Position numbers and translations under genes: made by a program | Shown here: piece after piece, positions 1 to 64,000 of the stretch | How positions within the stretch are numbered: position 1 is the first letter of the stretch | How the letters are laid out: every line of letters begins with the position of its first letter | Notes under the pieces: generated by a model | Database searches by the model: none | The model's input: only the letters and a program-made list of their open reading frames with translations | Told to the model about the DNA's origin: nothing | Source: Parcubacteria group bacterium | GTDB taxonomy: Bacteria; Patescibacteriota; Minisyncoccia; UBA10092 | Assembly (NCBI GenBank): GCA_016186325.1 | Contig: JACPLW010000002.1 | Location: forward strand, 66,290-130,289 | Direction: 5' to 3' | Length of the DNA: 64,000 nucleotides

Positions 1-13
1 ATCAAGCACAACG

Positions 14-748
14 ATGGTATTTTTTGAGAATATCAATAAAGCCGCTAAAAACGTAGAAAAATCACTGATGCCGAATAACATACCGTCCCAAAACAACGCA
101 ACTATAACTTCGGACGGAATTATCCTTTCGCTCACAAAGGAACAATTTGATTTTCTATACCCCGATTATTTTATTGCCGACTTAATTGATGCCCAAAATT
201 CCTTTGTTAAAGAGCAGGACTCCAGTTACGAACCCATACTAAAAATTGAAACTGATTCCCAAGTTAGATTTATTGAAGAGAAAATCGTGGCCACTTTACT
301 TATAGCCGACATGATAACCAGAGAAAGAGCGGAGCAATTGGTAACTACTATCCGCTTCACTCTCCCCCGGCTTCAAATTACAGGTTTACAAAATCAATAC
401 TCTTATGAATCAATGCCATTTTCAAAATTTTTTGAAACTGCTTTAGAGAGAAAAACGGAACTTCCGGAGACAGCGCCAAAGAGACAACTTTGGACCGGTT
501 TTATAGGGCAAATGGCAAATTCGTTTACTAACAAAGCCCAAGCCGCTTGCGGCGAGTGTGAATCTCGACCGGAATGCTACCAAGATTATCCTGATACTCC
601 GGGAAAAGAAGGATCCTCACTGATTTATCCTTCTTGTTACTGCACCGGCTGTCTTACTTCACTTGGATGCCTTTCCGCAAATGAAGGAGATGCGGCGATT
701 TATGACCAACAAACCGGAATTTGCGGCATCGGTCAGGGACAGCAGTGA
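14..748 (+). CDS. hypothetical protein with Cys-rich C-terminus (first ORF of the T4SS-like block; upstream context cut by window edge)
   Basis: 244-aa ORF with window-typical AT-rich codon usage; C-terminal cluster CGECESRPEC...CYCTGC...CGIG; no family recognised. Confidence 0.45.
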   Translation: MVFFENINKAAKNVEKSLMPNNIPSQNNATITSDGIILSLTKEQFDFLYPDYFIADLIDAQNSFVKEQDSSYEPILKIETDSQVRFIEEKIVATLLIADMITRERAEQLVTTIRFTLPRLQITGLQNQYSYESMPFSKFFETALERKTELPETAPKRQLWTGFIGQMANSFTNKAQAACGECESRPECYQDYPDTPGKEGSSLIYPSCYCTGCLTSLGCLSANEGDAAIYDQQTGICGIGQGQQ

Positions 749-790
749 AGACGGGTTTAAAAACATTTACACACTACCTTTAAACAAACA

Positions 791-1597
791 ATGATTAAAA
801 AACATTTTATAACTATATTTATAGTATCGGCTGGAATTATTTTCGGAGCACTTTTATTTGTTCCGGCTTCAAAAACTTTTTACGTAAAAAACAGCGCACC
901 GCGCCTTCAGGTAGCCAGTATCCATCAAAAGCTGTATCAAGCCGAAGATAGGGTCGGCGATATTTCCAACAATATTATTCCGGAAATAAAAATCCCGGAG
1001 AATTTAACCGAAAATTTCGCCGGGCTTTTAGCCAAATCAATTATTGATAAAAATAATAAGCCGAAAGATGCCAATTCGCCGGCCGAGCCGGGGCTTGATG
1101 TGCCGGACCCGAGTAAAATTGCCGAGGAATTTATAAAAAACGGTTTGGCGAAAGCTAATGAAAATATTTTGAACATTAAACCGCCGGAAATTAAAACATC
1201 GCCGGTAAACAGCAAAGAAGCAATTGAAATTTACCTAGCAGAGACCCAAAAAATATTAAAAGACGCCTTAAAAGGCGAACCGCTTTTATCAATTTTAGAA
1301 GAAATAAACAAAAACAATGGCCAAGGCCTTGAAAAACTTTTGCCCGTAATAAGCGCCCATGAAGCGGCGGCTAATCAAATTGAAGAAAATCCGGCGCCGA
1401 GCAATATAAAAGATTTAATTACGGAGGAAGTTCGCATGTTAAGAATTACGGCCAACATTTTAAGAGCGCTTACCAATGTTGAAACCGACCCCATAGCGAC
1501 TATTGTTGCCGCAAAACAGTTTGGCGCGGTAATTGACAGTTGGGAAGAGCTTCAGAAAAAATTCAATGTTTTTGTTGATAAACTAAATAAAACCTAA
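791..1597 (+). CDS. bitopic membrane protein (N-terminal TM anchor, Lys/Glu-rich extracytoplasmic domain); VirB8-like topology but no sequence-level assignment
   Basis: N-terminal hydrophobic segment IFIVSAGIIFGALLFV immediately after the start; co-directional with and tightly spaced to the VirB6/VirB4 genes. Confidence 0.45.
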   Translation: MIKKHFITIFIVSAGIIFGALLFVPASKTFYVKNSAPRLQVASIHQKLYQAEDRVGDISNNIIPEIKIPENLTENFAGLLAKSIIDKNNKPKDANSPAEPGLDVPDPSKIAEEFIKNGLAKANENILNIKPPEIKTSPVNSKEAIEIYLAETQKILKDALKGEPLLSILEEINKNNGQGLEKLLPVISAHEAAANQIEENPAPSNIKDLITEEVRMLRITANILRALTNVETDPIATIVAAKQFGAVIDSWEELQKKFNVFVDKLNKT

Positions 1598-1605
1598 TCC
1601 CCATA

Positions 1606-3072
1606 ATGAAATTTTTTAATAAAAAAATAGTCGTTTCAGTTTTTTTGTTTTTAATCGTGTTTTCAACCGCGCCAAACGCTGCTTTTGCCGCCGTGCCGAC
1701 TTTTGAAACAAATCCGAAGTTGCTATCCGATGAGTCAATTACGTCTATATTCCAAACAGCCACAAACCTTGAACAGATTTTCGAATGGGCGTTTAAAATA
1801 GCGGCCGAGGCCTTAAAGCGACAACTGCTTAATATGATTGTTGACCAGATAGTCACTTGGATCCAAGGGGGAGGAGAACCAAAATTTATCACCGATTGGC
1901 CGGGGTTCTTTCGGGACGCCGTTGACCAGGCGGGTGGAAGATTCTTACAGCAATTGGGGCTTGGATTGTTTTGTTCGCCATTCAACCTGACATTACGCGC
2001 TGCATTTATACCAATACCGCAATTTTCCGACCGCAGCGCCTGCACCTTAAGCCAGGTAGGAGTTAATCTTGATAACTTTTTAAAAGATTTCAGCAAAGGC
2101 GGCTGGGTGGCTTGGAACGAAATGGTGTTAAAACCCCAAAATAACATCTATGGAGCCTATCTCATGGCTTGGGATCAATATACCGTAGAAAGATCGGCGG
2201 CCCAAAAAGCGGCAGAATCGGAAGCCCAGGCCGGCCAGGGTTTTCTTAGCGTAAAAAAATGCATAAGACAGCACGAAGAAATAATAGGAGAAGAAAATGG
2301 ACAACCGATTACTACCACTGTTTGTGACCAGTATCAGGTGATTACTCCGGGAGCGGTTGTTGGCGACATTGCCGCAAAAGCCGTTGGTTCAGACATTGAC
2401 TATATAGTAAACGCTCAAGATTTTGCCGCTTATGTTTCGGCCATCACTAATGCGATATTAAATAGAATGTTTGCTGAAGGAGTGGGCCTTTTGCATGCCA
2501 GCTTATCCGGAAGAAGCGGTACCACTGGCGGCACTGCCCAACAACAGTGCGCTTCATTTCTTGGCACGCCGGCCTACGCCGAATGTCTAAGCGCGGTTCA
2601 AGCCGGAATAAATGTACGGGAATTTCAGAAAAATTATCTTATAAGATACATTGACCTTGACCTCGTATACCAAAATCAGCTTTTGGGCGCCAAACAGGCG
2701 ACACTGACAATTTTAAACCAATCGCTCAGCATTTTGCGCCAGCTTGAAACCTGCCAAGGATTTCCCAGCCCCGACACAGCCAGAGTTCAGAGCGACATTA
2801 GCACTGTCACCGGCCAAATAGCGGATATTCAATCCGACATTATCGCTCTTCAACTTTTGCAGCAACAGATTAGAAATCTTACCGATTTAAGCAGAATTGC
2901 TTCAATCTACGCCGAAGTGGTTGGAATGTTTAGTCCTGGAGTTACCCAGAGTTTAGCTTTAGCGGCTCAACAGGAAACCAATCAGAAACAGATAATTTTA
3001 AGGAATTATCAGAATCTATTGAATGCCTGCTTGGAGTCAAGAATAATACCGCCGCCGCCACCCGGCGAGTAA
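1606..3072 (+). CDS. secreted hypothetical protein (signal peptide), T4SS-associated
   Basis: N-terminal signal peptide VFLFLIVFSTAPNAAFA; 488 aa, helical, ends PPPPPGE; 9-nt gap to previous gene and 10-nt gap to next. Confidence 0.5.
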   Translation: MKFFNKKIVVSVFLFLIVFSTAPNAAFAAVPTFETNPKLLSDESITSIFQTATNLEQIFEWAFKIAAEALKRQLLNMIVDQIVTWIQGGGEPKFITDWPGFFRDAVDQAGGRFLQQLGLGLFCSPFNLTLRAAFIPIPQFSDRSACTLSQVGVNLDNFLKDFSKGGWVAWNEMVLKPQNNIYGAYLMAWDQYTVERSAAQKAAESEAQAGQGFLSVKKCIRQHEEIIGEENGQPITTTVCDQYQVITPGAVVGDIAAKAVGSDIDYIVNAQDFAAYVSAITNAILNRMFAEGVGLLHASLSGRSGTTGGTAQQQCASFLGTPAYAECLSAVQAGINVREFQKNYLIRYIDLDLVYQNQLLGAKQATLTILNQSLSILRQLETCQGFPSPDTARVQSDISTVTGQIADIQSDIIALQLLQQQIRNLTDLSRIASIYAEVVGMFSPGVTQSLALAAQQETNQKQIILRNYQNLLNACLESRIIPPPPPGE

Positions 3073-3082
3073 TTCGTAGTTT

Positions 3083-5065
3083 ATGAAAAAATTTCTAACA
3101 AAAAACAAAAAAATTGTCTGTTTGATGATTGCCAGCATTGTTATCTTTTCTTTACCATTTCCCGCCTCGGCCGTTTGGTACAATCCGACCTCTTGGTTAG
3201 GCAGCCTTGTCACTCTTAGCGCGGATGCTTTACTTTTTGTTTCAAGCGTTATCAGCGCCATGATAGGAATAGTTTTTGGCGTCATAATTTATCTCGAAGC
3301 CCAAATAATAGATTATCTGCTTAATCCAACAAATTTTCCCATGACTAACGCGCCAATTGTGACTCTCGGGTGGGGTATTACTCGCGACTTGGCCAACATG
3401 TTTTTCATTCTCATTCTCCTTATTATCGCGTTCGCGACGGTTTTAAGAATCCAATCCTACGCTTTAAAACAACTTTTGTGGAAAGTGGTCGTGGCCGCGC
3501 TCCTCATTAACTTCAGCTTGGTCATCGCCGGTTTTGTCATTGATTTTACTAATGTTATCACTACATTTTTCTTACGCCAAATTATAGGCAATAACGGAGT
3601 ATTTACATTTACCGGCAAATTAATGTCTGCAATGCAAATTCTTAATTTTTACAACCCCTCTCCACCAGAAGGAATAATTAGCGGAGCGACTCAATTCGGT
3701 GCTGCCGCTATAGCCGCTTTCGCGGGCATTGTTTTAACTTTAATCGCACTCATTGTAACTACATTTGTTTTCGGCGCGGCAATGATATTTTTAATAGTTA
3801 GAATCATTAACATTTGGATTTTATTGATTTTCGCGCCCATTGTCTGGACGCTTTGGATTCTGCCGGCTACAAGCGGCCAATTTTCAAAATGGTGGCATTC
3901 TTTTTTGCAGTGGGCTTTTTTCGCGCCGATTTTCGTTTTTATGATGTATCTTTCACTTTCCATTTTTGACGCCACTGGCAAATTAAAAGAGCATATCGGC
4001 CCGGTAGCGCTCCCGGCTAACTGGAATAAAGCGGAGGCCGGTCTTACAACAGCCGCGATGCCAGCGGCAATTTTCCAGTTTGCCTTAGCAATTGGTTTAA
4101 TGTTCGGTTCTTTAATCGTAGCCCAAAAATTCGGCACTTACGGCGCCGCCGCCAGCCAGAAGATGCTTGAAGGGTGGGGTAATAGCGCTAAAGGATTAGC
4201 CGCAAGGGAACTTAGAAAGAGAGGGGCGGGCTGGACCCAGCCGCTACCCGAAGGCGCTCCACCACCAACTGGTGTAAGAGGCATCATAAGAAGAGCTGGC
4301 GCAGGACTAGGCAGAGCCGCGGTGGCTGTGCCCGGTGCTAGAGGAGCATACTTGAATTTGCAGGCAAAAAATAAAAAAGATTATGAAGACGCACAAAATA
4401 AATACAAAGACGTTGATCCGGCAGTATTACAACAAATGTCGCAATCAACATTAATAGATTCAAGGGGAAAACTTGCGATTAAGCATTTACTTATGAGCAA
4501 AGGAAAGTTAAAACCGCAAGCGCCGGAACTTATGAAAATGCTTGACCAATCAAGACAATACGGCAAAGAAGGAGAAATGTTAAAATTGGTTTCTGAAAAA
4601 ATGAATAAAGATTTAACCGCCGCTAATGGCTATGGTAATGCTGAAAGAACAGAACTGCTGCAAAGAGCAAAAAAGTATGGTAATGAAAAAGATTATCTTA
4701 AATTCTTCCCGAACCTTGCTCCAGCAATAGGTAAGACAATTCAAGAAGCCGTTAAGGGAATAGAAAAAGCATCAGATATCTACGTTGATCAGATGACCGC
4801 CGATGTTGTAAGAGAATTAAGCATGCCTCAGCTCAAAGATATAGGCAAGAGCGGTTCCGATGCACAGAGAAGAGCTACAAAAATAGCCGTCATTCAAGAT
4901 TACAGAGGCCTTAGTCTAAGCGATAGGCAAAGCATCAGAATCGTATCTTTTGAAAAGAATCTTCAAAAACGAGAAGAGCTTAGAAAAACCTTACCGGAAA
5001 ACTTAAGAAAAATGTCCTACCAGCGAGAAATTACTACAACGCCCGCATGGGAACAAAACATTTAA
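3083..5065 (+). CDS. VirB6/TrbL-like polytopic inner-membrane channel protein with long hydrophilic C-terminal tail
   Basis: 660 aa; at least 6-7 long hydrophobic helices in the first ~350 aa, Gly/Arg-rich linker, Lys-rich soluble tail; sits in a VirB3-VirB4 neighbourhood as in Gram-positive/monoderm T4SS. Confidence 0.55.
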   Translation: MKKFLTKNKKIVCLMIASIVIFSLPFPASAVWYNPTSWLGSLVTLSADALLFVSSVISAMIGIVFGVIIYLEAQIIDYLLNPTNFPMTNAPIVTLGWGITRDLANMFFILILLIIAFATVLRIQSYALKQLLWKVVVAALLINFSLVIAGFVIDFTNVITTFFLRQIIGNNGVFTFTGKLMSAMQILNFYNPSPPEGIISGATQFGAAAIAAFAGIVLTLIALIVTTFVFGAAMIFLIVRIINIWILLIFAPIVWTLWILPATSGQFSKWWHSFLQWAFFAPIFVFMMYLSLSIFDATGKLKEHIGPVALPANWNKAEAGLTTAAMPAAIFQFALAIGLMFGSLIVAQKFGTYGAAASQKMLEGWGNSAKGLAARELRKRGAGWTQPLPEGAPPPTGVRGIIRRAGAGLGRAAVAVPGARGAYLNLQAKNKKDYEDAQNKYKDVDPAVLQQMSQSTLIDSRGKLAIKHLLMSKGKLKPQAPELMKMLDQSRQYGKEGEMLKLVSEKMNKDLTAANGYGNAERTELLQRAKKYGNEKDYLKFFPNLAPAIGKTIQEAVKGIEKASDIYVDQMTADVVRELSMPQLKDIGKSGSDAQRRATKIAVIQDYRGLSLSDRQSIRIVSFEKNLQKREELRKTLPENLRKMSYQREITTTPAWEQNI

Positions 5066-5074
5066 TTTCAATAT

Positions 5075-6031
5075 ATGCCAGAATTAACTCGAGAAGAAAA
5101 AATAAAATTATTTGAAAAGTTGCCGAAAGAACTTCAGGATTTGATGGAATCCGAAAATACCGGCGCGTTTTTATTGTATTTGGGAGAAAAATATAATTTA
5201 GATGAAGATAAAATTTCTTTACTTTCTAAAATCGTTGGCAACGTTATTTTAAAAATTACGCCGATAACAAGTTTAGCCCAAGAAATTGTAAATAAAGTAA
5301 TTCCCGACTCTCAAATAGCAATGGCGATTTCCCAAGAATTAAACAGCGGGCTTCTAACGCCTGTCTTAATGCAAGCCCCAACAGCGCCGCCAGCTATAAC
5401 GGCAACACCAAGACCTGTTTTACCAACTGCCCCCGCACTCCAACCCATTCCATCTCCTGCTGTCCCTTCAGCAAAAATTGTTTCGCCCGCCGTGCCGAAA
5501 ATTGACCAATATCGCGAACCAACAACAGCGGGGCCGGAAATTATTGACTTGAGAAAAGCCCCGCCATCGCCACTCCACAGCTTTCCTCGACCTTCCGAAG
5601 CCTTGCGCGAAGGAGGTAGCGAAGGAGAGCTACCGCCCGGGTTGCCTGTAGCCGCCGCGCCAATTCTACTTGAAGCAGATCCTCATTTACCCGAAAAAAT
5701 TTCACCTGCGCCGCCTGTCCAAATACCAAGTACCAAATACCAAATACCGTTAACCGACACTTACCGTGAATCCATTCCACCGGCAACCGCGCCTGCCGCT
5801 CCGTTGATGCCGGCAACAAATGCAGAGCCCAAAGAACCGCCTGTGGCAGGTAAAGTCGAACCACCTGTGGTGAGTAAAGTCGAACCACCACCTCAATATA
5901 TCATTAGGCCGCCCGGCTTACCGCCAATCCCGACGCCTCAGGTCGGGACTCCGACTTCGCCACAGGCGAACGTCGGAGCCGATAGTTATCGTGATGTTTT
6001 AGATTTAAGAAAAGACAAGGGAGAATTTTAA
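5075..6031 (+). CDS. proline-rich low-complexity protein (T4SS-associated, possible cell-wall spanning or adhesin-like)
   Basis: 318 aa; structured N-terminal ~90 aa then P/A/T-rich tract with a tandem 27-nt duplication (GKVEPPVV/SKVEPPP); contains a GC-rich palindromic insert at 5591-5616. Confidence 0.45.
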   Translation: MPELTREEKIKLFEKLPKELQDLMESENTGAFLLYLGEKYNLDEDKISLLSKIVGNVILKITPITSLAQEIVNKVIPDSQIAMAISQELNSGLLTPVLMQAPTAPPAITATPRPVLPTAPALQPIPSPAVPSAKIVSPAVPKIDQYREPTTAGPEIIDLRKAPPSPLHSFPRPSEALREGGSEGELPPGLPVAAAPILLEADPHLPEKISPAPPVQIPSTKYQIPLTDTYRESIPPATAPAAPLMPATNAEPKEPPVAGKVEPPVVSKVEPPPQYIIRPPGLPPIPTPQVGTPTSPQANVGADSYRDVLDLRKDKGEF

Positions 6032-6044
6032 ATCTTAGAAATTT

Positions 6045-6473
6045 ATGACTCAATACCAGGTCCCACAATTTGTAGATATAGAAGACAGGATCATCGGGCC
6101 GCTTACGCTTAAGCAATTTTTATATCTTGCTTTTGGCGGCGCCATTCTTTTTGTTACTTGGTTTATTTTCAAATTTTTCATCTGGATAATCATTGCCATT
6201 CCCGTGATCGCTGCCGCTTTGGCTTTTGCTTTTATAAAAATAAACGACCGGCCGTTTGTTTATTTTGCAATCGCCGCAGTATCGTATTTTATGAAACCAA
6301 GACTATATATTTTCAAGACTGCATCAAAAAAACCGGAACCTGTAATTTTGCCCGAAAAAACACCGGAATCCTCCTCCGCCCCGCAAAGCGGGGCTTCGGC
6401 GGACGAGAAAGTAACCAGATCAAAATTAAAAGAACTGGCGCTTAGTTTGGATACGGGCGCGCAGCGCCTTTAA
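6045..6473 (+). CDS. PrgI/VirB3-like small membrane protein
   Basis: 142 aa; N-terminus VPQFVDIEDRIIGPLTLKQFLYLAFGGAILF then a two-TM hairpin, resembling the PrgI family; directly upstream of the VirB4 ORFs. Confidence 0.6.
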   Translation: MTQYQVPQFVDIEDRIIGPLTLKQFLYLAFGGAILFVTWFIFKFFIWIIIAIPVIAAALAFAFIKINDRPFVYFAIAAVSYFMKPRLYIFKTASKKPEPVILPEKTPESSSAPQSGASADEKVTRSKLKELALSLDTGAQRL

Positions 6474-6478
6474 CAATC

Positions 6479-7144
6479 ATGCCGGAAACGCAAAAAACAA
6501 TTAAAGGGCCCGCAACACAGGAGTTTTTAGCCGTGGATGAAATCCGAGAAGATGTCGTTATTTTAAAAAACGGCGGGCTTCGGGCGGTTTTGATGACCGG
6601 TTCAAGAAACCTGGAGCTTGAATCAATCGATACTCAAAATGCCATCATCAAAAACTACGCCGATTTTCTAAATTCTTTTGACTGGCCGATTCAAATAATA
6701 ATCCATTCAAGAAAACTGGATATTAATCCCTATTTAAAATTACTTGAAGAAAAGTTAAAAACTCAAGAAAACGAGCTTCTAAAAATTCAGACAGCCGAAT
6801 ACATCGATTTTATAAGAAGTTTTGTTTCTCTTTCCGATGTGATGATTAAGAGGTTTTACATTTCCGTGGCCTTTGACCCAATTGAGTCAAAAACTGAAGG
6901 ACCGCTTGAAAAACTTGCCTCCATGATCGGCAAAGCGTCAAAAAAAGCCGCGCTTTCAGAAGAGATGTTCAAAGAATACAGAAGTCAAATGCTTCAACGG
7001 GTTGAACACACGGTCTTGACATTAGCCCACATCGGCATTAAGGCATCGCAGTTAAAGACAGACGAACTCATTGAACTGTTTTACAATCTTTATAATCCGG
7101 AAGATTTAGAGAAGAAAGACATTCAACTAACCGACAACTTGTAA
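6479..7144 (+). CDS. virB4: VirB4/TraC-family ATPase, N-terminal domain (separate ORF)
   Basis: Start motif TQEFLAVDEIREDVVILKNGGLRAVLMTGSRNLEL matches the VirB4/CagE N-terminal region; ends at TAA at 7145; next ORF in a different frame continues the family. Confidence 0.6.
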   Translation: MPETQKTIKGPATQEFLAVDEIREDVVILKNGGLRAVLMTGSRNLELESIDTQNAIIKNYADFLNSFDWPIQIIIHSRKLDINPYLKLLEEKLKTQENELLKIQTAEYIDFIRSFVSLSDVMIKRFYISVAFDPIESKTEGPLEKLASMIGKASKKAALSEEMFKEYRSQMLQRVEHTVLTLAHIGIKASQLKTDELIELFYNLYNPEDLEKKDIQLTDNL

Positions 7145-7161
7145 CAAAATAAGCAACCAAA

Positions 7162-9015
7162 ATGGCATTGTCTTTTTTCGGAAAAAAATCCGCCCAAAAC
7201 GAGACCTCGCCCCTTCGGGGCGGGGAAGGAATTCAGGGCGTTGTTACGCCGGAACAGGCCTATCAAAAAGGGCTGGCGTCTTTGCACGATATCTTGGCAC
7301 CATCGGCTCTAGAGGTTAATACTAATTACTTGCGCCTTGGTAAAAAGTTCGTTCAGAACTTTTTCATATTCAACTACCCTCGTTTTCTCAACACTAATTG
7401 GTTTGCTTCGGTTATTAACTTGGACAAAACAATGGACATAAGTTTTTTTATACATCCGGTTGATACGGGAATTGCCCTAAAAAATCTAAGAAAAAAAGTG
7501 GCGCAAGTTGAATCGGAACTTTCAATACGCGATGATAAAGGGCTGGTACGCGACCCAATGCTTGAAACTGCTTACAACGATCTTGAAGATTTGAGAGATA
7601 AACTTCAGCAATCAAGAGAAAAACTTTTCAAGTTCGGGCTTTACATAACCGCTTATGCCGATTCGCTTGAAGAAATGGAAAAAGTTGAAAACGCGATTCG
7701 CTCAATTTTAGACGCCAAACTGGTTTACAGTAAGCCGGCTATTTATCAACAGCTTAAAGGCTTTAACTCCACCCTGCCTCTTTCAAATGATGAACTCCAA
7801 ATAAATACAACCATGAACTCGGGGTCGATATCCGCGACCTTTCCTTTTGTTTCTTCGGATTTAACTTCTGACAACGGCATACTTTACGGCCTAAACCGCC
7901 ACAATAATTCGCTTATTCTTTTCGACAGATTTTCCTTGGAAAACGCCAATACCGTTGTTTTCGGCAAATCGGGCGGCGGAAAATCTTATGCTTCAAAATT
8001 GGAAATTCTAAGGTCTTTAATGCTTGGAGCAGACATTATTGTTTTTGATCCCGAAAGTGAATACCAGTTTCTCGCGGAAACTATCGGCGGCGCTTTTTTT
8101 AAAATTTCATTAACTTCTCAAAATCATTTAAATCCTTTTGACCTGCCAAAACCGCAAGAAGGTGAAAATCCGGCGGACATTTTAAGATCAAACATTATTA
8201 ATCTTGTCGGCCTTATAAGAATAATGCTGGGCGGCTTGAGCCCCGAAGAAGACGCCATAATCGATTCTGCTATAACCCAGACTTATGCCAGCCGCGACAT
8301 CACTCCCGCAACCACAGACTTTTCAAAAAATATCATGCCCACAATGACAGACCTTAAAACGATTTTGGACAGCATGACCGGCGCCGAATCACTTTCAAGA
8401 CGGCTGGAAAAATACGTTACCGGTTCTTACGCCGGCTTTATTAACAACCCGAGCAACATTGAAATAAAAAGTAAATTTGTGGTTTTCAGCATCCGCGACA
8501 TGGAAGAAGAACTGCGGCCGATAGCAATGTATATGATGCTTCACTTTATCTGGAATATTGTCCGCTCGGAACTTAAGAAGAGAATCCTTATGGTTGACGA
8601 GGCTTGGTGGCTTTTAAAATCAGAGGACGGCGCTTCTTTTATGTTTGGAATTGCCAAGCGCGCCAGAAAATACTTTTTGGGAGTGACCACCATTACCCAG
8701 GACGTATCCGATTTCTTAAGCAGTTCTTATGGAAAACCAATTTTAACCAATTCTTCTTTGCAGTTTCTTTTTAAGCAGTCGCCGGCAAACATTGACGTTC
8801 TCCAAAAAACTTTTAACTTGACCGATGAGGAAAAATTCTTATTGCTTGAGTCGGAGGTCGGCGAGGGCCTGTTTTTTGCCGGATCAAAACACGTGGCCAT
8901 TAAAGTAATCGCTTCCTATACCGAAGACCAGATTATCACTTCCGACCCGGCTCAGCTCCTGCAAATAGAGGCCGCAAAAAAAGAATTGGAGCGTGCCGAA
9001 ACAATAACACCGTAA
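7162..9015 (+). CDS. virB4: VirB4/TraC-family ATPase, C-terminal NTPase domain
   Basis: Walker A VVFGKSGGGKSYASK, Walker B/DEAW box RILMVDEAWWLL, length and order typical of VirB4 C-half; carries an in-frame GC palindromic insert at 7201-7230. Confidence 0.8.
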   Translation: MALSFFGKKSAQNETSPLRGGEGIQGVVTPEQAYQKGLASLHDILAPSALEVNTNYLRLGKKFVQNFFIFNYPRFLNTNWFASVINLDKTMDISFFIHPVDTGIALKNLRKKVAQVESELSIRDDKGLVRDPMLETAYNDLEDLRDKLQQSREKLFKFGLYITAYADSLEEMEKVENAIRSILDAKLVYSKPAIYQQLKGFNSTLPLSNDELQINTTMNSGSISATFPFVSSDLTSDNGILYGLNRHNNSLILFDRFSLENANTVVFGKSGGGKSYASKLEILRSLMLGADIIVFDPESEYQFLAETIGGAFFKISLTSQNHLNPFDLPKPQEGENPADILRSNIINLVGLIRIMLGGLSPEEDAIIDSAITQTYASRDITPATTDFSKNIMPTMTDLKTILDSMTGAESLSRRLEKYVTGSYAGFINNPSNIEIKSKFVVFSIRDMEEELRPIAMYMMLHFIWNIVRSELKKRILMVDEAWWLLKSEDGASFMFGIAKRARKYFLGVTTITQDVSDFLSSSYGKPILTNSSLQFLFKQSPANIDVLQKTFNLTDEEKFLLLESEVGEGLFFAGSKHVAIKVIASYTEDQIITSDPAQLLQIEAAKKELERAETITP

Positions 9016-9059
9016 ATTAGAGATTAGATATTAGGATTTAGAAATTATATAATGTATAT

Positions 9060-9521
9060 ATGGCACTAGCGGAAAAATTAGAAAAAAGAGAAGCTTCTTT
9101 AAAAGAAAAACTAACCAAAAAATCCCAGGAAGCCGAAAGAAGCAAAACAGTGAAAATTGATTCAATGGAATGGCTCATATTATTTATGGGCGCCGGCTAC
9201 ATTGATCTGCTTTTTGTAATTTTAACCGTTATAGGATTAATACCAGTAGTGGGACAGGTTATTTATGCCATTGCAGATCCGGCCATGAACATTATCGCTA
9301 CGGGCATATTTTGGTTTTACTTGCAGTATAAAGGACTCGGAGGTTATTGGTGGCTGGCCTTTGGAGGCGGCGTGGCGAATCTGATCCCTGTCGTTAATTG
9401 GATTGGCTGGATAATGGCGGTTTTAATTCTTTACTTCTTAATCAAGGCGGAAAAAATTCCTTTGGCCGGTGAAGCGATTGAAAAAGCCGCCAAAGCAGCG
9501 TCAAAAGTTCCGATTAAATAA
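9060..9521 (+). CDS. small polytopic membrane protein (3-4 TM), T4SS-associated
   Basis: 153 aa; charged N-terminus then hydrophobic stretches LILFMGAGYIDLLFVILTVIGLIPVV and WIGWIMAVLILYFLI. Confidence 0.45.
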   Translation: MALAEKLEKREASLKEKLTKKSQEAERSKTVKIDSMEWLILFMGAGYIDLLFVILTVIGLIPVVGQVIYAIADPAMNIIATGIFWFYLQYKGLGGYWWLAFGGGVANLIPVVNWIGWIMAVLILYFLIKAEKIPLAGEAIEKAAKAASKVPIK

Positions 9522-9524
9522 ATA

Positions 9525-10598
9525 ATGAAACACGCAACAAACAACATGCAACATAAAACATATAATTTAAAGCAATCGATTATGGCCGTATTTTTATTGT
9601 TTGTTTCATGTTTCATGTTTCGTGTTTCATGGGCATCGGCGCAATTTGAATTGCCAACAATAGGAAGCATTAAACCGGCTATTTCCTTGAGCTCCGACCC
9701 GTTAACACCTCTGCCTAATTCAACAATTACCATCGCCGCAAACCTTTCGGGAGTAACCGGCAGCGGAAGTTCAAACTACACATGGTTTTTAAATGGCGTG
9801 AGGCAAACCGAGCATTCCGGATTAAATAAGAGCAAATTTACTTTCAAAGCTAGCGCCATCGGCATTGTCTATAGAATAAATGTCAATGTTACAATGCCAG
9901 GCGGCGGAGTTCTTTCAGATGCTGCGGTTTTTACCGTCAGCGACGTTGACCTAAGCTGGAATGCATCCAGCGAAGCGCCGGCCGGCTATCGCGGTAAGAC
10001 TCTTCCAACCAAAAAGTCGGCAGTTTTGATATCGGCCCTGCCAACCATATACCAACCGGGAACGAAAGCCTTGATAAGTTCCGGCGGTTTAGTCTTTAAC
10101 TGGTTTATAAATGGTAAACTCCAAGCCGACAAGTCGGGAATCGGGCGATCTGACCTAAATTTTTATGTTGGCAGTTTCTCCGGAGGCAGCGAAGAAATCC
10201 GCTTAGAAGTAAAAACGGGAGATAGCACCGTTTCTCTAAACAAATTCGTTACCGTCCCAATAATGCGGCCTCAAACTTTTATATATGTTGCCGATAATAA
10301 AACGTCCTTGCCTTACGGCAAAGCGTTGAGAGATTTTTTTATAGAGTCAGCCACAGTTAAAGCAATCGACTTCGTGGCAGAAAATTATTTTTTCAACTTT
10401 CCTAAAAACCGGTTAAAATGGAGTTGGCTGGTTGACAGTAGAGAAATAATGGGAGGAGGGGATAAGCCGTGGTCTGCTGTTTTAAATGTTCCGGAGAACA
10501 TCGCCCGACCATTTTCTTTTCAAGTCAGGGCAGTTGCCCAAAATCCGCAGGAAGACTTGGAAATAGCCGAATCAACGGCAAACTTGAAAGTAAGATAG
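9525..10598 (+). CDS. secreted protein with three internal sequence repeats
   Basis: Signal peptide ending WASAQ; three repeats of the type NYTWFLNGVRQ / FNWFINGKLQ / LKWSWLVDSRE; its leader is paralogous to the leader of the next gene. Confidence 0.5.
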   Translation: MKHATNNMQHKTYNLKQSIMAVFLLFVSCFMFRVSWASAQFELPTIGSIKPAISLSSDPLTPLPNSTITIAANLSGVTGSGSSNYTWFLNGVRQTEHSGLNKSKFTFKASAIGIVYRINVNVTMPGGGVLSDAAVFTVSDVDLSWNASSEAPAGYRGKTLPTKKSAVLISALPTIYQPGTKALISSGGLVFNWFINGKLQADKSGIGRSDLNFYVGSFSGGSEEIRLEVKTGDSTVSLNKFVTVPIMRPQTFIYVADNKTSLPYGKALRDFFIESATVKAIDFVAENYFFNFPKNRLKWSWLVDSREIMGGGDKPWSAVLNVPENIARPFSFQVRAVAQNPQEDLEIAESTANLKVR

Positions 10599-10630
10599 GA
10601 TGACGAATCATAAAACGCATAACCTGAAAC

Positions 10631-11059
10631 ATGAACAACAAAACCCACAACCTAAAGTTACCTGCCACGGCTGTATTTTTATTATTTGTTTTATTTTTTG
10701 CGCTTTACACTTCACCGGTTTTGGCCCAATACCGGCTTGAGACCGGGCTTCCCGGCGTACCCGGCGGGAAGTTACCGGCAGGAACCGAACTCCCTTCTTA
10801 TCTTAGATACCTTTTTATCTTTGGGTTGGGGTTTATTACTGTTTTGGCTCTTAGCGTAATGATGTTTGGTGGCATCCAATACATTCTGGCGGCTGGAAAC
10901 GCGGCTAAAACGGAAGAAGCTAAAGCTTGGATTCAACAAGCGCTCTTCGGCCTTGGCCTGCTTTTGGTTTCTTATCTCCTTCTAAGAACCATTAATCCAG
11001 ATTTGGTTAATTTGAGAAACCCTAATCTCGCCCCAACCCAACTTCAAAGTTCACCATAA
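10631..11059 (+). CDS. VirB2/TrbC-like pilin candidate (signal peptide plus two hydrophobic helices)
   Basis: 142 aa; leader VFLLFVLFFALYTSPVLAQ then hydrophobic helix, short loop, second hydrophobic helix, as in T-pilin/TrbC subunits. Confidence 0.45.
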   Translation: MNNKTHNLKLPATAVFLLFVLFFALYTSPVLAQYRLETGLPGVPGGKLPAGTELPSYLRYLFIFGLGFITVLALSVMMFGGIQYILAAGNAAKTEEAKAWIQQALFGLGLLLVSYLLLRTINPDLVNLRNPNLAPTQLQSSP

Positions 11060-11061
11060 AT

Positions 11062-12159
11062 ATGTCCAAAAAAACTCTCTATATAATTTTAATAGTCATT
11101 GGCAGCCTCATTTTAATTGGAGGTTTAATTTGGTACTTTCTATTAAGGCAAACGGAAACATTGCCGCCGGGAACGGACTTTACGGTAAACGGCCAGCCCG
11201 TCACCGGCGAAAGCAAGCTCAAAGCCATAAGCAACGGCCCGGCTGTTGCCGCTAAGTTGAGTGGTGAAATGCTTTTGTTTTATGATTTTTCCGGCCAGCT
11301 GTGGCAGTTGCCAATCGGAACAACTGCGCCGGTCGCCGCCCCGCAGGCGACCATTGGCAATCCGGCAGATGTTGTCTGGTCGCCAGACCTTAAAAACATA
11401 GTTAAATCAGGAATTTGGCAAGCCGATATTAAATACGTTTTTTCCGACTTCACCAAAAAGACCTTGATTAATTTAAAAAGCGGGATTAAATCGCTCTCGT
11501 TTTCGCCCGACGGAGGAAAAATAACTTATTATGTTTTTGAAAACCTTAAAAGCAACAGTTTATTTACTAGCGACCCTGATGGTAAAAATCAAAGAGCGCT
11601 ACTGGTCTCTCTAAAGTTGCGAGACATAGTTTTAGCATGGCCTAAAATCAACCAAATAAGCCTGACCTCAAAACCAAGTGGTTTGATTCCAGGCGGAGTC
11701 TGGACCATTGACACTAGAAATCTCGTGTTTGCCAAAATTATTGGAGATTTTAACGGTTTGGAAATATTGTGGGCGCCAGACGGAAATAGTTTCGTTTATT
11801 CTTTTACCGACCAAAACGGGCGAAATCCCCAGTTGGCGGTACACAGCAAAAAAGGCGAGGAAAAAAACCTAAGCGGCATTTCAACTGTAATTGACAAATG
11901 CGCTTGGGCAAGTGATTCGATAAATGTGTTTTGCGCAGTACCGGAAAACTGGCCGGAAGGAATGGTTTTGCCTGACGATTACTATAAGAGAGTTGATTTA
12001 ACAGTTGATAACATTTGGAAAATTAACACCGAAACCGAAGAAAAAAGGTTGCTGGCTTCGGGTCTGGGAGACATTAAAAACCTCATAATCGATAAGAATG
12101 AAGACAATATGTTCTTCATTCTAAGAAACGACCAGGTTTTATATGAATTAAACTTTTAG
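11062..12159 (+). CDS. membrane-anchored TolB-like (PD40) beta-propeller protein
   Basis: N-terminal TM LYIILIVIGSLILIGGLIWYFLL; repeated SPDG/APDG blades (WSPDLKN, SFSPDGGKITYY, WAPDGNSFVYSF). Confidence 0.55.
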   Translation: MSKKTLYIILIVIGSLILIGGLIWYFLLRQTETLPPGTDFTVNGQPVTGESKLKAISNGPAVAAKLSGEMLLFYDFSGQLWQLPIGTTAPVAAPQATIGNPADVVWSPDLKNIVKSGIWQADIKYVFSDFTKKTLINLKSGIKSLSFSPDGGKITYYVFENLKSNSLFTSDPDGKNQRALLVSLKLRDIVLAWPKINQISLTSKPSGLIPGGVWTIDTRNLVFAKIIGDFNGLEILWAPDGNSFVYSFTDQNGRNPQLAVHSKKGEEKNLSGISTVIDKCAWASDSINVFCAVPENWPEGMVLPDDYYKRVDLTVDNIWKINTETEEKRLLASGLGDIKNLIIDKNEDNMFFILRNDQVLYELNF

Positions 12160-12617
12160 TTAATGTATTTAATCACAACCCGCCTTTCTTCACCTTCTCC
12201 GGCACTCTCCGTTTTTATATCCGGATGTGCAGAGAGTTCGATGTGAATGATTCTTCTGTCATAAGCCGTCATTGGCTCTAAAACCACTTCACGCTTGTAA
12301 AACCTGGCTTTATGAGCAGCTTTTTTAGCCAGCTCTTTAAGCGATCCGTCTCTTAAACTCCGGTAATTATTTACATCAAGGTGAAAGAACGGCGCTCCGT
12401 TTAACTTCTTTTTCAATATAAGCCGTAAAACCGTTTCAAACACACTAATGTTGCGTCCCCGCTCGCCTATATACGAACTTGGATCATCGGTCAAAAAGCA
12501 AATGTTAAGCGATTCTTCACTTCCGGTTTCAATGATTTTTATCTCAAAATTTGAAGCCCCCGTTTTTGCGAAAAACTCATTTGTTACATCTTTAATTTTT
12601 TCCAAGTTTTCGGTCAT
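12156..12617 (-). CDS. jag: Jag/KhpB RNA-binding protein (KH plus R3H domains)
   Basis: R3H signature YDRRIIH near the C-terminus; conserved position downstream of yidC in the rpmH-rnpA-yidC-jag cluster. Confidence 0.8.
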   Translation of the reverse strand: MTENLEKIKDVTNEFFAKTGASNFEIKIIETGSEESLNICFLTDDPSSYIGERGRNISVFETVLRLILKKKLNGAPFFHLDVNNYRSLRDGSLKELAKKAAHKARFYKREVVLEPMTAYDRRIIHIELSAHPDIKTESAGEGEERRVVIKYIN

Positions 12618-13305
12618 TTTTTTGAATGGTATATTGCTGAAGTAAAGTCATAAGGGTAACAACAACCCAATAAAGAGGCAGAGCAGAGGGCAGATTCCAG
12701 AAAATTATTACGCTCAAAATAGGCCCAAAATAAAGCATCTGTTGAGACATCATTCTGCTGAAATCCGCGGTTCCAGCAGACTTGGCGAAGGACGGCATGA
12801 TCATTTTTGTCTGAAAGTACTGCAATGCTCCAGCTATGATTGCTAATAACACGTTTCGCTTTGTTAAATCAAATATTCCGAGAAAGATCGGGCGGATTTC
12901 TTCGGGCGCTCTAATGAAAGAGTACAGTAAGTCTTGGTCTATTCCCGTGCCGTTTAAAAACACTCTCCATAAGGCAATTATGATGGGAATTTGTATTAAT
13001 AGCGGCAAAAAACCGCTAAGAGGATTAATTTTGTTTTCCGAATAAAGAGCCATCAGCGCTCTAGCTTTTGCCTCTTTGTCGTTTTTGAACTTTTTATTGA
13101 CTTCCTCTATCTTGGGTTTCAGTTTTTCTAAAGCTTTTTGGCTCCTGATGCCCTTACCGGTAAGAGGCCAGAGCGCCAACCGAATTAAAACCGTTAAAGC
13201 AACAATAGAAAGACCAAAATCATGATTGGGAATGATATTGTATAAAAAAACTAAAGCATTAAATAACGGCTGATAGAATGTTAAGTTAAAAAGATAGGAT
13301 ATCAT
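12592..13305 (-). CDS. yidC: YidC/Oxa1-family membrane protein insertase (short form)
   Basis: 237 aa polytopic protein with conserved YidC core helices (LIRLALWPLT, GFLPLLIQIPIIIALW); synteny with rnpA. Confidence 0.85.
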   Translation of the reverse strand: MISYLFNLTFYQPLFNALVFLYNIIPNHDFGLSIVALTVLIRLALWPLTGKGIRSQKALEKLKPKIEEVNKKFKNDKEAKARALMALYSENKINPLSGFLPLLIQIPIIIALWRVFLNGTGIDQDLLYSFIRAPEEIRPIFLGIFDLTKRNVLLAIIAGALQYFQTKMIMPSFAKSAGTADFSRMMSQQMLYFGPILSVIIFWNLPSALPLYWVVVTLMTLLQQYTIQKNDRKLGKN

Positions 13306-13630
13306 TTTTTGTGAGTAATTCTCTTAAATTATCTTTAATGCTCCTGTAATCTTTGTTTTTAGCGGGCTCTCTCGGCCATATGATAATATCATATCCTGGT
13401 TTTACCTTTTTAAACAAAAAAAGCGCTGCCGCTCTTAGCTGCCTTTTAATTTGGTTCCTTTTTGACGCTTTTTTATAAAACTTGGTGCTGACAATAAAAC
13501 CGAACCTGCTGAAATTTTTGTAATTTTTCACGAATTTCATCTTTACAAGGCCATTCTCACAAGTTTTTCCTTTAGTAAAAGCGTTTTTGAAGTCGCCGGT
13601 TGCCGTTAGGCGGTTAATTCTAGGAAGCAT
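13286..13630 (-). CDS. rnpA: ribonuclease P protein component
   Basis: 114 aa basic protein starting MLPRINRLTATGDFK; overlaps yidC start; directly downstream of rpmH. Confidence 0.8.
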   Translation of the reverse strand: MLPRINRLTATGDFKNAFTKGKTCENGLVKMKFVKNYKNFSRFGFIVSTKFYKKASKRNQIKRQLRAAALFLFKKVKPGYDIIIWPREPAKNKDYRSIKDNLRELLTKNDILSF

Positions 13631-13658
13631 ATGCTTGCATTTGCAAATGATAATAAAG

Positions 13659-13793
13659 TTAAACAGTTAGCTTATAACGGCCTTTTCGCCTTCTCCTCGA
13701 AATGACCGCGCCTCCGCCTTTACTACCCGCCCTTTTTAAAAATCCGTGCTTGCGTTGTCTTTTTATTTTTTTTGGATTATAGGTTTTACTCAT
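13659..13793 (-). CDS. rpmH: 50S ribosomal protein L34
   Basis: Hand translation of the minus strand gives MSKTYNPKKIKRQRKHGFLKRAGSKGGGAVISRRRRKGRYKLTV; not in the supplied ORF track because it is under 60 aa. Confidence 0.85.
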   Translation of the reverse strand: MSKTYNPKKIKRQRKHGFLKRAGSKGGGAVISRRRRKGRYKLTV

Positions 13794-13889
13794 CCCGTTA
13801 GAAATTTAATTCTAAATAATAATTTTCACTATATCTTAAAACTATAAACAATATATCCTGTTAAATAACTAGTATAGATTTCTAACAGG
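13794..13889. repeat. long-range inverted-repeat pair CCCGTTAGAAAT ... 72 bp AT-rich spacer ... ATTTCTAACAGG (copy a); left arm abuts the rpmH start codon
   Basis: Left arm 13794-13805 lies immediately 5' of the rpmH ATG on the minus strand; right arm 13878-13889 has one substitution that is a G-U wobble only on the minus-strand transcript. Confidence 0.7.
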
Positions 13890-14060
13890 ACTCATACTTT
13901 TATATTTTTATAACACGAAAATTGATATTGCGTCAAACATTTAAATTAATTTATACTTTTCAACAGAGTACTCACAGGTTATTAACTTTTTTACGAATGA
14001 AAGTTTTCTTAAAACCCTTTTACTTAATGATATACTGGAAATGTAGAATTTATAATCAAC

Positions 14061-15440
14061 ATGGATTTCAATGAATTGTGGAAAGCGGTTCTAGGAGATA
14101 TAGAACTGCAAATTTCAAAAGCAAATTTTAAAACTTGGCTACAAAATACCGCTATTGTAGATAAAAAAGACGGTGTTGTTACTATTGCCGTACCTAATGG
14201 CTTTACTAAAGAATGGTTGGAAAACAAGTACAATAAGTCTATCCTAAGGTCTTTGAGAAACATTCAGTCGGACATTAAAGAAGTAACTTATCAAATCAGC
14301 CAAAAACAAACAAAAAACATTGACAATAATCAGAAGCTCTCTAAAGAGGAGGGTGCAATTTCAAAAAAACAGCTCGATTTTGTCGAACTTAACGCGGATA
14401 CAGAGACAAATTTAAATCCCCGATATGCCTTTGAAAATTTCATTGTAGGCCCATCGAATGAGCTGGCTCATGCCGCCGCTATTGCTGTAACTAAAAATTT
14501 AGGGAAAAAATACAATCCACTCTTTATTTACGGAGGAGTGGGCCTGGGTAAAACCCATTTAATTCAATCAATAGGCCAAGCCGTTAAAAAAGAGCACCCA
14601 AATAAGAAGGTGAAATATGTCACTTCCGAAAGGTTCACTTCAGAAGTGGTTTCTACTTTAAGATCCGGAGCATTAAGATCAAACGATATTGATAACTTTA
14701 AAAAAAGATGGCGCGAAATCGATTTGTTAATAATTGATGACATCCAGTTTTTAGCCGGTAAAGAAAGAACTCAAGAAGAATTCTTCCATATTTTTAACGC
14801 TCTCTACGATGTCGGAAAGCAAATAGTACTTTCGTCAGACCGGCCGCCAAAATCAATCCAAAACATGGAAGAGAGGTTGAGATCTCGCTTTGAAGGAGGC
14901 ATGCTTGCCGACATATCATATCCCGACCTCGAAACCAGAATCGCTATTCTAAAAACCAAGGCTCATGAGAAAGGATTTCAAGCTTCGGACGAAGCTTATG
15001 AATTTATAGCTTCTAACATAAAAAAGAATGTAAGAGAACTTGAAGGAGCTTTAAACCGGCTAATAATAAATCGCCGCGACGACCAAAAGGAATTAACAAT
15101 AGTGGAAGTAAAGAAAAGTTTAAATTCAATTATAAATACCCCTAAAAAAATCACTACATTAAAAAACATTATTAAGGCCGTCGCGGAATTTTACGATATT
15201 AGTGAAAAAGACCTTTTAGAACGCTCCAGAAAAAAAGAAATAGTCAAACCTAGACAAATAATAATGTACCTTTTAAGAGAAGAATTAAAAAGTTCTTTCC
15301 CTTTTATCGGGATGAAAATTGGAGGACGGGATCATACTACTGCCATTCATGCGTGTGAAAAAATAAAAAAAGAACTCGATTCTAATCCGACTTTATGTGA
15401 TGAAATTAATGTAATAAGAGAAAAACTTTACCTTGTTTAA
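14061..15440 (+). CDS. dnaA: chromosomal replication initiator DnaA
   Basis: AAA+ Walker A GGVGLGKTHL, box VII and sensor motifs, C-terminal DNA-binding domain; dnaA-dnaN synteny. Confidence 0.95.
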   Translation: MDFNELWKAVLGDIELQISKANFKTWLQNTAIVDKKDGVVTIAVPNGFTKEWLENKYNKSILRSLRNIQSDIKEVTYQISQKQTKNIDNNQKLSKEEGAISKKQLDFVELNADTETNLNPRYAFENFIVGPSNELAHAAAIAVTKNLGKKYNPLFIYGGVGLGKTHLIQSIGQAVKKEHPNKKVKYVTSERFTSEVVSTLRSGALRSNDIDNFKKRWREIDLLIIDDIQFLAGKERTQEEFFHIFNALYDVGKQIVLSSDRPPKSIQNMEERLRSRFEGGMLADISYPDLETRIAILKTKAHEKGFQASDEAYEFIASNIKKNVRELEGALNRLIINRRDDQKELTIVEVKKSLNSIINTPKKITTLKNIIKAVAEFYDISEKDLLERSRKKEIVKPRQIIMYLLREELKSSFPFIGMKIGGRDHTTAIHACEKIKKELDSNPTLCDEINVIREKLYLV

Positions 15441-15696
15441 AATTTTGTGGAAAAACTGGTTACAAACCAATAAATAACTGTGGGTTAATAAGTGATTAAA
15501 AAGTTTATAAATTTAATTTTTAATTTAATACTAAAAACTAGAAACAGAGTATTACCAAGTTATTCACAAAATTATTAACATGATAATAAGAGAAAAAGGG
15601 CTTAAATAACAAATAAATAAAACTTATACACTTAAAAATCACTGTTTAATAATAATAAGTTATAAAAAATAAATAATAGTTAATGATAATATAAAA
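15441..15696. promoter_or_regulatory. putative oriC: AT-rich dnaA-dnaN spacer with DnaA-box-like 9-mers
   Basis: TGTGGAAAA (1 mismatch to TGTGGATAA), TTATTCACA (1 mismatch to TTATCCACA), TGTGGGTTA, TTATACACT, plus a long AT-only tract as a candidate unwinding element. Confidence 0.5.
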
Positions 15697-16824
15697 ATGA
15701 TTGTCACTTGTTTAAGAGAAAATTTAAAAGAAAGTTTGGATAATGCTTTAAGAATTATTAAATATAATTCTACTTTACCGATATTAAATAATATTTTAAT
15801 TACTACTGACAAAGGAAGATTAAGAATCTCTTCAACTGATTTGGAAATAGGTTTTTCTTCTTTAATATCTTCAAAAATTGAAAAAGATGGCAGTATAACA
15901 GTGCCGGCCCAATTATTAAGCCAATTTGTTAATAATTTACCAAATAAACAAATAACTCTTGAGGAAAAAAATTTAAAACTACACTTGAATTGCGATAATA
16001 TTAAAGCGTCTATAAATGGCCTAAATGCCGGTGATTTTCCAATTATTCCAAAATTGAAAAGTTCTTCGGTTTTGAATATAAACTCAAAAATTCTTAAAGA
16101 CGCTTTATCAAGCGTAATTAATTCATCTGCTTTGTCTGATAGCCGTCCGGAAATCTCAAGTATTTATATAAGGATTGAGCCGGATCAAATTAAGTTTATC
16201 GCTACAGATAGTTTCCGTTTGGCGCATAAAACTTTATTTCTGTCGGAAGAAATGAAAAAAAAGGTGAAAATAGACATTTCTAGATTACAGAACATTATTT
16301 TACCTTTACGAACCGCAAGTGAAGTAGTGAGAATATTAGGAGATAATGATAGCGATGTTGAAATTATAATTGATCAGAATCAAATTAAATTTTCTTTTAA
16401 TGACACATTTCTCGTTTCACGATTGGTTGAAGGAAGTTACCCTGATTATGAAGCTATTATTCCAAAATCGTTTGAAACTAAATGTTATTTTTCAAAGAAA
16501 GACTTGGAAGAAGTTGTAAAACTGGCTGGATGTTTTTCTACCCGCCTTAATGATATGATTTTAAAAACAAGTTCCAGTAAATCATATCTTGAGGTTTCTT
16601 CAAACCATGCCGAGTTCGGAAATCATGAAGCGAGAATAAACTCGGAAGTTGAGGGTAAGGATGTTAATATTGTTTTCAACTGGCGTTATGTTTTAGATGG
16701 TTTAAAAAACATGAGCGAAGATGATATTATTTTTGAATTTAATGGCGATCAAAAGCCGGCAATGATTAAGCCTGTAAAAGAAACGGATTTTTTTTACATT
16801 TTAATGCCGATAAAAAACTCATAA
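15697..16824 (+). CDS. dnaN: DNA polymerase III beta sliding clamp
   Basis: 375 aa; typical DnaN N-terminus (LDNALRIIKYNSTLPILNNILI) and three-domain length; follows dnaA. Confidence 0.9.
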   Translation: MIVTCLRENLKESLDNALRIIKYNSTLPILNNILITTDKGRLRISSTDLEIGFSSLISSKIEKDGSITVPAQLLSQFVNNLPNKQITLEEKNLKLHLNCDNIKASINGLNAGDFPIIPKLKSSSVLNINSKILKDALSSVINSSALSDSRPEISSIYIRIEPDQIKFIATDSFRLAHKTLFLSEEMKKKVKIDISRLQNIILPLRTASEVVRILGDNDSDVEIIIDQNQIKFSFNDTFLVSRLVEGSYPDYEAIIPKSFETKCYFSKKDLEEVVKLAGCFSTRLNDMILKTSSSKSYLEVSSNHAEFGNHEARINSEVEGKDVNIVFNWRYVLDGLKNMSEDDIIFEFNGDQKPAMIKPVKETDFFYILMPIKNS

Positions 16825-19083
16825 ATCAGCAGAGCTGTTGTCGTAATCCTTTGGAAGTTGGTTATAAATGCTAGCGTAGTTGTTTTTCAGCCAATTTTGC
16901 AAAGAGTTTTCCCAGTTTTTATATTGAGAATCGTTTTCTATATTAGGATACGTGTTGCCTTGCGGGTCGTTTTTATTCACCCAGTACAAAATTTCATGGA
17001 TTTCGGTAAAACTTCTTTCTTCAATTAAGTTGGCCGGAGTTTTTTCAGTTGCCAAAAGCCCGCTGGTTTTATTCACTTTCAGTTTTGTTGATATTTGGTA
17101 TTGGCCATTTAAGATCGGTTTTTCTGTGATAATAGGATTAGGCTTTGTAAAACTTTCCATTGGCGTGTCTTTTAATGCTTGAACCATAAATTCATTCCAT
17201 ATAGGCCCGGCAGCCATAACACCCGCGCCGCCTTTTTCAATCGGAGTATTATTATTGTTGCCGGCCCAAACTCCGACTGCGAGCGATGGTGTGTATCCTA
17301 CAATCCAAGCGTCTCTTGCTTTTGTTTCTTCCGTGGGATCTTGAGTAGTGCCGGTTTTTGCCGCTACCTTTCGCTCACCGAGCGACAGCGGGCTGTACAA
17401 CCCGAACATCGGTGCCCGGGCGTTATTATCAGAAAGAATATCGTTAATCGTTCTCGCAACCTGTTCATTCATAACTTTTTGGCCATCATTTTTATATTCT
17501 TCGAGTATCCGGCCATTCCCGTCTTCAACCTTGATAATCCCTGTTGGGTTGTGCTTTACGCCTTCTTGACTGAAAACCCCAAAAGCCGAAACCATTTCCA
17601 AGAGCTTGACTTCTGCACTCCCTAAGACCAGAGAGAGGCCGTAGCGAGAGCGGTCTTTCAGAGTGGTTATTCCCATGCTTTCCGCGGTACTTATTGAGTC
17701 ATTCATGCCGGCAAGATAAAGAACTTTAACGGAGGGGAGATTTAAGGAATTGGATAGAGCCTGTTTTAAAGTGACCGGCCCCCTGAATCTACCGTCATAA
17801 TTTTTCGGGTGATAACAGGTTTGCTGATCAATGCCAGGTTCTGCGATTCCATTCCATGAACACAACGGGTTAAACTCGGTGGGAACATCCCAAATCACCG
17901 TATCCGGCGTAAAACCATTATTAATGGCCGTAGCGTAAACAAAAGGCTTGAAAGATGATCCCGGCTGGCGCAAACTTGTTGCTAGATTGACGTTTGGTTC
18001 GAATTGGCAGCTTTTTCCCGGCTCGCAATTTTTTGGTTCCGGCTCTCCCCAGTAGTTTTTTGATCCGACCATTGCAAGAATCTGGCCGGTTTTTGGATCA
18101 ATGGCTACTAGGGCGGCGTTTTTGGTGTTGTAAACTTCATTGCGCTTGGCGCCTTCTTCGACTGCTTTTTCGGCGATTTCTTGAAAACTAAGGTTCAGAG
18201 TGGTGGTTACCTTCAGACCCCCTTTTTCCACGAAGTCTTCGCCGTACTTGTCATTCAAGTATTCTCTTATGAACATTACAAAATGCGGAGCGACAATACT
18301 GGTTTTTTGGGCAACAAAGTTAACGGTCGTCTTTTTTGCTTTTTCGAAATCTTCATCGGAAACGTGTTTCAAATCTTGCATCCGGCTTAAAATGTAGTTT
18401 GCCCGCGACTTCAGTTCGTTGGCATGTGTTCCATATGGCGAATAATAAGATGGAGCTTTGGGAAGGGCGGTTAAGTAAGCGGCCTCCGCCAAGTTGAGTT
18501 CTTTGGCCGGTTTATTAAAGTAAGTCAATGAAGCAGCTTCAATACCATAAGCGTTTGAACCATAAGGAATTTGATTCAAATAAAAATCAAGTATTTCATT
18601 TTTAGAATATTTTCTTTCCAATGCTACCGCTAAAATGATTTCCTTTATTTTTCGACTGAAGGTGCGCTCGGAAGTAAGGTAAGTGTTTTTGATAAGTTGT
18701 TGAGTAATGCTCGAACCGCCTTCGGTTATTTTATTGCCTTTTATGTCGGCGAGCACCGCTCGAAAAATGCCGCGAAAATTGATGCCTGAATGCTTGTAAA
18801 AATCAGTGTCTTCGGCCGCTATGGTGGCATCTTTTACAATTTGCGGAATTTGATCAAAAGGAATGACGGTACGCTTCTCTTCTCCGTGAATCTCATAAAG
18901 AAGAACCTTATTTTCGTGATCGTATATTTTAGTTGATTGAACAATTCTTCTATTCTGCCAAGCATTGGGATCGGGAAGAAAGCGGCTGTAATAGAAAAAA
19001 ACTGAAATAAACAAAACAATCGCTACGAAAAGCGAGATGATGCTCCAAAAGACAATGTGAGAGAGTATTTTTCGCTTACCCAT
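16819..19083 (-). CDS. mrcA: class A penicillin-binding protein 1A (glycosyltransferase plus transpeptidase)
   Basis: GT51 motifs EDTDFYKHSGINFRG and GGSSITQQLIKN; transpeptidase SSFKPF; N-terminal TM anchor. Confidence 0.9.
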   Translation of the reverse strand: MGKRKILSHIVFWSIISLFVAIVLFISVFFYYSRFLPDPNAWQNRRIVQSTKIYDHENKVLLYEIHGEEKRTVIPFDQIPQIVKDATIAAEDTDFYKHSGINFRGIFRAVLADIKGNKITEGGSSITQQLIKNTYLTSERTFSRKIKEIILAVALERKYSKNEILDFYLNQIPYGSNAYGIEAASLTYFNKPAKELNLAEAAYLTALPKAPSYYSPYGTHANELKSRANYILSRMQDLKHVSDEDFEKAKKTTVNFVAQKTSIVAPHFVMFIREYLNDKYGEDFVEKGGLKVTTTLNLSFQEIAEKAVEEGAKRNEVYNTKNAALVAIDPKTGQILAMVGSKNYWGEPEPKNCEPGKSCQFEPNVNLATSLRQPGSSFKPFVYATAINNGFTPDTVIWDVPTEFNPLCSWNGIAEPGIDQQTCYHPKNYDGRFRGPVTLKQALSNSLNLPSVKVLYLAGMNDSISTAESMGITTLKDRSRYGLSLVLGSAEVKLLEMVSAFGVFSQEGVKHNPTGIIKVEDGNGRILEEYKNDGQKVMNEQVARTINDILSDNNARAPMFGLYSPLSLGERKVAAKTGTTQDPTEETKARDAWIVGYTPSLAVGVWAGNNNNTPIEKGGAGVMAAGPIWNEFMVQALKDTPMESFTKPNPIITEKPILNGQYQISTKLKVNKTSGLLATEKTPANLIEERSFTEIHEILYWVNKNDPQGNTYPNIENDSQYKNWENSLQNWLKNNYASIYNQLPKDYDNSSADL

Positions 19084-19202
19084 TTATTTTAATATTTATA
19101 CAACACAAACCTCAAAAAATCAACCTCGATTTAGCCTTACCTCATATTTATGTATAAGTATGGGGTTCACAAATTAGCCATCATCTGATATGTTAAATTG
19201 AT

Positions 19203-20408
19203 ATGGCAGTAATTAATAAAAAAGAAAAAATCAAAACCCTCTTAACAAGAGCTGTTTCCAACGTTCTGGTCTCAGAACATTTGGAAAAAAGACTGATTTT
19301 GAGCGAAAAATTAAGAATAAAATTTGGCATAGACCCCACTGCTCCGGACATTCATTTAGGACATACCGTGCCCCTTATTAAATTAAAGCAATTTCAGGAA
19401 CTAGGACACCAAGCCGTTTTGATAATAGGCGATTTTACAGCTAGAATTGGCGACCCCTCCGGTCGCGATGAGGCAAGAAAAGCGCTGTCTGTTGCCGAGG
19501 TGAAAAGAAACATGAAAAATTATCTTATCCAGGCCGGGAAAATAATAGACATTGAAAAAACAGAAATTCATTATAACAGCGAATGGTTTTCTAAAATGAA
19601 AGCGGTAAATTTTTATGAATTAGCCGGTAAGGTGACGGTTCAGCAGATTCTAAAAAGGGAAGACTTTAGGAAAAGAATTGAAAACGACAGAGATATTACC
19701 GCTAACGAAATGATGTATCCAATTTTTCAGGGTTACGATTCTGTCATGATAAGGGCTGACGTTGAAATAGGCGGCGAGGATCAATTAGTAAACCTTTTAA
19801 TGGGCAGAAGAATTCAGCGCGCTTACGGAATGCCGGAGCAGGATGTCTTAGCAACGTGGCTTATTGAAGGTACAGACGGCGAAAGGAAAATGAGTAAAAG
19901 TTTCGGTAATTACATCGCCATATCCGAAAAGCCGGACAATATGTTTGGAAAAATAATGTCTATTCCTGACTCGCTGATCATTAGATATTTTAAGGCCTTG
20001 ACTCAAATTGCTGATGATAAAATAAATAAAATTGAATCGGACATGGAAGCTAAAAAGTTAAATCCCAAAGATTCAAAAACTCGATTGGCTTACGAAATTG
20101 TCAGAATTTATCATGGAGAAGAAAGGGCAAAAGAAGCGGAGTCTGAATTCGATCGAATATTCAAAAAACGGGAAATACCAGGGCAGGTTTCAGAAATGGT
20201 TTTAGATAAGAGCACTTATAACATTATTGATTTACTCGTGAAATTAAGTTTAGTGCCGTCTAAAAGCCAGGCACGCCGTTTAGTTTTAGAGCATGCGGTA
20301 AAAATAGGCGGGAAAACTATTAACGACCCGAAAGCTAGTATTAATATTACCTTAGATTTAGTGGTCCAGGTGGGAAAGAGGCATTTTAAGAGGGTCAAAG
20401 TAAAATAA
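19203..20408 (+). CDS. tyrS: tyrosyl-tRNA synthetase
   Basis: Class I HIGH (DIHLGHTVPL) and KMSKS (KMSKSFGN) motifs; C-terminal S4-like domain; 401 aa. Confidence 0.85.
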   Translation: MAVINKKEKIKTLLTRAVSNVLVSEHLEKRLILSEKLRIKFGIDPTAPDIHLGHTVPLIKLKQFQELGHQAVLIIGDFTARIGDPSGRDEARKALSVAEVKRNMKNYLIQAGKIIDIEKTEIHYNSEWFSKMKAVNFYELAGKVTVQQILKREDFRKRIENDRDITANEMMYPIFQGYDSVMIRADVEIGGEDQLVNLLMGRRIQRAYGMPEQDVLATWLIEGTDGERKMSKSFGNYIAISEKPDNMFGKIMSIPDSLIIRYFKALTQIADDKINKIESDMEAKKLNPKDSKTRLAYEIVRIYHGEERAKEAESEFDRIFKKREIPGQVSEMVLDKSTYNIIDLLVKLSLVPSKSQARRLVLEHAVKIGGKTINDPKASINITLDLVVQVGKRHFKRVKVK

Positions 20409-20426
20409 TAAAAGACGCGGATTAAA

Positions 20427-20462
20427 ACAAATCTCGCCCTGCAGTTGCGGGGCGAGATTTGT
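20427..20462. terminator. bidirectional rho-independent terminator (family CCCCGCAGTTGCGGGG)
   Basis: ACAAATCTCGCCCTGC-AGTT-GCGGGGCGAGATTTGT, a 16-bp stem flanked by T/A runs between convergent tyrS and the ruvC operon. Confidence 0.7.
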
Positions 20463-20463
20463 T

Positions 20464-20649
20464 TTACAATTCCTCGGCATCGGGTTCTTCGGATTCATCA
20501 AGCTCTTCGAGCTCGTCAAAACCAGTCTCTTTTACTCCAGGGTTTTTTGACTTTTCCTCGTCTTCGCCCAGCTCTTTAACCAATCCATCTTCGAGTTCCG
20601 TGTCTAAGTCAGCATCTTCACTTTGACTGTATGGATGTTTTTTGTCCAT
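20464..20649 (-). CDS. small highly acidic hypothetical protein (61 aa)
   Basis: D/E-rich ORF downstream of ruvC and ending 2 nt before the terminator; weak RBS; could be spurious. Confidence 0.3.
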   Translation of the reverse strand: MDKKHPYSQSEDADLDTELEDGLVKELGEDEEKSKNPGVKETGFDELEELDESEEPDAEEL

Positions 20650-20680
20650 ATTAAGATAATTTATTTTATTAATTTTAAGG

Positions 20681-21160
20681 CTAATTTTTTAGTTTAGGAT
20701 TAGTATAGCAAGCGGCAAGGGCGATGGCAATAGCGTCGGCGGCATCATCGGGTTTTGGTATTTTTTCAAGTTTTAAGATGTTTGCGACCATTTTTTGAAC
20801 TTGGCGTTTTTCAGCCTTTCCGTATCCGGTAACGGCGGTTTTTACCTCAAGAGGAGTGAATTCGCAAACATTAAGATTTAAAGAATTTGCGCAATTGATG
20901 ATTACGCCGCGCGCTTCGGAAACCGAGAGTGCTGTTTTAACATTTTTGGTAAAAAAAAGCTTTTCAATTGCCAAAGTTTGAGGATTATATCTTGAAATCA
21001 ATTCAGAAATTAATTCGGAAATCGTTTTCAACCGTTCTATTTGGCTGTGATTTTTTAATTCTAAACAGCCGTATGTTATCAGTTCAGCCTCGCTGTTGCT
21101 TTTCTTTATTACAGAGTAGCCGATTCGCGCCGTTCCAGGGTCAATTCCCAGTATTATCAT
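20681..21160 (-). CDS. ruvC: Holliday junction resolvase RuvC
   Basis: MIILGIDPGTARIGY start and RNase H-like fold motifs; 159 aa. Confidence 0.9.
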   Translation of the reverse strand: MIILGIDPGTARIGYSVIKKSNSEAELITYGCLELKNHSQIERLKTISELISELISRYNPQTLAIEKLFFTKNVKTALSVSEARGVIINCANSLNLNVCEFTPLEVKTAVTGYGKAEKRQVQKMVANILKLEKIPKPDDAADAIAIALAACYTNPKLKN

Positions 21161-21680
21161 AGATTTCGTTTACATCTTGTTGTTCGTCTAAAGCTTCATA
21201 AAGCGCCGATAGTTCTTTTTTAACATCTTCGTTTTCTATTTTTACAGGCGCGTTAGGAATCCAATCAGCTCCTTCTCGCCTAAACATCCACTGGAGAGAA
21301 CCAATTTCGGCAAACTTGGCATTGTGTTCCGAGAGTATTTTCTTGATTTCTCCTAGAGTGCGATTTTTGTTGTCGGTTATCGCCGTAATCAAAATTGCCA
21401 CTCCGCCGGGGCCGAAAGCACCGTAGGTTACTTCAGTAAGCTCTGCGCCGGCGATCTCTCCAGTACCTCTTTTGACGGCTCTTTCAATGTTTTCTTTTGG
21501 CAGATTGACTTCTCGAGCCTTTTCAATCACAGCTCTAAGCGACGGGTTTTTGTCGGGATCGCCGCCTTTTCTGGCGGCAATGGTAATAAGAGAGGAAATT
21601 TTAGAAAAAACCTTGGATTTTTTAGCATCCGTCAGCGCTTTCTTATGTTTAATTGTAGACCACTTAGAGTGTCCGCTCAT
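21141..21680 (-). CDS. yebC: YebC/PmpR-family DNA-binding regulator
   Basis: Canonical start MSGHSKWSTIKHKK at 21680 (ORF-track start at 21797 is an upstream extension); conserved yebC-ruvC pairing. Confidence 0.85.
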   Translation of the reverse strand: MSGHSKWSTIKHKKALTDAKKSKVFSKISSLITIAARKGGDPDKNPSLRAVIEKAREVNLPKENIERAVKRGTGEIAGAELTEVTYGAFGPGGVAILITAITDNKNRTLGEIKKILSEHNAKFAEIGSLQWMFRREGADWIPNAPVKIENEDVKKELSALYEALDEQQDVNEIYDNTGN

Positions 21681-21795
21681 GATATTAATTATTCTCAGTA
21701 AGTTTAATTGTTGTGTCAATGTTTGACATATTAATAAATAAGAGCTACTAGTTAGACAATTCTTGATTCCGATAGTTCTTAATGGAGAAAAAAAC

Positions 21796-22215
21796 ATGAA
21801 GCCAATCCTGCAATTTCTAAAGATAAATATACTTCTGTTTTTAATATTGAATGCGTTGAGTTATATTGTAGCGGCGACGTTTTCGGGATCGTTTTTTATT
21901 CCCCTACAAAATTTCTTCTTCCCTTACATTTTCTGCGTATTCGGATTTGTACCAGTATCCTTGTTCGGGCTTATCTTTGGATATTTATGGCTCTACTTCT
22001 GTTTTTGGGCAGATGGAGAAATAACAGATGAGATGGGAGCAGCGTTTTTTGAATTTTTTATTTTTGTAGTATCAGTAGTTTCTACGATCGCGGTATTTAG
22101 ATACTCTGACGGGCTCAGTATCGTTTGGTTCTTGCGTGATATCTGGATTGGGTTTTTTTTGGCCTCACTCATAAACGCCGAAAAAGGCGAGAGATATTAT
22201 AAGAGTATAAGTTAA
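21796..22215 (+). CDS. small polytopic membrane protein, hypothetical
   Basis: 4 hydrophobic helices; start taken at MKPILQF; followed by a clean terminator. Confidence 0.4.
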   Translation: MKPILQFLKINILLFLILNALSYIVAATFSGSFFIPLQNFFFPYIFCVFGFVPVSLFGLIFGYLWLYFCFWADGEITDEMGAAFFEFFIFVVSVVSTIAVFRYSDGLSIVWFLRDIWIGFFLASLINAEKGERYYKSIS

Positions 22216-22227
22216 AATTAAATCTGT

Positions 22228-22262
22228 AATCAGCATTACTTACCACGAATGCTGATTTTTTT
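22228..22262 (+). terminator. rho-independent terminator
   Basis: AATCAGCATT-loop-AATGCTGATT followed by TTTTTTT. Confidence 0.65.
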
Positions 22263-22273
22263 ACTTTCAATTA

Positions 22274-23293
22274 TTATAATAAATTAGGATTTTCCGGCGG
22301 AAGCCGGAGTCCTAAATGTTCGTAAGCGAATTTGGTTGCGATGCGGCCGCGGGAGGTTCTCTGTAAAAATCCTATTTGTAAAAGATATGGTTCGTAAATG
22401 TCTTCAATGGTATCAAGCTCTTCGGAAGTGGCGGCCGCGAGTGCCTGAAGGCCGACCGGCCCACCGTTAAATTTTTTAATAATTGCATCAATTAAACGCC
22501 GATCGGTTGATTCAAGCCCTATTGCATCAACTTCCATTAAGTGAAGCGCTTTTTTGGCGATTTCCTCGTTGACTATCCCATCTCCTTCCACTTCGGCATA
22601 ATCGCGCACTCTTTTTAAAAGCCGATTAGCCACCCGCGGGGTAAATCTTGATGACTGGGCAATTAATTTTAAAGCTTCGGGTTCGGCTTGAAGATTCATA
22701 AGGTTGGCCGATCTTTTTAAAATATTTTGAATATCTTCAATCCCGTAAAAATCTAATCTAAAGGTGGCGCCGAAGCGGGAGCGCAGGGGATTTGATAATA
22801 ATCCGGCGCGGGTAGTGGCCGCGATAAGTGAAAATGCCGGTAAGTCCAATTGAAGAGTTCTGGCCGACGGTCCTTTGCCGATGATAATGTGGAGCATCCG
22901 GTTTTCCATTGCCGGATAAAGAATTTCTTCAACCGTTTTGTTCAAGCGGTGAGCTTCGTCAATAAACAAAATGTCGCCGGAATTAAGGTTGGTCAAAATT
23001 GAAGCCAGATCCCCAACTTTTTCAATAGCCGGACCGGAGGTAATTTTAATATTGGCGCTCATTTCCCTCGCTATAATGTAGGCCAAAGTGGTTTTTCCCA
23101 AGCCGGCCGGCCCATACAAAAGCAGGTGATCTATGGATTCAGACCGTTTTTTTGCCGCTTCAATCAGGATTTTTAAACCCGTTTTAACCTTCTCTTGGCC
23201 GATGTATTCGCTCCAATCGCGAGGCCTTAACGACTGGTCTAAAGTGCGGTCTTCGGGCTTTAGTTTTTGACTTGTAGTACTGTTAAGTTCCAT
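22274..23293 (-). CDS. ruvB: Holliday junction branch migration ATPase RuvB
   Basis: AAA+ Walker [12 protein letters not shown], sensor motifs, RuvB C-terminal winged helix; 339 aa. Confidence 0.95.
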
Positions 23294-23298
23294 TTGAT

Positions 23299-23397
23299 CC
23301 CGTTAGAAATCTAATTTAATTATATTAAATTTGCATTTTTATAAACTCATGAGTTGATTATCCGCCTCGCTTTGACTAAACATAAATTTCTAACGGG
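23299..23397. repeat. inverted-repeat pair CCCGTTAGAAAT ... 75 bp spacer ... ATTTCTAACGGG (copy b), 5 nt upstream of the ruvB start codon
   Basis: Perfect 12-bp arms at 23299-23310 and 23386-23397. Confidence 0.75.
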
Positions 23398-23639
23398 ATT
23401 GACAATCTCACTTAATTTAAGTATAATATAAAAATATGGCATCAGTTGTTCCTAATAACCTCGAGGCAATAAAGACTCTATTTTAAACCATAAGGTCTTT
23501 CTGGGGGCTTTTCCATGTCGGGTGATCTGGTTCCGATTGGATCATTGCACAACTTAGTCCTATCCCTTCAAGCTGGCTTGAAGGACCATTGCCTCGAGAT
23601 TATTAGGCGCAAGTCTACTCCGATTATTTATGAGATTTT

Positions 23640-25301
23640 TCAAAAATCGCCCAAGATCCTGGCTGCTTCTTCAACCGTGGTAATACCGCGGATTATTTTT
23701 ATTACCGCGTCCTGCACCATGGTAACCATTCCGGTTTTTTTGGCCACTTCTTTCAGTTGCGATTCGGTTGGCGAATTTAATATTAATTTTTCAACATCGC
23801 CTGTAACTTCAAAAAGCTCCATAACGGCTACGCGGCCAAGGTACCCGCCATGGCACTCCTTGCACCCTTTTGCTTCCGGAATCAAAACCTTATTGTTTAC
23901 TTCTATACTGCCTACTCTTGACGGCAAATCCTTCAAGATCTCACCGAATTTTGAAAGTTCGTCTTTGGTAATAGGTCGTTTCTCGGCGCATTTAGGACAG
24001 ATTCGGCGCAATAAACGCTGGGCCATTAATAAGTTTACGGCCGGAGCGATAATGGGCGGTTTAACGCCTAAATCAATCAGTCGCGGGATAGCGCCGATGG
24101 CGTCATTAGTGTGAATCGTTGAAAAAACCAAGTGGCCGGTTAGCGCGGCGTGCATCGCGATTTCGGCAGTTTCAAAGTCTCTTATTTCTCCAACCAGGAT
24201 GACGTCAGGGTCCTGTCTGACAATTGAGCGCAGGCCGTTCTCAAAAGTGTAGCCTTTATCCGGTTCAACTTGCGTTTGAGAAATGCCTTCAATATGGTAT
24301 TCAATCGGATCTTCTATAGTGATTATTTTAATGCCCGGCGAGAGAATTTCATTGATGAACGCGTAGAGAGTTGTGGTTTTCCCGGAACCGGTCGGACCGG
24401 TAGTGAGAATCATTCCGGTCGGAACGCTCAATTGTTTTTCAAGAACTTTTATATCGTCTTCTCTGATTCCGAGGTATTTCAAATCAAGCTTAACTGCGCT
24501 GGGGTCAAGGATTCTCATTACAATGTTTTCACCGTAAGCGCCCGGCAAAATTGAAGTTCTGATTTCTATCTCATCCCCGCCGCTTACAATCGTGAAGCGG
24601 CCGTCCTGGGCTTTTTCATGAATATTCAGTTTAAGCCCGGAGAGAAGTTTGATGCGGTTTAAAACAGGCGGGTAAACTGACGCCGGCATGAAGATAACAT
24701 CTTCCAAAACGCCGTCGCGGCGAAATCTTAAGCGGACGGTATCTTTTTCCGGCTCAAAGTGGATGTCGGATGATTTAAGAATTAAAGCGCTAGCCAGTGC
24801 CGCTTCTACTATTTCTGTAGCTTTTGACTCAAAAAGTTTCTCGGCGATTTTTTTAAAACTCTCCAAATCAACAATTTCTTTCTGGTATCTCACAAGACCT
24901 TCTTTTGAAATTTCAACCTGTCCGGTTATTTCTTTGGCTTCGCGGAGCTCGGGGTAACGTGAAAGCGCTTTTTTAAAGCTAGTTTGCGAAATGACAAAAA
25001 CTTTTACCTCATATCCTTCTTTTTGAAGCTCGGCAATGAGTGCTTGTGTTTCCTTGTCATTTGGATTTAAAACAGCAAGGTGAAGGATTTTGACCTTGCG
25101 GTTAATGACAGCCGCCTTGGCTTTTTCGGTTTTTTCTTTTTGTATTAATTTTAAGGAGTCTCCCTCAATTGGGATGAAAGACAAGTTAAGGTAGGGAAAA
25201 TTGGTTTTTTCCGCAAGCTGTTTAGCGCGATCCTCTTCTTCCCCGCGATGGACTTTTTCTAAAAATTCTTCTTGTTTTTTTTCCTTGCTTAAAATCATCA
25301 T
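23640..25301 (-). CDS. pilB: GspE/PilB-family type IV pilus/secretion assembly ATPase
   Basis: Walker A GPTGSGKTTTLYA, Asp box, His box and C-terminal tetracysteine motif (CPKC...CKEC). Confidence 0.85.
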   Translation of the reverse strand: MMILSKEKKQEEFLEKVHRGEEEDRAKQLAEKTNFPYLNLSFIPIEGDSLKLIQKEKTEKAKAAVINRKVKILHLAVLNPNDKETQALIAELQKEGYEVKVFVISQTSFKKALSRYPELREAKEITGQVEISKEGLVRYQKEIVDLESFKKIAEKLFESKATEIVEAALASALILKSSDIHFEPEKDTVRLRFRRDGVLEDVIFMPASVYPPVLNRIKLLSGLKLNIHEKAQDGRFTIVSGGDEIEIRTSILPGAYGENIVMRILDPSAVKLDLKYLGIREDDIKVLEKQLSVPTGMILTTGPTGSGKTTTLYAFINEILSPGIKIITIEDPIEYHIEGISQTQVEPDKGYTFENGLRSIVRQDPDVILVGEIRDFETAEIAMHAALTGHLVFSTIHTNDAIGAIPRLIDLGVKPPIIAPAVNLLMAQRLLRRICPKCAEKRPITKDELSKFGEILKDLPSRVGSIEVNNKVLIPEAKGCKECHGGYLGRVAVMELFEVTGDVEKLILNSPTESQLKEVAKKTGMVTMVQDAVIKIIRGITTVEEAARILGDF

Positions 25302-25533
25302 GTTTTAATCCTAAAATCCGTATTCTGTTTTAATTCTCTAATTTTGAGCTTTAATTTACAAGTATTATTGTCCCCAAGCTTTTTATATTATAGATGAACA
25401 TAACGCTGTTAAAATCTTCGGTCAAATAAAACTGTGGATAAGTTGAGCGCCATAAAGAATGCATTTTATAAGTGTTGCTTTAGCAGCACTTTTTTCTTTT
25501 CCGTTTATTTGCTACCATTTTCACATTAAAGTT

Positions 25534-25983
25534 ATGATTGAAGCAATCTCCAAATCGGCAAACGAGACAAAAAAGATTGCGGTCTCGCTAGCGGAAAAGA
25601 TAAAAAAGCGGCCGCTTTCAAAAGTAGCGCTTATTATTGCTTTGGAAGGCGATTTGGGCTCCGGTAAAACCACCTTTATCCAAGGGTTGGCTCAAGAACT
25701 GGGAGTTGAGGAAAACATTTTAAGCCCGACTTTCGTGATTCAAAAAGATTTTCCGCTTTCTTTAAAAAATTTTAAAAACCTTTATCACATTGACGCTTAC
25801 CGGTTGAAGAATCCGCTGGAACTTCTGGAACTTGGATTTGAAGACTTAATCAAAAATCCGGAAAATCTCATTGTTATCGAATGGGCTGATAAAGTTAGAA
25901 AGATTTTGCCAGAAAACATTTTAAAAATAAAACTTGTTAATTTAAAAGGCAGTAAAAGAAAGATTCAAATTTTCAATTTCTAA
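25534..25983 (+). CDS. tsaE: tRNA t6A37 biosynthesis protein TsaE
   Basis: P-loop LEGDLGSGKTTFIQGLA; start chosen at MIEAIS (ORF-track start at 25459 is probably an extension). Confidence 0.75.
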   Translation: MIEAISKSANETKKIAVSLAEKIKKRPLSKVALIIALEGDLGSGKTTFIQGLAQELGVEENILSPTFVIQKDFPLSLKNFKNLYHIDAYRLKNPLELLELGFEDLIKNPENLIVIEWADKVRKILPENILKIKLVNLKGSKRKIQIFNF

Positions 25984-26099
25984 TTTTCAATTTTCAATCA
26001 ATGATACAATTTAACAATTTTCAATTAATTCTTTATTGTTTGAAAATTAAATCATTGAAAATTCAATGAAAATTGCAAATTGAGAATTAAAAATTATTT
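25984..26099. repeat. AT-rich intergenic repeat (TTTTCAATTTTCAATCAATGA ... TCATTGAAAATTCAATGAAAATTGCAAATTGAGAATT), copy 1
   Basis: About 110 bp, nearly identical in order and sequence to 31031-31150; partly palindromic; upstream of polA. Confidence 0.7.
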
Positions 26100-28604
26100 A
26101 TGAAACGTCTTATTTTAATAGATTCTCACGCTTTAATCCACCGCGCTTATCACGCCTTGCCGCCGCTTACTACCAAAAGCGGCGAATTGGTAAACGCGGT
26201 TTATGGCTTTACTTCAATTTTAATAAAAACCATTTCCGGTTTTAAACCGGACTATATTGTTGCCGCTTTTGACGCTCCCGGCGCCACTTTCAGGCATGAG
26301 GAATACAAAGAATATAAAGCGACTCGCGTTAAAGCGCCGGATGAGCTATACATCCAAATACCGCGCGTCAAAGAAATCTTAAACGCTTTCAAAATTCCAA
26401 TTTTTGAAAAGTCTGGGTTTGAAGCCGACGATATTATCGGCACAATTTCCAAAAATTTAAGGGGAAAAAACGTCGAGGTTCTGATTTTAACCGGAGACAT
26501 GGACAATTTTCAGCTTGTCGGAAAAAACGTTAAGGTTTTATATTCTCCTCCCAGCGCGGCCAAAGAGCAGATCGTTTATGATTCTAAAAAAGTTGAGGAA
26601 CGTTTCGGCGGCCTTAAGCCGGAACAACTTATTGATTTTAAAGGTCTCAAGGGCGACCCCTCGGACAATATTCCGGGGGTCAAAGGTATCGGAGAAAAAA
26701 CCGCGATTGCTTTGATTGATCGGTTTGAGAATATAGAAAATTTGTATAAAACTATTAAAAAAGGAAAAATTAAAGAAATTAGCGCCGCTGTTTTTGAGAA
26801 ACTAAAGACCGGAAAAGAAGCCGCTTTTTTTTCAAAAAAACTAGCGACTATAAAACAAAACGTCCCGATAAAGTTCAACTTAAAAGAAAGCGAATTCGGT
26901 AAATTTGATAAAGAAAAACTCTTTAAATTATTGGGAGAGTTAGGATTTGTAAGTTTGGTAAATCGTATGGGCGGGGCTATGGCGGGCAAGCCCCGCGGAA
27001 GCGAAGCGACTTTGCGGGGCAGTCCCTCCTCCGCTAAAGCTATGGCGGGCAGGCAGGGGACTTTGGCGATGCCTCCAAGTGCCGATATCAAGGGCCAAAT
27101 CGGTTATGATTTCAAATCTTTTATTAAAACTCCAAAAGGGAAAAAAATAGTTATCGGCGGCGGCGATTTTGACGTTATGATTGCCGCCTACATTCTTAAT
27201 CCGGGCGAGCGCGATTATAGTTTAGAAAAATTGAGTTTGGGGGAATTTGGCGCGGTTTTACCGAAAACCGAAGCTGTTTTAAAACTGGCGCCAATTTTAA
27301 AAAACCGGCTGATTGAAACCGAAACCGAAAAAGTTTTTAAAGAAATTGAAATGCCTCTTATACCGGTTTTGGCGAAAATGGAAATCGCCGGAATAAAAAT
27401 GGATGTTAAAAAGATAAATAAATTAGATGATTACCTCGGGAAAGAATTGAAAAAACTTGAAAATGAAATTTATAAGTTAGCCGGCGGAGAATTTAACATA
27501 AATTCGCCTCAGCAATTATCAGAAATTCTTTTTTTTAAATTGAAAATTCCTGGGGCTTTGGCCGGGGGTCGCATTAGAAAGACACCCGGCGGCGCGCTTT
27601 CAACCGGAGCGGCGGAACTGGAAAAACTAAGGTCGGGGCATAAAATCATTGATTTTATTTTAAAATATCGAGAGCTGGCAAAGTTAAAATCGACCTATAC
27701 CGATACGCTGCCGAAATTAGTCGATAAAAACAAGCGGATTCACACCACTTTTAATCAAGCGGGGACGGCAAGCGGGCGGCTGTCAAGCCAGGACCCGAAC
27801 TTGCAAAATATTCCGGCCCGCGGCGCTTGGGGCGATAAAGTGCGCAAAGCTTTTATTGCCGAAAAAGGATACAAATTTCTATCCGTTGATTATTCCCAGA
27901 TTCATTTAAGAATTATCGCGGCGCTAGCTGATGATAAAAAGATGATTGAGGCGTTTAAAAACGGATTAGATATTCATAAATTTACCGCTTCCGAAATAAA
28001 CAATGTGCCAATTGAGAAAGTTACCGGCGAGATGCGTTTTGCCGCTAAGGCGCTTAATTTTGGAATAATTTACGGTATGGGAGCCTTAAGCTTTGCCGAA
28101 TCGGCCGGCGTCAGCCGCGAAAAAGCCAGAGAATTTATTACTGAATATTTGAAGGATTTTTCCGGCATCGCCCGTTATATGGAAATTCTAAAAAACAAAG
28201 CCAAAGAATTGGGATTTACCGAAACGCTTTTTGGCCGCCGGCGCTATCTTCCGGAAATTGATTCGCCAAACCCGATGCTTCGCGCTCAAGCCGAGCGGAT
28301 AGCCGTTAATATGCCGATACAAGGCCTTGAAGCCGACATTATTAAAAAGGCGATGATTGAAATTGATAAATGGCTGCGCGGAAATGACAATATTAGAATG
28401 ATTTTGCAAGTCCATGACGAACTACTGTTTGAAGTCAAAACGGGTTTTGTAAAAGAAGCGGCTAAAAAAATTGTAGAACTTATGGAAAGCGTAATAAAAT
28501 TAAAAGTGCCGATTATCGCAGAAGCCAAGGTGGGTGATAATTGGGGGGAAATGGAACCATACAAAAAATATGCCGGAATTGCCCGAAGTACAAACAATCG
28601 TTGA
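26100..28604 (+). CDS. polA: DNA polymerase I (5'-3' exonuclease plus polymerase domains)
   Basis: N-terminal FEN-like domain, polymerase motifs A/B/C (e.g. RRYLPEI, QVHDELLFE); carries a GC-rich in-frame insertion. Confidence 0.9.
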   Translation: MKRLILIDSHALIHRAYHALPPLTTKSGELVNAVYGFTSILIKTISGFKPDYIVAAFDAPGATFRHEEYKEYKATRVKAPDELYIQIPRVKEILNAFKIPIFEKSGFEADDIIGTISKNLRGKNVEVLILTGDMDNFQLVGKNVKVLYSPPSAAKEQIVYDSKKVEERFGGLKPEQLIDFKGLKGDPSDNIPGVKGIGEKTAIALIDRFENIENLYKTIKKGKIKEISAAVFEKLKTGKEAAFFSKKLATIKQNVPIKFNLKESEFGKFDKEKLFKLLGELGFVSLVNRMGGAMAGKPRGSEATLRGSPSSAKAMAGRQGTLAMPPSADIKGQIGYDFKSFIKTPKGKKIVIGGGDFDVMIAAYILNPGERDYSLEKLSLGEFGAVLPKTEAVLKLAPILKNRLIETETEKVFKEIEMPLIPVLAKMEIAGIKMDVKKINKLDDYLGKELKKLENEIYKLAGGEFNINSPQQLSEILFFKLKIPGALAGGRIRKTPGGALSTGAAELEKLRSGHKIIDFILKYRELAKLKSTYTDTLPKLVDKNKRIHTTFNQAGTASGRLSSQDPNLQNIPARGAWGDKVRKAFIAEKGYKFLSVDYSQIHLRIIAALADDKKMIEAFKNGLDIHKFTASEINNVPIEKVTGEMRFAAKALNFGIIYGMGALSFAESAGVSREKAREFITEYLKDFSGIARYMEILKNKAKELGFTETLFGRRRYLPEIDSPNPMLRAQAERIAVNMPIQGLEADIIKKAMIEIDKWLRGNDNIRMILQVHDELLFEVKTGFVKEAAKKIVELMESVIKLKVPIIAEAKVGDNWGEMEPYKKYAGIARSTNNR
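26966..27090. repeat. GC-rich palindromic element inserted in-frame in polA, flanked by a 13-bp direct repeat GCTATGGCGGGCA
   Basis: Direct repeats at 26975-26987 and 27047-27059 flank the hairpin CCCCGC-GGAAGCGAAGCGACTTT-GCGGGG; encodes GAMAGKPRGSEATLRGSPSSAKAMAGRQG in the linker between the nuclease and polymerase domains. Confidence 0.7.
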
Positions 28605-29451
28605 TGATTTAAATAAAAAAGTTAAAGGTTTAACCATAACCGATGTTTGGACCGATTGGCCCAAATATTTTAAGCGTTCAAGCGGGGGTTTTGACGGCTT
28701 TAAAAAAGAAATAAAAAATAAAAAAATAGAAAAAGTTTGGCGAGTCGGAAAAAACATTATTTTCGGTCTGTACGGCAATACGGATATGCTTATTCATCAG
28801 AAAATGACCGGGCATATTCTTATAGGTAAATGGAAATTTAAAGATAAAAATTGGCTTTCCCTCGAAAAGGGGCATTTAACAGAAAAAGTTAATGGCTATA
28901 TTCACGCGATGTTTCATTTTTCCAATGGCAAAATGATGGCTCTTTCGGACTTGAGAAAATTTGCCAAGATTTTGCTTTTTAACGATAAAGATTTAAAAAG
29001 TTTGGAAGACGTAAAAAACATCGGGCCAGATCCGCTTCAGGCGGGTTTCGGGTTTAACCAATTTAAAAGTTTGATAACCAAAAAAAGAGGGCCTATAAAA
29101 AAAAGTTTAATGGATCAAAATATTGTTTCCGGTATTGGCAATATTTATGCCGATGAGATTTTATTTACATCCAAAATCCATCCTCTCAAAAAGATTGAGA
29201 AGTTAACCGATAAAGAATTAAAGACGATTTTTGAAGCGGCTAAAAAAATTCTTAAAAAAGCCGTTCGCTTTCGCGGTACTTCCACTTCTGACTTTCGCGA
29301 CACTTCGGGAAAAAAGGGGCGTTACGGCGACGTGCTTCTTGTTTATCGGCGCGAAGGCGAAAAATGCCTTCGTGGCTGCGGGACGACAATTAAGCGAATT
29401 AAAATCGGCGGTCGCTCGGCTCATTTTTGCCAGAGTTGTCAAAAGTTATAA
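28570..29451 (+). CDS. mutM: formamidopyrimidine-DNA glycosylase
   Basis: Start MPELPEV (catalytic Pro2), H2TH region and C-terminal zinc finger CQSCQ; overlaps the polA 3' end. Confidence 0.85.
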   Translation: MPELPEVQTIVDDLNKKVKGLTITDVWTDWPKYFKRSSGGFDGFKKEIKNKKIEKVWRVGKNIIFGLYGNTDMLIHQKMTGHILIGKWKFKDKNWLSLEKGHLTEKVNGYIHAMFHFSNGKMMALSDLRKFAKILLFNDKDLKSLEDVKNIGPDPLQAGFGFNQFKSLITKKRGPIKKSLMDQNIVSGIGNIYADEILFTSKIHPLKKIEKLTDKELKTIFEAAKKILKKAVRFRGTSTSDFRDTSGKKGRYGDVLLVYRREGEKCLRGCGTTIKRIKIGGRSAHFCQSCQKL

Positions 29452-29460
29452 TTTTAAACC

Positions 29461-30417
29461 ATGGTTATCTTTCTTTACGGAGAGGATTCTTATAGGATTG
29501 CGCAGAAACTAAAAGAGTTGGTTTCCGCCTATAAAGCCAAAAATCCAAGCGGCTTGAATTTTATTTCCCTTGATTTTTTCGAAAATAGTCCCGATGACTT
29601 AATGAGAAATATAATTTCCAACTCTTTTATTCCGGAAAAAAAACTTATTGTTGTCAAAAACATTTTTTCCGCCAAAGGCGAGACATCGCCCCTTCAGGGC
29701 GGGAAGGCAGACTCCGCGCTTTTAACGGATTTTCTAAAAAATAGCGATATCATTTCAGACCAGAATACCATTTTAATCGCATTAAGTTTTGGAAAGTCCG
29801 ATAGCAAAAACGAACTTTTCAAATATTTAACAAAAAAGCCAAATTTATCAGAGCGTTTTGAAAATTTAAAGCCCTATGAAACTAAAAATTGGGTGAGGAA
29901 CTCTTTAAGGCGGTCGGGGATTGAGATTGCCGGCGAAGCGCTGGATTTTCTTGTTTTAAGTTGCGGATATGACTCTTGGCGGCTTGGCGGCGAAATTAAA
30001 AAACTGACGGATTATAAAAATAAAGGCGTTATTCTTAAATCCGAGATTGAAAAATTAGTCGCGACCTCCGCTAATTACAACGTTTTTGAATTGACCGACG
30101 CTTTGGCAAGCAAAAATAAAAAAAGGGCTCTTTTGGCGCTTCACAAGGCTCTTGATAATGGTGAAAAATCAAATGAATTATTGGGGCTTTTGGCCTGGCA
30201 AATAAGGAATCTTTTGCGTTTTAAATTAGGCTCCGGGGAATCTGCCGGAACAAAACTTCATCCATTTGTTTTAGGAAAGCTTAAAGAATCGGCAAAGCTT
30301 TTTTCTCTTGAAGAACTGAACCGAATTATGTTTGGGATAATAAGTCTTGATTTGGCTTTCAAAACCAGCGATGTCAATGAAAAAACCGCGCTTTCCATTT
30401 TGGTAGCGGAGTTATAG
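29461..30417 (+). CDS. holA: DNA polymerase III delta subunit
   Basis: N-terminus MVIFLYGEDSYRIAQK typical of HolA; 318 aa; contains an in-frame GC palindromic insert at 29680-29708. Confidence 0.7.
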   Translation: MVIFLYGEDSYRIAQKLKELVSAYKAKNPSGLNFISLDFFENSPDDLMRNIISNSFIPEKKLIVVKNIFSAKGETSPLQGGKADSALLTDFLKNSDIISDQNTILIALSFGKSDSKNELFKYLTKKPNLSERFENLKPYETKNWVRNSLRRSGIEIAGEALDFLVLSCGYDSWRLGGEIKKLTDYKNKGVILKSEIEKLVATSANYNVFELTDALASKNKKRALLALHKALDNGEKSNELLGLLAWQIRNLLRFKLGSGESAGTKLHPFVLGKLKESAKLFSLEELNRIMFGIISLDLAFKTSDVNEKTALSILVAEL

Positions 30418-30427
30418 TACCTCAATA

Positions 30428-30574
30428 AAATGTGCCCATTACTCTTCTTCGCGCATTCGCCCCGCCAGCGCGGGGCTCATTGTCCGCCTCAGGCACTTTA
30501 TTCACCCCGCAGTTGCGGGGTGAAACCATGCTAAAGTGCCTTCGGAAGCTTCAGAAAAGCAATGGGCACATTTT
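30428..30574. repeat. nested-palindrome element (MITE-like or structured RNA): 13-bp terminal inverted repeats AAATGTGCCCATT/AATGGGCACATTT enclosing two GC hairpins
   Basis: Inner hairpins GCCCCGC-CAG-GCGGGGC and GGCACTTTA[TTCACCCCGCAGTTGCGGGGTGAA]...TAAAGTGCC; lies between convergent holA and rpsT. Confidence 0.55.
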
Positions 30575-30600
30575 AATTAACCAAATTTATTTTTTATAAA

Positions 30601-30738
30601 CAATTTTCTATTTGTTCTCAAAGCGGGTTATGAGTGCGAGCGGGCATGGTCTGTCGCCATAGGCGACAGGAGCGAGCGCGAATCCCTGAGCGAGCACGCT
30701 GAGCGAGCGAGGAAAGCGTGAGAATAAGTAGAAAATTG
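30601..30738. repeat. second nested-palindrome element with 20-bp terminal inverted repeats CAATTTTCTATTTGTTCTCA / TGAGAATAAGTAGAAAATTG
   Basis: About 100-nt GC-rich interior with four GAGCGAGCG repeats and the hairpin GTCTGTCGCC-ATAG-GCGACAG. Confidence 0.55.
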
Positions 30739-30751
30739 TTTAAAACAAAAT

Positions 30752-31030
30752 TTACAATTTATTGACGATTTTGGTTAGACGGGATTTCATTCGACTGGCG
30801 GTGTTCTTTTTAAGAAGATTATTTTTTACTGACTTGTCCAGAGCCTTGTAAACTTTTGGCAAGAACTCGATCGCGCCCTTTTTAGCTTTGGCTGTTATTA
30901 GTTTTTTTAGCGCCGCAAGCTCGCCTTTAAGAAGGCGTGATTTATTTAGATTATTCTTTCGTTGCCTTTTGTTTTTTCTTAAGGCCTTTTTAGCCGCTTT
31001 TGTTATTGGCATGTTTTTAATAATTTTCAA
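30752..31030 (-). CDS. rpsT: 30S ribosomal protein S20
   Basis: Basic helical protein MPITKAAKKALRKNKRQRKNN; true start may be the internal Met at 31012. Confidence 0.8.
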   Translation of the reverse strand: MKIIKNMPITKAAKKALRKNKRQRKNNLNKSRLLKGELAALKKLITAKAKKGAIEFLPKVYKALDKSVKNNLLKKNTASRMKSRLTKIVNKL

Positions 31031-31150
31031 TTTCTAATTTTCAATTTTCAATCAATGATTTAATTTTTAATTTTCAAACGTTTGAAAACTGGGCTATTGA
31101 AAATTCAATGAAAATTGTAAATTGAGAATTGTAAATTGATTATATATACA
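31031..31150. repeat. AT-rich intergenic repeat, copy 2 (same family as 25984-26099)
   Basis: TAATTTTCAATTTCTAATTTTCAATTTTCAATCAATGAT ... ATTGAAAATTCAATGAAAATTGTAAATTGAGAATT in the rpsT/ruvA divergent promoter region. Confidence 0.7.
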
Positions 31151-31211
31151 TATACGCTCTATTTCTAATTTTGGCAAGTTTCGGGTACACTTAAATTGAA
31201 AGAAAAATTAT

Positions 31212-31790
31212 ATGATCTCTTATCTTGAAGGGAAAATTTTAGAAAAAGATGGCAAGTTTTTCACGGTCAACGTAAATGGCGTTGGCTATAAGGTTTTTTC
31301 TCATGACGGCGTTCTCCTAAAAATCCCGGAAGCCGGACACGATGTTAAGATCTGGGCCCATCTTTATGTTCGGGAAGATGCCCTTGATTTGTATGGGTTT
31401 TTAGACAGAGAAGAATTGGAATTTTTTGAAACTTTAATTTCTATTTCCGGCATCGGACCAAAATCGGCGCTGGGAATTTTGGAAGTGGCGCCGGTTATGA
31501 GCTTGAAGCAAGCAATTGTTTCCGAAGACGAGACTTTCTTTACCAAAGTGTCAGGCGTGGGTAAAAAAACGGCCCAGCGCCTAATTTTGGAGCTTAAAAA
31601 CAAACTATCCAAGACGGTGGCATCGGTGAAGGGCAGCGACTCGGAACAAATGGGTGAAGCGCTTGAGGCGTTAGTAAGCCTAGGTTATAATCAGCGGGAT
31701 GCCAGAAGGTCGCTTCAAGAAATTCCGAGGGACATTACGGGCGTTGAGGCCAAAGTTAAAGCGGCGCTTAAACTTTTGGGTAAAAAATAA
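31212..31790 (+). CDS. ruvA: Holliday junction DNA helicase RuvA
   Basis: MISYLEGKILEK start, OB fold plus tandem HhH motifs (GIGPKSA, GVGKKTA), C-terminal domain III. Confidence 0.9.
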   Translation: MISYLEGKILEKDGKFFTVNVNGVGYKVFSHDGVLLKIPEAGHDVKIWAHLYVREDALDLYGFLDREELEFFETLISISGIGPKSALGILEVAPVMSLKQAIVSEDETFFTKVSGVGKKTAQRLILELKNKLSKTVASVKGSDSEQMGEALEALVSLGYNQRDARRSLQEIPRDITGVEAKVKAALKLLGKK

Positions 31791-31887
31791 TTATCAATCC
31801 CGACGTAAAAGTCGGGACTCCGACCGAAACTCCGACGGTACCGTCGGAGAATGCGTCGGAGTTAAAAAAAGCAAGGATAATAGTAGT

Positions 31888-32091
31888 ATGAAAGACCATA
31901 ATCACGATTTAATTCATCATTTGTCGGAAACAATTGATAGCATTTGGCGGTATGATGAATACATAAAAAACGCGCAAGGTTGCGAGCATTGTACAAACTT
32001 GTGGGCGAAGCTGAAAGAAACAGATCAGGAAGCTGAAAAGATGCTTTTGGAAGAAATAAAACGGCACAGCGATGAAAAAAGATTCGACTAG
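31888..32091 (+). CDS. small hypothetical protein (67 aa) bracketed by palindromic hairpin clusters
   Basis: ORF MKDHNHDLIHHLSE...CEHC with an AAGGA RBS 12 nt upstream; strong terminator directly downstream. Confidence 0.35.
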   Translation: MKDHNHDLIHHLSETIDSIWRYDEYIKNAQGCEHCTNLWAKLKETDQEAEKMLLEEIKRHSDEKRFD

Positions 32092-32096
32092 ACAAA

Positions 32097-32173
32097 AACA
32101 ACCCCGCAGCCCCGACGTTATAGTCGGGGCTCCGACCCCTTAAAGGCGTCGGAGCTGCGGGGTTGTTTTTTTT
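32097..32173 (+). terminator. compound terminator: 14-bp outer stem AACAACCCCGCAGC/GCTGCGGGGTTGTT with two inner hairpins, followed by a T tract
   Basis: Inner hairpins CCCCGAC-GTTATA-GTCGGGG and CTCCGAC-loop-GTCGGAG, then TTTTTTTT. Confidence 0.65.
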
Positions 32174-32459
32174 AATTTGTGCTCTATTCTTAAAATAGTT
32201 CGAACGCATTTTGCCGCCTGCGGTGGCGACGGCCAGCCCCCAAAAATTTGAGCGGCTTCGCCGCAATCTTTGACAATTTCAAGTTTTTGAATGATTTAAG
32301 TGTAAATCATTCCAGTAAATTTTTCAATGGAAAATGATTGAAAAATTTACTGCTTTGGCGGCAGATTCTTTAGCACTTTTACAAAATGAAAAGCCTCTCA
32401 CAGGGATTCGTCTTTAGCGAATATGTAAGAGGCCGGGTTAATAGGAGGTGATGTTGAAG

Positions 32460-33221
32460 TTACGTCACCGCGTAGATTCGCTCGACCTCTTCGCCGAGCC
32501 ATATGTTGATGACCAACTTGGACTTCTCGACGACTTCACGCAACTGCGGCATGAGTTCCGCCTCGAGTTCCTGCTCCAGTTCGCGTTGCTCATCCTCATC
32601 GCCTTCGGCGACCATGTCGAGCATCGGTTGGACGATAATCCTCTTGAGCACGTCGGCGTCCATGAACTTGTTCATCGCCTTCTTAGAGAGGGCGACGAAC
32701 TGCTTCTTGGTGAGCATCCGCCGCGTGATCTCGTCGGTCGCGTTCTCGAGCGCGAGAAGTTCGGTCGGTAGGATGCCACGTTCGGCCGCGAGGTCGAGCA
32801 CTGTCGTGACCCACCGCCAGTATTCCTCGTAGGGATTCTTGCGGGGCGGGACCATCGCATGCACCATCTCGAAGATGTTCTCGAACATCAACTTCTCGAG
32901 CATCTTGCGCTCCTCGGCTTCGAGTTCGACGCCCTCGGTCCTCGCGATCTCGTTGATCATTGAAGGGACGAATCGGACGAAATCCCGAGACGAAAGCAAA
33001 GGCGTTGTGCGCCGGTTCTGCTTGAGGCGACGAGCGAGCACGTCGGAGATCCAGTCCGCGAACTTGTTTTTGATCGCGATGGCCTCCGGCTTCTCCTCCT
33101 GGACCTCGTTGCCGAGTTCCTGTTGGAGGCGTACTTGAAACTTCATCTGCTTGCTTTGCTCCGCGTTGAAACGCGCGAGGAGCAACGACTTAAGTTCCGC
33201 CACGGTCATGGTTTTTTTCAT
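32460..33221 (-). CDS. hypothetical protein encoded by a compositionally foreign (~57% GC) gene
   Basis: 253-aa helical charged protein; GC3-rich codons (CTC, GAG, GCG, CGC) contrast sharply with the AT-rich flanks; strong AAGGAGGAAAG RBS and host-like AT-rich upstream; lack of stops produces many antisense ORFs. Confidence 0.6.
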   Translation of the reverse strand: MKKTMTVAELKSLLLARFNAEQSKQMKFQVRLQQELGNEVQEEKPEAIAIKNKFADWISDVLARRLKQNRRTTPLLSSRDFVRFVPSMINEIARTEGVELEAEERKMLEKLMFENIFEMVHAMVPPRKNPYEEYWRWVTTVLDLAAERGILPTELLALENATDEITRRMLTKKQFVALSKKAMNKFMDADVLKRIIVQPMLDMVAEGDEDEQRELEQELEAELMPQLREVVEKSKLVINIWLGEEVERIYAVT

Positions 33222-33471
33222 CTAACTTTCCTCCTTTTTAAGGTTCAAATTTCCACTTATCTTAACATAATTACTTGCTTATATCAAGTCCACAAGATCG
33301 GGAATCACTAAACTAAAAAACAGAAATTCTCTAGAATTTCTGCAACAAATAGTGTGAAAAAATTTTCTTTTACTAATTCAAAACCGCCAATTGATTTTTT
33401 CGCCCAAAATTCCCTATGATTTGGTCGCCGAGCGAAGCGAGGCGAACCAAAACTCCTTGAAATTTCCTACG

Positions 33472-33557
33472 TGGTGCCGCGGGAGAGAGTCGAACTCTCA
33501 TGAGGTTGCCCTCAATGGATTTTGAGTCCATCGTGTCTGCCATTCCACCACCGCGGC
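33472..33557 (-). tRNA. tRNA-Leu (anticodon CAA), type II with long variable arm, CCA encoded
   Basis: Hand-folded: acceptor GCCGCGG/CCGCGGC, D-loop AATGGCAGA, anticodon stem ATGGA/TCCAT with loop CTCAAAA, variable arm GAGGGCAACCTC, T-arm GAGAG-TTCGACT-CTCTC, terminal ACCA. Confidence 0.85.
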
Positions 33558-33644
33558 AATATTATGATACACTACCTTTTTTTAATCCCATTTTCAAGCA
33601 TTTTTAGCTGTTTTAATAAAGTAAAGTGTGGTAAAATTTAACTA

Positions 33645-34530
33645 ATGCGCATTGCGTGGAATAAAGGAGTAACTAAATATAAATCGAAACTCTGTGCTTG
33701 CGGTTGTGGTGAATTAGTTAAATTACATAAGTATCCTAAAATGATGGGAGCGGTTTCACATACTCAGTTAACCAGTTCGTTAAAGGGCACGAGAGAAAGG
33801 GGGTTGGAGGTTTTAATCCAGAGATTAATTCTCCGCGATTATGTCTTTGCGGTTGCGGTCAATATACTAATAAATGTGGTAGCAGATATCGTCGTTTTAT
33901 AAAAGGACATGAAAATATCGGCAGAACTGCTTGGAATAAAGGAAAACCTTTTTCTGCGGAGGTTAGGTATAAAATGAGAAGGGCTCGATTAGGAATAGAA
34001 CCGGCGAATAAAGTTTTTATTGATACCGACCAGTTACGTCGTCTTTACGTTAAAAATAAAAATAATGCCAGACAAGTAGCTCAAGAATTAGGTGTTTCGT
34101 ATAACTCAGTTAAGAATAGACTTCAAAAATTGGGGTGGGCGCGCTCAACAAAAGAATCCTGTTCAAATCCAAAGTTTAAGGAACAGATGCGCCAAATAAG
34201 AATTAAAACCTTAATCTCAAAACCAGTATTAGAGTCGCCGAATAGGCTTGAACAGGCAGTTTATAATACATTAGATGAACTTGGCGTTTTTTACCAAAAA
34301 CAAGTTCCTCTTTTCAATAAATTTGTAGTCGACATTCTATTTCCTCAAAATAATTTAGTCTTAGAAATATTCGGGAGATATTAGCATGAATTACCGGTAA
34401 ACAGGAAAAAGGATTTTTCAAAAAAGAAATATCTGCTTAAATGTGGTTATAAAGTCGATGAAGTTTGGGACGATGAAATTAAAAAAGTTGGAATTGCGCG
34501 GGCTCTTCAGTCGGTTTTAAATAAATATAG
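33645..34530 (+). pseudogene. frameshifted homing-endonuclease-like gene (zinc-ribbon/NUMOD-like repeats, HTH, C-terminal Vsr/DUF559-type PD-(D/E)xK nuclease)
   Basis: Three consecutive reading frames carry related modules: repeated CxCGCG zinc ribbons and AWNKG motifs; HTH QVAQELGVSYNSVKNRLQKLG; C-terminal VVDILFPQNNLVLEIFGRY then, in a shifted frame, HELPVNRKKDFSKKKYLLKCGYKVDEVWDDEI. Confidence 0.5.
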
Positions 34531-34533
34531 TCT

Positions 34534-35304
34534 ATGGCCAAAGCAATAACAATTTGTAACGCCAAAGGCGGAGTCGGAAAGAGTACTACCGCCGTTAATC
34601 TTGGCGCCTATCTCGCAGCTTTGGGAAAATATGTTTTACTTGTTGATTTAGACCCTCAAGCCAATGCTACGGTCGGCCTGGGAGTAGATTGGCGCAAGCT
34701 TGAAAAACACATTTACCATTCGCTTATTGATTTTGAGAGTCCGGAGGGGATTATAAGAAAAACCGGCCTTTTCGGATACGACGTTCTCCCGGCCAATCCG
34801 GCTTTGGCCGGCGCCAATGTTGAACTTGTGAATTTGGAAAGGCGAGAATGGAGGCTTTATGATATTTTAAGGAAAATAAGAACCAATTATGATTACATTA
34901 TTGTTGATTCGCCGCCGTCACTAGGTCTTTTAACCTTGAACGGTCTGGTGGCAGCTGAAGAAGTCATTATTCCAGTTCAATGCGAGTATTATTCCTTGGA
35001 AGGCTTGGGCCAGCTTCTTGAAACAATTGAATTAATACGTAATAATTTAGGGCGGGATTTGAAAATCAAGGGCGCGCTTCTTACGATGCACGACAAAAGG
35101 CAAAAGTTAAGCCGGGAAGTGGTTAAGGAAATAAGAAGGAATTTCCCGGGTTATGTTTTTTCGGCAGTTATTCCCCGGTCGGTGCCGCTCGCCGAGGCGC
35201 CCAGTTTTGGCAGGACTATTCTCCAGCACGCGCCATTTTCTTTAGGAGGCCATTCTTATCGGGAACTGGCCCAAGAAATTATCAACTTAGATAAATCCCG
35301 TTAG
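34534..35304 (+). CDS. parA: chromosome partitioning ATPase ParA/Soj
   Basis: Deviant Walker A KGGVGKSTTAVNLGAYLA; 256 aa; followed by parB. Confidence 0.9.
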   Translation: MAKAITICNAKGGVGKSTTAVNLGAYLAALGKYVLLVDLDPQANATVGLGVDWRKLEKHIYHSLIDFESPEGIIRKTGLFGYDVLPANPALAGANVELVNLERREWRLYDILRKIRTNYDYIIVDSPPSLGLLTLNGLVAAEEVIIPVQCEYYSLEGLGQLLETIELIRNNLGRDLKIKGALLTMHDKRQKLSREVVKEIRRNFPGYVFSAVIPRSVPLAEAPSFGRTILQHAPFSLGGHSYRELAQEIINLDKSR

Positions 35305-35393
35305 AAACTTTACATTATCAGACAAACTTAGTGTAAAATAGCAACTATTAATATAATTATAATTAAGAAAAATCTAGTTAGGTTTCTAACGGG
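35298..35393. repeat. inverted-repeat pair CCCGTTAGAAAC ... 72 bp spacer ... GTTTCTAACGGG (copy c) filling the parA-parB spacer
   Basis: Left arm contains the parA TAG stop; right arm ends 19 nt before the parB ATG; the arm variant (AAAC/GTTT) is compensatory, so complementarity is preserved. Confidence 0.75.
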
Positions 35394-35412
35394 ATAAACA
35401 AAACAATCACAT

Positions 35413-36309
35413 ATGAGAAGTCTTGGCAGGGGTTTAGAATCATTAATCCCGAAAAATGATTCACAAAGTTCCGTACCACAGGGTTTATCAGATGAAAATC
35501 TTAAACAAAAAGAAAGCGTGTTTTTGATTGAGATTGATAAGATAAAAGAAAATCCCCAACAGCCGCGCCGCGGTTTTAATGAAGAAGAATTAAAATTACT
35601 TGCCGATTCCATCCGCGAGCACGGTATTTTACAGCCGCTTATCGTTACCAAACTCGAAGAAGAAAATCCGGCAGGTATAAAAGTTTTTTATGAACTTATA
35701 GCCGGCGAAAGGCGCCTTAGGGCGGCTAAAATAGCCGGACTTAACTTTATTCCGGCTTTGATCAGGAAAAAAACCGAAGAACGGAACAAACTGGAGCTGG
35801 CTTTGATAGAGAACATACAAAGGGCGGATTTAAACGCTATTGAAAAAGCGAGAGGATACGAGCGGCTGGCAAAAGAATTCAATTTGGCTCAGCGGGAGAT
35901 CGCCGACAGGGTGGGGCAATCCCGTGAAGCGGTTGCCAACGCCATTAGACTGCTTCAACTGCCGGTTGAAATTCAAAGAGCAATTGAAACCGGAAAAATT
36001 TCAGAAGGTCACGGCAAAGCGATTTTAGCTCTTGACGATAATCAGCAATCGGCTTTTTTAAATGAAATTATTTCCAAAAACTTGTCGGTTAGGGCGGCCG
36101 AAAGTTTGGGCCGCCAAGTTAAGGGCGTTTCAAGAAAAATAAGGAAAAATATTGGCGATCCGGAAACAAAAGCCTTGGAATCGCGACTCGAAGAGTTCTT
36201 GGGAACTCGCGTTAAACTGGCCAAATCCGGCGGCCGCGGCAACATCTTAATAGAGTTTTATTCTCCCGAAGAACTCAACGCCATTTTAAACAAGATTTTA
36301 AAATATTGA
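35413..36309 (+). CDS. parB: chromosome partitioning protein ParB/Spo0J
   Basis: ParB box GERRLRAAKIAGL, HTH, C-terminal dimerisation domain. Confidence 0.9.
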   Translation: MRSLGRGLESLIPKNDSQSSVPQGLSDENLKQKESVFLIEIDKIKENPQQPRRGFNEEELKLLADSIREHGILQPLIVTKLEEENPAGIKVFYELIAGERRLRAAKIAGLNFIPALIRKKTEERNKLELALIENIQRADLNAIEKARGYERLAKEFNLAQREIADRVGQSREAVANAIRLLQLPVEIQRAIETGKISEGHGKAILALDDNQQSAFLNEIISKNLSVRAAESLGRQVKGVSRKIRKNIGDPETKALESRLEEFLGTRVKLAKSGGRGNILIEFYSPEELNAILNKILKY

Positions 36310-36328
36310 TAAATTTAAAATTGACATC

Positions 36329-38026
36329 TTAAATTTTATAACCCACTTCTTTCACGCTTTTAATCTTTTTTATCGCGAAGATAAGCTCTTCAAGTTTTTG
36401 TTTGTTTCTTGATTCAAGTGAAAAATTTAAGTAGTGATACGGATCTTTTCCTCCCTCGCTTTTTACCGAAAGAATATTTATCTTGTGAAAAGAAATCGCG
36501 TTAGTCACATCTTTCAAAATGCCGATGCGGTCGCGCACAACCACTCGCAATTTAATCGCGGGGATTATTTTCACGTTTTTATTTTCTCCGCCTATAGCGG
36601 AATTTTTTGATTTTATGGCGCTTTTTATTCTTTCTTTGGCTAAGTTTGTTTTCACAAAGCCAAGCCAATCTTCTGACGGCCTTTTATTTTTCTGAACTAA
36701 AATTTCCACTGCGTCTCCCGACTGGAGTTCGGTGTTTAGCGGTACTATTTTTCCATTTATTTTGGCGCCGGAGCATTCGTGGCCGATAGTGGTATGAACC
36801 TGATAGGCAAAATCAACCGGGGTCGCCCCTTCGGGGAGATCTAAAACGTCTCCTTTGGGAGTTAAAACAAAAATCCGGTCTTTGAAAAAATCGATTTTTA
36901 GCGATTCGAAGAATTCGTCCGTGCCACGGACGGCGTGTTGCCACTCCCGCAACTGTTCAATCCATAATAATTCTTTTTTCAATATTTCGGGGTTGCGATT
37001 GTTATATTGCTGTTCCTTATAAGCCCAATGGGCGGCAATTCCATTTTCGGCTTTGGCATGCATTTCCGGCGTTCGGATTTGGATTTCGGTTATTTTCCCC
37101 TCCGGCCCGAAGACAGAAGTATGCAAACTTTGATAGCCGTTTGGTTTCGGCATAGAAATGTAATCTTTAATAAGTCCCGGCACCGGTTTCCAGGTCTGGT
37201 GGATGGCGCCAAGGGTAAGATAACAGTCTTCAATATCTTTTACGATTATGCGGGCGGCGACAAGATCGTGGATTTTATCGAAATTCATCTGGTGGCGGAG
37301 CAATTTTTTATATAAGCTGTAAAAATATTTTGTCCGCGCGTTAATTTCTAACGGGGTTACGTTTTCCTTTTTTAAGATTTCATAAATAACTGGCGTGAGT
37401 TTTTTTATATAATTTTTACGCGTCTCGTACTTTTCTGACACTTCATTTTCCAAGTGGCCATACTCTTCCGGATACAGGTGCTTGAATGCCAAGTCCTCAA
37501 GTTGCCCTTTTAAGTCCCCCATTCCTAAACGATTGGCCAAGGGCGCGTAAATTTCCAAGGTTTCCAAAGCGATCTTTTTTTGATTCGTCTCTTCTAAAGC
37601 GTCCAAAGTCTGCATATTATGGTAGCGATCGGAAAGTTTTATTAGAATTACTCTAATGTCTTGTGCCATTGCCAAAAGCATTTTTCGTAAGTTTTCTGCT
37701 TTGCCTTCGACACCAATGTATTGGATTTTGTTAAGCTTAGTTACTCCGTTAACAAGGAAGGCAACGGCCTTCCCAAACTGCGCCTCAATGTCGCTAATGG
37801 TGTATTCGCTATCTTCAACCACGTCGTGAAGCAGGGCGGCAGCTATAGTTTCGGTGTCAAGATTCATTTTCGTAAGCGCCAGCGCTACACTTAGAGGGTG
37901 TTGAATATATGGTTCGCCACTCTCTCGTTTTTGTCCTTGATGGGCTTTCCACGCCAGTTCGTAAGCTCTCTTGATAAGAGCTCTTTCTTCCGAATTTTGA
38001 AAATAAGTAAGAATTTTTTCTAGCAT
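36329..38026 (-). CDS. rel: bifunctional (p)ppGpp synthetase/hydrolase, RelA/SpoT family (compact, 565 aa)
   Basis: HD hydrolase motif HPLSVALAL...LLHDVVEDS, synthetase motif QIRTPEMHAKAENGIAAHWAYKE, TGS and C-terminal ACT-like region. Confidence 0.85.
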   Translation of the reverse strand: MLEKILTYFQNSEERALIKRAYELAWKAHQGQKRESGEPYIQHPLSVALALTKMNLDTETIAAALLHDVVEDSEYTISDIEAQFGKAVAFLVNGVTKLNKIQYIGVEGKAENLRKMLLAMAQDIRVILIKLSDRYHNMQTLDALEETNQKKIALETLEIYAPLANRLGMGDLKGQLEDLAFKHLYPEEYGHLENEVSEKYETRKNYIKKLTPVIYEILKKENVTPLEINARTKYFYSLYKKLLRHQMNFDKIHDLVAARIIVKDIEDCYLTLGAIHQTWKPVPGLIKDYISMPKPNGYQSLHTSVFGPEGKITEIQIRTPEMHAKAENGIAAHWAYKEQQYNNRNPEILKKELLWIEQLREWQHAVRGTDEFFESLKIDFFKDRIFVLTPKGDVLDLPEGATPVDFAYQVHTTIGHECSGAKINGKIVPLNTELQSGDAVEILVQKNKRPSEDWLGFVKTNLAKERIKSAIKSKNSAIGGENKNVKIIPAIKLRVVVRDRIGILKDVTNAISFHKINILSVKSEGGKDPYHYLNFSLESRNKQKLEELIFAIKKIKSVKEVGYKI

Positions 38027-38031
38027 TATAA

Positions 38032-40137
38032 CTAAATTTCAGTTTCTTTATCTTTATTTTCTTTGTCCTCCGACTCGTCTGCCAAAGCCTTGGCGTCGGT
38101 GGAATCTTTTGGCGAAGGAGGATTAGGGTTCTGCCAAGTGGCCCAGTCGCATTGCGGATAGCTCGAACAGCCCCAGAAAGTTTTTCCTTTTCTGGTCCGG
38201 CGCTTCACAATTTGGCCGGTGTCACATTTTTTGCAAGCCCCCAAATCTTCCTTGCCTTCCGTAGCTTCAGCGGAGGAGGGTTTTTCTAGGTTAGCGGTGT
38301 ATTTACAAGCCGGAAATCCGGTACAGGCGTAAAACTTTCCGTATCGTCCCATTCTGATAATCACCGGCTTTCCGCACTCGGGGCATTTAAGCTCTGTTGC
38401 TTCGGTTGCGAGTTCGCTTTTAGAAAGTTCGGTGCTTTTTTTATCGAGATTTTCTTTAAATGGTTCCCAAAATTCTTTGATAACAGGCTGCCACTTCTTT
38501 TTTCCATCGGCGATATCGTCAAGGTCTTCTTCCATCTTGGCAGTGAATTTAATGTCAACGACCTTGGGGAAATGAAGAACCAAGATGTCGCTTACCAAAA
38601 TACCAATATCAGTCGGCTTTAATCTTTTTTGTTCGTCTTTAATAACATAGCGGCGCGCCTGTATGGTCGCTAAAGTCGGGGCGTATGTTGAAGGCCGGCC
38701 GATGCCGTGCTCCTCAAGCGCTTTGATTAAACTAGCTTCGTTATATCGGGCCGGCGGTTCTGTAAAGTGTTGTTCCGATTTTAGTTCTTTTAGTTTCAAT
38801 TCCTCGTTTTCCAGAAGGTTTGGCAAGTTTGTTTCGGCAGTTTTCATCGGATAAACTTTAAGAAAACCGTCAAATTTTAAAACATTGCCGGTAGCTCGGA
38901 AAACATAATTTTCTTTGGATTTTCTTTCCGCGGAAATATCGGCCGATGTCGCTTCAAAAACTGCTGTCGGCATTTGAGTGGCTAAAAACCTTCTCCAAAT
39001 CAAGTCATAAAGCTTAAACTGTTGGGGTGTTAGTTTGTCTTTCAAAGAATCCGGGTTTGTAGAGGATTGAGTCGGTCGGACGGCTTCGTGCGCTTCTTGG
39101 GCCGATTTCGATTTAGTCTTAAAAATCCGCGGTTCCGGCAACAAATAATTTTTGCCGAACAACTTTTCTATTTCTTTAAAAGCAGCTGTGACGGATTCTT
39201 TGGAAAGGTTAACTGAATCTGTTCTCATATAGGTTATGAAACCGGTTTCATATAATTGTTGGGCGACTACCATTGTTTGTCTGGCACCAAAACCGAATTT
39301 TGAAAAAGCTGTCTGCTGAAGGGTGGAAGTGGTGAAAGGCGGAAGCGGCTGTCTTTTCATTTCTTTTTTTGTTATTTTTTCTACCGAATAATCGGCGCCG
39401 TCTAAGTCGGATATGATTTTTTTTGCATCATCCGCGGTTTTGATTCCAAACTTTTCCAATCTCTTTTCCCCGATTTTTATAAGATTAGCTAAAAATTCAC
39501 CTTCCTTTGAATTGGAAATTGGAAATTGAAAATTGGAAATTCTCGATTTACGCAGTACTGCGTAAATCGAGTGATATTCTTCCGGTTTGAAATTCAAAAC
39601 TTCTTTTTCTCGCTCAACCACGAGACGGACGGCTACCGATTGGACGCGGCCGGCCGATAATCCGCGGGCAACTTTTTTCCATAAGAAAGGGGAAAGCTTG
39701 TAGCCGACTAAGCGGTCAAGAATCCGCCGCGCCTGCTGGGCGTCTACCAGCCGCATATCAATTCCCCGAGGATTTTTCAGCGCTTCTTCTATCGCGGATT
39801 TGGTAATTTCATGAAAAACAATTCTCTCATGCGGTTTTTTTTCTAGGCCGAGAGCGCTCACAAGATGCCAGGAAATGGCTTCGCCTTCGCGGTCTTCATC
39901 TGTCGCTAAAATTACCTTTTCCGATTTTTTTGCCTCACTTTTGAGGTCGGCGACTCTCTTTTTGGCTTTCGGTAAAATTACGTATTGGGGTTCAAAGTTT
40001 TTTATAATATCAATTCCGAGTTTTTTTTCCGGTAAATCCCGAACATGGCCGTATGAGGATTCAACTTTAAAATCGCTCCCAAGGAATTGTGAGATGGTTC
40101 GGGCTTTAGTTGGCGATTCAACTATTACTAATTTCAT
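38032..40137 (-). CDS. topA: DNA topoisomerase I
   Basis: Toprim start MKLVIVESPTKART, catalytic region, multiple C-terminal Cx2C zinc ribbons; contains two in-frame repeat-element insertions (38070-38124 and 39487-39566). Confidence 0.9.
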   Translation of the reverse strand: MKLVIVESPTKARTISQFLGSDFKVESSYGHVRDLPEKKLGIDIIKNFEPQYVILPKAKKRVADLKSEAKKSEKVILATDEDREGEAISWHLVSALGLEKKPHERIVFHEITKSAIEEALKNPRGIDMRLVDAQQARRILDRLVGYKLSPFLWKKVARGLSAGRVQSVAVRLVVEREKEVLNFKPEEYHSIYAVLRKSRISNFQFPISNSKEGEFLANLIKIGEKRLEKFGIKTADDAKKIISDLDGADYSVEKITKKEMKRQPLPPFTTSTLQQTAFSKFGFGARQTMVVAQQLYETGFITYMRTDSVNLSKESVTAAFKEIEKLFGKNYLLPEPRIFKTKSKSAQEAHEAVRPTQSSTNPDSLKDKLTPQQFKLYDLIWRRFLATQMPTAVFEATSADISAERKSKENYVFRATGNVLKFDGFLKVYPMKTAETNLPNLLENEELKLKELKSEQHFTEPPARYNEASLIKALEEHGIGRPSTYAPTLATIQARRYVIKDEQKRLKPTDIGILVSDILVLHFPKVVDIKFTAKMEEDLDDIADGKKKWQPVIKEFWEPFKENLDKKSTELSKSELATEATELKCPECGKPVIIRMGRYGKFYACTGFPACKYTANLEKPSSAEATEGKEDLGACKKCDTGQIVKRRTRKGKTFWGCSSYPQCDWATWQNPNPPSPKDSTDAKALADESEDKENKDKETEI

Positions 40138-40244
40138 ATAAATTCAGATAAAAATAAAATTTAAAAATTGCTTAGCCCCATTCGCCTTCGGCGAACGGCT
40201 CGCCCCCACCTACAATTTTAAAATTTTATTTTTATCTTCATTCT

Positions 40245-41213
40245 TTATATCTTTACAAATTTTCCGCCGATGTTTTTTATTATACCCCGTATTTCCAACA
40301 TTGAAATTGTTGATAATGTCCGACTCATTGGCATTTTGGCAATTTCTGAAATTTTATCAACGTGGAGCGGCTCTATTTCAATTGTTTTTAAAATTAACGC
40401 CTCTTCTTTGCTAATGTCGTTTTCAGGCATTTTTGTTGCCTTGGGTTTTAAATCCGTTAAGTTCAGTTCTTCCAGAATGTCATCAATAGAAGAAACCAAC
40501 TTAGCGCCCTTTTTTATTAAACTATTGGTGCCTAAAGAATTTTTTGAAAATAACGATCCGGGAATGGCAAAAACTTCCCGGTTTTGCTCTAAAGCCAGGC
40601 GCGCGGTAATTAATGCCCCGGATTTTTCCGGCGCTTCAACAACCAGTACGCCGCGGGAGAGTCCGGCAATTATTCTGTTTCGTTCGGGGAAAAACCAAAT
40701 TTCCGATTTGGTCCCAGGCGCGTATTCGCTTATAACCGCTCCGCCGGAACTTACTATTTTATCAACCAATTTTAAGTTTTCGGAGGGATAAATGGACTCG
40801 TCATCCATGGCTGAGCCCAAAACTGCGATAGTTTTGCCTGCCCGCCCACTAGCGTGGCCGCTTCCGGCAAGCGCCCCTAAGTGAGCCCTGGTGTCTATGC
40901 CCAGCGCCAGTCCGCTCACAATGTTAAGGCCTAACTCCGATAATTCTTTAGCAATTTTAAAGGCTAAAGTTTTGCCATAGTCCGATGCCGCCCTAGTTCC
41001 GACGATAGCGAAATTCAAATCGCAACTCTTTGGCAGAATGCCCCTTACATGCAATTGTTTTGGAGCGTTGTGAATTTCTTTAAGAAGCTTAGGGTAATCT
41101 TGCGAAGATTTTTTTATGATTTTGATTTTATCTTCGGCGCTGGTCATAATGGTTAAAAACCATATCAGAATTTTTTTGATTTGACAAATCGAGGCAGGGT
41201 ATTGACATCGCAA
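40245..41213 (-). CDS. dprA: DNA processing protein DprA/Smf (natural transformation)
   Basis: Rossmann-like core motifs GTRAASDYGKTLA, VVSGLALGIDTRAH and C-terminal winged helix. Confidence 0.8.
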   Translation of the reverse strand: MRCQYPASICQIKKILIWFLTIMTSAEDKIKIIKKSSQDYPKLLKEIHNAPKQLHVRGILPKSCDLNFAIVGTRAASDYGKTLAFKIAKELSELGLNIVSGLALGIDTRAHLGALAGSGHASGRAGKTIAVLGSAMDDESIYPSENLKLVDKIVSSGGAVISEYAPGTKSEIWFFPERNRIIAGLSRGVLVVEAPEKSGALITARLALEQNREVFAIPGSLFSKNSLGTNSLIKKGAKLVSSIDDILEELNLTDLKPKATKMPENDISKEEALILKTIEIEPLHVDKISEIAKMPMSRTLSTISMLEIRGIIKNIGGKFVKI

Positions 41214-41258
41214 TTGTCGATGCGATATGCTTTACACAATTAAAAACGCACACTCTTT

Positions 41259-41406
41259 CAAGAATCCCAGAAAGGAAAGGGCAAATCCCGCAGTCGCGGG
41301 ATGTTCGACTCTATCCCTAAGGACAGGGTTTGGCGCGTTCTCTAAAGTCCCGCCCAGCGAGACGAAGGAGGAACGCCCCCTTGACTTTTTCTGGGATTTT
41401 TTGTTA
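41259..41406 (+). ncRNA. candidate structured RNA or cis-regulatory element: GC-rich core closed by AATCCCAGAAAG/CTTTTTCTGGGATT and followed by a U tract
   Basis: Closing helix 41259-41270 with 41386-41399, then TTTTTTGTT; internal hairpin ATCCCGC-AGTC-GCGGGAT; 55 nt upstream of the secreted-protease operon and on the 5' side of dprA; no match to tRNA, RNase P or tmRNA signatures by eye. Confidence 0.3.
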
Positions 41407-41460
41407 GGGTGGGCGAAAGTCCTTTTACATATATGCTAAAAAAACAGAGAGGGAAAGATA

Positions 41461-43221
41461 ATGAGACGACTGCTGTCAGCGTTTTTAACTGTTGCTACTC
41501 TTATTGTTGTTTCTAACGCATTTGCTTCTCCGGATATAGTTAAGCTCTCAAAAGAGCTTCCTGCCGATATTCTAAAAGATGCCTCGAGGATTCCGGATAA
41601 GCCTTACTTTCTTTTAGGGATTGAGTCCAAAGCCGGAAAGAGTCAGTGGGAACAATACCTGGAAATTCGAAAAATGATGCATTCACAAATTGTACAATTT
41701 ACCAAAGCTGGGAATTCTCTTATTGATCGCGCTCAACCAGAATACCGCGCTGATGACACTTTGCAGAGCACGGTGGAAATTGCCGGCCGCAAAGTTCAAG
41801 TATTGTACATCGGACATCGATTTACTGAAGATGGCATGTATGCGTTAAAAACGCGTTTTGGCGAGAAAAACTTGGCGGAATTTTCACCGCTTTACGAAAA
41901 ATACAAGACTCGTTGGGCGGTAGGAGATAAGGCCAGTTGGGGCATTTCTGATAAAAAGTGGCTGACTATTCGCCAGTTGCTAAGCCATCAGCAGTTTGAA
42001 AGGGTAAAGCAGTTTGTGCATGAAGAAGTTATTCGGAGCGCTGCTAACGAAAATACGAAGTATTTCAAAGCAATGAAGTTTTTTGAGAAAACCATGGCCA
42101 AACGGGCTGCAGTATTAGATGATCCTGATTATATTAAGCGGGCCTCCGAGCCAATCAAAAATACCTTATTGAATACCGAAGACATTTTGCCGGTACCCCA
42201 TGTTCGTACGGAAGATTTTTTGCCTGACTTATTTCTTTTCGGTCCCGGAAGTATGTTTGGTGGGATGACTTTGATAGGTCTCCCGCAATCAGAAAGAGTC
42301 GTGTTTTTGGATATGCGAGCCGCCATGGCTGATTACATCCGCGGCGGTCAAAGCACTGCTGCTCATGAGTTTGTTCATGTAAATAAGTATTTGCAGAATT
42401 TTGCCATGGGAGCGTATTTTGATGTTGAAATTTTCGCTGAAATGGCGACAGGCGTTTGGCAAGCGGATCTGTTTAGTTACTTTTGGCATCCGTATTACGC
42501 GCACTGGAGAGATTTGGCTAACATATATTTTGGTTATGACACGCGCGAAGTTCAGCAGCGTCTTTTCCCGGGCGAAGTAATAGAAGATTTTAGTGTCGTT
42601 GATATAAACCGGAAGGAATTTGAAGAGAACGCTATGCGGGTAGAGGCCATTGCCGGTGAATTTAAAGGTTTTATTGAGAAGTTGTATGTAGAATTTTATT
42701 CTGATCCGTTATTTTGGAGTGCAGTTAATACGAAGTTCTGCGATAAAGCGGCAACGTTGCGCATAATGTTTGCGCTATACTACGAGCCGGCCGGGTTGTT
42801 TGATCCCAAGAAAACCGATGTTAACGGCAATGTAATTTCGGCCGCGGTTCAAACCAAAGAATGGCTTATGAAAGAGGAAGAATCTGGCCGCATTACCCGC
42901 CTTGCCAAATTAGCCATGGATAAAACCGGGACATTACGGGAAAAAGACAAGAAAGAAGCCGAGGAAAGTGAAAAAGAATTGCCAAAACTATTTAATCAAT
43001 TCAAGTGTCCGGTCCAAAGTAATGCATATTTGGCTTCTCGCGGGGAGCAGATTGAATTAGCGTCTGCGCTTGGGCGCATGATTGAGCGCGCAAAAGCAGG
43101 CGATGGTCTTGCGCGAGCCATGCTTATACGGGCAACCGGCAATGCATTTAAGGAAAAACAGTCGTTTGCAGACTTGATTCCTAGAGTGGTTGAATTTCTG
43201 AAAAAGGGGGTGTGGCGATGA
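41461..43221 (+). CDS. secreted protein with HExxH zinc-metallopeptidase motif
   Basis: Signal peptide LIVVSNAFA-SP; HEFVH with a downstream Glu (EIFAEMATG), gluzincin-like arrangement; 586 aa. Confidence 0.5.
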   Translation: MRRLLSAFLTVATLIVVSNAFASPDIVKLSKELPADILKDASRIPDKPYFLLGIESKAGKSQWEQYLEIRKMMHSQIVQFTKAGNSLIDRAQPEYRADDTLQSTVEIAGRKVQVLYIGHRFTEDGMYALKTRFGEKNLAEFSPLYEKYKTRWAVGDKASWGISDKKWLTIRQLLSHQQFERVKQFVHEEVIRSAANENTKYFKAMKFFEKTMAKRAAVLDDPDYIKRASEPIKNTLLNTEDILPVPHVRTEDFLPDLFLFGPGSMFGGMTLIGLPQSERVVFLDMRAAMADYIRGGQSTAAHEFVHVNKYLQNFAMGAYFDVEIFAEMATGVWQADLFSYFWHPYYAHWRDLANIYFGYDTREVQQRLFPGEVIEDFSVVDINRKEFEENAMRVEAIAGEFKGFIEKLYVEFYSDPLFWSAVNTKFCDKAATLRIMFALYYEPAGLFDPKKTDVNGNVISAAVQTKEWLMKEEESGRITRLAKLAMDKTGTLREKDKKEAEESEKELPKLFNQFKCPVQSNAYLASRGEQIELASALGRMIERAKAGDGLARAMLIRATGNAFKEKQSFADLIPRVVEFLKKGVWR

Positions 43222-44798
43222 AAGCCGTAAAGGCAGTTTTTGTTCTCGGGCTGTTATTATTCGTTTCTGCTTGTGCTCGTCCGACCTTTGTGGTCGCACG
43301 AGACGAAGCTATTGATCCGAGTGGCGAATTTAAATACAACCGCAAACAGGCAGAAATTGCCGCTGAACGCGCGGTTCTTATGCTCGCCGCGACTTATAAA
43401 GATGGTAAATGGGAGTTAAAGCGCGATATTGTAAAAGTTGAAGAGATGAAAAAACTTTTGACGGATAGAGCCAAATCGCTGGACTTGCTCTTGCGATATG
43501 ATGATAAGTGGTCCGCACGTTTTATTGATTGGCTAAAGGGCATGCGTCCGGCCATTGAACAAGAGGAGCGGGCGACTCTTTGGGCTCTTCAGCAAATTCA
43601 ACTAGTTCATACTTATAACGAATTTGTAGATCTGGTTGGTCATTTGCCCAAAGAACTTATTGGTAGCGACACAGAGTATTTTTTTGAGCATAGCCCAAAA
43701 AACTATTCTATTAGGATGTTATATCCAGCGAAGGATATCGCCCAGATTCCATTTACGGCCAGTTATTTAGAGGAAGCCAAGAAACAAAACAAGCTTAAGT
43801 TGGTGGACAGCTTTACTGTTTTGGATTCACAGAACTATAGCGAAAAAATTCCTGATTTTGAAGATGCCAATAAATTCTCGTGGGATAAGCGCGAACGTGG
43901 CTGGACTATTTTGTCTTATAAAATCACCGCGACGAGCGATCGTCCCAATGACAATGTCGTTCAGTACATTGAAGTTTTCCGAGTAGACGCTAATACGCTG
44001 AAAATAGAAGAACTTCCGGCTTTACGTGGATTCCTCGCCGCAGGCGCGAGCAATACTACTGTTTTTATTCTTGATTATGATAAGGCCGGAGAAAACGGCT
44101 TTGGTAGCCCTGATGCGGTGAAAAAAATTTTACAGAATATCATCACCGGCCGAGATCTTTACGATAACGAAAGTTTGCGTAAAGATTTATTGGTTGAGCT
44201 TTACGAGCGGCCAAGAAATAACAAGGATCGGCCGGAACGCAGACGCCCGCCGGATCCGCCGGTATATGTTGAGATTGTCCCCATGGGCAAGAAACTTAAA
44301 GTTGACATTTGGGAAATGAAGAAAGAAGGATGGAACGTTCCGATTTCTTTCAAGGACCTCTTCAAAAATCTTGAGGTAGTATATGGTAAGCCCGACAAAG
44401 ACGATCTGGAGAAAATCAAGTCAGGTCAAATTACCGGTGATCTGAAAAAGATCTCTTTGTTAATTCGTGAGTTTAAGATGTCCGGGGAAACGGTTGTCGT
44501 TGAATATTGGAAGCCGAAGGCTGAATATTTGAAGATGAACGTGCGTTCAATTACCGGAGGCATCGGAGCGAGCGCCACGTACACTTTGCAGAGAAAAGGA
44601 TTTCCGAAAGAAGAGGCCGAAATAGAATATTTTGGAGATAAAATCACTCAGGTTGATTACTTCTACGGCGGTTTGTGGTTTCGTATAGTTGATGAAGACG
44701 GCGATGGTACTTTTGAAAAAAGACGCCAAATCGCCGATCCGACTAAATCATATAAAAACACGCAAGCTGTTCACAGTAATTATGGCGATTTTAATTAA
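43212..44798 (+). CDS. lipoprotein, hypothetical (co-transcribed with the HExxH protein)
   Basis: Lipobox LFVSAC after the signal peptide; 10-nt overlap with the upstream gene; 528 aa. Confidence 0.5.
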   Translation: MAMKAVKAVFVLGLLLFVSACARPTFVVARDEAIDPSGEFKYNRKQAEIAAERAVLMLAATYKDGKWELKRDIVKVEEMKKLLTDRAKSLDLLLRYDDKWSARFIDWLKGMRPAIEQEERATLWALQQIQLVHTYNEFVDLVGHLPKELIGSDTEYFFEHSPKNYSIRMLYPAKDIAQIPFTASYLEEAKKQNKLKLVDSFTVLDSQNYSEKIPDFEDANKFSWDKRERGWTILSYKITATSDRPNDNVVQYIEVFRVDANTLKIEELPALRGFLAAGASNTTVFILDYDKAGENGFGSPDAVKKILQNIITGRDLYDNESLRKDLLVELYERPRNNKDRPERRRPPDPPVYVEIVPMGKKLKVDIWEMKKEGWNVPISFKDLFKNLEVVYGKPDKDDLEKIKSGQITGDLKKISLLIREFKMSGETVVVEYWKPKAEYLKMNVRSITGGIGASATYTLQRKGFPKEEAEIEYFGDKITQVDYFYGGLWFRIVDEDGDGTFEKRRQIADPTKSYKNTQAVHSNYGDFN

Positions 44799-44883
44799 TA
44801 AAACTCAAAAGCGTCTCGTTATTAAACGAGACGCTATTTTTTTGGTGTCATCTATTCTATTTTGGGTTTTAACCTTAATAGGT

Positions 44884-45456
44884 TTATTGAGAGCCGCTCG
44901 TCAGCCCCGACGGTACCGTCGGGGCCAGTTGGCGGATGGCTTTTTTTATGGTCTTATCAAGTTCTTTTAATTCTTCGGGCGTGAATTTTTTTAATATTAT
45001 CTTATCCGCTTTTACTCTTGTATTTTGCTTGCCCGCCGACTTGTCCGCCAAAGCTTTGGCGTCGGCGGAAGCTTTAGCGAAGGCGGGTTGGATGCCGATT
45101 CTCAAGCGCCAGAAGTTTTTTGTTTTAAGATTTTTTATTATGGATTCAACACCCTTGTGGCCCGCCGAAGAACGACCGAAAGAAAGTTTGAAATTGCCCC
45201 ACAAGATATCAATGTCGTCATGAGCAATTAAAACATTTTCCGGCTTTATCTTAAATTTTTTCATCAAAGCCAAAACCGCCGCTCCGGATTTATTCATAAA
45301 AATCCCAGTTTTAGCTGAAACAACTTTTTTGTTTTTATAATTATTTTCTAAAGCATCAATAAATAAAAAGCCTGCGTTGTGCCTGGTGAGCTCATATTCT
45401 TTTCCGGGATTGCCAAGCCCGATGATTAATTTGACCCCGTTAGAAATTTTATTCAT
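44884..45456 (-). CDS. pth: peptidyl-tRNA hydrolase
   Basis: LIIGLGNPGKEYELTRHNAGF catalytic motif (His-Asn); C-terminal region contains in-frame repeat elements (45031-45088) and a palindromic tail CCCCGACGGTACCGTCGGGG. Confidence 0.85.
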   Translation of the reverse strand: MNKISNGVKLIIGLGNPGKEYELTRHNAGFLFIDALENNYKNKKVVSAKTGIFMNKSGAAVLALMKKFKIKPENVLIAHDDIDILWGNFKLSFGRSSAGHKGVESIIKNLKTKNFWRLRIGIQPAFAKASADAKALADKSAGKQNTRVKADKIILKKFTPEELKELDKTIKKAIRQLAPTVPSGLTSGSQ

Positions 45457-45531
45457 AAAAATTCTTTAAGTTAAAATTAACAATTTGTATTGTATGCTTC
45501 ATTAGTTTAGATAAATAGATTTCTAACGGGG
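45435..45531. repeat. inverted-repeat pair CCCCGTTAGAAAT ... 71 bp spacer ... ATTTCTAACGGGG (copy d, 13-bp arms) in the pth/lepB divergent region
   Basis: Left arm lies inside the first codons of pth (MNKISNGV is encoded by ATGAATAAAATTTCTAACGGGGTC); the extra C/G is co-varied on both arms. Confidence 0.75.
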
Positions 45532-45628
45532 TTGATTTTATCCATTTTTAGTATATAATTATCTGGTATTTTGTATATTGTATCTGGTATCTAGTATACC
45601 AAATACAAAATACCAAATACAAAATACA

Positions 45629-46183
45629 ATGATAAAATCATTTTTTAAGTTTAGCTGGGATTTAATCAAAGTAGCTTTAATAGCTCTCATTTTGGCCGGT
45701 ACGGTACGTTACTTTTTAGTCCAGCCGTTTTTTGTTGAGGGCGCTTCAATGGAGCCGAATTTTGAAACCGGCGAATATCTTTTGATTGATGAATTAAGCT
45801 ATTACTTCAGGGATATTAAAAGAGGGGAAGTTGTCGTCTTTCATTATCCGCTGGACACTTCCAAGTACTATATAAAAAGAGTTATCGGGCTTCCCAACGA
45901 AACTATAGAAATTAAAGACGGGAAAATTACTATTTACAATAGCAATAATCAAGAAGGATTTTTAATATCCGAGGATTATATTCCGTCAAACTTTGTAACA
46001 GAGGGCAATATCAAAAAAAAATTAAGTAAAGACGAATATTTTGTCTTGGGCGACAATCGTCCGTCTTCTTCCGATTCAAGACGCTGGGGAGTTTTGCCAA
46101 AGATTGATGTTGTGGGCCGTGTTTTTTTGAGAGCCTGGCCGTTTGACCGCGCAAGTATTTTTGAAACACCAAATTATCAATAA
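45629..46183 (+). CDS. lepB: signal peptidase I
   Basis: Catalytic Ser box GASMEPNF and Lys box, GDNRPSSSDSRRWG; start chosen at MIKSFF because the ORF-track start at 45578 lies inside a 25-nt palindrome. Confidence 0.85.
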   Translation: MIKSFFKFSWDLIKVALIALILAGTVRYFLVQPFFVEGASMEPNFETGEYLLIDELSYYFRDIKRGEVVVFHYPLDTSKYYIKRVIGLPNETIEIKDGKITIYNSNNQEGFLISEDYIPSNFVTEGNIKKKLSKDEYFVLGDNRPSSSDSRRWGVLPKIDVVGRVFLRAWPFDRASIFETPNYQ

Positions 46184-46193
46184 TCATAAGAAA

Positions 46194-47552
46194 ATGTCAC
46201 GAAAAGCTAAAATAAAAACATTTCAAGCCCCGAAAGGGATGCACGACATTCTTCCAAATGTCCATAAGTATTGGGACAAATTTTTCAAAATTACCAGGGA
46301 ATTGGCCGTTTTTTATGGTTTTGAAACAATTGAAACTCCTGTAGTGGAATACGCCGATTTATTTAACAAAGGGCTTGGCCTTAACACCGATGTCGTTGAA
46401 CATGAAATGTATACTTTAAAAACCAAAGGCGGCGACTTTTTGGCTTTGCGGCCCGAACTTACCGCCGGGGTTGTAAGGGCGTATCTTGAAAACGGATTTC
46501 CCAATCAGCCTCAACCGATTAAATTTTTTCATTTTGGTCCGGTATTTAGGCATGAATCGCCGCAAGCCGGGCGTTATCGCGCCTTCCACCAGGCTGATTT
46601 TGACGTTTTCGGCGAAGAGGACGCCGTAGTTGACGCGCAGGTCATTCAGCTTATTTATGCGATTCTTTCGGAGCTCGGGTTAAAAAATCTTTCTATTCAA
46701 ATAAACAGCATCGGTGACAAAAACTGCTGGTTAAAATTCCGCGAGGAGTTAAAAATGTATTACCGGAACAAAATTTTGAGGCTTTGCAATAATTGTAAAA
46801 AGAGGGTGAAGGAAAATCCATTGAGGATGCTTGACTGCAAAGAAGAAGAATGTGCGGCCTTGAAATCTTCGGCACCGAACTCTGTTGATTACCTTGATAA
46901 GACCTGTCATGATCATTTTAAGTTGGTTTTAGAGTTTTTAGACGAGATCGGCCTTCCTTACAGTTTGAATCCTTACCTTGTTCGCGGTCTTGATTATTAT
47001 ACCCGAACGGTTTTTGAAATAGTTTCGGAAAACGCAAACGGATCGCCGGTGGCTTTAGCCGGAGGCGGCCGTTATGATTATTTAGTATCCCAGTTGGGTG
47101 GCAAACTGACGCCGGCAATGGGCGGTTCTATCGGCATTGAAAGGGCTATTATTGAAATGCAGCGGCAGGAAGTGAAAGTAAGTGCGGCAAGGCCGAAAAC
47201 TCGGATATTTTTGGCACAACTTGGCGATTTGGCGAAGAAGAAAAGCTTGAGGCTTTTTGAAGAATTCCGGAGAAACAATATCAATGTTTCAGAGTCGTTC
47301 GGGCGCGACTCCGTTAAGGCCCAATTGCGGGTTGCCGACCGGCTCGGCGCCGACGTAGCGCTTATAATCGGCCAAAAAGAAGCGCTTGACGGCACTATAA
47401 TGTTAAGGGAAATGCAATCCGGCGTTCAGGAAATAATCCCCTCGGATAAAATTATTGATGAAGTTAAAAAGCATCTTAAAAGAATAGTGCCGAGGATGCC
47501 GTTGACTAATAATGAAATTGATGATAAAGATGGTAAAAAAACAGAGTTCTAA
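46194..47552 (+). CDS. hisS: histidyl-tRNA synthetase
   Basis: Class II motifs, HisRS-specific MHDILP, C-terminal anticodon-binding domain; start at MSRKAKI. Confidence 0.85.
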   Translation: MSRKAKIKTFQAPKGMHDILPNVHKYWDKFFKITRELAVFYGFETIETPVVEYADLFNKGLGLNTDVVEHEMYTLKTKGGDFLALRPELTAGVVRAYLENGFPNQPQPIKFFHFGPVFRHESPQAGRYRAFHQADFDVFGEEDAVVDAQVIQLIYAILSELGLKNLSIQINSIGDKNCWLKFREELKMYYRNKILRLCNNCKKRVKENPLRMLDCKEEECAALKSSAPNSVDYLDKTCHDHFKLVLEFLDEIGLPYSLNPYLVRGLDYYTRTVFEIVSENANGSPVALAGGGRYDYLVSQLGGKLTPAMGGSIGIERAIIEMQRQEVKVSAARPKTRIFLAQLGDLAKKKSLRLFEEFRRNNINVSESFGRDSVKAQLRVADRLGADVALIIGQKEALDGTIMLREMQSGVQEIIPSDKIIDEVKKHLKRIVPRMPLTNNEIDDKDGKKTEF

Positions 47553-47553
47553 A

Positions 47554-47886
47554 ATGGATTGTATCTTTTGTAAAATTGTAAAAAAAGAAATTCCGGCGGA
47601 CATAGTTTTGGAAGACAATGAAATGATGGCTTTTAAAGACATTCGGCCAAAAGCTCCGGTTCACTTGCTGATTATTCCGAAAAAGCACATCGGCCCGATA
47701 AACGAGCTTGATTCAGAAAACAGCGCAATTATAGGCCAGTTAACTTTAAAAGCAAAAGAGGCGGCGGAAAAAATGGGAGTTTCGGAAAATGGTTATCGCC
47801 TGGTGTTTAATGTCGGCAAGGATGCCGGTATGGAAGTTGACCATTTGCATATGCATCTTCTTGCCGGAAAATTGTTACCATTTTAG
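47554..47886 (+). CDS. HIT-family (histidine triad) nucleotide hydrolase
   Basis: Zinc-ribbon CIFCKI and histidine triad HLHMHLL; start at MDCIFC. Confidence 0.8.
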   Translation: MDCIFCKIVKKEIPADIVLEDNEMMAFKDIRPKAPVHLLIIPKKHIGPINELDSENSAIIGQLTLKAKEAAEKMGVSENGYRLVFNVGKDAGMEVDHLHMHLLAGKLLPF

Positions 47887-47944
47887 AAATTAGAATTTAT
47901 CTGGCTTCGCCAGATCTCGCGAAGCGAGAGAAATTTACAACTAC

Positions 47945-48184
47945 ATGCCTATTGAAGTGAAAAAAAAAGAAGGAGAAAGCGCATCAAGCCTTTTAAGGCG
48001 TTTCTCAAAACGCGTCCAGCAAAGCGGTGTTCTGATAAGGGCTCGCAAGGGCCGTTTTTACCTGTCAGAGCCGACTAAACGTCAAAAGAGGTTAGGCGCT
48101 TTGCGGCGGCTTAAAAACCAAAAAGAAAGAGAAAAACTCTATAAATTGGGCAAATTGCCTCCGGAAAAGAAATTTAGGCGTTAA
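47945..48184 (+). CDS. rpsU: 30S ribosomal protein S21
   Basis: 79-aa basic protein MPIEVKKKEGESASSLLRRFSKRVQQSGVL with S21-like pattern. Confidence 0.75.
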   Translation: MPIEVKKKEGESASSLLRRFSKRVQQSGVLIRARKGRFYLSEPTKRQKRLGALRRLKNQKEREKLYKLGKLPPEKKFRR

Positions 48185-48185
48185 T

Positions 48186-48283
48186 CCCGTTAGAAATCTA
48201 AGTTGGTGGACTAATGGGGGAATATAAAAATTTCGTAGTTATTATAGAAATCGAATCATTATTTAACATAAATTTCTAACGGG
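48186..48283. repeat. inverted-repeat pair CCCGTTAGAAAT ... 74 bp spacer ... ATTTCTAACGGG (copy e) filling the rpsU-yqeY spacer
   Basis: Left arm starts 2 nt after the rpsU stop; right arm ends at the base immediately before the yqeY ATG. Confidence 0.75.
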
Positions 48284-48775
48284 ATGACTCTGAAAGAAAG
48301 AATAAACGAAGATCTGAAAACCGCTTTTAAAAGCGGTTCTAGTGATGTTGTTTCAACTCTGCGATTTTTATCGAGCGTAATTAAAAACAAAGAACTTGAA
48401 AAAAGAACCAAGATGTCAAAAGAAGGAGGACTCGCGAAAGAACTCGAAAAGCTGTCGGAACTTACTGAAGAAGAATTGATCGGTGTGATTTTGGGAGAAA
48501 TAAAAAAAAGAAAAGAATCGGTTGTCCAATATGAAAAAGGCGGCCGCGCCGATCTGGCAGAAAAAGAAACCAAAGAACTTGAAATTATTAAAAAATATGC
48601 ACCGGAAGAAATGCCCGAAGACGAGTTAAGAGCGATAATTAAAGGAAAGATCGGCGAGATAGGCGGCGCAACGATGAAGGATTTCGGCCGGCTGATGAGT
48701 TTAATAATGGCTGAAGTCAAAGGCCGAGCCGGCGGCGATATCGTTAAAAAAATAATAGAAGAAGAGTTAAAATAA
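48284..48775 (+). CDS. yqeY: GatB/YqeY-domain protein
   Basis: MTLKERINEDLKTAFKSG N-terminus and overall helical pattern of the YqeY family; rpsU-yqeY synteny. Confidence 0.75.
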   Translation: MTLKERINEDLKTAFKSGSSDVVSTLRFLSSVIKNKELEKRTKMSKEGGLAKELEKLSELTEEELIGVILGEIKKRKESVVQYEKGGRADLAEKETKELEIIKKYAPEEMPEDELRAIIKGKIGEIGGATMKDFGRLMSLIMAEVKGRAGGDIVKKIIEEELK

Positions 48776-48780
48776 CTTTA

Positions 48781-49206
48781 ATGAAAAATGAGATTCTTGT
48801 TTATAATAAAACAAAGCGCCGGGTTCCGGAAAAATTAATAAAATTGATTATATCTGGAGCTCTCAAGTTTTTAAAACTAAAACAGCCGGTGGAAATGGCT
48901 GTTTTAGTTTTAAGTGGGGTGGAAATTAAAAGATTAAATAAAGTCTGGCGCGGTAAAAACAATATCCCGGATGAACTTTCTTTTGGCTTAAATAGCCGTC
49001 AAACGGTAAAATTTGCTAAAGATAATAACGGCATGTTAGAATTAGGAGAAATAGCGGTTAATGTTGATAAAATCTACGATAGAAAGCGTTTGTCAAAAAT
49101 TTTGGTTCACGCCCTGCTTCATCTTCTGGGACATCATCATGAAAAATCGGCTGCCCAAGCCAAGAAAATGGAGCAGTTGGAGAAAAAGATTTTAAGTAAT
49201 TTATAA
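48781..49206 (+). CDS. ybeY: rRNA maturation endoribonuclease YbeY
   Basis: Zinc-binding HALLHLLGHHH (H-x3-H-x5-H); 141 aa. Confidence 0.85.
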   Translation: MKNEILVYNKTKRRVPEKLIKLIISGALKFLKLKQPVEMAVLVLSGVEIKRLNKVWRGKNNIPDELSFGLNSRQTVKFAKDNNGMLELGEIAVNVDKIYDRKRLSKILVHALLHLLGHHHEKSAAQAKKMEQLEKKILSNL

Positions 49207-49248
49207 AAATTTAGAAATTAGAAATTAGAAATTAGAAATTTTCGTTGC

Positions 49249-50463
49249 ATGTCTCGAGAAGATATTATTATAGGCCTTGATGTGGGTACCACTTCTATTC
49301 AGGCGGTAGTGGCCACAAAAAAGAAGACGCAGGAAATTCCTCAAGTTATTGGCTGGGGCGAGTCAGTGGCGAAAGGAGTGCGCTGTGGTATTGTCGTTGA
49401 CATTGAGGAGGCATCGTCGGCCATAAGAGAGGCTTTTCAAAAGGCGATAAATCACGCCGGTATCAAACATAACGAAGCGGTTGTAAGCGTTGGCGGCAAC
49501 CACATTTTTGTAAGACCTTCAAAAGGCGTTGTTATCGTTTCTCGCGCCGACAGAGAAATCTCAAGAGAGGACATTCAAAGAGCGCTGGTTCAAGCCGAAG
49601 CTATACCGGCCAGTCCGAACCGAGAAATTTTGCATAATTTAGCGCGGGAATGGACGGTTGACGGCGAGGAAGGCGTCAAGGACCCGTTAGGAATGACCGG
49701 AATCAAACTCGAAGTTGACACGCTAATAATTGAAGGCGGGTTTCCGGCTTTAAAAAATCTTAGAAAAGCAGTAAATTTGGCCGGAATAAAAATTAAAGAA
49801 CTGGTTTTAGCGCCGCTTGCGGCCAGTTATGCGGTATTAAGTCCTCGCCAAAAGGAGTTGGGAACACTGGTTTTAGATATCGGCGGGGGCACCACCGGTT
49901 TAGTTGTTTTTGAAGAAGGCGATATTTTTCACGCAGCTATTTTAAAATTTGGCTCGGCTCACGCTACTCACGATTTGGTTTACGGTCTTCAGGTTGATAT
50001 AGATACGGCCGAAAAAATTAAAAGATTACATGGCTCGGCCTTGGCGGAAAGTACCAGTTCCAAGGATATTGTTGATTTGAAAAAATTAGGAGGCGATAGT
50101 TCCATTTTAAGAAAGGAAATAGCGACAATTTGCGAAGCGAGATTTTTGGATGTATTTGAGGCGGCTCAAAAAGAACTTAAAAAAGTCGGTAGAGCCGCTA
50201 TGCTGCCAGGCGGAGCAGTTCTGACCGGCGGCGGTTCCAAAATCTCGCGGCTTGATAAACTAGCAAAAAAAGAGTTAAGCCTGCCTTGCTTTAGAGGGGT
50301 GGCTCAAGGAATTTTAGGGCCGGAAGAGATTACTCAAGATCCCGTTTTTGCCACGGCTTTGGGGCTTGTAATTTGGGCTTTTAACGGACACATGTCCGAA
50401 AGGGAACCGATAGAATCCCAATGGAGTTTTATTAAATGGCTTGGGAACATTTTTATTCCTTAA
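49249..50463 (+). CDS. ftsA: cell division protein FtsA
   Basis: Actin-like ATPase motifs IIGLDVGTTSIQAVVA and DIGGGTTGLVVF; precedes ftsZ; upstream spacer holds (AGAAATT)x4. Confidence 0.9.
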   Translation: MSREDIIIGLDVGTTSIQAVVATKKKTQEIPQVIGWGESVAKGVRCGIVVDIEEASSAIREAFQKAINHAGIKHNEAVVSVGGNHIFVRPSKGVVIVSRADREISREDIQRALVQAEAIPASPNREILHNLAREWTVDGEEGVKDPLGMTGIKLEVDTLIIEGGFPALKNLRKAVNLAGIKIKELVLAPLAASYAVLSPRQKELGTLVLDIGGGTTGLVVFEEGDIFHAAILKFGSAHATHDLVYGLQVDIDTAEKIKRLHGSALAESTSSKDIVDLKKLGGDSSILRKEIATICEARFLDVFEAAQKELKKVGRAAMLPGGAVLTGGGSKISRLDKLAKKELSLPCFRGVAQGILGPEEITQDPVFATALGLVIWAFNGHMSEREPIESQWSFIKWLGNIFIP

Positions 50464-50548
50464 ATTCTTATTTATAACTCCCAATTCACGACAAACCGGT
50501 TGCCAATTAATATAGGCGGTGATATATTAGTTTAAAATTACAAATTAC

Positions 50549-51673
50549 ATGGCTCGCATCAAAACCGATATTGAAACTTTTGCGCGCATCAAAGTGGTGG
50601 GCGTTGGCGGCGGCGGCGGTAATGCCGTAACCAGAATGTTTAATTCCCAGATAAAGGGCGTTGATTTTATTTTAATAAATACCGATGCTCAAGATCTCCA
50701 TAATGCCAAAGCTAATACGAAAATTCATATTGGAAAAAACCTTACAAGAGGGCTCGGCGCCGGCATGAACCCCGACGTCGGAAAACAAGCGGCCGAAGAA
50801 AACCGCGATGAAATTGCCAATGCCTTAAAGGGAGCTGATTTAGTTTTTATAACCTGCGGTTTGGGAGGAGGTACGGGTAGCGGCGCCTCTCCGATTATCG
50901 CCGACGCGGCTCATGATATTGGGGCTCTCGCAGTGGCAGTAGTTACCAAACCGTTTGCTTTTGAAGGTAAAAAAAGAACGCTTATTGCCGAAGAGGCGAT
51001 TTTAGCGCTCCGCGAGCGGGTGGACACTTTGATTACAATTCCAAATGATAAGGTTTTAAATCTTATAGATAAAAATACTTCTCTCGTTGAGGCATTCAAC
51101 ATTATTGATGATATTTTACGGCAGGGCGTTGCCGGTATTGCCGATTTAATAACTTACCCCGGCATAGTAAATGTTGATTTTGCCGACATTAAAGCAATTA
51201 TGTCTGAATCCGGCCCGGCGTTGATGGGAATTGGAAAAGGTAAGGGGGAAGACAGGGCGATTTCGGCGGCTAAATCAGCAATCAACTCGCCATTGCTTGA
51301 TATTTCAATAGATGGGGCACATGGCGTCTTGTTTAACGTTTCCGGAGGAGCCGATTTGGGGATGAGCGATGTAAACGATGCGGCAAAAGTTATAACAGAA
51401 TCAATTGACTCTGAAGCTAAAGTTATTTTCGGCGCGACGTTTGATCAGCGCCTTAAAAAAGGAGAGGTAAAAGTAACAGTAATCGCCACCGGTTTTGGCA
51501 TGAATAAGCGTAGTAATGGAAATGGTAATGGAAATGGCAGTTCGGCGGTTTTTAAACCGGACATTAATCAAGTTTTGGCGACAAGGCCGGTTATTGAAAT
51601 TATCGACGACGAAGAAGAATGGGACGCGCCGGCCTATTTAAGGCGTAAAAAAGAAAAGGATGACAAAAAGTAG
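50549..51673 (+). CDS. ftsZ: cell division GTPase FtsZ
   Basis: Tubulin signature GGGTGSGASPIIA, T7 loop, C-terminal NGNGNGNG linker and conserved tail. Confidence 0.95.
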   Translation: MARIKTDIETFARIKVVGVGGGGGNAVTRMFNSQIKGVDFILINTDAQDLHNAKANTKIHIGKNLTRGLGAGMNPDVGKQAAEENRDEIANALKGADLVFITCGLGGGTGSGASPIIADAAHDIGALAVAVVTKPFAFEGKKRTLIAEEAILALRERVDTLITIPNDKVLNLIDKNTSLVEAFNIIDDILRQGVAGIADLITYPGIVNVDFADIKAIMSESGPALMGIGKGKGEDRAISAAKSAINSPLLDISIDGAHGVLFNVSGGADLGMSDVNDAAKVITESIDSEAKVIFGATFDQRLKKGEVKVTVIATGFGMNKRSNGNGNGNGSSAVFKPDINQVLATRPVIEIIDDEEEWDAPAYLRRKKEKDDKK

Positions 51674-53039
51674 GGTCCTGCTCTTGATTCTACTTAGTTT
51701 TATCGGAGGAATATTTTGGTATTCATTTATATCTTCCGCCCCGCAGTTGCGGGGCGGAAGTTTTGTTTTAGGAATTTTTGTTTTGATTTGGAATTGTTAT
51801 AAATGGCGGCAAGGAAAATTAAAAGTCACGGGTTTAGTTCTGGCGTTTTGCATTTTATCTTTTGGAGTCGGTCTTTGGCGCGCCTCAAATGTTTTTGATA
51901 ATGGTTCAACTTCGTTCACCATAAATAAGGAAAAGATAATTTTAACCGGAAAAGTAGCGGCCGAGCCCGACATCCGGATTGATTTTTCCCAATATGCTTT
52001 GGACATTATGGAGTCAACGGCTCCGGAACTGAAAAATAGCGGTAGAATTCTCATTAAAACAGGTCTTTATCCGAAATACAATTACGGGGACACCATAGAA
52101 ATCAGCGGAAAGGTTGAAACTCCAGAGAACTTTTCTGATTTTGATTATCGGAGTTATCTGGCTAAAGATGGAATTTTTTGGATAAGCAGGTATCCTGAAA
52201 TCGACTTGCTCGGTAAATCAAAAAACTATGAGTTATACGGCATTCTATTTGCCATAAAAAATTCTTTTATTAATCAAATAAATGAGATTTTACCCGAACC
52301 GCAGTCGTCTTTTTTAGCCGCACTTCTTGTCGGGGCTAGGCGATCATTACCGGCGAATTTGGTTGAATCTTTTAAAAAAACCGGAACCAGCCATATTGTA
52401 GCGATTTCCGGTTATAATATTTCCATCATCGGGATAATGCTTTTTAACGTTTTAAGCTTTTTGCTTTTGCCGAGGCGATTTATTTTTTGGTTCACCGGCG
52501 CGATCATTTTTCTGTTCGTTATTATCGCCGGAGCCGAATCTTCGGTGGTTAGAGCGGCTATTATGGGAACCATTTTACTTATCAGTAAACGCGAGGGCCG
52601 GTTTTATAATGTGGCAAATGCTATTATACTTGCCGGAGCCGCTATGCTGTTTTTCAACCCTTTTTTACTTCGTTATGATGCCGGATTCCAGCTTTCTTTT
52701 TTGGCAACCCTAGGATTGGCCTACTTTTCGCCTTATTTTGAAGTTTTACTTATAAAGTTGCCGAATGTTTTTTCATTCAGAAGTAATTTAGCCGCAACTT
52801 TATCGGCTCAACTAGCCACTCTTCCCGTCGTAGTCTTCAGCTTCGGCCAGTTTTCAACACTTAGTGTCCCGGCCAACATACTGATTCTGCCGGCTATCCC
52901 TCCGACAATGTTTTTTGGGTTTTTGGCGGCAACCGTAAGTTTTATTTCCATTAAATTAGGCAGCTTTTTGGGACTAATTGCCTGGTTTTTGCTTTCTTAC
53001 CAGATTTGGGTAGTTAGGTTTTTGGGTTTTTTATCCTGA
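51660..53039 (+). CDS. comEC: ComEC/Rec2 DNA-uptake channel, competence (membrane) domain
   Basis: Polytopic protein; competence-domain signature GTSHIVAISGYNISIIG; start is uncertain because the G/C hairpin CTTCCGCCCCGCAGTTGCGGGGCGGAAG sits inside the predicted N-terminus. Confidence 0.7.
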   Translation: MTKSRVLLLILLSFIGGIFWYSFISSAPQLRGGSFVLGIFVLIWNCYKWRQGKLKVTGLVLAFCILSFGVGLWRASNVFDNGSTSFTINKEKIILTGKVAAEPDIRIDFSQYALDIMESTAPELKNSGRILIKTGLYPKYNYGDTIEISGKVETPENFSDFDYRSYLAKDGIFWISRYPEIDLLGKSKNYELYGILFAIKNSFINQINEILPEPQSSFLAALLVGARRSLPANLVESFKKTGTSHIVAISGYNISIIGIMLFNVLSFLLLPRRFIFWFTGAIIFLFVIIAGAESSVVRAAIMGTILLISKREGRFYNVANAIILAGAAMLFFNPFLLRYDAGFQLSFLATLGLAYFSPYFEVLLIKLPNVFSFRSNLAATLSAQLATLPVVVFSFGQFSTLSVPANILILPAIPPTMFFGFLAATVSFISIKLGSFLGLIAWFLLSYQIWVVRFLGFLS

Positions 53040-53040
53040 T

Positions 53041-53916
53041 ATGAAAAAGTTTATTTTGATAATTTTTACTATCGCAGTTATGGTCTGGTTTTTTGTTTTG
53101 ATTCCCGACACGAAAGATCTGGAGATGATTTTTTTGGATGTCGGGCAGGGAGACGCTATTCTGGTTAAAACTCCAAAAAATCAGACGTTGGTCATTGACG
53201 GCGGGCCGAACAGTAAAGTTCTGGAGAAGTTGGGGAAATACCTTTCGCCGCTTCAAAAACGGGTGGATATCGTAGTTTTAACCCACCCCCATGCCGATCA
53301 TGTTACGGGTCTTATTGAGGTTTTGAAAAGATATGATGTCGGCCTTCTTATTTTGGGCGGAGCGAATTTAAAAACCGATGTCTACAATGAATTTATAAAA
53401 ACCACTTTGGACAAAAAAGTCCTCGTTCTTATTGCCGAAAGAGGGCAGGCGATTCATTTTAGTGAAGATTTGGAATTTGACATCTTGTCGCCTTTGAGCG
53501 CAAACCAGGGCATTTTTAATAAAAAAAGCGAAGGGTTTGGAACAGCCGGCAATGAAGTTAACGACGCTTCAATTGTCGGCAAACTGATATTTAATAATTT
53601 TTCCGTCTTGCTTACCGGTGATGCCACCTCAAAAATTGAAAACCAGCTTTTGTCTTACGGAAATGCCTTAAAATCCGACATTTTAAAGGTAGGACATCAT
53701 GGCTCAAAGTATTCTTCGTCTTTTAACTTTCTTAACGCCGTTTCTCCTAAGGCCGCCATTATTGAAGTTGGGGCTAAAAATCGCTACGGCCATCCGTCGC
53801 CGGCGGCTTTAAGCCGTCTTGAAATGTTCGATATTGGCATTTTCCGCACCGATCTAAACGGCGATGTTAAAGTCGTAAGTGATGGTTTTACAACTAATAT
53901 CTACAAAGAAAAATAA
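53041..53916 (+). CDS. comEC: ComEC C-terminal metallo-beta-lactamase domain as a separate ORF
   Basis: TM helix then IFLDVGQGDAILVKTP and HPHADHVTG (H-x-H-x-D-H); starts 1 nt after the stop of the competence-domain ORF. Confidence 0.7.
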   Translation: MKKFILIIFTIAVMVWFFVLIPDTKDLEMIFLDVGQGDAILVKTPKNQTLVIDGGPNSKVLEKLGKYLSPLQKRVDIVVLTHPHADHVTGLIEVLKRYDVGLLILGGANLKTDVYNEFIKTTLDKKVLVLIAERGQAIHFSEDLEFDILSPLSANQGIFNKKSEGFGTAGNEVNDASIVGKLIFNNFSVLLTGDATSKIENQLLSYGNALKSDILKVGHHGSKYSSSFNFLNAVSPKAAIIEVGAKNRYGHPSPAALSRLEMFDIGIFRTDLNGDVKVVSDGFTTNIYKEK

Positions 53917-54059
53917 GTTCGTCTTTATTTGCCAGCGATCGCTGGCAAATGAAGACGATGAAGAATAAGAAATAAAAATAACCTCCCCTAAGTCAATAAA
54001 AGTTTGTTGTCAATTAAGTTTTTATATGTTAATTTGTTTCTATAAAATTATAAAAATTT

Positions 54060-54641
54060 ATGGCACAAGAACGGACCGTTGTTTTAATAAAGCCCGATGG
54101 CGTGAAACGCGGGCTCATTGGCGAAGTAATTTCACGTGTTGAAAAACGCGGTCTTAAAATTATAGCGCTTTCAATGATAAGCCCGACCCGAAAGCAAATT
54201 GACGCGCATTATCCCAAGGATTTAGCTTGGGTAAAACGCCTTGGTGAAAAATCTTTGGCAACTTACGCAAAATACGGTTGGGACGCGAAAAAAGAAATGG
54301 GCACTGACGATCCGATGAAAATCGGCAAATCTATTCGCAATTGGATTTTGGATTTTATGACTTCCGGCCCTCTAATAAAAATAGTGGTTGAAGGAATCCA
54401 TGCTGTTGATATGGTTAGAAAACTGGTCGGCAACTCTATTCCGGCGCTAGCCGAAATGGGAACAATCCGCGGTGATTTTTCGGTCGATTCGGCGGCGCTG
54501 GCCAATAAAAACAAAAGGGCGGTTCATAATTTAATCCACGCCTCGGAAACTCCCGAAGAATCAAAACATGAATTGGAATTTTGGTTTTCGCCCGAAGAAG
54601 TTTTTGATTACAAGCGGGCAGAGGAAGATATAATGTTTTGA
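54060..54641 (+). CDS. ndk: nucleoside diphosphate kinase (with insertion)
   Basis: ERTVVLIKPDGVKRG N-terminus and NLIHASE active-site His region. Confidence 0.75.
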   Translation: MAQERTVVLIKPDGVKRGLIGEVISRVEKRGLKIIALSMISPTRKQIDAHYPKDLAWVKRLGEKSLATYAKYGWDAKKEMGTDDPMKIGKSIRNWILDFMTSGPLIKIVVEGIHAVDMVRKLVGNSIPALAEMGTIRGDFSVDSAALANKNKRAVHNLIHASETPEESKHELEFWFSPEEVFDYKRAEEDIMF

Positions 54642-54645
54642 ATCC

Positions 54646-55107
54646 ATGGAAGATCCGCGCCTACACATCATTGCGGTAACCGGTATCGTTGTTCGCGACA
54701 GCCGGTTTTTAATTATGAAACGTTCAGAAAAAGAAAAAGCTTATCCGGGTTACTGGACCGTGCCGGGCGGTAAAATTGTCCGCCACGAATATGAAAAAAT
54801 GCCGATAACGCCCAATACAGAGGGCTGGTATGACATTGTCGCCAAGACGCTTAAAAAAGAGATTGACGAAGAAGCGGGCATTCAGATTCATGACGTGAAA
54901 TATCTGACCGATATGACTTTTATTAGGCCGGATGACATTCCGGTATTAGTTTTAAGTTATTGGTGCCGCTATAAAAGCGGTGAGGTGCGGCTGGGCAAGG
55001 ACATGACTGATTATGCTTGGGTTACGCCAAAAGAAGCCAAAAAATATAATTTAATTCCCGGAATTTTGGATGAGATTGAGTCGGTTGATAAACTTTTAGA
55101 AATTTAG
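54646..55107 (+). CDS. NUDIX hydrolase
   Basis: Nudix box region GGKIVRHE...EIDEEAGI; 153 aa. Confidence 0.7.
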   Translation: MEDPRLHIIAVTGIVVRDSRFLIMKRSEKEKAYPGYWTVPGGKIVRHEYEKMPITPNTEGWYDIVAKTLKKEIDEEAGIQIHDVKYLTDMTFIRPDDIPVLVLSYWCRYKSGEVRLGKDMTDYAWVTPKEAKKYNLIPGILDEIESVDKLLEI

Positions 55108-55260
55108 TGGTACGATTAAATCGGCTGGGGAGAGTTGTTTTATAAGATTTTGGCCTAATTAATTACATTAGGGAGTCTCATATCGTCCCGGCCCGTGGGT
55201 CGCGGACTGCGGACACCCACTTGGCGAAATGCCAAATTTATCTTAGAGATGACTTTCCAA

Positions 55261-55305
55261 GCCACTTAAAACCCCGCAATTGCGGGGTTTTAAGTGGCTT
55301 TTTTT
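55261..55305. terminator. bidirectional terminator, perfect 17-bp stem GCCACTTAAAACCCCGC-AATT-GCGGGGTTTTAAGTGGC plus a T tract
   Basis: Same CCCCGCA(A/G)TTGCGGGG family as 20427 and 30501; between convergent genes. Confidence 0.8.
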
Positions 55306-55310
55306 AAGTA

Positions 55311-56144
55311 TTATTTTTCCAATATCATTTTTGCTTCTTCAATCAGTCTTTTTGTAACATCCGGCGGCAGTTTCAGAGATTTTTGCAGTTCTTCCGGCGA
55401 TATTTTAACCAAGTCGCGCAAAAGCATAATGTTGGCTTCGCTAAAAGATTTGAGTATTGATGGGCCAATGCTCTTTAAGATTGTTACAGGATATAAACTA
55501 ACATCGTCAATCCATGTTGGAAGAGGCCTTTCTTTTGGATGGTCCCAAGAAAGCATAACCATGTTCTTGCAATGGCCATATTTAATTGAATCGTGTGAAA
55601 AGCGGCTGTTTGTAATCAGCCAGCATTCATCAAGATGGGGCACTTTGCCGATTTTTGCCGAATCAACAAGATCCAAAAATCTCGCCCAAGTCGACATTGT
55701 GTCTTTTATGGTAATGAAAATTCCAAGCTCTTGCCTTAGCTTGGCTTCAATCATAGCGGTGCGGCCTTCTTTAGCTGCAAGAACGTCAACTTCGTGGGTA
55801 ACGCAAGCGCCCTCAAGGATTGGCGGTAACTCTGTCTTGTAGCCGTAGGCCGCCAAAAGTTCGGCAATGTATTTCTCAAAATCAAAACCGGCGGGCCCGA
55901 GGCGTAAAATCGCGCTTCGCAAGTCATAGCGGCGGGAAGCAGCCGGCGCTTTTTTATCAAGCAAGGCGAGAATCATGCTATAAATTTCTTTGGTTTTCAT
56001 TCCTTCGCGAACCCTATTTTCAATTTCACCAGCAATCCGATTAGCCGTTTCTTCACTTGCTCCTGAACGCAAAATCGTCCGCTTGATCTTTAGGGCATCA
56101 AACGGCTGCGACTGTCCATTGGATTTAATTACGTTTATCGCCAT
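55311..56144 (-). CDS. ATP-cone domain fused to a restriction-endonuclease-like (PD-(D/E)xK, Mrr-cat-like) domain, with a C-terminal HhH-like tail
   Basis: N-terminus MAINVIKSNGQSQPFDALKIKRTILRSGASEETANRIAGEIENRV (ATP-cone pattern); core EVDVLAAKEGRTAMIEAKLRQ (D...E-x-K); start set at 56144 because the ORF-track extension to 56207 overlaps tRNA-Pro. Confidence 0.55.
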   Translation of the reverse strand: MAINVIKSNGQSQPFDALKIKRTILRSGASEETANRIAGEIENRVREGMKTKEIYSMILALLDKKAPAASRRYDLRSAILRLGPAGFDFEKYIAELLAAYGYKTELPPILEGACVTHEVDVLAAKEGRTAMIEAKLRQELGIFITIKDTMSTWARFLDLVDSAKIGKVPHLDECWLITNSRFSHDSIKYGHCKNMVMLSWDHPKERPLPTWIDDVSLYPVTILKSIGPSILKSFSEANIMLLRDLVKISPEELQKSLKLPPDVTKRLIEEAKMILEK

Positions 56145-56150
56145 ATGTTT

Positions 56151-56221
56151 TCGGGGTGCCGAGAATCGAACTCGGGCTGCAAGACCCCCAGCCTCGCGTA
56201 CTGCCATTATACTACACCCCG
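56151..56221 (-). tRNA. tRNA-Pro (anticodon GGG), no encoded CCA
   Basis: Hand-folded: C1-G72 pair typical of bacterial tRNA-Pro, U8, D-loop AATGGCAG, anticodon stem CGAGG/TCTTG (with G-U pairs), loop CUGGGGG, T-arm CCGAG-TTCGATT-CTCGG, discriminator A. Confidence 0.7.
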
Positions 56222-56263
56222 CCCTTGCCCGCCGAAGCTTTAGCGAAGGCGGGTTTCATTTAC

Positions 56264-56488
56264 TTATTTCTTTTTGGGCTTTGAAAGAGTTTTAATACAC
56301 TGAACACAAGCCCTGACTCTTTTTTCAGATGACCCGCTTTCGCCAAGGCTTCGGCGGGCAAGCAAAAACACCCGTTGAATATTGGGATATTTCCTTTTTT
56401 TATCTGAGGGGTTATACTTACCGCGTAGTTTATTTCTCGGCGTTAAAAGCATTGAACCTTTACCGCAAATTTCACATATCTTAGCCAT
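56264..56488 (-). CDS. rpmB: 50S ribosomal protein L28
   Basis: MAKICEICGKG zinc-ribbon start and ...VRACVQCIK tail; contains an in-frame G/C hairpin insert (56331-56363) encoding RRSLGESGS. Confidence 0.75.
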   Translation of the reverse strand: MAKICEICGKGSMLLTPRNKLRGKYNPSDKKRKYPNIQRVFLLARRSLGESGSSEKRVRACVQCIKTLSKPKKK

Positions 56489-56531
56489 ATCGCTTATTTT
56501 AATGTAATTCAATACTTTTAACACAAAAACG

Positions 56532-57179
56532 ATGCCTAATCAAGTTATATTTTTTTTATATCCCCTGATTGTTTTATTATTCTCCGTTATTCTACACGAA
56601 GTGAGCCATGGTTTCTCGGCAAAACTTCAAGGTGATAATACCGCCGAAACGGCCGGCCGGCTTACTTTAAACCCCTTGCCGCATCTTGATCCTTTCGGTT
56701 CTATAATCCTGCCCCTTCTTTTGGCAATTCCGGCGTTTTTCGGGGCGCCGTCTTTTATTATCGGTTGGGCAAAGCCGGTGCCTTTTAACCCGAATAATTT
56801 AAAAAATAAAAGATGGGGGCCGGCGTTGGTGGCTTTGGCCGGCCCGTTGACCAATATAATTCTCGCGATGATCTTTGGAATTCTTATCAGATTCTCTTAT
56901 CTTATTCCGGCTTTACCGCCTTCGTTTGATATGTTCTTATCGTATATTGTTTTGATTAATTTGCTTTTGGCCATTTTTAATTTAATGCCGATTCCGCCGC
57001 TTGACGGTTCAAAAATTTTGTTTTCGGCCTTGCCGCGTCGCTGGCATAATTTTGAGACACTACTTGAACGCCAGGGATTTATTCTAATTTTGATTTTTAT
57101 CTTTTTTGGCTTTAGTCTGATTCTGCCGGTCATTTTTTCTCTTTTTAATCTAATTGCCGGCCGCCAATTCGGGTTTTAG
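56532..57179 (+). CDS. site-2 protease (peptidase M50) family membrane metalloprotease
   Basis: HEVSHG (HExxH) in the first TM helix; polytopic; 215 aa. Confidence 0.7.
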   Translation: MPNQVIFFLYPLIVLLFSVILHEVSHGFSAKLQGDNTAETAGRLTLNPLPHLDPFGSIILPLLLAIPAFFGAPSFIIGWAKPVPFNPNNLKNKRWGPALVALAGPLTNIILAMIFGILIRFSYLIPALPPSFDMFLSYIVLINLLLAIFNLMPIPPLDGSKILFSALPRRWHNFETLLERQGFILILIFIFFGFSLILPVIFSLFNLIAGRQFGF

Positions 57180-57336
57180 GGGCCTTTTGAAAAACTTGAC
57201 TTTTTGGCCTAGATCGACTAACATATAAGGACAACACGGAATCTCTGCTAAAGCGGGGATTTTTTGTTTGCCTGAAAGGTCTATTTTAAGCCAAAATTGG
57301 TTGAATATTGGCACAGTTAAGCCAAAAGTTTAAAGC

Positions 57337-57861
57337 ATGAATTCAAAAATTATGAACAAAACATTAAAATTAAGCCGCTTTTGCTTCATTAGAGCCAAAG
57401 TGCTAGCGATTATTCTGGTTTTAGCTGTGAACATTCCTGCTCATAGCGTTTCCGCGGCTTGGGATTTTAAAGGCGTAATGGCGACTATTAGCGGTAAAAA
57501 TGGTGATTATTTCAGTTCTCTTGTGGCTACCGGTGATTCGGTTATGGCGGTAAATATGTCTAAGGTGCCTAATACGATAAGAACGACTTTAACCGCCTAT
57601 TCTTCCACGCCTGACCAGACCGACGATACGCCTTTTACCACCGCTTCAAATACCATGGTTCGCGACGGCGTTATTGCTTCCAACTTTTTGGCGTTTGGCA
57701 CTAAAGTGCAGATTCCGGAAATTTTCGGCGACAAGGTGTTTACTGTTGAAGATCGGATGGCGCGCAAGCATCCCGATAAAATAGATATTTGGTTTCTTGA
57801 AAGACATTCGGCAACAAAGTTCGGCATAGTAAAAGATGCCGAAGTAATCATCTTGGATTAA
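57337..57861 (+). CDS. secreted 3D-domain protein (MltA/YocH-type cell-wall binding domain)
   Basis: Signal peptide; TLTAYSSTPDQTDDTPFTTAS...DRMARKHPDKIDIWF matches the conserved Asp pattern of the 3D domain. Confidence 0.6.
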   Translation: MNSKIMNKTLKLSRFCFIRAKVLAIILVLAVNIPAHSVSAAWDFKGVMATISGKNGDYFSSLVATGDSVMAVNMSKVPNTIRTTLTAYSSTPDQTDDTPFTTASNTMVRDGVIASNFLAFGTKVQIPEIFGDKVFTVEDRMARKHPDKIDIWFLERHSATKFGIVKDAEVIILD

Positions 57862-57932
57862 CAAAACAAAAATACTCCCATTAGGGGGTGTTTTTGTTTA
57901 TGCTGCGCACTTCGTAGCTTTAGCGAAGAAGT

Positions 57933-57952
57933 GGGCGAGGAGAGAGTCGAAA
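57933..57952 (-). other. 20-nt duplicate of the tRNA-Leu(TAA) 3' end (att-like direct repeat marking the far edge of an integrated islet)
   Basis: GGGCGAGGAGAGAGTCGAAA is identical to the plus-strand image of the tRNA-Leu(TAA) 3' acceptor/T-stem at 60778-60797; adjacent hairpin CACTTCG-TAGCTTTAG-CGAAGAAGTG. Confidence 0.6.
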
Positions 57953-58022
57953 AACTTGACACTTCGGTAGATATATTATTTAATTAAGCTAGTAACTTTA
58001 GTTCTTTTGTGGAAGGAGAATA

Positions 58023-58955
58023 ATGGTTTCGATGGGAGAACTTAGAGATCTTGCGAATCTTTCGAAACTTATTTGGAAGATGAATAGAAAACAAGAATTC
58101 GGGTTCAGCTTTAATGTAGCCGATCGTTGCCCAATAGGATGTGACTGCTATTGGCGAGCTCAGCGAAGAGTTAAGGAACTATCAGACGATCAAGTTATTA
58201 AATTCTTTAACGAAAAGAAAGAGAAGGGGTATCTCATTGTAACATTGGTGGGCGGTGAGCCATATGTTAGGCCAGAGCTTCTTGAAAAAATAACACCTAT
58301 CATACCGGCAAATTGGCTTGTCACATCTGGGACAACTCCTCTTAGAAAATTTCCCTGTACCACTCATTTCGTATCTGTTGATGGAGTAAATGCTGAAACA
58401 CACGATGCTGTGCGAAAAAGTTCGGGTCTTTATAACAGAATTATTAAGAACATCAGTAGAGCTCGCGCCGCGTGGCAAATTTTCCCAATATATATACATA
58501 CAGTTCTTAATACTAAAAACCAAAATCAGGTCAGAGAGATTCTTCGGACTTGGCTTAGTAATGGACTTGCAGATGGTGTTGTGTTTAGCACTCATACGCC
58601 CATAAAAGGAGCGGGAGACAGTACATTGCGCCTCTCAAGATTTGAGCGTATTAATATTGTTAAAGAACTTCAGAGGTGTAAAGATGAATTTGGCGATTTT
58701 CTAGTTAATACTAAGGCAATGATTCGGTTTTTACATCCTGATTTTACCGATAGTCAAAATCCAACTAAGTGTGGCACGGCACATTTTGTTCCTTCTTTTG
58801 ATGCATCTGGTGGGCGGATGAAACAGTGCATTCTTTCAGAAAAGGCTGATTGTACTCAATGCGGTTGTGTAATAACAACAATGATAGAAACCGTTAGGCA
58901 TTTCCCTCCAGATTTAAGCAGCCTTCGGAGTCTTGCAAAACTCAGGACAAATTAA
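58023..58955 (+). CDS. radical-SAM/SPASM-like Fe-S protein with a non-canonical Cys motif
   Basis: N-terminal CPIGCDCYW (Cx3CxC, not the canonical Cx3Cx2C) and C-terminal Cys cluster C...CTQCGC; codon usage slightly atypical; lies inside the tRNA-bounded islet. Confidence 0.4.
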   Translation: MVSMGELRDLANLSKLIWKMNRKQEFGFSFNVADRCPIGCDCYWRAQRRVKELSDDQVIKFFNEKKEKGYLIVTLVGGEPYVRPELLEKITPIIPANWLVTSGTTPLRKFPCTTHFVSVDGVNAETHDAVRKSSGLYNRIIKNISRARAAWQIFPIYIHTVLNTKNQNQVREILRTWLSNGLADGVVFSTHTPIKGAGDSTLRLSRFERINIVKELQRCKDEFGDFLVNTKAMIRFLHPDFTDSQNPTKCGTAHFVPSFDASGGRMKQCILSEKADCTQCGCVITTMIETVRHFPPDLSSLRSLAKLRTN

Positions 58956-59129
58956 TCAAATAAGATTTATCTATTTTGATTATGAAAAACCGTCCAGCAT
59001 TTTGGCGGTTTTATTTTATCATTGAACATTTTTTTTGTTGGCGAACCTGCCTTCGCTAAAACTCCGGTGGAATTATACAACTCCGCTCGAACATTTTTTG
59101 AAGGGAGGCCAGAATTTTTTCGCCGCCAA

Positions 59130-59756
59130 TTACTTTACCTTAAAGTAATCCGCAACGGCAGTCAAAAGGTCGTCCAGATTTTCAACAAGACGAAATGGTT
59201 TTCCGCGGAGCAAGGTTTCTGGTGTGTGAAATCCCCAAGTAATACCGATTGCTCCAACACTCATTTTTTCGGCTTCGTGCATATCGCCTAAAGTGTCAGT
59301 GATAAAAACGCAGTTTTTTGGTTCGACGTTGTATCTCTCAAAAACCATTTTCATTTTCTCAACTTTGCTTGTATGTACATCATTGCCCATGATTTGAGCA
59401 AAATGATTGGCCAAATCGTGTCTTTCCAAAAATTCTTGAATCGGGCTTGTAATCGTGGAAGAAATGACAATGAGTGTATAATTCTTTTCTAGCTCAATAA
59501 TAACGTCTTTAATTCCGGGCACGATTTGGACTTCTTTTTTCATTCTTGGAATGTATTCCGTAAAGAAATCAATATCGTGCCGACATTCTTCCGTGTGAAC
59601 ATTTATTGGTTCTTCCCAATCGTTGATGTTTCCTTCAAAACGTTTCCGATACGTATCTTCGGTTATATGAGGACAAATCATTTTCTGAATTTCAAAAGCT
59701 GGCTGGAATGAATCGGCCATGACACCGTCAAAATCAAAAAGAATGAATTTTTTCAT
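59130..59756 (-). CDS. HAD-superfamily hydrolase (phosphatase/phosphomutase-like)
   Basis: Motif I FDFDGVMADS at the N-terminus, motif III K and motif IV DT/D pattern; 208 aa. Confidence 0.75.
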   Translation of the reverse strand: MKKFILFDFDGVMADSFQPAFEIQKMICPHITEDTYRKRFEGNINDWEEPINVHTEECRHDIDFFTEYIPRMKKEVQIVPGIKDVIIELEKNYTLIVISSTITSPIQEFLERHDLANHFAQIMGNDVHTSKVEKMKMVFERYNVEPKNCVFITDTLGDMHEAEKMSVGAIGITWGFHTPETLLRGKPFRLVENLDDLLTAVADYFKVK

Positions 59757-59759
59757 AAA

Positions 59760-59978
59760 TTATTTGTCTTCATCAGCCGACACGCCAAGCGCGATTTCTT
59801 TTTTAGCCAGCCGATTTTCAAAAAATTGATAGATCTCCTCTTTAATTTTGTCCGAGATTTCCTTGATACTTTCTTCTGCTTGCTTTATCAATTTTTTGTA
59901 GTCGTCAGCAAGACGCGGATACCAGTCGTCGTGTTTTAATGTCTCATTCCATTTTTGTTCGTCAAAATATTTAGTCAT
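59760..59978 (-). CDS. small hypothetical protein (72 aa)
   Basis: ORF immediately downstream of the M15 peptidase gene with a 2-nt gap; helical and charged. Confidence 0.35.
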   Translation of the reverse strand: MTKYFDEQKWNETLKHDDWYPRLADDYKKLIKQAEESIKEISDKIKEEIYQFFENRLAKKEIALGVSADEDK

Positions 59979-59980
59979 AA

Positions 59981-60679
59981 CTATTTTCTAAATTGCCAAT
60001 GCCAAGGCTCAAACATAGCGCCTAATTTATTATTCCGCGGATATGATTGGTAAAATCCAAATTTATCGGCATTTTTCAAAAGCCAGTTGTATTCAATAGT
60101 TTTTGCAAAATCTAGCGGCTTTTCATCGTTTGGGACTCCATCAGTAGTGATAAAATCAACTGCTTGCCCTTTTGGAAAACCGTGTTCACTGTAGCCCGGT
60201 ATGGCTACGCGTTTGATAGTTTTAGAAAAGTTGAATTTGTGAAAGTTTAAATACCATAAAAAAGTTATAACTTGGTATGCTGGCGAACGATAACCAGAAT
60301 CTACTAAAAGTTTCTTTTTTATGTCTTTGAAAAGCACGCTGTTTAATTTTTTGTATGCCTCGAAAACAGGCTTCGGGAGATACTGAGTTTCGATTTTTTC
60401 TATCTTATCTTTTGACTTATATTTCTGGCCGCGTATTGCTACAAGATTTTTTGGAACACCCTGTATTCTAAGATAGCGACCCTTGAACCCAAAGATTAAA
60501 GGATTGATATCTCGAAATTTTTTTACCAAAATTTTCTCTTTATCACTGAGAAACTTAAAAAGATGCTCAAAGCCAATTATTCTTACTTCGCTATTTTTCT
60601 TTTTCTTTTCTATTTTTTCCAGAATAGAAACTATGAGTTTCTTATCTTCGGCTGATGTTGAAAATTTTGGTGTATTCAT
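59981..60679 (-). CDS. peptidase M15 (VanY-type D-alanyl-D-alanine carboxypeptidase) family protein
   Basis: Zinc-ligand motifs SEHGFPKGQAVD (SxHxxGxAxD) and EPWHWQF. Confidence 0.75.
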   Translation of the reverse strand: MNTPKFSTSAEDKKLIVSILEKIEKKKKNSEVRIIGFEHLFKFLSDKEKILVKKFRDINPLIFGFKGRYLRIQGVPKNLVAIRGQKYKSKDKIEKIETQYLPKPVFEAYKKLNSVLFKDIKKKLLVDSGYRSPAYQVITFLWYLNFHKFNFSKTIKRVAIPGYSEHGFPKGQAVDFITTDGVPNDEKPLDFAKTIEYNWLLKNADKFGFYQSYPRNNKLGAMFEPWHWQFRK

Positions 60680-60775
60680 AGTTATTTCAATAATTTATCA
60701 GCCGACACACCGAGTGCGTTAGATATTTTTTCTAGAGGTGATTTTTATGGGCGAGCCCACCTTCGCTAAAGCTTC

Positions 60776-60862
60776 GGTGGGCGAGGAGAGAGTCGAACTC
60801 TCACGAGGAATTACCCTCAAAGGATTTTAAGTCCTTCGTGTCTGCCATTCCACCACTCGCCC
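60776..60862 (-). tRNA. tRNA-Leu (anticodon TAA), type II
   Basis: Hand-folded: acceptor GGGCGAG/CTCGCCC, D-loop AATGGCAGA, anticodon stem AAGGA/TCCTT with loop CUUAAAA, variable arm GAGGGTAATTCCTC, T-arm GAGAG-TTCGACT-CTCTC, ACC after the acceptor. Confidence 0.8.
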
Positions 60863-60920
60863 GGAGTATCTTTACGACTTCGCTCGAACCTACTTTATCA
60901 GAAATTCCTGAACAAAGGAA

Positions 60921-61140
60921 GCCGCCCCGCCGCCGCTCGCTAACGCTCGCCGCCAAGCAAAATACTCTTTACGATTTCCAATTTGCGCGCGCCACCAAAA
61001 AAATTCTTCTAAAAGGAAAAGAGTATTTTGCTTGGCTCTGCTCTGAACGAGCAGGCGGCGGGGCTGGCCTCTATTTTCGCTCGGGCGCGGCGGAATTCCC
61101 CCCACACCCCCCTTCCGCCGCGCCCTCGCTTCGACGGCGA
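60921..61140. repeat. GC-rich compound palindrome (MITE-like or structured RNA) upstream of tRNA-Leu(TAA)
   Basis: Perfect 18-bp inverted repeat CCAAGCAAAATACTCTTT (60953-60970) / AAAGAGTATTTTGCTTGG (61018-61035) nested in GCCGCCCCGCCGCCGCTCG / CGAGCAGGCGGCGGGGC arms; second hairpin GGGCGCGGCGG...CCGCCGCGCCC with a C-rich loop. Confidence 0.55.
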
Positions 61141-61147
61141 AAAATTG

Positions 61148-61915
61148 CTATTGAGGAATTAACATTCCGGATTTCTCAACATGCTTTACGCCTCGATTGG
61201 TAATCATATATTTGTTATCTCTGCCCACTACAAAATCATTGTCGTGCTCAAGTTGAGTCAATGTCCTACGGACATTGGCGCGCTGATTTGGTCTTAGCCA
61301 TGAAGAAAGTTCATCAACGGTTGCCCCGCTTCTGCCTCTTTGATACAGCGTAGCTAATAATCTTTCTTTCGGTCCCCAAGACGGATTGAGTGTTTTCAAA
61401 AATCCGTCAAAGTCTTGCACAACAAGAGATTTTCTCTCAATTATGCTATCTACGATGTTTTGTGCTTCTTGCGGCGATACAGAGTGATACAATCTTACCA
61501 ATTCAGCCAAAACCCAATCGCACGCCGCAACAACAAAAGTCGCATCTTGCGGATTTGGATCAATCCCGTCTGCCAAATGAGCCGCGTCCCTTTTAGTTCT
61601 AATGTCATAAATCAAGCGTAGGGTACGCGGAATATGAAGACGGATTGATTCGGGCTGATTACCAAAAGGAATGTTTTGGAGGCGCGTGATTAGCTTTTCC
61701 GTATCCAATTGTTTACCGATTGGGGTTTGGCTTCCGAATGCGTGTATCTCTAATATCCGAAAAACCGCTTCAGCGAAGCGGCCTCCTTCAACCTCGTTGG
61801 GACGAAATTTGTTAAGATAATAGTTATTCTTGGTTTCGCCGTATGCCTCCAAAAGTTCCGAAACTATTTGTTTTGGTAATTTTTGTTCGAATCCTTGTTT
61901 GATAACTTCCAACAT
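61148..61915 (-). CDS. hypothetical protein, possible HEPN-like N-domain (R-x6-H) plus C-terminal winged-helix
   Basis: RTKRDAAHL motif in a helical N-domain; C-terminal segment GATVDELSSWL...FVVGRDNKYMITNRG looks wHTH-like; start set at the internal Met to avoid an 89-nt overlap. Confidence 0.3.
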   Translation of the reverse strand: MLEVIKQGFEQKLPKQIVSELLEAYGETKNNYYLNKFRPNEVEGGRFAEAVFRILEIHAFGSQTPIGKQLDTEKLITRLQNIPFGNQPESIRLHIPRTLRLIYDIRTKRDAAHLADGIDPNPQDATFVVAACDWVLAELVRLYHSVSPQEAQNIVDSIIERKSLVVQDFDGFLKTLNPSWGPKERLLATLYQRGRSGATVDELSSWLRPNQRANVRRTLTQLEHDNDFVVGRDNKYMITNRGVKHVEKSGMLIPQ

Positions 61916-61922
61916 ACATAAA

Positions 61923-62486
61923 TTATTTTTTCTCTTTTTTCTTCTTTCGCGGTTTCCTAGATTTAGCGCCTGCAATAAGTTTCTTAACTGACTCTTGGTC
62001 CGGCAAAGCATTTACAATATCTGCACCATGAGTGCTCAACTGATGGGTTGCTTTCCCAGTTCCTTTAGTCAAAAATTTATAACGATCCCTTGCCTTTGTA
62101 ACTACATCGGTGATATTTGAAATTTTTGGCTGCCGGGCTTCTTGGGTATTTGCCTGCGACATTTCGGCGTTTTTAAATTCTTTCCTATTTTGTTTGTATT
62201 CTCGGTAATAGGCAATCACCGCAACTCGCTGATATTCGTTCTTAGGGTTTTTGTTTTTAACAAAATCGGCCATACTCGTATCCAAGCCAGCGCTTTGGCT
62301 ACCCCCAGCGATACTTGAATCTGATTGTGGAGAATTGAGATTAGTTGGAGGGGTTAGTCCTACTTGTTTGAGTGCAAACGAAATAACATCCGGACGGTCG
62401 CTTTCGTCCAGTTTCTGGAGTTCCTTTACGATTACCTCAATCGCCTTGAGTTTCGCAGAGAGTTGTAAACTATCCTTTTTCGCCAT
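61923..62486 (-). CDS. hypothetical protein with Lys-rich C-terminal tail
   Basis: 187-aa ORF ending KSRKPRKKKKEKK; no family recognised. Confidence 0.35.
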   Translation of the reverse strand: MAKKDSLQLSAKLKAIEVIVKELQKLDESDRPDVISFALKQVGLTPPTNLNSPQSDSSIAGGSQSAGLDTSMADFVKNKNPKNEYQRVAVIAYYREYKQNRKEFKNAEMSQANTQEARQPKISNITDVVTKARDRYKFLTKGTGKATHQLSTHGADIVNALPDQESVKKLIAGAKSRKPRKKKKEKK

Positions 62487-62557
62487 ATAAGTATATCTAA
62501 TACCTATTAACCGAAAAAGTCAAACTTACCAACTATATTTTTTTTAGATAATTGTTA

Positions 62558-63724
62558 TTAGTAAGCAATTTTTTCAAAAAGTAAATCGTTGCCGTCAATA
62601 GAAAACTCAACAAACACAAGAGGACTAGACCGGCGATTGTTCGTTTGATTAAAGCGGTTGAAGCTATCAACTAATTTGCGGTAGTTATTTGTCGTTTTAT
62701 CTTCAATCTTTTTCGCTATCAATACCGGTTGAATATCGCTTTGGCGATTTGGAATATAATACTGCTCTATCCAATCCACATATCTTTGAATTTGAATAAC
62801 ATTTCTTTCGTCCGCTTCAACCGCTTTTAATTCAATCGGAATAACCACTCTTTGGTTATTTTTCATTACCGATGGCATAACATCAATTCTCTGCATACCG
62901 ACACCGCATGAAACTTCATTGCCAAGCCATTCTATTTCTGCACTATTTAGTATTGCCTCGTCCAAACTTCTGTTTTTACCCTCGCCTAGATTTTTTGTTA
63001 TATACCATTGTAAATGTGCCTCAAAAGAATTTCCGGCTTGATATTTTGCTGTCAATCGCGGCAACAAATTTATTTCTTCCTTTCGTCCAGCATACGAATT
63101 AGGCCGTCTATCGGCACAAATAATTTTTTGAGCATTTGAATCGAATGAAAGCATTTTATTCTCACAATTTAACTCCGTCCGATTATTCTTGTTTCTGATA
63201 AGCTGTGTTAGCCGTTCTGCTTCATAGATAGTAATCATTGTGTTGCCACGATTACCTTTGAGTTTTCGGTATATCAAGCTCCACAACATTTGATTTGGCG
63301 AGGTCATATTTTTAATTTCATCCAACGCTTCCCACTCCGTAACCCCCTCGGCATATACCTTGTACGGCTCAATAATGGTTCTGAAAGTTAAAGATTTTTC
63401 CAGTTCATTTTTGAGATATTGCTGTCTATCATTGTTATCCAAAAATGACCAGTTGTGTTTGGCTTTAAAAATTCCAAAAAACTTGCCTTCAAAAATTTTC
63501 TCGGAAAAATCTTGCTGTAAATAAAAAATTATCTGGTCCCCCTGCCTAACCCTACCGCCATCGGCAATCATGCCGACAAGCATATTTTCTGTAGTTGCAT
63601 GAAGCGAAGTGCTGGAATTATTGTTGAAATCAATTGTATTGTCTCTTGCTCCCGTACCAGCAAAAAGATACTCCAAGTGGAGTTTGAAGGTAGTTTTATC
63701 AACAATAAAAACATGGGTGGTCAT
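62558..63724 (-). CDS. putative restriction-endonuclease-like protein (PUA/EVE-like N-domain plus PD-(D/E)xK C-domain)
   Basis: C-terminal QRIDVM...VVIPIELK (D...E-x-K); N-terminal beta-rich domain with GDQIIFYLQ; ATGA start/stop overlap with the upstream methyltransferase-like gene. Confidence 0.4.
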   Translation of the reverse strand: MTTHVFIVDKTTFKLHLEYLFAGTGARDNTIDFNNNSSTSLHATTENMLVGMIADGGRVRQGDQIIFYLQQDFSEKIFEGKFFGIFKAKHNWSFLDNNDRQQYLKNELEKSLTFRTIIEPYKVYAEGVTEWEALDEIKNMTSPNQMLWSLIYRKLKGNRGNTMITIYEAERLTQLIRNKNNRTELNCENKMLSFDSNAQKIICADRRPNSYAGRKEEINLLPRLTAKYQAGNSFEAHLQWYITKNLGEGKNRSLDEAILNSAEIEWLGNEVSCGVGMQRIDVMPSVMKNNQRVVIPIELKAVEADERNVIQIQRYVDWIEQYYIPNRQSDIQPVLIAKKIEDKTTNNYRKLVDSFNRFNQTNNRRSSPLVFVEFSIDGNDLLFEKIAY

Positions 63725-64000
63725 ATTGTTTTTTTGAAAACCAAAATGTATTCGTGCTTAAAAATATAAAAACCGCCAACAAGCGCGCGGTATCTCCATA
63801 AATTTTCCTGATTCAATTTTGCGCGATTGTTCGCCATATTTTTTACTAAAATACTTTTTAATTTCAGTCCCTTTCCGCGCTTGAGCGTTTCTTGCATGAG
63901 ATAAAAACCGAGTGGCACCCATTCGCTATTTGTGTATTTATCCCCGATCACAATTCCCAAATAGCGATTTCTGTCTAACAGATCGGTAAAGTTTTCTATC
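63721..64000 (-). CDS. 3' end of a gene continuing beyond the window; C-terminal peptide resembles the N6/N4 DNA-methyltransferase motif hE-ilvf-K
   Basis: Frame is open to the window edge; ...NLWRYRALVGGFYIFKHEYILVFKKTI* resembles the post-DPPY segment of beta-class amino-methyltransferases, but it ends before any FxGSG motif, so it may be truncated or misassigned. Confidence 0.3.
   Translation of the reverse strand, partial: IENFTDLLDRNRYLGIVIGDKYTNSEWVPLGFYLMQETLKRGKGLKLKSILVKNMANNRAKLNQENLWRYRALVGGFYIFKHEYILVFKKTI

Follow-up and report, generated by a model that had tools for sequence, protein, structure and literature searches.

Type IV secretion systems (T4SSs) of a 'Patescibacteria clade' occur in 2,417 of 3,035 Patescibacteria genomes and are poor in relaxases (Quinonero-Coronel 2025, PMC12102498), those of Paceibacteria lying near dnaA, dnaN, rnpA and rpmH (PMC12102498). 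Southlakia epibionticum needs a homologous cluster, SEML1_0006-0019, for its epibiotic growth (Wang 2023, PMC10633639). The MPF_FATA origin of these systems, their TrsD, PrgI, VirB6 and VirB2-like pilin components, the absence of relaxase and the proximity to dnaA are already published (PMC12102498, PMC10633639), and papers of 2023-2025 described the machine together with its lack of DNA-transfer genes and its location at the side of dnaA (PMC10633639, PMC12102498, PMC12857230).

We analysed a stretch of 64,000 nt (the window) of a Parcubacteria group bacterium (GCA_016186325.1, contig JACPLW010000002.1, positions 66,290-130,289 of the forward strand). The organism is a member of Paceibacteria with an ultra-small genome, its closest relative being Ca. 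Azambacteria (79% identity in VirB4). Positions 791-12159 of the window are, with near certainty, a Patescibacteria T4SS locus, and this locus is a member of the published clade, descended from monoderm MPF_FATA conjugation machinery. The best explanation, which we consider likely together with the working model given below, is a type IV secretion locus that resides in the chromosome of this Paceibacteria (Patescibacteria/CPR) member. The features are collected in Table 1.

Table 1. Coordinates (window positions) and main characteristics of the T4SS locus and of neighbouring genes.
Feature	Position	Strand	Description
o01	14-748	+	5'-truncated ORF; full length 337 aa
o02	791-1597	+	bitopic: single TM segment at the N-terminus (residues 6-24), extracellular four-helix bundle
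o03	1606-3072	+	secreted; signal peptide ends AFA/AVP
o04	3083-5065	+	extended VirB6/TrbL-like polytopic membrane protein
o05	5075-6031	+	no TM segment; conserved ~95-aa N-terminal helical domain; Pro-rich linker
o06	6045-6473	+	PrgI/VirB3-like small membrane protein
o07	6479-7144	+	TrsD-like; equals VirB4 N-terminal domain as separate polypeptide
o08	7162-9015	+	VirB4 ATPase, CD1110/MPF_FATA type, without N-terminal domain
o09	9060-9521	+	small polytopic membrane protein; charged N-terminus; 2-4 hydrophobic segments
o10	9525-10598	+	secreted; signal peptide ends ASA/QFE; tentative Ig-like beta-sandwich repeats
o11	10631-11059	+	VirB2-type T4SS pilin, minimal form: signal peptide and two hydrophobic helices
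o12	11062-12159	+	membrane-anchored (TM residues 5-23) TolB-like beta-propeller
jag (R3H/KH), yidC, rnpA, rpmH	12156-13793	-	convergent with block; Pfam R3H, 60KD_IMP, Ribonuclease_P
rpmH	13659-13793	-	L34, 44-aa ORF
dnaA, dnaN	14061-16824	+	Pfam Bac_DnaA
PilB-like ATPase	23640-25301		counted with separate competence set
DprA	40245-41213		separate competence set
ComEC	51660-53916		separate competence set

The initial annotation had described twelve tightly spaced, co-directional plus-strand genes. This layout is correct (12 ORFs within 14-12159, with intergenic gaps of 2-44 nt), but only the 11 genes of 791-12159 are complete. The first ORF is cut by the window edge, its frame being open upstream to window position 2; the full gene is found on a contig of the same organism (L081:2376-3389). 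Its product has a Cys-rich C-terminus and gave no family match in profile searches; in relatives, a TM segment is present at the N-terminus. Its only other homolog belongs to the closest relative (L001), in which ksgA stands between this gene and o02. This gene probably does not belong to the core of the block.

The ATPase o08 reaches 385 bits against the profile for VirB4-like CD1110 proteins (NF045971; cutoff 325), in a match that extends over positions 179-734 of the 752 in the profile, and also matches P-loop_TraG (E = 8.5e-24). Its Walker A (GKSGGGKS) and Walker B (ILMVDE) motifs are located at residues 268 and 475, respectively, and its relatives in Patescibacteria genomes number 521, with 60-79% identity. 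The upstream protein o07 matches positions 104-284 of VirB4_plasma (E = 2.3e-8) and the TrsD/TraD profile NF041427 (E = 5.5e-6), in both cases below the curated cutoff; o08 covers positions 292-893 of the full-length VirB4 profile, and the two proteins therefore tile consecutive parts of it. Separate TrsD-like ORFs of 205-230 aa are present in 78 loci, which rules out a frameshift as the cause of the split and indicates that it is ancestral. The small membrane protein o06 scores 32.2 bits against PrgI (PF12666; gathering score 27). For the related loci, counts refer to the 54 with enough upstream flank or to the 46 species-level loci with enough flank: the PrgI and TrsD-like genes are present in 54/54, with PrgI directly upstream.

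The VirB6-like and pilin assignments rest on orthologs and topology. Hydropathy predicts about eight TM segments in residues 1-340 of o04, followed by a hydrophilic C-terminal region of about 320 aa. The window copy has no direct Pfam match, and a PDB search with its family profile retrieved no VirB6, but 12 of its 44 positional orthologs match TrbL/VirB6 (PF04610; best E = 8.6e-8), more distant homologs reach 25.5-25.8 bits against TrbL (gathering score 25.9), and o04 itself weakly matches the TM protein Mbov_0396 of a Mycoplasma ICE (E = 0.069). Similarly, o11 scores 19.9 bits against T4SS_pilin (PF18895), below the gathering score of 26.6, but this family is matched by 29/35 of its positional orthologs (best E = 4.7e-10) and TrbC/VirB2 by five of them; G81, G107, I121 and N122 are conserved in the aligned core. 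A member of this pilin family occurs in 45/46 loci and is the most constant partner downstream of VirB4. The profile searches thus bear out the initial reading of a monoderm-type system with a split VirB4, a Walker A/B VirB4-family ATPase, a PrgI-like protein, a TrbL/VirB6-like polytopic protein and a VirB2/TrbC-like pilin candidate: VirB4 and PrgI pass their cutoffs, and the VirB6 and pilin families are matched via orthologs.

Around this core, profile searches assigned no family to o02, o03, o05 and o09. The first of these had been read as a protein of VirB8 topology. It is indeed bitopic, but a VirB8-like identity is rejected, the protein being a membrane-anchored four-helix bundle rather than an NTF2 fold; most of its orthologs add Ca-binding TSP3 repeats, which the window copy lacks. 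Nor did any other gene of the block yield a VirB8-like (NTF2) or a VirB1-like component. The secreted protein o03 combines a conserved Cys-/Gly-rich N-terminal domain with a C-terminal helical bundle and is encoded in 36/54 loci, always just upstream of the VirB6-like gene. It has no Pfam, NCBIfam or PDB family, all of its homologs are named 'hypothetical', and a fold comparison of its structure model (pLDDT 69, confident at residues 310-480 only) gave no significant match. The o05 protein, probably cytoplasmic, ends in a conserved D-P-Y-R-E motif (DSYRD in the window copy), with D303 invariant and Y305, R306 and E307 nearly so in the alignment; its family lies between the VirB6-like and PrgI genes in 43/54 loci. 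The o09 family, with conserved D49 and P110, directly follows VirB4 in 53 loci. Downstream of VirB4 in 32/46 loci, o10 is tentatively an Ig-like beta-sandwich protein: the similarity of its profile to Ig-like domains of phage decoration and Hoc proteins is weak (E = 0.003-0.01), as is that of its orthologs to BiPBP_C, Cadherin-like, PKD and Ig_3. Finally, a profile built from o12 together with its orthologs finds TolB propellers among PDB structures (E = 3.6e-11), in addition to a weak PD40 repeat match; a Cys pair (C280 and C291) is conserved, and the gene is the last before yidC in 43/46 loci. The two secreted proteins (o03 and o10), the Pro-rich protein (o05) and the TolB-like propeller that had been announced for the block are all present.

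The block adjoins rpmH-rnpA-yidC-jag and dnaA, as first noted, and also dnaN. The origin is likely to be the AT-rich dnaA-dnaN intergenic region (15441-15696; GC content of 25.5% over 15001-16000). The cumulative GC skew has its minimum near 14 kb, and DnaA-box-like sites with one mismatch each lie at 15446, 15560 and 15735, although such sites are no more numerous window-wide than expected by chance. We compared synteny across dozens of Paceibacteria species. The order from o02 to o12, followed by yidC on the minus strand and dnaA on the plus strand, is conserved among related loci, and the arrangement next to yidC and dnaA is found in 43/46 of them; this recurrence marks a resident chromosomal locus and rules out an ordinary integrated conjugative element (ICE). 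Moreover, the site is conserved despite VirB4 identities of only 60-65%, which points to vertical inheritance and not insertion. Neither the larger ORFs of the window nor the 2.6 kb that precede it on the contig of the same organism, where ksgA and a gene of TrmB type are located, yielded a T4CP, relaxase or integrase; apart from the block, the large ORFs of the window have housekeeping identities (TyrRS, RuvB, PolA, Fpg, HolA, ParB, RelA, TopA, DprA, HisRS, FtsA/Z and ComEC). The initial statement that no VirD4, relaxase or oriT is visible holds for the window and, for VirD4 and relaxase, also for the upstream 2.6 kb, and its proposal of a resident, possibly non-conjugative machine is upheld by the shared site and the lack of local mobility genes.

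In our working model, VirB4 hexamers, with their N-terminal domain supplied by TrsD, would bind to a platform that PrgI/VirB3 and VirB6 form in the membrane and extract Sec-inserted pilin from the membrane at the expense of ATP. The extracted pilin may then form a polymerised pilus or a conduit across the thin cell envelope, and the o02 anchor, the helical o03, the Ig-like o10 and the o12 propeller could build the envelope-spanning or host-contact part. Such a machine would serve contact-dependent exchange with a host cell, a role suggested by the Saccharibacteria system that is essential for epibiotic growth, and its cargo would most likely consist of proteins or other molecules, not of DNA transferred by conjugation. 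We infer this function by homology and analogy, extrapolating from Saccharimonadia, a different class.

We may wonder whether the block is instead a pilus-assembly or adhesion organelle only, in which VirB4, VirB3 and VirB6 polymerise pilin for host attachment without any translocation. The constancy of the pilin gene, the lack of a nearby coupling protein for substrate recruitment and the surface-type accessory domains (Ig-like, propeller and TSP3 repeats), which suit attachment, would agree with this. It is nevertheless improbable: type IV pili for adhesion already exist in these genomes (PMC10633639) and the window encodes a PilB-like ATPase, the locus has kept a channel protein of VirB6 type that carries a large extension, and T4SSs devoid of T4CP are able to secrete proteins, as Ptl and Brucella VirB do (PMC12102498).

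A DNA-uptake or export machine like H. pylori ComB or archaeal Ced, feeding nucleotides or DNA to an auxotrophic cell, appears very unlikely. To our knowledge, Patescibacteria lack nucleotide synthesis, which would favour this reading. T4SS genes are also co-localised with comF, recG and radA in the ABY1 class (PMC12102498), and o08 matches the archaeal DNA-import ATPases CedB (E = 1.7e-11) and CedD (E = 7e-4). However, these last matches are weak, far below the cutoffs, and reflect generic P-loop similarity, and the window holds a separate competence set (ComEC, DprA and the PilB-like ATPase). S. epibionticum can no longer be transformed once comEC is lost, with its viability unaffected, whereas the T4SS is essential (PMC12857230), so that the essential role of the T4SS is not DNA uptake through ComEC. 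Least credible of all is the mating-pair-formation module of an ICE, or its decayed remnant, moving DNA via a T4CP and relaxase encoded elsewhere: the CD1110 family is named for conjugal transfer, the nearest relatives of o08 outside Patescibacteria are on conjugative plasmids, T4CP homologs exist far from virB4 in most Patescibacteria genomes (PMC12102498) and our inspection for mobility genes covered 64 kb of the genome, but the conserved site and the local absence of integrase, relaxase and T4CP speak against it, as do a block GC content (0.41-0.46) close to that of the remaining window and the presence of relaxases in only 103/3,035 Patescibacteria genomes (PMC12102498).

As a resident type IV secretion locus, the block resembles the effector or toxin T4SSs Bordetella Ptl and Brucella VirB in its probably non-conjugative nature and in lacking a locally encoded coupling protein (PMC12102498), although these belong to the diderm MPF_T type, possess a VirB7/9/10 core and VirB11, and have known substrates. 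With the CD1110-type systems of plasmids and ICEs it shares a VirB4 that passes the CD1110 cutoff, homologs of PrgI (pCF10) and TrsD (pGO1), and the absence of a VirB7/9/10-type outer-membrane core. Those systems carry a relaxase, a T4CP, a VirB1-type hydrolase, VirB8-like proteins and surface adhesins and have no VirB2 pilins, whereas the window locus is chromosomal, lacks these components locally and encodes a pilin, and its VirB4 is at most 36% identical to the nearest plasmid VirB4s (Firmicutes and Actinobacteria; CD1110 family).

In the T4SS of S. epibionticum ML1 (PMC10633639), the core genes follow one another as in the window (VirB6 - PrgI - TrsD-like - VirB4) and lie to the same side of dnaA; PF18895 pilins and an Ig-like exported protein are encoded downstream, and here too neither a relaxase nor a coupling protein is recognisable within the cluster. 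Where the window encodes one VirB6-like protein and a single minimal pilin, however, S. epibionticum has two VirB6-like proteins, both large, and a six-pilin array. It also has an NTF2-like protein (VirB8-type) and a lysozyme/peptidase protein, neither of which has a counterpart in the window, whereas the window locus includes a TolB-like propeller. Essentiality is shown for S. epibionticum only.

From the Paceibacteria T4SSs of PMC12102498 the locus shows no essential difference: they share the MPF_FATA-nested VirB4, the separate TrsD, PrgI/VirB3, VirB6, the PF18895 pilin near virB4, the absence of relaxase and the chromosomal position beside dnaA, dnaN, rnpA and rpmH. The idea that the architecture might be novel does not stand, the same conclusions having been reached in PMC12102498, PMC10633639 and PMC12857230. 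The text of PMC12102498 makes no mention of TolB or a propeller and does not name o02, o03, o05, o09, o10 or o12. The remaining novelty is small and consists of these six conserved, Paceibacteria-specific accessory genes, which are syntenic across Paceibacteria, and of pilin genes fused to peptidoglycan-enzyme domains in other species.

Twelve plus-strand ORFs (o01–o12; coordinates in the table below) occupy the leftmost 12 kb of the window, with gaps of 2–44 nt between them, and profile matches to VirB4 and PrgI, together with conserved synteny, bear out the initial annotation in placing a type IV secretion system (T4SS) block there. The VirB4 ATPase is assigned to o08 on its profile matches: it scores 385 bits against NF045971 (the CD1110 family of VirB4-like conjugal transfer ATPases; cutoff 325) and matches P-loop_TraG (E = 8.5e-24), with a Walker A motif (GKSGGGKS) at residue 268 and a Walker B motif (ILMVDE) at residue 475. 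Its match to the CD1110 profile starts at profile position 179, and the preceding ORF, o07, aligns with positions 104–284 of a full-length VirB4 model (E = 2.3e-8) and with TrsD (NF041427; E = 5.5e-6, 26 bits, far under the cutoff of 200). As the o08 match begins this late and o07 covers the VirB4 N-domain, the ‘split VirB4’ proposed from the sequence is right; since a separate ORF of 205–230 aa occupies the o07 position in 78 related loci, the split is ancestral. The PrgI-like protein is likewise recovered: o06 reaches 32.2 bits against PF12666 (gathering score 27), by which it is classed as PrgI/VirB3, and the PrgI gene lies two genes upstream of VirB4 in 54/54 loci. When the curated families are ranked for o08, CD1110 comes first, followed by the Mycoplasma ICE VirB4 (278 bits), with proteobacterial VirB4/TrbE models at 22–27 bits, so that by sequence VirB4 groups with MPF_FATA. 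Its best plasmid matches, of the CD1110 family, come from Firmicutes and Actinobacteria at no more than 36% identity, which fits descent from a monoderm (MPF_FATA) system. Profile searches of the block gave no matches to VirB9 or VirB10.

The remaining membrane components are recognized mainly through their orthologs. The o04 protein sits at the position expected for VirB6; its roughly eight hydrophobic segments lead into a hydrophilic tail of 320 residues. Pfam, NCBIfam and the PDB gave no match for the window copy, and neither a single-sequence nor a profile search of the PDB, including one with the profile trimmed to the transmembrane (TM) region, returned anything for it; 12 of its 44 positional orthologs match PF04610 (TrbL/VirB6), the best with E = 8.6e-8, and further, more distant homologs lie at the threshold. 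By transitivity, o04 is most probably an extended VirB6 homolog. Precomputed PF19590 tags on close o04 homologs were not reproduced at E ≤ 0.01 and were not used. The pilin candidate, o11, combines a signal peptide with two hydrophobic helices and scores 19.9 bits against PF18895, under the gathering score; PF18895 matches occur in 29 of its 35 positional orthologs and TrbC/VirB2 matches in five, and on this family evidence it is classed as a VirB2-type pilin. A pilin of this type is not defining for monoderm T4SSs. At 142 aa, o11 is the minimal form. In five loci of other Paceibacteria the pilin position holds a single ORF of 300–590 aa, which joins a T4SS_pilin domain to a peptidoglycan-active domain at the C-terminus: NlpC/P60 in three loci, a YkuD L,D-transpeptidase in one and a VanY carboxypeptidase in one. 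One of these ORFs (in locus L047) was assigned to the pilin family by iterative HMM and has no PF18895 match at E ≤ 0.001. We found no mention of pilin–enzyme fusions in the T4SS literature searched.

Coordinates of the features discussed (window positions, unless a related locus or contig is named)
Feature	Position	Strand	Remark
o01	14-748	plus	cut by window edge
o01, full length	L081:2376-3389		same organism's contig
o01 in closest relative	L001:1467-2417
o02	791-1597	plus	membrane-anchored four-helix bundle
o03	1606-3072	plus	secreted protein
o04	3083-5065	plus	VirB6-like
o05	5075-6031	plus	DPYRE-motif protein
o06	6045-6473	plus	PrgI/VirB3
o07	6479-7144	plus	TrsD-like
o08	7162-9015	plus	VirB4
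o09	9060-9521	plus	polytopic membrane protein
o10	9525-10598	plus	secreted protein
o11	10631-11059	plus	pilin
o12	11062-12159	plus	TolB-like propeller
jag, yidC, rnpA, rpmH	12156-13793	minus	flank of block
dnaA	14061-15440	plus	flank, beyond rpmH
dnaN	15697-16824	plus	flank, beyond dnaA
PilB-like T2SSE ATPase	23640-25301	minus
DprA	40245-41213	minus
ORF, 586 aa	41461-43221	plus	overlaps next
ORF, 528 aa	43212-44798	plus	overlaps previous
ComEC, first ORF	51660-53039		DUF4131 + Competence domain
ComEC, second ORF	53041-53916		metallo-beta-lactamase domain
Pilin–enzyme fusion	L042:12932-14023		positional ortholog of o11
Pilin–enzyme fusion	L061:4294-6075		positional ortholog of o11
Pilin–enzyme fusion	L063:12829-14190		positional ortholog of o11
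Pilin–enzyme fusion	L073:12779-13729		positional ortholog of o11
Pilin–enzyme fusion	L047:12804-14045		positional ortholog of o11

A scan of one genome per species yielded 521 VirB4 relatives. The best 80 of these 521 all come from Patescibacteria/Paceibacteria metagenome-assembled genomes and share 59–79% identity with o08, the closest among them belonging to Candidatus Azambacteria. Comparison of the related loci gives the order o02–o03–o04–o05–PrgI–TrsD–VirB4–o09–o10–pilin–propeller, then yidC (minus) and dnaA (plus). Among the 46 loci with at least 8 kb downstream of VirB4, the yidC/dnaA pair is present in 43, a pilin family member in 45 and the propeller in 43; among the 54 with at least 8 kb upstream, PrgI and TrsD are found in all 54, the VirB6-like gene in 44, the o05 family in 43, and o03 and the o02 family in 36 each. 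The relative orientation of T4SS (plus), yidC (minus) and dnaA (plus) is kept in the same 43/46 loci.

In the window itself, the neighbourhood described by the initial annotation, with rpmH–rnpA–yidC–jag and dnaA abutting the block, is found in full, with dnaN beyond it (12156–16824 together), and the 3′ end of the block overlaps the stop of the convergent jag gene by four bases. The ORFs of about 290 aa or more in the 64 kb window yielded no coupling protein (VirD4), relaxase or integrase, nor did the 2.6 kb upstream of it in the same organism, where the remainder of o01 lies with a small ORF on the minus strand, ksgA and a TrmB-like gene. Housekeeping genes make up the other large ORFs of the window (TyrRS, RuvB, a PilB-like ATPase, PolA, Fpg, HolA, ParB, RelA/SpoT, TopA, DprA, HisRS, FtsA, FtsZ and ComEC). 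Given the fixed chromosomal site beside dnaA and the absence of mobility genes over this range, an ordinary ICE is ruled out, and the machine is resident rather than an integrated conjugative element, as had been suggested. Two overlapping ORFs (41461–43221 and 43212–44798) have no Pfam match at E ≤ 1e-5.

The count of twelve genes stands for the plus-strand ORFs, not for the conserved core. Cut by the window edge, o01 is 337 aa long in the same organism's contig and is confined to the closest relatives; that contig and the closest relative place it differently with respect to ksgA. Because no relative but the closest shares it, and ksgA there stands between it and the block, o01 is not counted as a core part. 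The protein ends in about 60 Cys-rich residues (CGECESRPECY...CYCTGC...C).

Around the spacer between dnaA and dnaN the GC content falls to 25%, and the cumulative GC skew has its minimum near 14 kb, both of which fit an origin in this part of the window. DnaA-box-like sites are not above chance over the whole window and form only a local cluster around this spacer; promoter and terminator counts over 1–14200 are likewise not above chance. The 20 nt 5′ of each of the 12 start codons are A/T-rich, with no recognizable GGAGG-type Shine–Dalgarno sequence in any of them. Transcription of 791–12159 runs towards the inferred origin in the rpmH/dnaA/dnaN region (13.8–15.7 kb), so that it meets the leftward replication fork head-on. 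The GC skew over 1–9 kb is mostly negative.

The accessory genes have been assigned to a lesser extent. The TolB-like propeller noted from the sequence is recovered in o12, whose family profile matches PDB TolB with E = 3.6e-11. TolB of the Tol–Pal system is a PD40-repeat propeller with an N-terminal TolA-binding domain, encoded in the Tol–Pal operon of a diderm host. As o12 is TM-anchored and lies in a T4SS operon with no Tol–Pal genes nearby, this identity was rejected, and the profile match makes o12 a membrane-anchored propeller that is TolB-like in fold only. For o02, to which a VirB8 topology had been attributed, a 49-homolog alignment was built and an AlphaFold model obtained (pLDDT 82); it is a bitopic, membrane-anchored four-helix bundle rather than an NTF2 fold, and was rejected as a VirB8. 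In most o02 orthologs, Ca-binding repeats of the bacterial thrombospondin type-3 kind (TSP3; PF18884, DxDxDGLxDWEE) separate the TM anchor from the helical bundle (alignments A6 and A8); the window copy and its closest relative are without them. The conserved secreted protein o03 has invariant Gly/Cys positions and a C-terminal helical bundle that is modelled confidently (AlphaFold, whole-model pLDDT 69). No family was found for it in Pfam, NCBIfam, PDB sequence profiles or the ortholog scan, and Foldseek comparison of the model with the PDB gave no significant fold match; a VirB5-like or VirB1-like role is speculation. Without a TM segment, o05 has a conserved N-terminal helical domain (about 95 aa), a Pro-rich linker and a C-terminal D-P-Y-R-E(-P) motif in which D is invariant and Y, R and E each occur in at least 90% of the sequences (alignment A10); this motif could serve as a peptide for docking or recognition. 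In the window copy, YRE repeats (DQYRE and DTYRE) are found internally as well. Finally, o09 is a small polytopic membrane protein directly 3′ of VirB4 in 53 loci, and o10, a secreted protein, shows weak Ig-like signals.

We may wonder whether a fixed architecture of eleven genes is common to Paceibacteria T4SSs, with six components without counterpart in any characterized T4SS (the TSP3/four-helix-bundle anchor, o03, the DPYRE cytoplasmic protein, the post-VirB4 polytopic protein, the Ig-repeat protein and the TolB-like propeller) constituting a new envelope-spanning or host-contact module, and with the VirB2-type pilin fused in many species to peptidoglycan-active enzymes (NlpC/P60, YkuD, VanY); we consider this rather doubtful. 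If it were true, the fusions would mean that the pilus itself brings cell-wall-remodelling activity to the host surface.

The block offers a T4SS parts list in conserved order, with no local DNA-processing module. By homology, VirB4 with TrsD would dock on PrgI/VirB3 and VirB6, pull the pilin from the membrane and build a pilus or conduit, whose envelope or host-contact part would consist of the accessory proteins that are secreted or anchored. The Saccharibacteria system leads us to infer, by analogy, a role in contact-dependent exchange with a host rather than conjugation. Conjugation could still proceed through coupling protein (T4CP) and relaxase genes located elsewhere in the genome; in published Patescibacteria, T4CP genes are mostly distant and relaxases occur in only 103 genomes (PMC12102498). 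The machine could also be a DNA transporter of the ComB/Ced type, or its pilus could be purely adhesive. These three explanations each keep a low but non-zero probability, since the inspection covered 64 kb of the genome. The window also encodes a competence set of its own (ComEC/DprA/PilB), which argues against DNA uptake as the main role. Here, ComEC is encoded by two adjacent ORFs with one base between them, which could reflect either a true split or a frameshift. According to a 2025 review, loss of comEC abolishes competence without affecting viability (PMC12857230).

The T4SS is thought to be the means by which the ultra-small, auxotrophic Patescibacteria exploit host cells. The proposals of the initial annotation were all already published between 2023 and 2025, and the finding adds no new kind of system; the leads left are modest, namely the conserved unnamed accessory genes of Paceibacteria and the pilin–enzyme fusions in related loci. 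VirB4 is present in 2,417 of 3,035 Patescibacteria genomes as a monophyletic clade nested in MPF_FATA, with TrsD, PrgI/VirB3, VirB6 and VirB2-like pilins (PF18895, PF04956) encoded near virB4 and VirB8 seldom detectable (Quinonero-Coronel et al., 2025; PMC12102498). Its authors also note that dnaA, dnaN, rnpA and rpmH adjoin the locus both in Paceibacteria and in Microgenomatia, a proximity that they read as a gene-dosage effect; a text search of the paper found no mention of the orientation of the block relative to the replication fork (PMC12102498). The block would belong to this clade by proxy, given the 59–79% identity to the best 80 of 521 VirB4 relatives compared with at most 36% on plasmids, together with the pilin, the proximity to dnaA and the absence of a relaxase. 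The 2025 review already counts such machines among the monoderm T4SSs that bear a pilus and whose substrate is unknown (PMC12857230). In Saccharibacteria, epibiotic growth requires the homologous cluster SEML1_0006–0019 (Wang et al., 2023; PMC10633639). This was the first T4SS with a demonstrated essential role in the growth of its owner and, like the block described here, it lies beside dnaA in the order VirB6–PrgI–TrsD–VirB4.

Follow-up and report, generated by a model that had tools for sequence, protein, structure and literature searches.

Why do two unrelated genes of one Parcubacteria chromosome carry nearly the same GC-rich palindrome within their reading frames? The initial annotation of this region had described a single palindrome of ~29 nt, translated in frame in a virB4 gene and in holA, and regarded it as a small mobile element similar to the Rickettsia palindromic elements (RPEs). 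Here, we analysed the whole 64-kb stretch of DNA, referred to below as the window, together with orthologues of both genes and public sequence collections. Both near-identical palindromes are present where that annotation had placed them and are translated as it had indicated. The features considered are as follows.

6479-7144: separate ORF for the N-terminal domain of a split VirB4
7162..9015 (+): host gene 1, VirB4-like conjugal-transfer ATPase (CD1110 family), the C-terminal ORF of the split VirB4; NCBIfam conju_CD1110 VirB4-like ATPase, E 5e-115
7189..7224 (+): element copy 1, 36 nt, TCCGCCCAAAACGAGACCTCGCCCCTTCGGGGCGGG, translated SAQNETSPLRGG, residues 10-21 of the VirB4-like ATPase
7208..7222 (+): second hairpin of copy 1, CGCCCC TTC GGGGCG, 6-bp stem, the part spotted by the initial annotation
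29461..30417 (+): host gene 2, holA, DNA polymerase III delta subunit; TIGR01128, E 3e-59
29668..29703 (+): element copy 2, 36 nt, TCCGCCAAAGGCGAGACATCGCCCCTTCAGGGCGGG, translated SAKGETSPLQGG, residues 70-81 of HolA

The conju_CD1110 and TIGR01128 matches bear out both gene names. A shared GC-rich element is indeed present; however, the unit is a 36-nt double hairpin (7189-7224 and 29668-29703) and not one palindrome of ~29 nt. The string first noted in holA begins at the expected place but spans 29680-29707, one base short of the end assigned to it, and the trailing (G)AAGG that had been counted as part of the element is host sequence, being present in the empty virB4 site.

The unit occurs in two forms, one of 33 nt (TCCGCCAAAGGCGAGACCTCGCCCAAAGGCGGG) and one of 36 nt (TCCGCCAAAGGCGAGACCTCGCCCCTTCGGGGCGGG). 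It is built from two tandem hairpin modules of ~15 nt, TCCGCC-AAA-GGCGAG and TCGCCC-loop-GGCGGG, which are linked by ACC and stand in direct, not inverted, order; across copies the stems are constant and the loops variable. Its ends read TCCG... and ...CGGG, the complementarity between them is only 5-6 bp (CCGCC/GGCGG), and none of the motifs GTAG, CTAC, CGTC and GACG occurs in it. The DNA folds at -10 to -11.5 kcal/mol, and the master sequences are more stable than their shuffles (z -2.4 and -3.6). Since the length is a multiple of three and no frame contains a stop codon, a copy inside a gene adds 11-12 residues and causes no truncation.

The two copies in the window agree at 31/36 positions (86%). 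Relative to the 36-nt master, copy 1 is changed at positions 7, 10 and 11, which destroys its first hairpin, and copy 2 at positions 18 and 29. As the copies have no derived change in common, each descends separately from a master-like sequence. The element is far richer in GC (0.72 in virB4 and 0.69 in holA) than its host genes (0.42 and 0.37, in a genome of 41% GC), and the same is true of third codon positions (0.75-0.83 vs 0.38-0.44). With an nhmmer profile, copy 1 scored 36.3 bits (E 1.5e-9) and copy 2 scored 41.9 bits; no further diverged copies were detected by this profile in the 64-kb window, the weaker matches being 10-13 nt of the first hairpin module. The motif CGCCCCTTCRGGGCG, with up to 2 mismatches allowed, has 3 matches in the window against 0.15 expected, and 0/100 shuffles reached this number. 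The third match, at 36824-36838, lies antisense to a relA/spoT-like gene, whose ORF gives DLPEGATPVDF at this point, and we consider it a chance match and no copy.

Both copies are insertions, placed in frame between codons (phase 0), and their 36-nt limits are exactly the indel limits in the orthologue comparison. The virB4 copy begins just 27 nt past the start codon; the N-terminus MALSFFGKKE, encoded 5' of the insert, is conserved among VirB4 orthologues, so the insert falls in translated sequence. An orthologue that is 95% identical (P0001) reads MALSFFGKK|EGIQ without the insert, as do ~120 VirB4 orthologues in lacking it, and at the DNA level two virB4 loci (L001 and L002) miss exactly 36 nt; the boundaries are unambiguous and the target is not duplicated. 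Among HolA orthologues, the closest ones (P0122-P0124) read KNIF|K and miss exactly 12 residues, and two holA loci (L003 and L004) are without the 36 nt of copy 2. A third pair of filled and empty sites was found at the DNA level in pckG of Planctomycetota (L015 filled, L042 empty). At 3/3 of these pairs the whole unit is either present or absent and no target duplication is seen. The empty-site junctions are AAA|GAA, TTC|AAA and AAA|TTT, insertion junctions in general are mostly A/T-rich, and the ends of the unit show no visible microhomology with these three sites.

The alignments of both genes thus agree with the earlier suggestion that the two peptides are insertions, and its reverse, a peptide conserved at this position without palindromic DNA, was not encountered: where an orthologue does have a peptide at this holA site, which is rare, the DNA there is likewise palindromic and GC-rich. 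The HolA orthologues that bear the insert are not each other's nearest relatives, which indicates that this site was gained or lost repeatedly. The identical insert-bearing HolA protein was recovered by assembly from six separate Logan runs.

The initial annotation had also proposed that the insertion falls in a surface loop. In the AlphaFold model of HolA (mean pLDDT 85.8), residues 72-81 of the insert region have pLDDT below 50 and form a loop between the strand 61-66 and the helix 85-94, in line with that proposal. An insert in TrmD, found elsewhere, has no counterpart in the solved structures, where the alignment shows a gap. The copies that survive occupy loops, linkers or termini, and, judging from the model, the genes appear to tolerate the element as an extra surface loop.

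A search beyond the window, as the earlier note had proposed, finds the unit in many unrelated genes. The public collections contain its 33- and 36-nt forms at about 22-23 further distinct places. In the genome scan the query specified no more than the 3' 23 nt, but the 5' part of both matches reads TCCGCCAAAGGC without a difference; in the metagenome scan, which specified just the 5' 24 nt, all 20 simple copies end in GGCGGG with a variable loop. Since the unfixed ends were recovered intact in both scans, the unit behaves as a unit. Its length is 33 or 36 nt in 18/20 simple copies (P 2e-7 against 1/3). About 19/23 of the distinct sites elsewhere lie inside long ORFs, and of these copies within ORFs about 15/19 are read in a single one of the six frames (P 4e-9), the one giving the hydrophilic peptide SAKGETSP(K/LR/LQ)GG; copies in reverse orientation or in another frame (L008, L010, L011, L029) and copies outside long ORFs (L014, L025) occur as well. 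The hosts are unrelated housekeeping genes and include TrmD, GltX, RpoB, SerRS, RnpA, a pseudouridine synthase, DprA, NagB, an XerC-like protein and a radical SAM protein, together with TrpS, RecG, PEPCK (the Planctomycetota pckG) and a histidine kinase, which were identified by eye. Host organisms are Azambacteria, other CPR lineages and one Planctomycetota genome, and L015 is the one established non-CPR host, on which the breadth beyond CPR rests. The copies come from several projects and show natural variants and decay, and their number is low (two in 64 kb, one per fetched contig). In nested variants (L005, L014, L021, L024, L030), extra DNA of only about 27-30 nt, itself palindromic, lies between or inside the modules.

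No vector was recognised among phages (no match in 50,697 phage records) or plasmids (a single partial 23-nt match, E 0.5), and the main family has zero matches in the 2.9 million viral contigs of IMG/VR. Sibling families were also noticed, among them a 30-nt SAKGGSxSGG unit, QPKAGPPLAE and others; the 30-nt family has one intergenic copy in a viral contig. As to other known kinds of sequence, Rfam gave three tRNAs only at the gathering threshold, and the best match in a permissive scan of the master copy was at chance level (E 0.46), thus a CRISPR repeat or a structural RNA fragment is unsupported. A DNA uptake sequence is ruled out, the copies being insertions and low in number.

How could such a unit be moved? 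The filled and empty sites show that a new copy arrives entire, with precise ends, and that the target site is not duplicated. In our judgement the two sites probably hold copies of a GC-rich repeat that is tiny and non-coding and is mobilised in trans, presumably by an ssDNA transposase. A unit of 33-36 nt would have to be copied in trans because this length cannot encode an enzyme, and the likeliest route would be folded ssDNA handled by a structure-specific HUH/Y1 transposase (RAYT or IS200/IS605 TnpA-like). HUH/Y1 ssDNA transposases perform seamless insertion and excision. IS200/IS605 elements need subterminal cleavage and guide sequences, for which the unit has no space since its hairpins start at the very ends, and this speaks against such a route. 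After insertion, copies may decay, as in virB4, or gain nested palindromes. An approximate IS200 TnpA probe sequence matched nothing in the window, which covers 64 kb of the 130,925-bp source contig, nor in the fetched loci, which total about 330 kb, and Pfam revealed no transposase among 20 otherwise unannotated window ORFs, of which 7/20 were without any match. Orientation does not seem to be set by replication: dnaA and the minimum of cumulative GC skew put the origin near 14 kb, so that the two window copies lie on opposite replichores, yet both are in the sense orientation of the host gene, following the gene and not the fork (n=2). Mobility, as claimed at the outset, is something we infer from presence/absence polymorphism and from dispersed near-identical copies; with this reservation, the first interpretation is supported.

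The strongest competitor dispenses with a dedicated enzyme, as the unit could be generated by template switching in replication or by microhomology-mediated repair, and its alleles could spread by homologous recombination and natural transformation. The seamless, A/T-rich junctions and the failure to find a transposase in the window ORFs or fetched loci fit this scenario, the genome encodes ComEC and DprA, and GC clusters of yeast mitochondria merge, shuffle and are exchanged via flanking homology (PMC4478555). However, exact and identical ends in unrelated genes and in two phyla would be unusual for microhomology-driven events, and the unit ends have no visible microhomology with any of the three empty junctions, so that we treat this scenario as a possible but clearly less favoured one.

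Rather less can be said for the unit being a scar, left when a larger mobile element bounded by TCCGCCAAAGGCGAG and TCGCCCAAAGGCGGG excises and its two ends are joined. The unit does resemble two end modules joined by 3 nt, and the nested variants hold extra DNA between or inside the modules, but that DNA is short and palindromic, no locus has the modules separated by a gene-sized segment, and the viral contigs contain no match. We therefore regard a scar as unlikely.

It could also be argued that selection acts on the peptide module SAKGETSP..GG, for instance as a flexible linker or a recognition site, and that the DNA similarity is secondary. Although the frame bias is strong (15/19) and the location is always permissive, the copies agree at synonymous positions and place GC-rich codons in AT-rich genes, some are reversed, in another frame or outside long ORFs, and close orthologues function without the peptide; selection on the peptide is accordingly very improbable. 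Chance, ordinary terminator hairpins or an assembly or library artefact, suggested by the many GC-rich terminator-like hairpins of the genome and by the closeness of the virB4 copy to the start codon, are already contradicted by the 31/36 match with identical indel limits, by the shuffles, by the six independent assemblies of the insert-bearing HolA and by the naturally varying, decaying copies from several projects, and hardly need to be considered.

If the trans-mobilised element is confirmed, it would rank with the smallest repeats whose entry into genes as one piece is documented by filled and empty sites. The genes it enters include essential ones (rpoB, holA, trmD, aminoacyl-tRNA synthetases), in bacteria whose genomes are very small, and it would provide a DNA-level source for short Gly/Ser/Pro/Lys-rich insertions in these HolA, RpoB, GltX and PolA proteins. 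The unit could serve as a marker of very recent insertion events and of inter-phylum DNA exchange, and as a tractable system for hairpin DNA mobilisation without target duplication. In metagenome-assembled genomes, inserts of this sort can lead to errors in alignment, in start-codon calling and in annotation by orthology. We found no published description of palindromic elements in CPR/Patescibacteria/Parcubacteria, nor of the element or peptide strings. It is tempting to speculate, though we hold it with little confidence, that the unit stands for a kind of protein-coding mobile DNA not described before, ultra-small (33-36 nt) and built as a tandem double hairpin, which inserts and perhaps also excises seamlessly, is currently active and is near-unchanged between CPR and Planctomycetota. 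If this were true, either a mobilising activity would have to be widespread or DNA would often have to pass between phyla in groundwater and sediment communities, and the unit, together with the sibling families (30-nt SAKGGSxSGG, QPKAGPPLAE and others), would be a general source of loop insertions in essential proteins of reduced genomes.

The RPEs of Ogata et al. (2000) and Claverie & Ogata (2003), to which the element had been likened, are an analogy and not its family. They are about 100-150 bp long and form about ten families in Rickettsia, with 44 gene insertions in one genome (PMC10969869), and they terminate in CGTC (PMC3733652). Like them, our unit is a palindromic non-coding repeat that is found in frame in unrelated housekeeping genes, at permissive positions, as a fold-compatible extra segment and with no known transposase; unlike them, it is 33-36 nt long and low-copy, has no CGTC, and resides in CPR bacteria and one Planctomycetota genome instead of Rickettsia. 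In REPs, one end bears a GTAG or CGTC tetranucleotide. They occur at high copy number and for the most part outside genes, pair up as inverted doublets (REPINs) and are found on either side of a RAYT gene, and it is proposed that they move as ssDNA hairpins via RAYT (PMC3733652, PMC3116915); some do lie within genes, frequently ones for replication or repair, where they occupy linkers or loops and sometimes recur at one position across orthologues (PMC3733652). The unit shares with REPs the 20-40-bp GC-rich stem-loop and the occurrence of some copies inside genes, but it has no tag, its hairpins are in tandem direct order and not in extragenic high-copy inverted doublets, its recovered copies are mostly intragenic, and no RAYT was seen in the window and the fetched loci. 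A MITE was rejected as well, considering the size (33-36 nt vs about 50-500 bp), the end complementarity of 5-6 bp and the absence of duplication at three pairs.

Cyanobacterial small dispersed repeats, reportedly described by Elhai et al. in Genome Res in 2008, are said to be roughly 20-30 nt long, hairpin-forming, insertion-polymorphic between related genomes and prone to nesting, and to our knowledge no enzyme is known for them. Our unit is likewise a very small hairpin-forming dispersed repeat, but hosts and sequences differ. Mitochondrial double-hairpin elements of Allomyces were reportedly described by Paquin et al. in 2000. The GC42-type mitochondrial GC clusters of yeast are 18-48-nt palindromes in AT-rich genomes with conserved stems and variable loops; their families have a common 5' module and differing downstream parts, and they merge, nest, cross species and occasionally enter coding sequence (PMC4478555). 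The GC-rich double hairpin in an AT-rich genome, the conserved stems, the variable loops and the nesting are all alike, by analogy only since our host is no organelle; unlike the clusters, the unit lies in bacterial chromosomes, mostly in frame within genes, and shows no duplication at the three filled/empty pairs. PARCELs (palindromic amphipathic repeat coding elements) are similarly palindromic coding repeats distributed horizontally among distant microbes, but they are longer tandem arrays coding amphipathic surface-protein repeats, whereas the unit makes single 12-residue insertions in housekeeping enzymes (PMC2996958). Too short, free of a GTAG/CGTC tag and inserted without duplication, the unit is a member of neither the RPEs nor the REPs, and yet it works like RPEs and intragenic REPs.

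Both strings reported in the initial annotation were located in virB4 and holA with the translations claimed for them, and the near-identical GC-rich palindrome is shared by the two genes; its length, however, is not 29 nt, as repeat finding gives a unit of 36 nt.

Copies of the element in the window (repeat finding)
7189-7224, in the VirB4-like gene, 36 nt, 86% identical to the second copy
29668-29703, in holA, 36 nt, 86% identical to the first copy

The window comes from a Candidatus Azambacteria / Parcubacteria-group MAG. One host gene codes for a VirB4-like ATPase of conjugal transfer (NCBIfam conju_CD1110, E 5e-115), the other for HolA (TIGR01128, E 3e-59). VirB4 is split: ORF 6479-7144 matches the VirB4_plasma model over the N-terminal part of that model, as well as the TrsD/TraD family, and every orthologue of the ATPase ORF has a length of ~573-623 residues. 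At a window GC of 40.8%, the core motif CGCCCCTTCRGGGCG (up to 2 mismatches) has 3 matches versus 0.15 expected, a number reached in 0 of 100 shuffles; the third match (36824), antisense to a relA/spoT-like gene whose ORF reads DLPEGATPVDF, is coincidental. Relative to the master, the common 33- or 36-nt reference sequence of the element, the virB4 copy departs at positions 7, 10 and 11 and the holA copy at 18 and 29, and thus neither was copied from the other. The T4SS-like cluster (1-12160), comprising TrbL_3, PrgI, the split VirB4 (TraC-like N-domain ORF and ATPase ORF) and a T4SS pilin, adjoins the rnpA-rpmH / dnaA-dnaN origin region (13630-16824), an arrangement conserved and syntenic in another Azambacteria genome (locus L001).

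The VirB4 insert is absent in all 120 listed orthologues, and the nearest of them (P0001, 95% identical) reads MALSFFGKK/EGIQG where the window has MALSFFGKK-SAQNETSPLRGG-EGIQG. The empty site GGAAAAAAA/GAAGGAAT is seen in the DNA of L001 and L002, two contigs independent of each other, and the window adds exactly 36 nt between its halves; the limits are unambiguous and the target is not duplicated. This indel is the cleanest of all those surveyed over the syntenic ~19 kb. The closest HolA relatives (P0122-P0124, with 79-81% identity in shared columns) read KNIF/K, compared to KNIF-SAKGETSPLQGG-K in the window, with the empty site TTC/AAA seen in loci L003 and L004. An assembly accident as the source of the HolA insert is ruled out, since six separate Logan runs each yielded the same insert-bearing protein on assembly. 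Alignment of orthologues, proposed earlier as a check, thus agrees with the peptide being an insertion, and on the comparison of filled and empty sites both window copies are insertions.

The genome-wide motif search suggested by the initial annotation covered 185,579 species-representative genomes with a pattern fixing just the 3' 23 nt of the unit, and gave two matches, both in the Candidate Phyla Radiation (CPR), where we estimate ~0.3 by chance under uniform base composition. One lies in trmD (YTRPEVF/SAKGETSPLRGG/KNWKVPKVLLSG); the other is inverted and falls at the N-terminus of an ORF for a histidine kinase. Over the 5' 12 nt, which the pattern left unfixed, both read TCCGCCAAAGGC, exactly as the holA copy does. 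A metagenome scan fixing just the 5' 24 nt found 24 loci from groundwater and sediment projects, which together with the window yield 20 distinct simple copies and several nested ones. All 20 simple copies end in GGCGGG, an end left unfixed in the search, and 18 of them are 33 or 36 nt long (P 2e-7 versus 1/3). Hosts confirmed by Pfam are TrmD, GltX, a B12/radical-SAM enzyme, RpoB, SerRS, RnpA, a pseudouridine synthase, DprA, NagB and an XerC-like recombinase, while TrpS, RecG, PEPCK and the histidine kinase were recognised by eye. One host lies outside the CPR: the PEPCK of locus L015 is 81-92% identical to Phycisphaerae/Sedimentisphaerales (Planctomycetota) proteins. Its insert (DKDGK/SAKGETSPKGG/FVNGV) is carried by this protein alone among 120 orthologues, and the 92%-identical orthologue L042 has the empty site GGCAAA/TTTGTC, again without duplication.

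The 33-mer, TCCGCC-AAA-GGCGAG / ACC / TCGCCC-AAA-GGCGGG, consists of two tandem 15-nt hairpin modules sharing 12 of 15 positions, with a 3-nt joint. The 20 simple copies differ in the loop that separates the stem arms (AAA, AAG, AAT, ACA, TTC, CTTCGG, CTTCAG, TTTCAG, CAAAGG, CTTAGG). Folded as ssDNA, the 36-nt master forms two adjacent hairpins (-11.5 kcal/mol, z -2.4) and the 33-mer a nested stem with paired ends (-10.2 kcal/mol, z -3.6); the decayed virB4 copy retains just the second hairpin. The junctions are A/T-rich, the left flank ending in T in 11/20 and the right flank starting with A in 13/20, and these T and A runs are target sequence outside the unit; the three empty sites (AAA/GAA, TTC/AAA, AAA/TTT) have no motif in common.

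No stop codon occurs in any of the six frames of the unit. The frame reading SAKGETSP... is used at 15 of ~19 distinct ORF-embedded sites (P 4e-9 versus 1/6), the exceptions (L008, L010, L011, L029) being extreme N-/C-termini or other frames, and a few copies stand in non-coding DNA beside other repeats (L014, L025). Both window copies are placed between codons and have a GC3 of 0.75-0.83 versus 0.38-0.44 in the host genes, so that conservation is at the DNA rather than the peptide level. Structure modelling is consistent with the surface-loop position proposed in the initial annotation: in the AlphaFold model of HolA (68-sequence alignment, mean pLDDT 85.8) residues 72-81, predicted to connect strand 61-66 to helix 85-94, fall below 50. 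The TrmD insert aligns to a gap against solved TrmD structures (3ky7).

In three other orthologues the same holA position is filled by related, different units: 30 nt in L007 (TCCGCCAAAGGCGGA TCCATCTCTGGCGGA), 30 nt in L006, and 63 nt in L005, with an additional palindrome nested inside. As the nearest relatives of every insert-bearing HolA (71-83% identical) lack an insert, the site has undergone several gains or precise losses. Nested palindromes also break the second loop in L014, L021, L024 and L030. The sibling families QPKAGPPLAE, SAKGGSxSGG and SPTFAEASAGK, found in HolA orthologues and other proteins, have the same CCGCC-AAA-GGCGG module. Roughly a dozen of the 120 HolA orthologues have the QPKAGPPLAE insert; a 30-nt tandem-hairpin sibling encodes SAKGGS(A/I)SGG or SAKGGPASG in HolA, RpoB and GltX. 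Sibling sites include L007 10287-10299, RpoB of L013, GltX of L010 and L041 4886-4915, and one intergenic copy is in a viral contig. In two related genomes, bAvd genes (L004 8504-8851, L006 604-1032) lie 1-2 kb upstream of holA, with no counterpart noted at that position in the window. bAvd is an accessory component of diversity-generating retroelements.

The window holds further repeats. A conserved inverted repeat of 14-15 nt (CCCGTTAGAAATYT ... ARATTTCTAACGGG) occurs as four pairs in intergenic DNA, including one pair in the origin region, with rpmH and dnaA on either side; the pairs could serve as operators or mark the two ends of a small element.

Inverted-repeat pairs (arms ~60 nt apart, interior non-conserved)
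13789-13900
23294-23399
45431-45532
48181-48285

A ~130-nt AT-rich repeat (25968-26101 and 31022-31143; 45 nt at 96% and 77 nt at 79% identity), upstream of polA and of a ruvA-like ORF, may be a common promoter or regulatory region. The PolA ORF (26100-28604) has a GC-rich palindromic in-frame segment, GGAMAGKPRGSEATLRGSPSSAKAMAG (26967-27059), in a variable stretch; it is missing from PolA of the related genome L004 and belongs to a different repeat family (…CCGCTAAAGCTATGGCGG…) with more copies near 56319, 59032 and 60742. Within the T4SS-like cluster, ORF 5075-6031 has ~200 nt extra at 5839-5990 compared to its L001 orthologue (318 versus 252 residues), holding hairpins such as TCCCGACGCCTCAGGTCGGGACT, and this is a further in-frame palindromic expansion. 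A 55-nt GC-rich nested palindrome (…CCGCCGAC…CGCCAAAGCTTTGGCG…GTCGGCGG…; 38055-38109 and 45021-45075, 84% identical) occurs at the 3' end of each of two minus-strand genes, one topA-like and the other for peptidyl-tRNA hydrolase; it could act as a terminator-like repeat or else code for a C-terminal insert. Directly after ftsZ, the perfect 12-bp-stem palindrome CTTCCGCCCCGCAGTTGCGGGGCGGAAG (51733-51760) lies inside the predicted N-terminus of a ComEC-like ORF, reading SSAPQLRGGS, and may serve to terminate ftsZ or be one more in-frame hairpin.

Judged from sequence, the unit inserts whole, with exact ends and without target duplication, at A/T-rich junctions, and has dispersed to unrelated genes and two phyla with constant stems and variable loops. 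Since it cannot encode an enzyme, it would have to depend on mobilisation in trans. The HUH/Y1 ssDNA transposases (IS200/IS605 TnpA, RAYT) are characterised by insertion that is seamless and depends on hairpins. Such enzymes are the proposed movers of REPs and REPINs, the RAYT-associated palindromes (PMC3116915, PMC3733652), and insertion of the unit by one of this kind is the route we tentatively prefer, doubtful as it is. Against it, the unit has no GTAG / CGTC tag and its hairpins abut its ends; a search of the 64-kb window and ~330 kb of fetched loci (approximate TnpA probe; Pfam on 20 window ORFs) revealed no HUH/Y1 gene. Alternatively, enzyme-free template switching or recombination may spread the unit, or it may originate as an excision scar. 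The replication origin lies near 14 kb (dnaA 14061; skew minimum 12-16 kb), so that the window copies are on opposite replichores; their equal orientation relative to their genes (n=2) hints that orientation is set by selection on the peptide rather than by fork direction.

A literature search found no published description of the element or its peptide. Rickettsia palindromic elements (RPEs), to which the initial annotation had likened it, are protein-coding palindromes tolerated in loops; the likeness holds at the level of function, as an analogy of in-frame insertions in unrelated genes, and not as RPE family membership. Intragenic REPs are also similar: they have been reported from genes for replication and repair and from linkers, with orthologues sometimes carrying them at one and the same site (PMC3733652). 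However, the unit departs from RPEs, REPs/REPINs and MITEs in their defining size, terminal tag, target duplication, doublet geometry and extragenic bias. The closest behaviour is that of mitochondrial GC clusters / double-hairpin elements, whose stems are conserved and loops variable (PMC4478555), and which likewise combine a shared 5' module with differing downstream parts, merge, and pass between species; they differ in belonging to organelles, in lying mostly between genes and in having short direct repeats on either side. Although elements of this kind are already known, several features are unexpected and testable: the tiny size, the strong frame bias, hosts that are essential genes of CPR bacteria, and the near-identical copy in another phylum.

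Follow-up and report, generated by a model that had tools for sequence, protein, structure and literature searches.

Inverted-repeat pairs at gene boundaries of a Parcubacteria contig: probable insertions of a short MITE-like element related to GIY-YIG nuclease cassettes

Results and Discussion

The window analyzed here, a 64-kb stretch of DNA from a Parcubacteria group bacterium, carries five pairs of inverted repeats that probably represent separate insertions of a short, non-autonomous, MITE-like element, with a GIY-YIG nuclease as the likeliest mobiliser. The elements are regarded as MITE-like because they are short (97–101 bp), end in 13-bp inverted repeats and enclose an unrelated, AT-rich interior in which any ORF is limited to a few codons. 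The five copies are dispersed over unrelated loci in the 64 kb, where they flank rpmH, ruvB, parA/parB, pth, rpsU and yqeY. A previous sequence-only reading of this DNA had offered four roles for the pairs, of which the MITE option is supported by target-site duplications at four of the five copies and by empty orthologous sites in close relatives.

Geometry and pairing of the repeat arms

The 12-mer CCCGTTAGAAAY has 10 exact matches in the window when both strands are counted, compared with 0.04 ± 0.20 in dinucleotide shuffles. Nine of them, together with one arm that carries a single mismatch (CCTGTTAGAAAT, copy a), form five convergent pairs with arm-to-arm spans of 13794–13889 (a), 23299–23397 (b), 35297–35393 (c), 45436–45530 (d) and 48186–48283 (e). 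The fixed-geometry pairs described previously are thus real, and their positions were given with errors of no more than 1 nt; the start of copy c is 35297, and the span of 45435–45531 proposed for copy d already included an extra C/G pair. The spacers measure 72, 75, 73, 71 and 74 nt in copies a through e. They are AT-rich (17–27% GC) and not conserved, as had been claimed, with no significant similarity in pairwise comparisons of the five in either orientation (all z < 3). That unrelated interiors should be of nearly equal length is not accounted for by a simple burst from one master copy. The tenth exact 12-mer (37344–37355) is unpaired and lies within a RelA/SpoT gene, where it encodes TPLEI; a relative has APLEI by way of other codons, and the match is a coding coincidence.

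The true length of the repeat is 13 bp, with an extra terminal Y/R pair outside CCCG/CGGG that reads C..G in copy d and T..A in the other four. The one-base C/G extension formerly singled out in copy d does exist, but is really the terminal pair found in every copy. The terminal inverted repeats, YCCCGTTAGAAAN and NTTTCTAACGGGR, are perfect in four of the five window copies and contain one mismatch in copy a; their pattern is 5'-Y CCCGTTAGAAA N ... N TTTCTAACGGG R-3'.

In copy c, the innermost arm position is altered on both sides (C/G; arms GAAAC/GTTTC), which corresponds to the coordinated change that had been noticed in this copy. Across 156 short copies of the family, the outermost 12 positions, terminal pair included, are each 94–100% complementary, and past 13 bp the value drops sharply to a background of about 30%. 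The innermost arm position (position 12, or 13th counting the terminal pair) is complementary in 85% of these copies with four pair types, and arm position 10 in 100% of the GIY-YIG-bearing copies described below (n = 88), also with four pair types. The arm positions that vary hence stay complementary, in agreement with the previous suggestion of selection on pairing or on symmetric recognition.

Maintained complementarity would also fit a cis-acting RNA in 5' UTRs or intercistronic regions, such as a processing site, a stabiliser or an RBS-positioning structure, whose arms are kept paired by selection. The folding of the UTRs, a check proposed with the original description, gave an arm-closed hairpin in gene-sense RNA for all five copies (−25 to −32 kcal/mol; z −2.9 to −6.1), and in copies a and e the stem has the start codon at its 3' foot. 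However, arm mismatches are not biased toward G-U as opposed to C-A, promoter-like sites within the elements do not exceed those in shuffles, the interiors are unconserved and an Rfam search returned no match. The target-site duplications and the empty sites presented next weigh further against this explanation.

Insertion sites in the window

A 4-bp target-site duplication with the consensus T-N-N-A flanks four of the five copies (a, b, c and d). Element a occupies positions 13793–13890 (98 bp; no strand is assigned to any of the five elements) and comprises a terminal T, the arm CCCGTTAGAAAT, a 72-nt AT-rich interior, the arm ATTTCTAACAGG with its one mismatch, and a terminal A. It is flanked by the duplication CTCA (13789–13792 and 13891–13894) and inserted within the rpmH start codon, and the rpmH ATG is now the reverse complement of 13791–13793, which combines the terminal base of the element with two nucleotides of the duplication. 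Element b (23298–23398; 101 bp, termini T..A) is bounded by TTGA (23294–23297 and 23399–23402). The ruvB ATG (23291–23293, minus strand) lies on one side of it, and on the other is a divergent consensus promoter (TTGACA-17-TATAAT, 23399–23427), whose −35 box, TTGACA, faces the element.

Element c (35296–35394; 99 bp, termini T..A) carries the GAAAC/GTTTC arms, is flanked by TAAA (35292–35295 and 35395–35398) and is inserted seven codons ahead of the reconstructed parA stop. The parA gene now terminates within the left arm, where it meets a TAG, and parB has its ATG 19 nt downstream of the element; the empty site, reconstructed from the window sequence alone, would give a parA end of ..NLDKQNNHI* and an ATGA overlap of parA and parB. 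Element d (45435–45531; 97 bp, termini C..G), with the duplication TTGA (45431–45434 and 45532–45535), lies within the 5' end of the pth coding sequence (minus strand), past codon 4, and the annotated pth start (45454–45456) falls within it, the ancestral start being upstream of the annotated one. By contrast, element e (48185–48284; 100 bp, termini T..A) is considered to have no duplication because its flanks differ, with TTAA, which contains the rpsU stop, on one side and TGAC on the other. The rpsU TAA lies 1 nt ahead of the left arm, and the yqeY start codon (48284–48286) consists of the terminal A of the element followed by TG.

These positions refine the view that an arm touches a start codon in four of the copies. 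This is the case for rpmH and yqeY, where the terminal A is joined to TG, whereas the ruvB ATG is found 5 nt past the arm (the terminal A and TCAA lie between) and the pth ATG is inside the element. The 19-nt distance of parB, and the upstream arm that contains or follows a preceding stop codon (parA and rpsU), were described accurately. A simple MITE family had been expected to show duplications together with a conserved spacer; the duplications were found, but the spacer is not conserved.

Empty sites in close relatives

The a-site is empty in the relatives L123 and L124, where a single CTCA is present (GGTTTTACTCATACTTTT), and the b-site is empty in L123, L124 and L125, with a single TTGA (CTCCATTTGACAAT). 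The pth gene of L130 lacks element d (ATGAATAAAATCAAATTAATC), and the Pth N-termini of relatives agree with the reconstruction: they begin MNKIKLI or MDKIKLI, whereas the window Pth begins MNKISNGVKLI. At the e-site, only 8 nt separate the S21 stop from the yqeY ATG in L130 and L132. No arms were found in approximately 100 kb of DNA of the relatives. Because the rpmH, ruvB and pth sites of close relatives are empty and retain a single 4-bp target, the pairs are insertions and not a conserved regulatory site. The DnaA of L123 and L124 is 93% identical to that of the window, and by this sequence comparison the window insertions are younger than the split from these relatives.

The same essential genes are thus expressed without the element in relatives with 93%-identical DnaA. 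Together with the unrelated interiors, the flanking duplications and the presence of the element beside unrelated host genes in many phyla, this makes the cis-acting RNA set out above quite improbable, and the earlier proposals of a conserved RNA switch or a two-half-site operator find no support in the same data. Paired operator half-sites of a global regulator, or uptake sequences of a competent lineage, would be in line with the strong over-representation of the 12-mer, an arm spacing of about eight helical turns and the competence genes listed in the sequence-only reading. Nevertheless, the orthologous promoters of close relatives have no such sites, the arms occur in convergent pairs with duplications instead of being dispersed singly (9 of the 10 exact arms, the lone copy being the coding coincidence), and the identical sequence is found beside unrelated genes in many phyla. 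This possibility is hardly tenable.

Spread of the family and preference for gene boundaries

The same termini were found at no fewer than 120 loci, in MAGs of Patescibacteria, Omnitrophota, Planctomycetota, Desulfobacterota, Nitrospirota and others, and the host genes beside the elements are unrelated between phyla. Complete genomes rich in elements also exist (e.g., CP011215.1 and CP113000.1). The 4-nt flanks are identical in 91 of 156 non-redundant short copies, compared with 13.5 expected from flank shuffles. These duplications include cases that depart from T/A ends (CTCA, TGAG, CCCG), and TTAA accounts for only one of the 91. The flanks of the other 65 copies are unequal, often with TTYA on the left and TRAA on the right, an arrangement that a plain cut-and-paste model fails to predict.

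An ORF of at least 100 codons starts exactly at the terminal base in 44 of 158 copies (35 ATG and 9 GTG), compared with 0.6% of random positions. In the reconstructed empty sites, the first start codon of the ORF lies one base ahead of the duplication, and the insertions target A|TGAA at start codons, TAAA at stop codons and TTGA at −35 boxes. The abutment of elements and gene boundaries is accounted for, in a manner partly shown and partly inferred, by the restoration of start, stop and −35 signals by the duplication and the terminal purine. The preferred target, R|TNNA|Y, would coincide with gene starts of the form ATGAA, with stops that read TAAA and with −35 boxes that contain TTGAC, and the 4-bp duplication would leave an intact copy of the signal at either side of the element. 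The terminal purine, when followed by the duplicated TG, would rebuild an ATG or a GTG. Given that the genome has almost no intergenic DNA, the survivors would be only those insertions that fall exactly at gene boundaries.

Relatives with a GIY-YIG gene

A GIY-YIG gene is linked to the element at locus L027. The ORF-bearing members are about 280 bp long and contain, between the same 13-bp repeats, a single gene of approximately 85 amino acids that is similar to UPF0213/YhbQ (Pfam PF01541, E = 5e-14). GIY-YIG homology, as detected with a family profile, is present in 88 of the 117 unique arm-bounded segments of 265–295 bp, and 85 are intact. Some elements of this type have exact GAAAT arms (e.g., L158, L177 and L187). 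The closest solved relatives of the protein are 1ZG2 (BH0048; E = 1.5e-8) and 1YWL (EF2693), followed more weakly by the nuclease domain of Slx1, all of which the ORF resembles. The group I intron endonuclease model TIGR01453 gives a weak match, below the model cut-off. The protein is named 'GIY-YIG nuclease family protein' in public records. Literature searches found no published account of the hairpin element family, nor, for small GIY-YIG proteins, of flanking 13-bp inverted repeats or a repeat-encoded C-terminus.

The gene is tightly packed against both repeats. The ATG follows the left repeat at a median distance of 6 nt. At its other end, the ORF either runs through codons of the right repeat to finish as ..LSLTG or ..NYLTG, or terminates at a TAA within this repeat; there are at least three different arrangements of the reading frame in which the right repeat supplies the C-terminal codons. 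This packing suggests that the gene belongs to the element and is not a passenger. Short ORF-less copies share contigs with GIY-YIG elements in 46 cases, and one of them aligns with the 3' coding end of the neighboring GIY-YIG element. The inner-arm variants of short copy and GIY-YIG element on the same contig match in 10 of 32 cases, a modest excess over the 5.1 expected. No GIY-YIG gene was found in the 64-kb window or in the loci of the relatives, and nhmmer detected no GIY-YIG remnants in the interiors of the five window copies or of 147 further short copies.

Alternatively, the short copies may be ordinary MITEs of an insertion sequence with a DDE transposase, with the GIY-YIG gene as a passenger or an invading homing endonuclease gene. 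IS1380 has CC ends and a duplication of 4–5 bp, and piggyBac has CCC ends and a TTAA target. With its CCC...GGG termini, its 4-bp duplication and a repeat length of about 13 bp, the element is reminiscent of both, and the piggyBac end (CCCTAGAAAG) resembles CCCGTTAGAAA. Cargo other than GIY-YIG also exists, as seen from a tRNA-Ala gene between the arms at L045 and from the 29 of 117 segments of about 280 bp without GIY-YIG homology. On the other hand, no arm-bounded segment of 300–5000 bp, no DDE transposase between the repeats and no recurrent transposase nearby was found in 1.79 Mb of sampled loci, a sample and not a whole-genome census. The rarity of TTAA among the duplications and the abutment of the ORF on both repeats, one of which supplies its C-terminal codons, also disagree with this origin, which we regard as unlikely.

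Proposed mechanism

The GIY-YIG nuclease is retained as the most likely, albeit inferred, mobiliser of the family, and it would act in trans on the short copies. Stem recognition is proposed because the outer 10 bp or so of the repeat are fixed, while the next 3 bp need only pair. The enzyme may read the ends as a 13-bp stem, in a hairpin or a cruciform, and make 4-nt staggered cuts, the repair of which by the host would generate the 4-bp duplication. Two considerations count against such a role: a nuclease alone is not known to be capable of strand transfer, and the characterized GIY-YIG enzymes leave short 3' overhangs and not 4-nt 5' staggers.

More tentatively, and with somewhat less than even confidence in the reading as a whole, the family may constitute an undescribed class of minimal autonomous mobile element in which the nuclease of about 85 amino acids acts as the 'transposase'. 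Such an element would measure approximately 280 bp, have the nuclease as its sole gene, end in 13-bp terminal repeats that form a stem, and be flanked by a 4-bp duplication. It would be spread over at least half a dozen bacterial phyla, with the five window copies as riders that lack an ORF. Precise insertion at start and stop codons would then make the nuclease stop (TGA or TAA in the duplication) overlap the rebuilt host start (RTGA), which would couple host translation to the element.

Comparison with known systems

The Correia (NEMIS) elements of Neisseria are MITEs of about 100–150 bp, with no ORF, with terminal inverted repeats and a short duplication (TA); many copies are transcribed together with the genes whose starts or ends they adjoin, and form long hairpins. 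The present elements are similarly short and ORF-less, with inverted termini, a short duplication and a location at gene starts and ends. They differ in that the duplication is 4 bp (TNNA) instead of TA, only 13 bp per end are conserved around unrelated interiors, the termini are common to many phyla, and the ORF-bearing relative carries a gene for a GIY-YIG nuclease and not for a DDE transposase.

GIY-YIG homing endonuclease genes, such as those of I-TevI and the Seg proteins, are free-standing or intron-borne selfish genes that spread as a compact cassette, which is also how the catalytic domain is carried in the 280-bp relatives. In homing, the gene is copied into one cognate site through flanking homology, whereas insertions of the element are scattered over numerous unrelated loci and their 4-bp duplications vary, and its protein has no separate DNA-binding domain.

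In REPINs, which are intergenic and have hairpin potential, a spacer of about 70 nt with little conservation separates two conserved arms in inverted orientation. The arms, spacing, hairpin potential and intergenic spread of the element fit this architecture, and REPIN-like doublets (two inverted REPs and a variable spacer) might be spread by a domesticated HUH (RAYT) transposase. However, the element has 4-bp flanking duplications and empty sites, while HUH/Y1 transposition is not known to leave a target duplication. In addition, its arms are not small palindromes, form no hairpin of their own and have no GTAG or CGTC head, and the only recurrent gene between the arms encodes the GIY-YIG nuclease and not a RAYT, so that a REPIN-like origin is very improbable.

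Finally, the arms hold GTTAGAA and TTCTAAC, which resemble the GTTRRRY and RYYYAAC core sites of integron attC, and recognition of the element, as of attC, apparently depends on a paired stem. The polarity is nevertheless reversed on both strands (GTTAG...CTAAC instead of ..AAC...GTT..), and the neighbors of the element are housekeeping genes with variable 4-bp duplications at the insertions, as opposed to promoterless cassettes by intI.

Inverted-repeat pairs at the replication origin

The window covers the replication-origin region (rpmH-rnpA-yidC-jag / dnaA-dnaN) of a Parcubacteria/Azambacteria-like MAG. The 12-mer CCCGTTAGAAAY occurs 10 times in these 64 kb, compared with 0.04 times in shuffles. 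Five convergent pairs, made up of nine exact 12-mers and one arm with a single mismatch, extend from arm to arm over positions 13794-13889 (pair a), 23299-23397 (b), 35297-35393 (c), 45436-45530 (d) and 48186-48283 (e). Their spacers are 71-75 nt long with 17-27% GC, and no significant similarity was found among the five interiors in either orientation. The tenth 12-mer, at 37344-37355 (-), sits in a RelA/SpoT gene and encodes TPLEI; because a relative writes APLEI with different codons at this position, it is regarded as a coding coincidence and not as an element. The sequence-only reading had described the five pairs as inverted repeats of fixed geometry that abut start and stop codons. The flanking genes it named for L34, RuvB, ParA, ParB, S21 and YqeY were confirmed by Pfam, which also identified a signal peptidase gene, and its pth assignment was confirmed through Pth homologues.

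A second repeat family, unrelated to the arms, is represented at 25968-26095 and 31022-31137 by a 35-nt AT-rich unit, AATTTTCAATTTCTAATTTTCAATTTTCAATCAAT, present twice; each copy (I1/I2) has an inverted partner 46-58 nt away.

Empty sites in related genomes

Three relatives, L123 and L124 (DnaA 93% identical) and L125 (a 78% relative), are collinear with the window over rpmH-dnaA and ruvB, and copies a and b are precisely absent from them. At copy a, the window reads TTTTA-CTCA-[T CCCG...CAGG A]-CTCA-TACTT, against TTTTACTCATACTT in the 93% relative; at copy b it reads CCAT-TTGA-[T CCCG...CGGG A]-TTGA-CAAT, against CCATTTGACAAT in three relatives. The minus strand at copy d reads ATGGATAAAA-TCAA-[C CCCG...CGGG G]-TCAA-ATTAATC, against ATGAATAAAATCAAATTAATC in L130, a relative whose Pth is 74% identical to that of the window. 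It follows from this comparison that the elements are 97-101 bp long and are flanked by a 4-bp target duplication. A complementary Y/R pair lies at both ends outside CCCG/CGGG, and the family repeats carry YCCCGTTAGAAAN. The duplicated bases are CTCA at copy a, TTGA at b and d, and TAAA at c; the flanks of copy e, TTAA and TGAC, are unequal. A 6-bp duplication is ruled out by the empty site of copy b, and a 2-bp duplication by the perfect 4-bp repeats with non-T/A ends. The elements of the window are mobile DNA insertions with 13-bp terminal inverted repeats and a 4-bp duplication. No arms were found in about 100 kb of the relatives' DNA, and the insertions are therefore recent and lineage-specific. 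Relatives of a 528-aa neighbouring protein, tried as a further route to empty sites, were not syntenic.

The window copies have the defining features of MITEs, apart from a proven autonomous partner. They differ from REPINs in having duplications, from attC sites in their reversed core polarity and housekeeping neighbours, and from a conserved RNA leader in being absent from relatives.

On its upstream side, the jag-yidC-rnpA-rpmH origin block of the relatives directly adjoins a cluster resembling type IV secretion genes (TrbL, PrgI, a TraC-like protein, a VirB4/TraG-type ATPase and a T4SS pilin; L123 1-8183, syntenic with window positions ~1-12100). L130 carries a diversity-generating retroelement (bAvd and reverse transcriptase) at 6398-7813, between hisS and a HIT-protein gene and near pth.

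Effects on host genes

As read from the sequence, the start codon of rpmH consists of the terminal A of copy a and a TG from the duplicated target. That of yqeY is likewise formed by the terminal A of copy e and a flanking TG, with no duplication at this site. Element b now separates the ATG of ruvB from its former upstream DNA, and the TTGACA -35 box of the adjacent divergent promoter stays intact through the duplication. Copy c has removed the final reconstructed codons of parA, whose present stop is a TAG within the left arm, and has abolished a reconstructed ATGA overlap between parA and parB. Copy d is inserted after codon 4 of pth. The relatives' Pth begins MNKIKLI or MDKIKLI, and the NCBI annotation of the window gene begins MNKISNGVKLI; its first seven codons lie within the element. 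The publicly annotated gene (P0125; 44884-45456, -) thus takes as its start an ATG within element d, which gives it the element-encoded N-terminus MNKISNGV instead of MDKIK. In this way, insertion explains odd annotated N-termini.

The insertions show that streamlined Patescibacteria genomes tolerate recent events within essential genes, at their start codons or coding ends (rpmH, pth and parA), because the element ends rebuild the signals. They also caution against taking such repeats for regulatory sites.

In gene-sense RNA, all five elements fold as an arm-closed hairpin (z -2.9 to -6.1). As a speculation, this predicted hairpin might exclude the interior as a loop and place the upstream target copy beside the start codon, which may explain the tolerance. 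Around a, b, d and e, scans for promoters and terminators detected nothing inside the elements above shuffles, and the strong promoters near b and d are part of the flanks. No Rfam family was found for the elements, either in the whole window at the gathering threshold or at E <= 1 around b, d and e, and a tRNA scan ruled out tRNAs in the interiors.

At 23399-23612 (+), in the gap separating ruvB from the gene for a PilB-like ATPase, a perfect TTGACA-17-TATAAT promoter is followed by a region of some 170 nt (23446-23612) whose conservation is ~95% in the 93% relative and ~85% in the 78% relative. Its predicted fold comprises a long closing stem and three hairpins (-67.7 kcal/mol, z = -4.9), and Rfam returned no match for it even at E <= 1; the region is thus an unassigned small-RNA candidate. 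At 45560-45627, adjoining element d and immediately upstream of the signal peptidase gene, lies a 31-nt near-perfect palindrome of TACAAAATAC-like units (I9/I13). Matches to microRNA models there are weak and were dismissed as noise.

Distribution and structure of the family

A scan for exact CCCGTTAGAAA-N60-88-TTTCTAACGGG, with one genome per species, returned at least 120 loci, and all loci listed come from MAGs. Many Patescibacteria classes, Omnitrophota, Planctomycetota, Desulfobacterota, Nitrospirota/Thermodesulfovibrionales, Edwardsbacteria, Stahlbacteria, Bdellovibrionales and others are represented among the matches listed. The element is present in the complete genomes CP011215.1 and CP113000.1. 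No pairs with these arms were found in 2.9 million viral contigs. Among the matches listed, the arms occur almost exclusively as convergent pairs, spaced 5 to ~280 nt apart. Some lineages have conserved interiors, such as a GC-rich family common to several Deltaproteobacteria. One copy, in a Bdellovibrionales MAG (L045 5058-5165), holds a complete tRNA-Ala(CGC) gene within its arms and lacks a flanking duplication.

Within this listed set, the terminal pair is complementary in 94% of copies (97 C-G and 48 T-A) and the innermost 13th position (index 12, free in the search) in 85%, with four pair types, falling to a background of about 30% from index 13 onward. Arm positions set by the search pattern are about 100% complementary and hence uninformative. 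Arm mismatches of the G-T type are no commoner than C-A among the listed copies.

When flanks were taken as the four bases directly outside the terminal pair, they were identical in 91 of the 156 non-redundant copies among the matches listed, compared with 13.5 in shuffled flanks. The commonest duplications in that set are TTTA/TAAA, TTCA/TGAA and TTGA; hardly any are TTAA. The flanks of the remaining 65 listed copies are unequal, typically TTYA on the left and TRAA on the right. Unequal flanks could stem from recombination of one copy with its neighbour, given that some copies are tandem or nested, but this would not predict the TTYA/TRAA asymmetry. Tandem or nested elements (L011 7674-7895, L106 6125-6230 and L071 161-286) have a 4-bp flank in common with their neighbours, with TTCA shared three times in L011, which suggests that sequence adjoining an existing element end is itself a preferred target. 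Copies with identical interiors in DX4.bin27 belong to a segmental inverted duplication of 320 bp and do not represent a burst. At L006 2046-5155, a 320-bp inverted duplication with one element per arm surrounds a 2.4-kb segment, which encodes a 686-aa secreted protein and may be invertible.

In 44 of 158 copies among the matches listed, an ORF of 100 codons or more starts exactly at the terminal purine plus TG (35 ATG, 9 GTG), compared with 0.6% at random positions. In reconstructed empty sites the affected codon is the ORF's first start codon, with the cut separating A from TG. Further copies are located on TAAA, in which TAA is the upstream stop, just ahead of a Shine-Dalgarno sequence, or on TTGAC. 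The siting at gene boundaries would reflect a target preference for R|TNNA|Y together with purifying selection, the genomes being very compact. Through the 4-bp duplication, a functional copy of the signal would remain on either side of the element.

A GIY-YIG nuclease gene between the same ends

An Omnitrophota MAG (L027) has CCCCGTTAGAGAT...ATCTCTAACGGGG arms around 280 bp encoding an 86-aa GIY-YIG-domain protein (Pfam E = 5e-14). A metagenome scan for CCCCGTTAGA-N245-275-TCTAACGGGG returned at least 120 loci, and a profile of the L027-type protein matched 88 of 117 unique segments among those listed, 85 of them uninterrupted. The layout of these listed elements is extremely compact: the 13-nt repeat is followed by a median of 6 nt, an ATG and 83-88 codons. 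The right repeat encodes the end of the protein (..LSLTG, ..NYLTG or ..FLTG) or supplies the stop itself (TAA; ..KGF*), and in 53 of the 88 listed elements the first three flank bases are TGA or TAA. Among these same matches, complementarity reaches 100% at arm position 10, where four pair types occur, 97% at position 11 and 75% at position 12, with background beyond; the unconstrained arm positions thus covary.

The GIY-YIG ORF is oriented towards a host gene. A host ORF starts within 30 nt downstream of it in 36 of 78 listed cases, compared with 8 of 78 on the other side, and 14 of those 36 begin exactly at the terminal G, giving a GTGA stop/start overlap. Public records name the protein 'GIY-YIG nuclease family protein'; its closest solved relatives belong to UPF0213 (1ZG2 and 1YWL), with Slx1 coming next. 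The family differs from homing endonuclease genes in its insertions at many loci.

Several observations tie the short and ORF-bearing forms together. There are 46 ORF-less short copies on the same contigs as GIY-YIG elements among the matches listed. In L158, a GIY-YIG element and two 97-104-nt copies with the window's exact GAAAT arms all lie within 1 kb, and one short copy aligns with the final ~45 nt of the GIY-YIG coding end. No arm-bounded segments of 300-5000 bp were found in 1.79 Mb of sampled DNA; a search for segments of 160-5000 bp recovered only the L027 element and two dubious cases, none of transposase size. ORF clustering near the 120 loci listed revealed no recurrent neighbouring gene. 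The ORF-bearing relatives carry solely a GIY-YIG nuclease gene.

Proposed mechanism and significance

The GIY-YIG nuclease may mobilise both the short and the ORF-bearing forms. The outer ~10 bp of the repeats are fixed in sequence and positions 10-12 merely need to pair, which suggests that the small nuclease, akin to structure-specific ones, would recognise the 13-bp stem as a hairpin or cruciform. Staggered cuts of 4 nt would then be followed by host repair. Several points weigh against this scheme. Profile searches of the window and of the relatives' loci revealed no GIY-YIG gene, and nhmmer found no remnants of one in the interiors of the window copies or other short copies. The inner-arm variants of short and GIY-YIG elements on the same contig match in 10 of 32 cases, compared with 5.1 expected, a modest excess. 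Known GIY-YIG enzymes leave short 3' overhangs, which counts against a 4-nt stagger, and to our knowledge a nuclease alone performs no strand transfer. That five unrelated interiors are nearly equal in length is also difficult to accommodate, and our best guess is a long-lived family with selection on its ends alone.

Full-text searches of open-access papers and preprints found no description of the motif or of MITEs in Patescibacteria, and nothing relevant on GIY-YIG combined with TIRs, TSDs or MITEs. The catalogued insertion-sequence families known to us use DDE, DEDD, HUH, serine or tyrosine enzymes, none of them GIY-YIG. The chance that the ORF-bearing form represents a new minimal-transposon class is substantial. 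Should the GIY-YIG link prove causal, this form would move by a nuclease family outside those insertion-sequence families and would be among the smallest self-contained mobile elements. The system is testable through a single 85-residue protein and a 13-bp stem, and the elements can serve as presence/absence markers for population-genetic work on groundwater bacteria at strain level.

More distant small GIY-YIG genes (L102 5205-5441 and L003 4427-4651) lie between a duplicated 5' tRNA half and the full tRNA gene, without CCCGTTAG arms; they represent the same protein family in a different insertion context.
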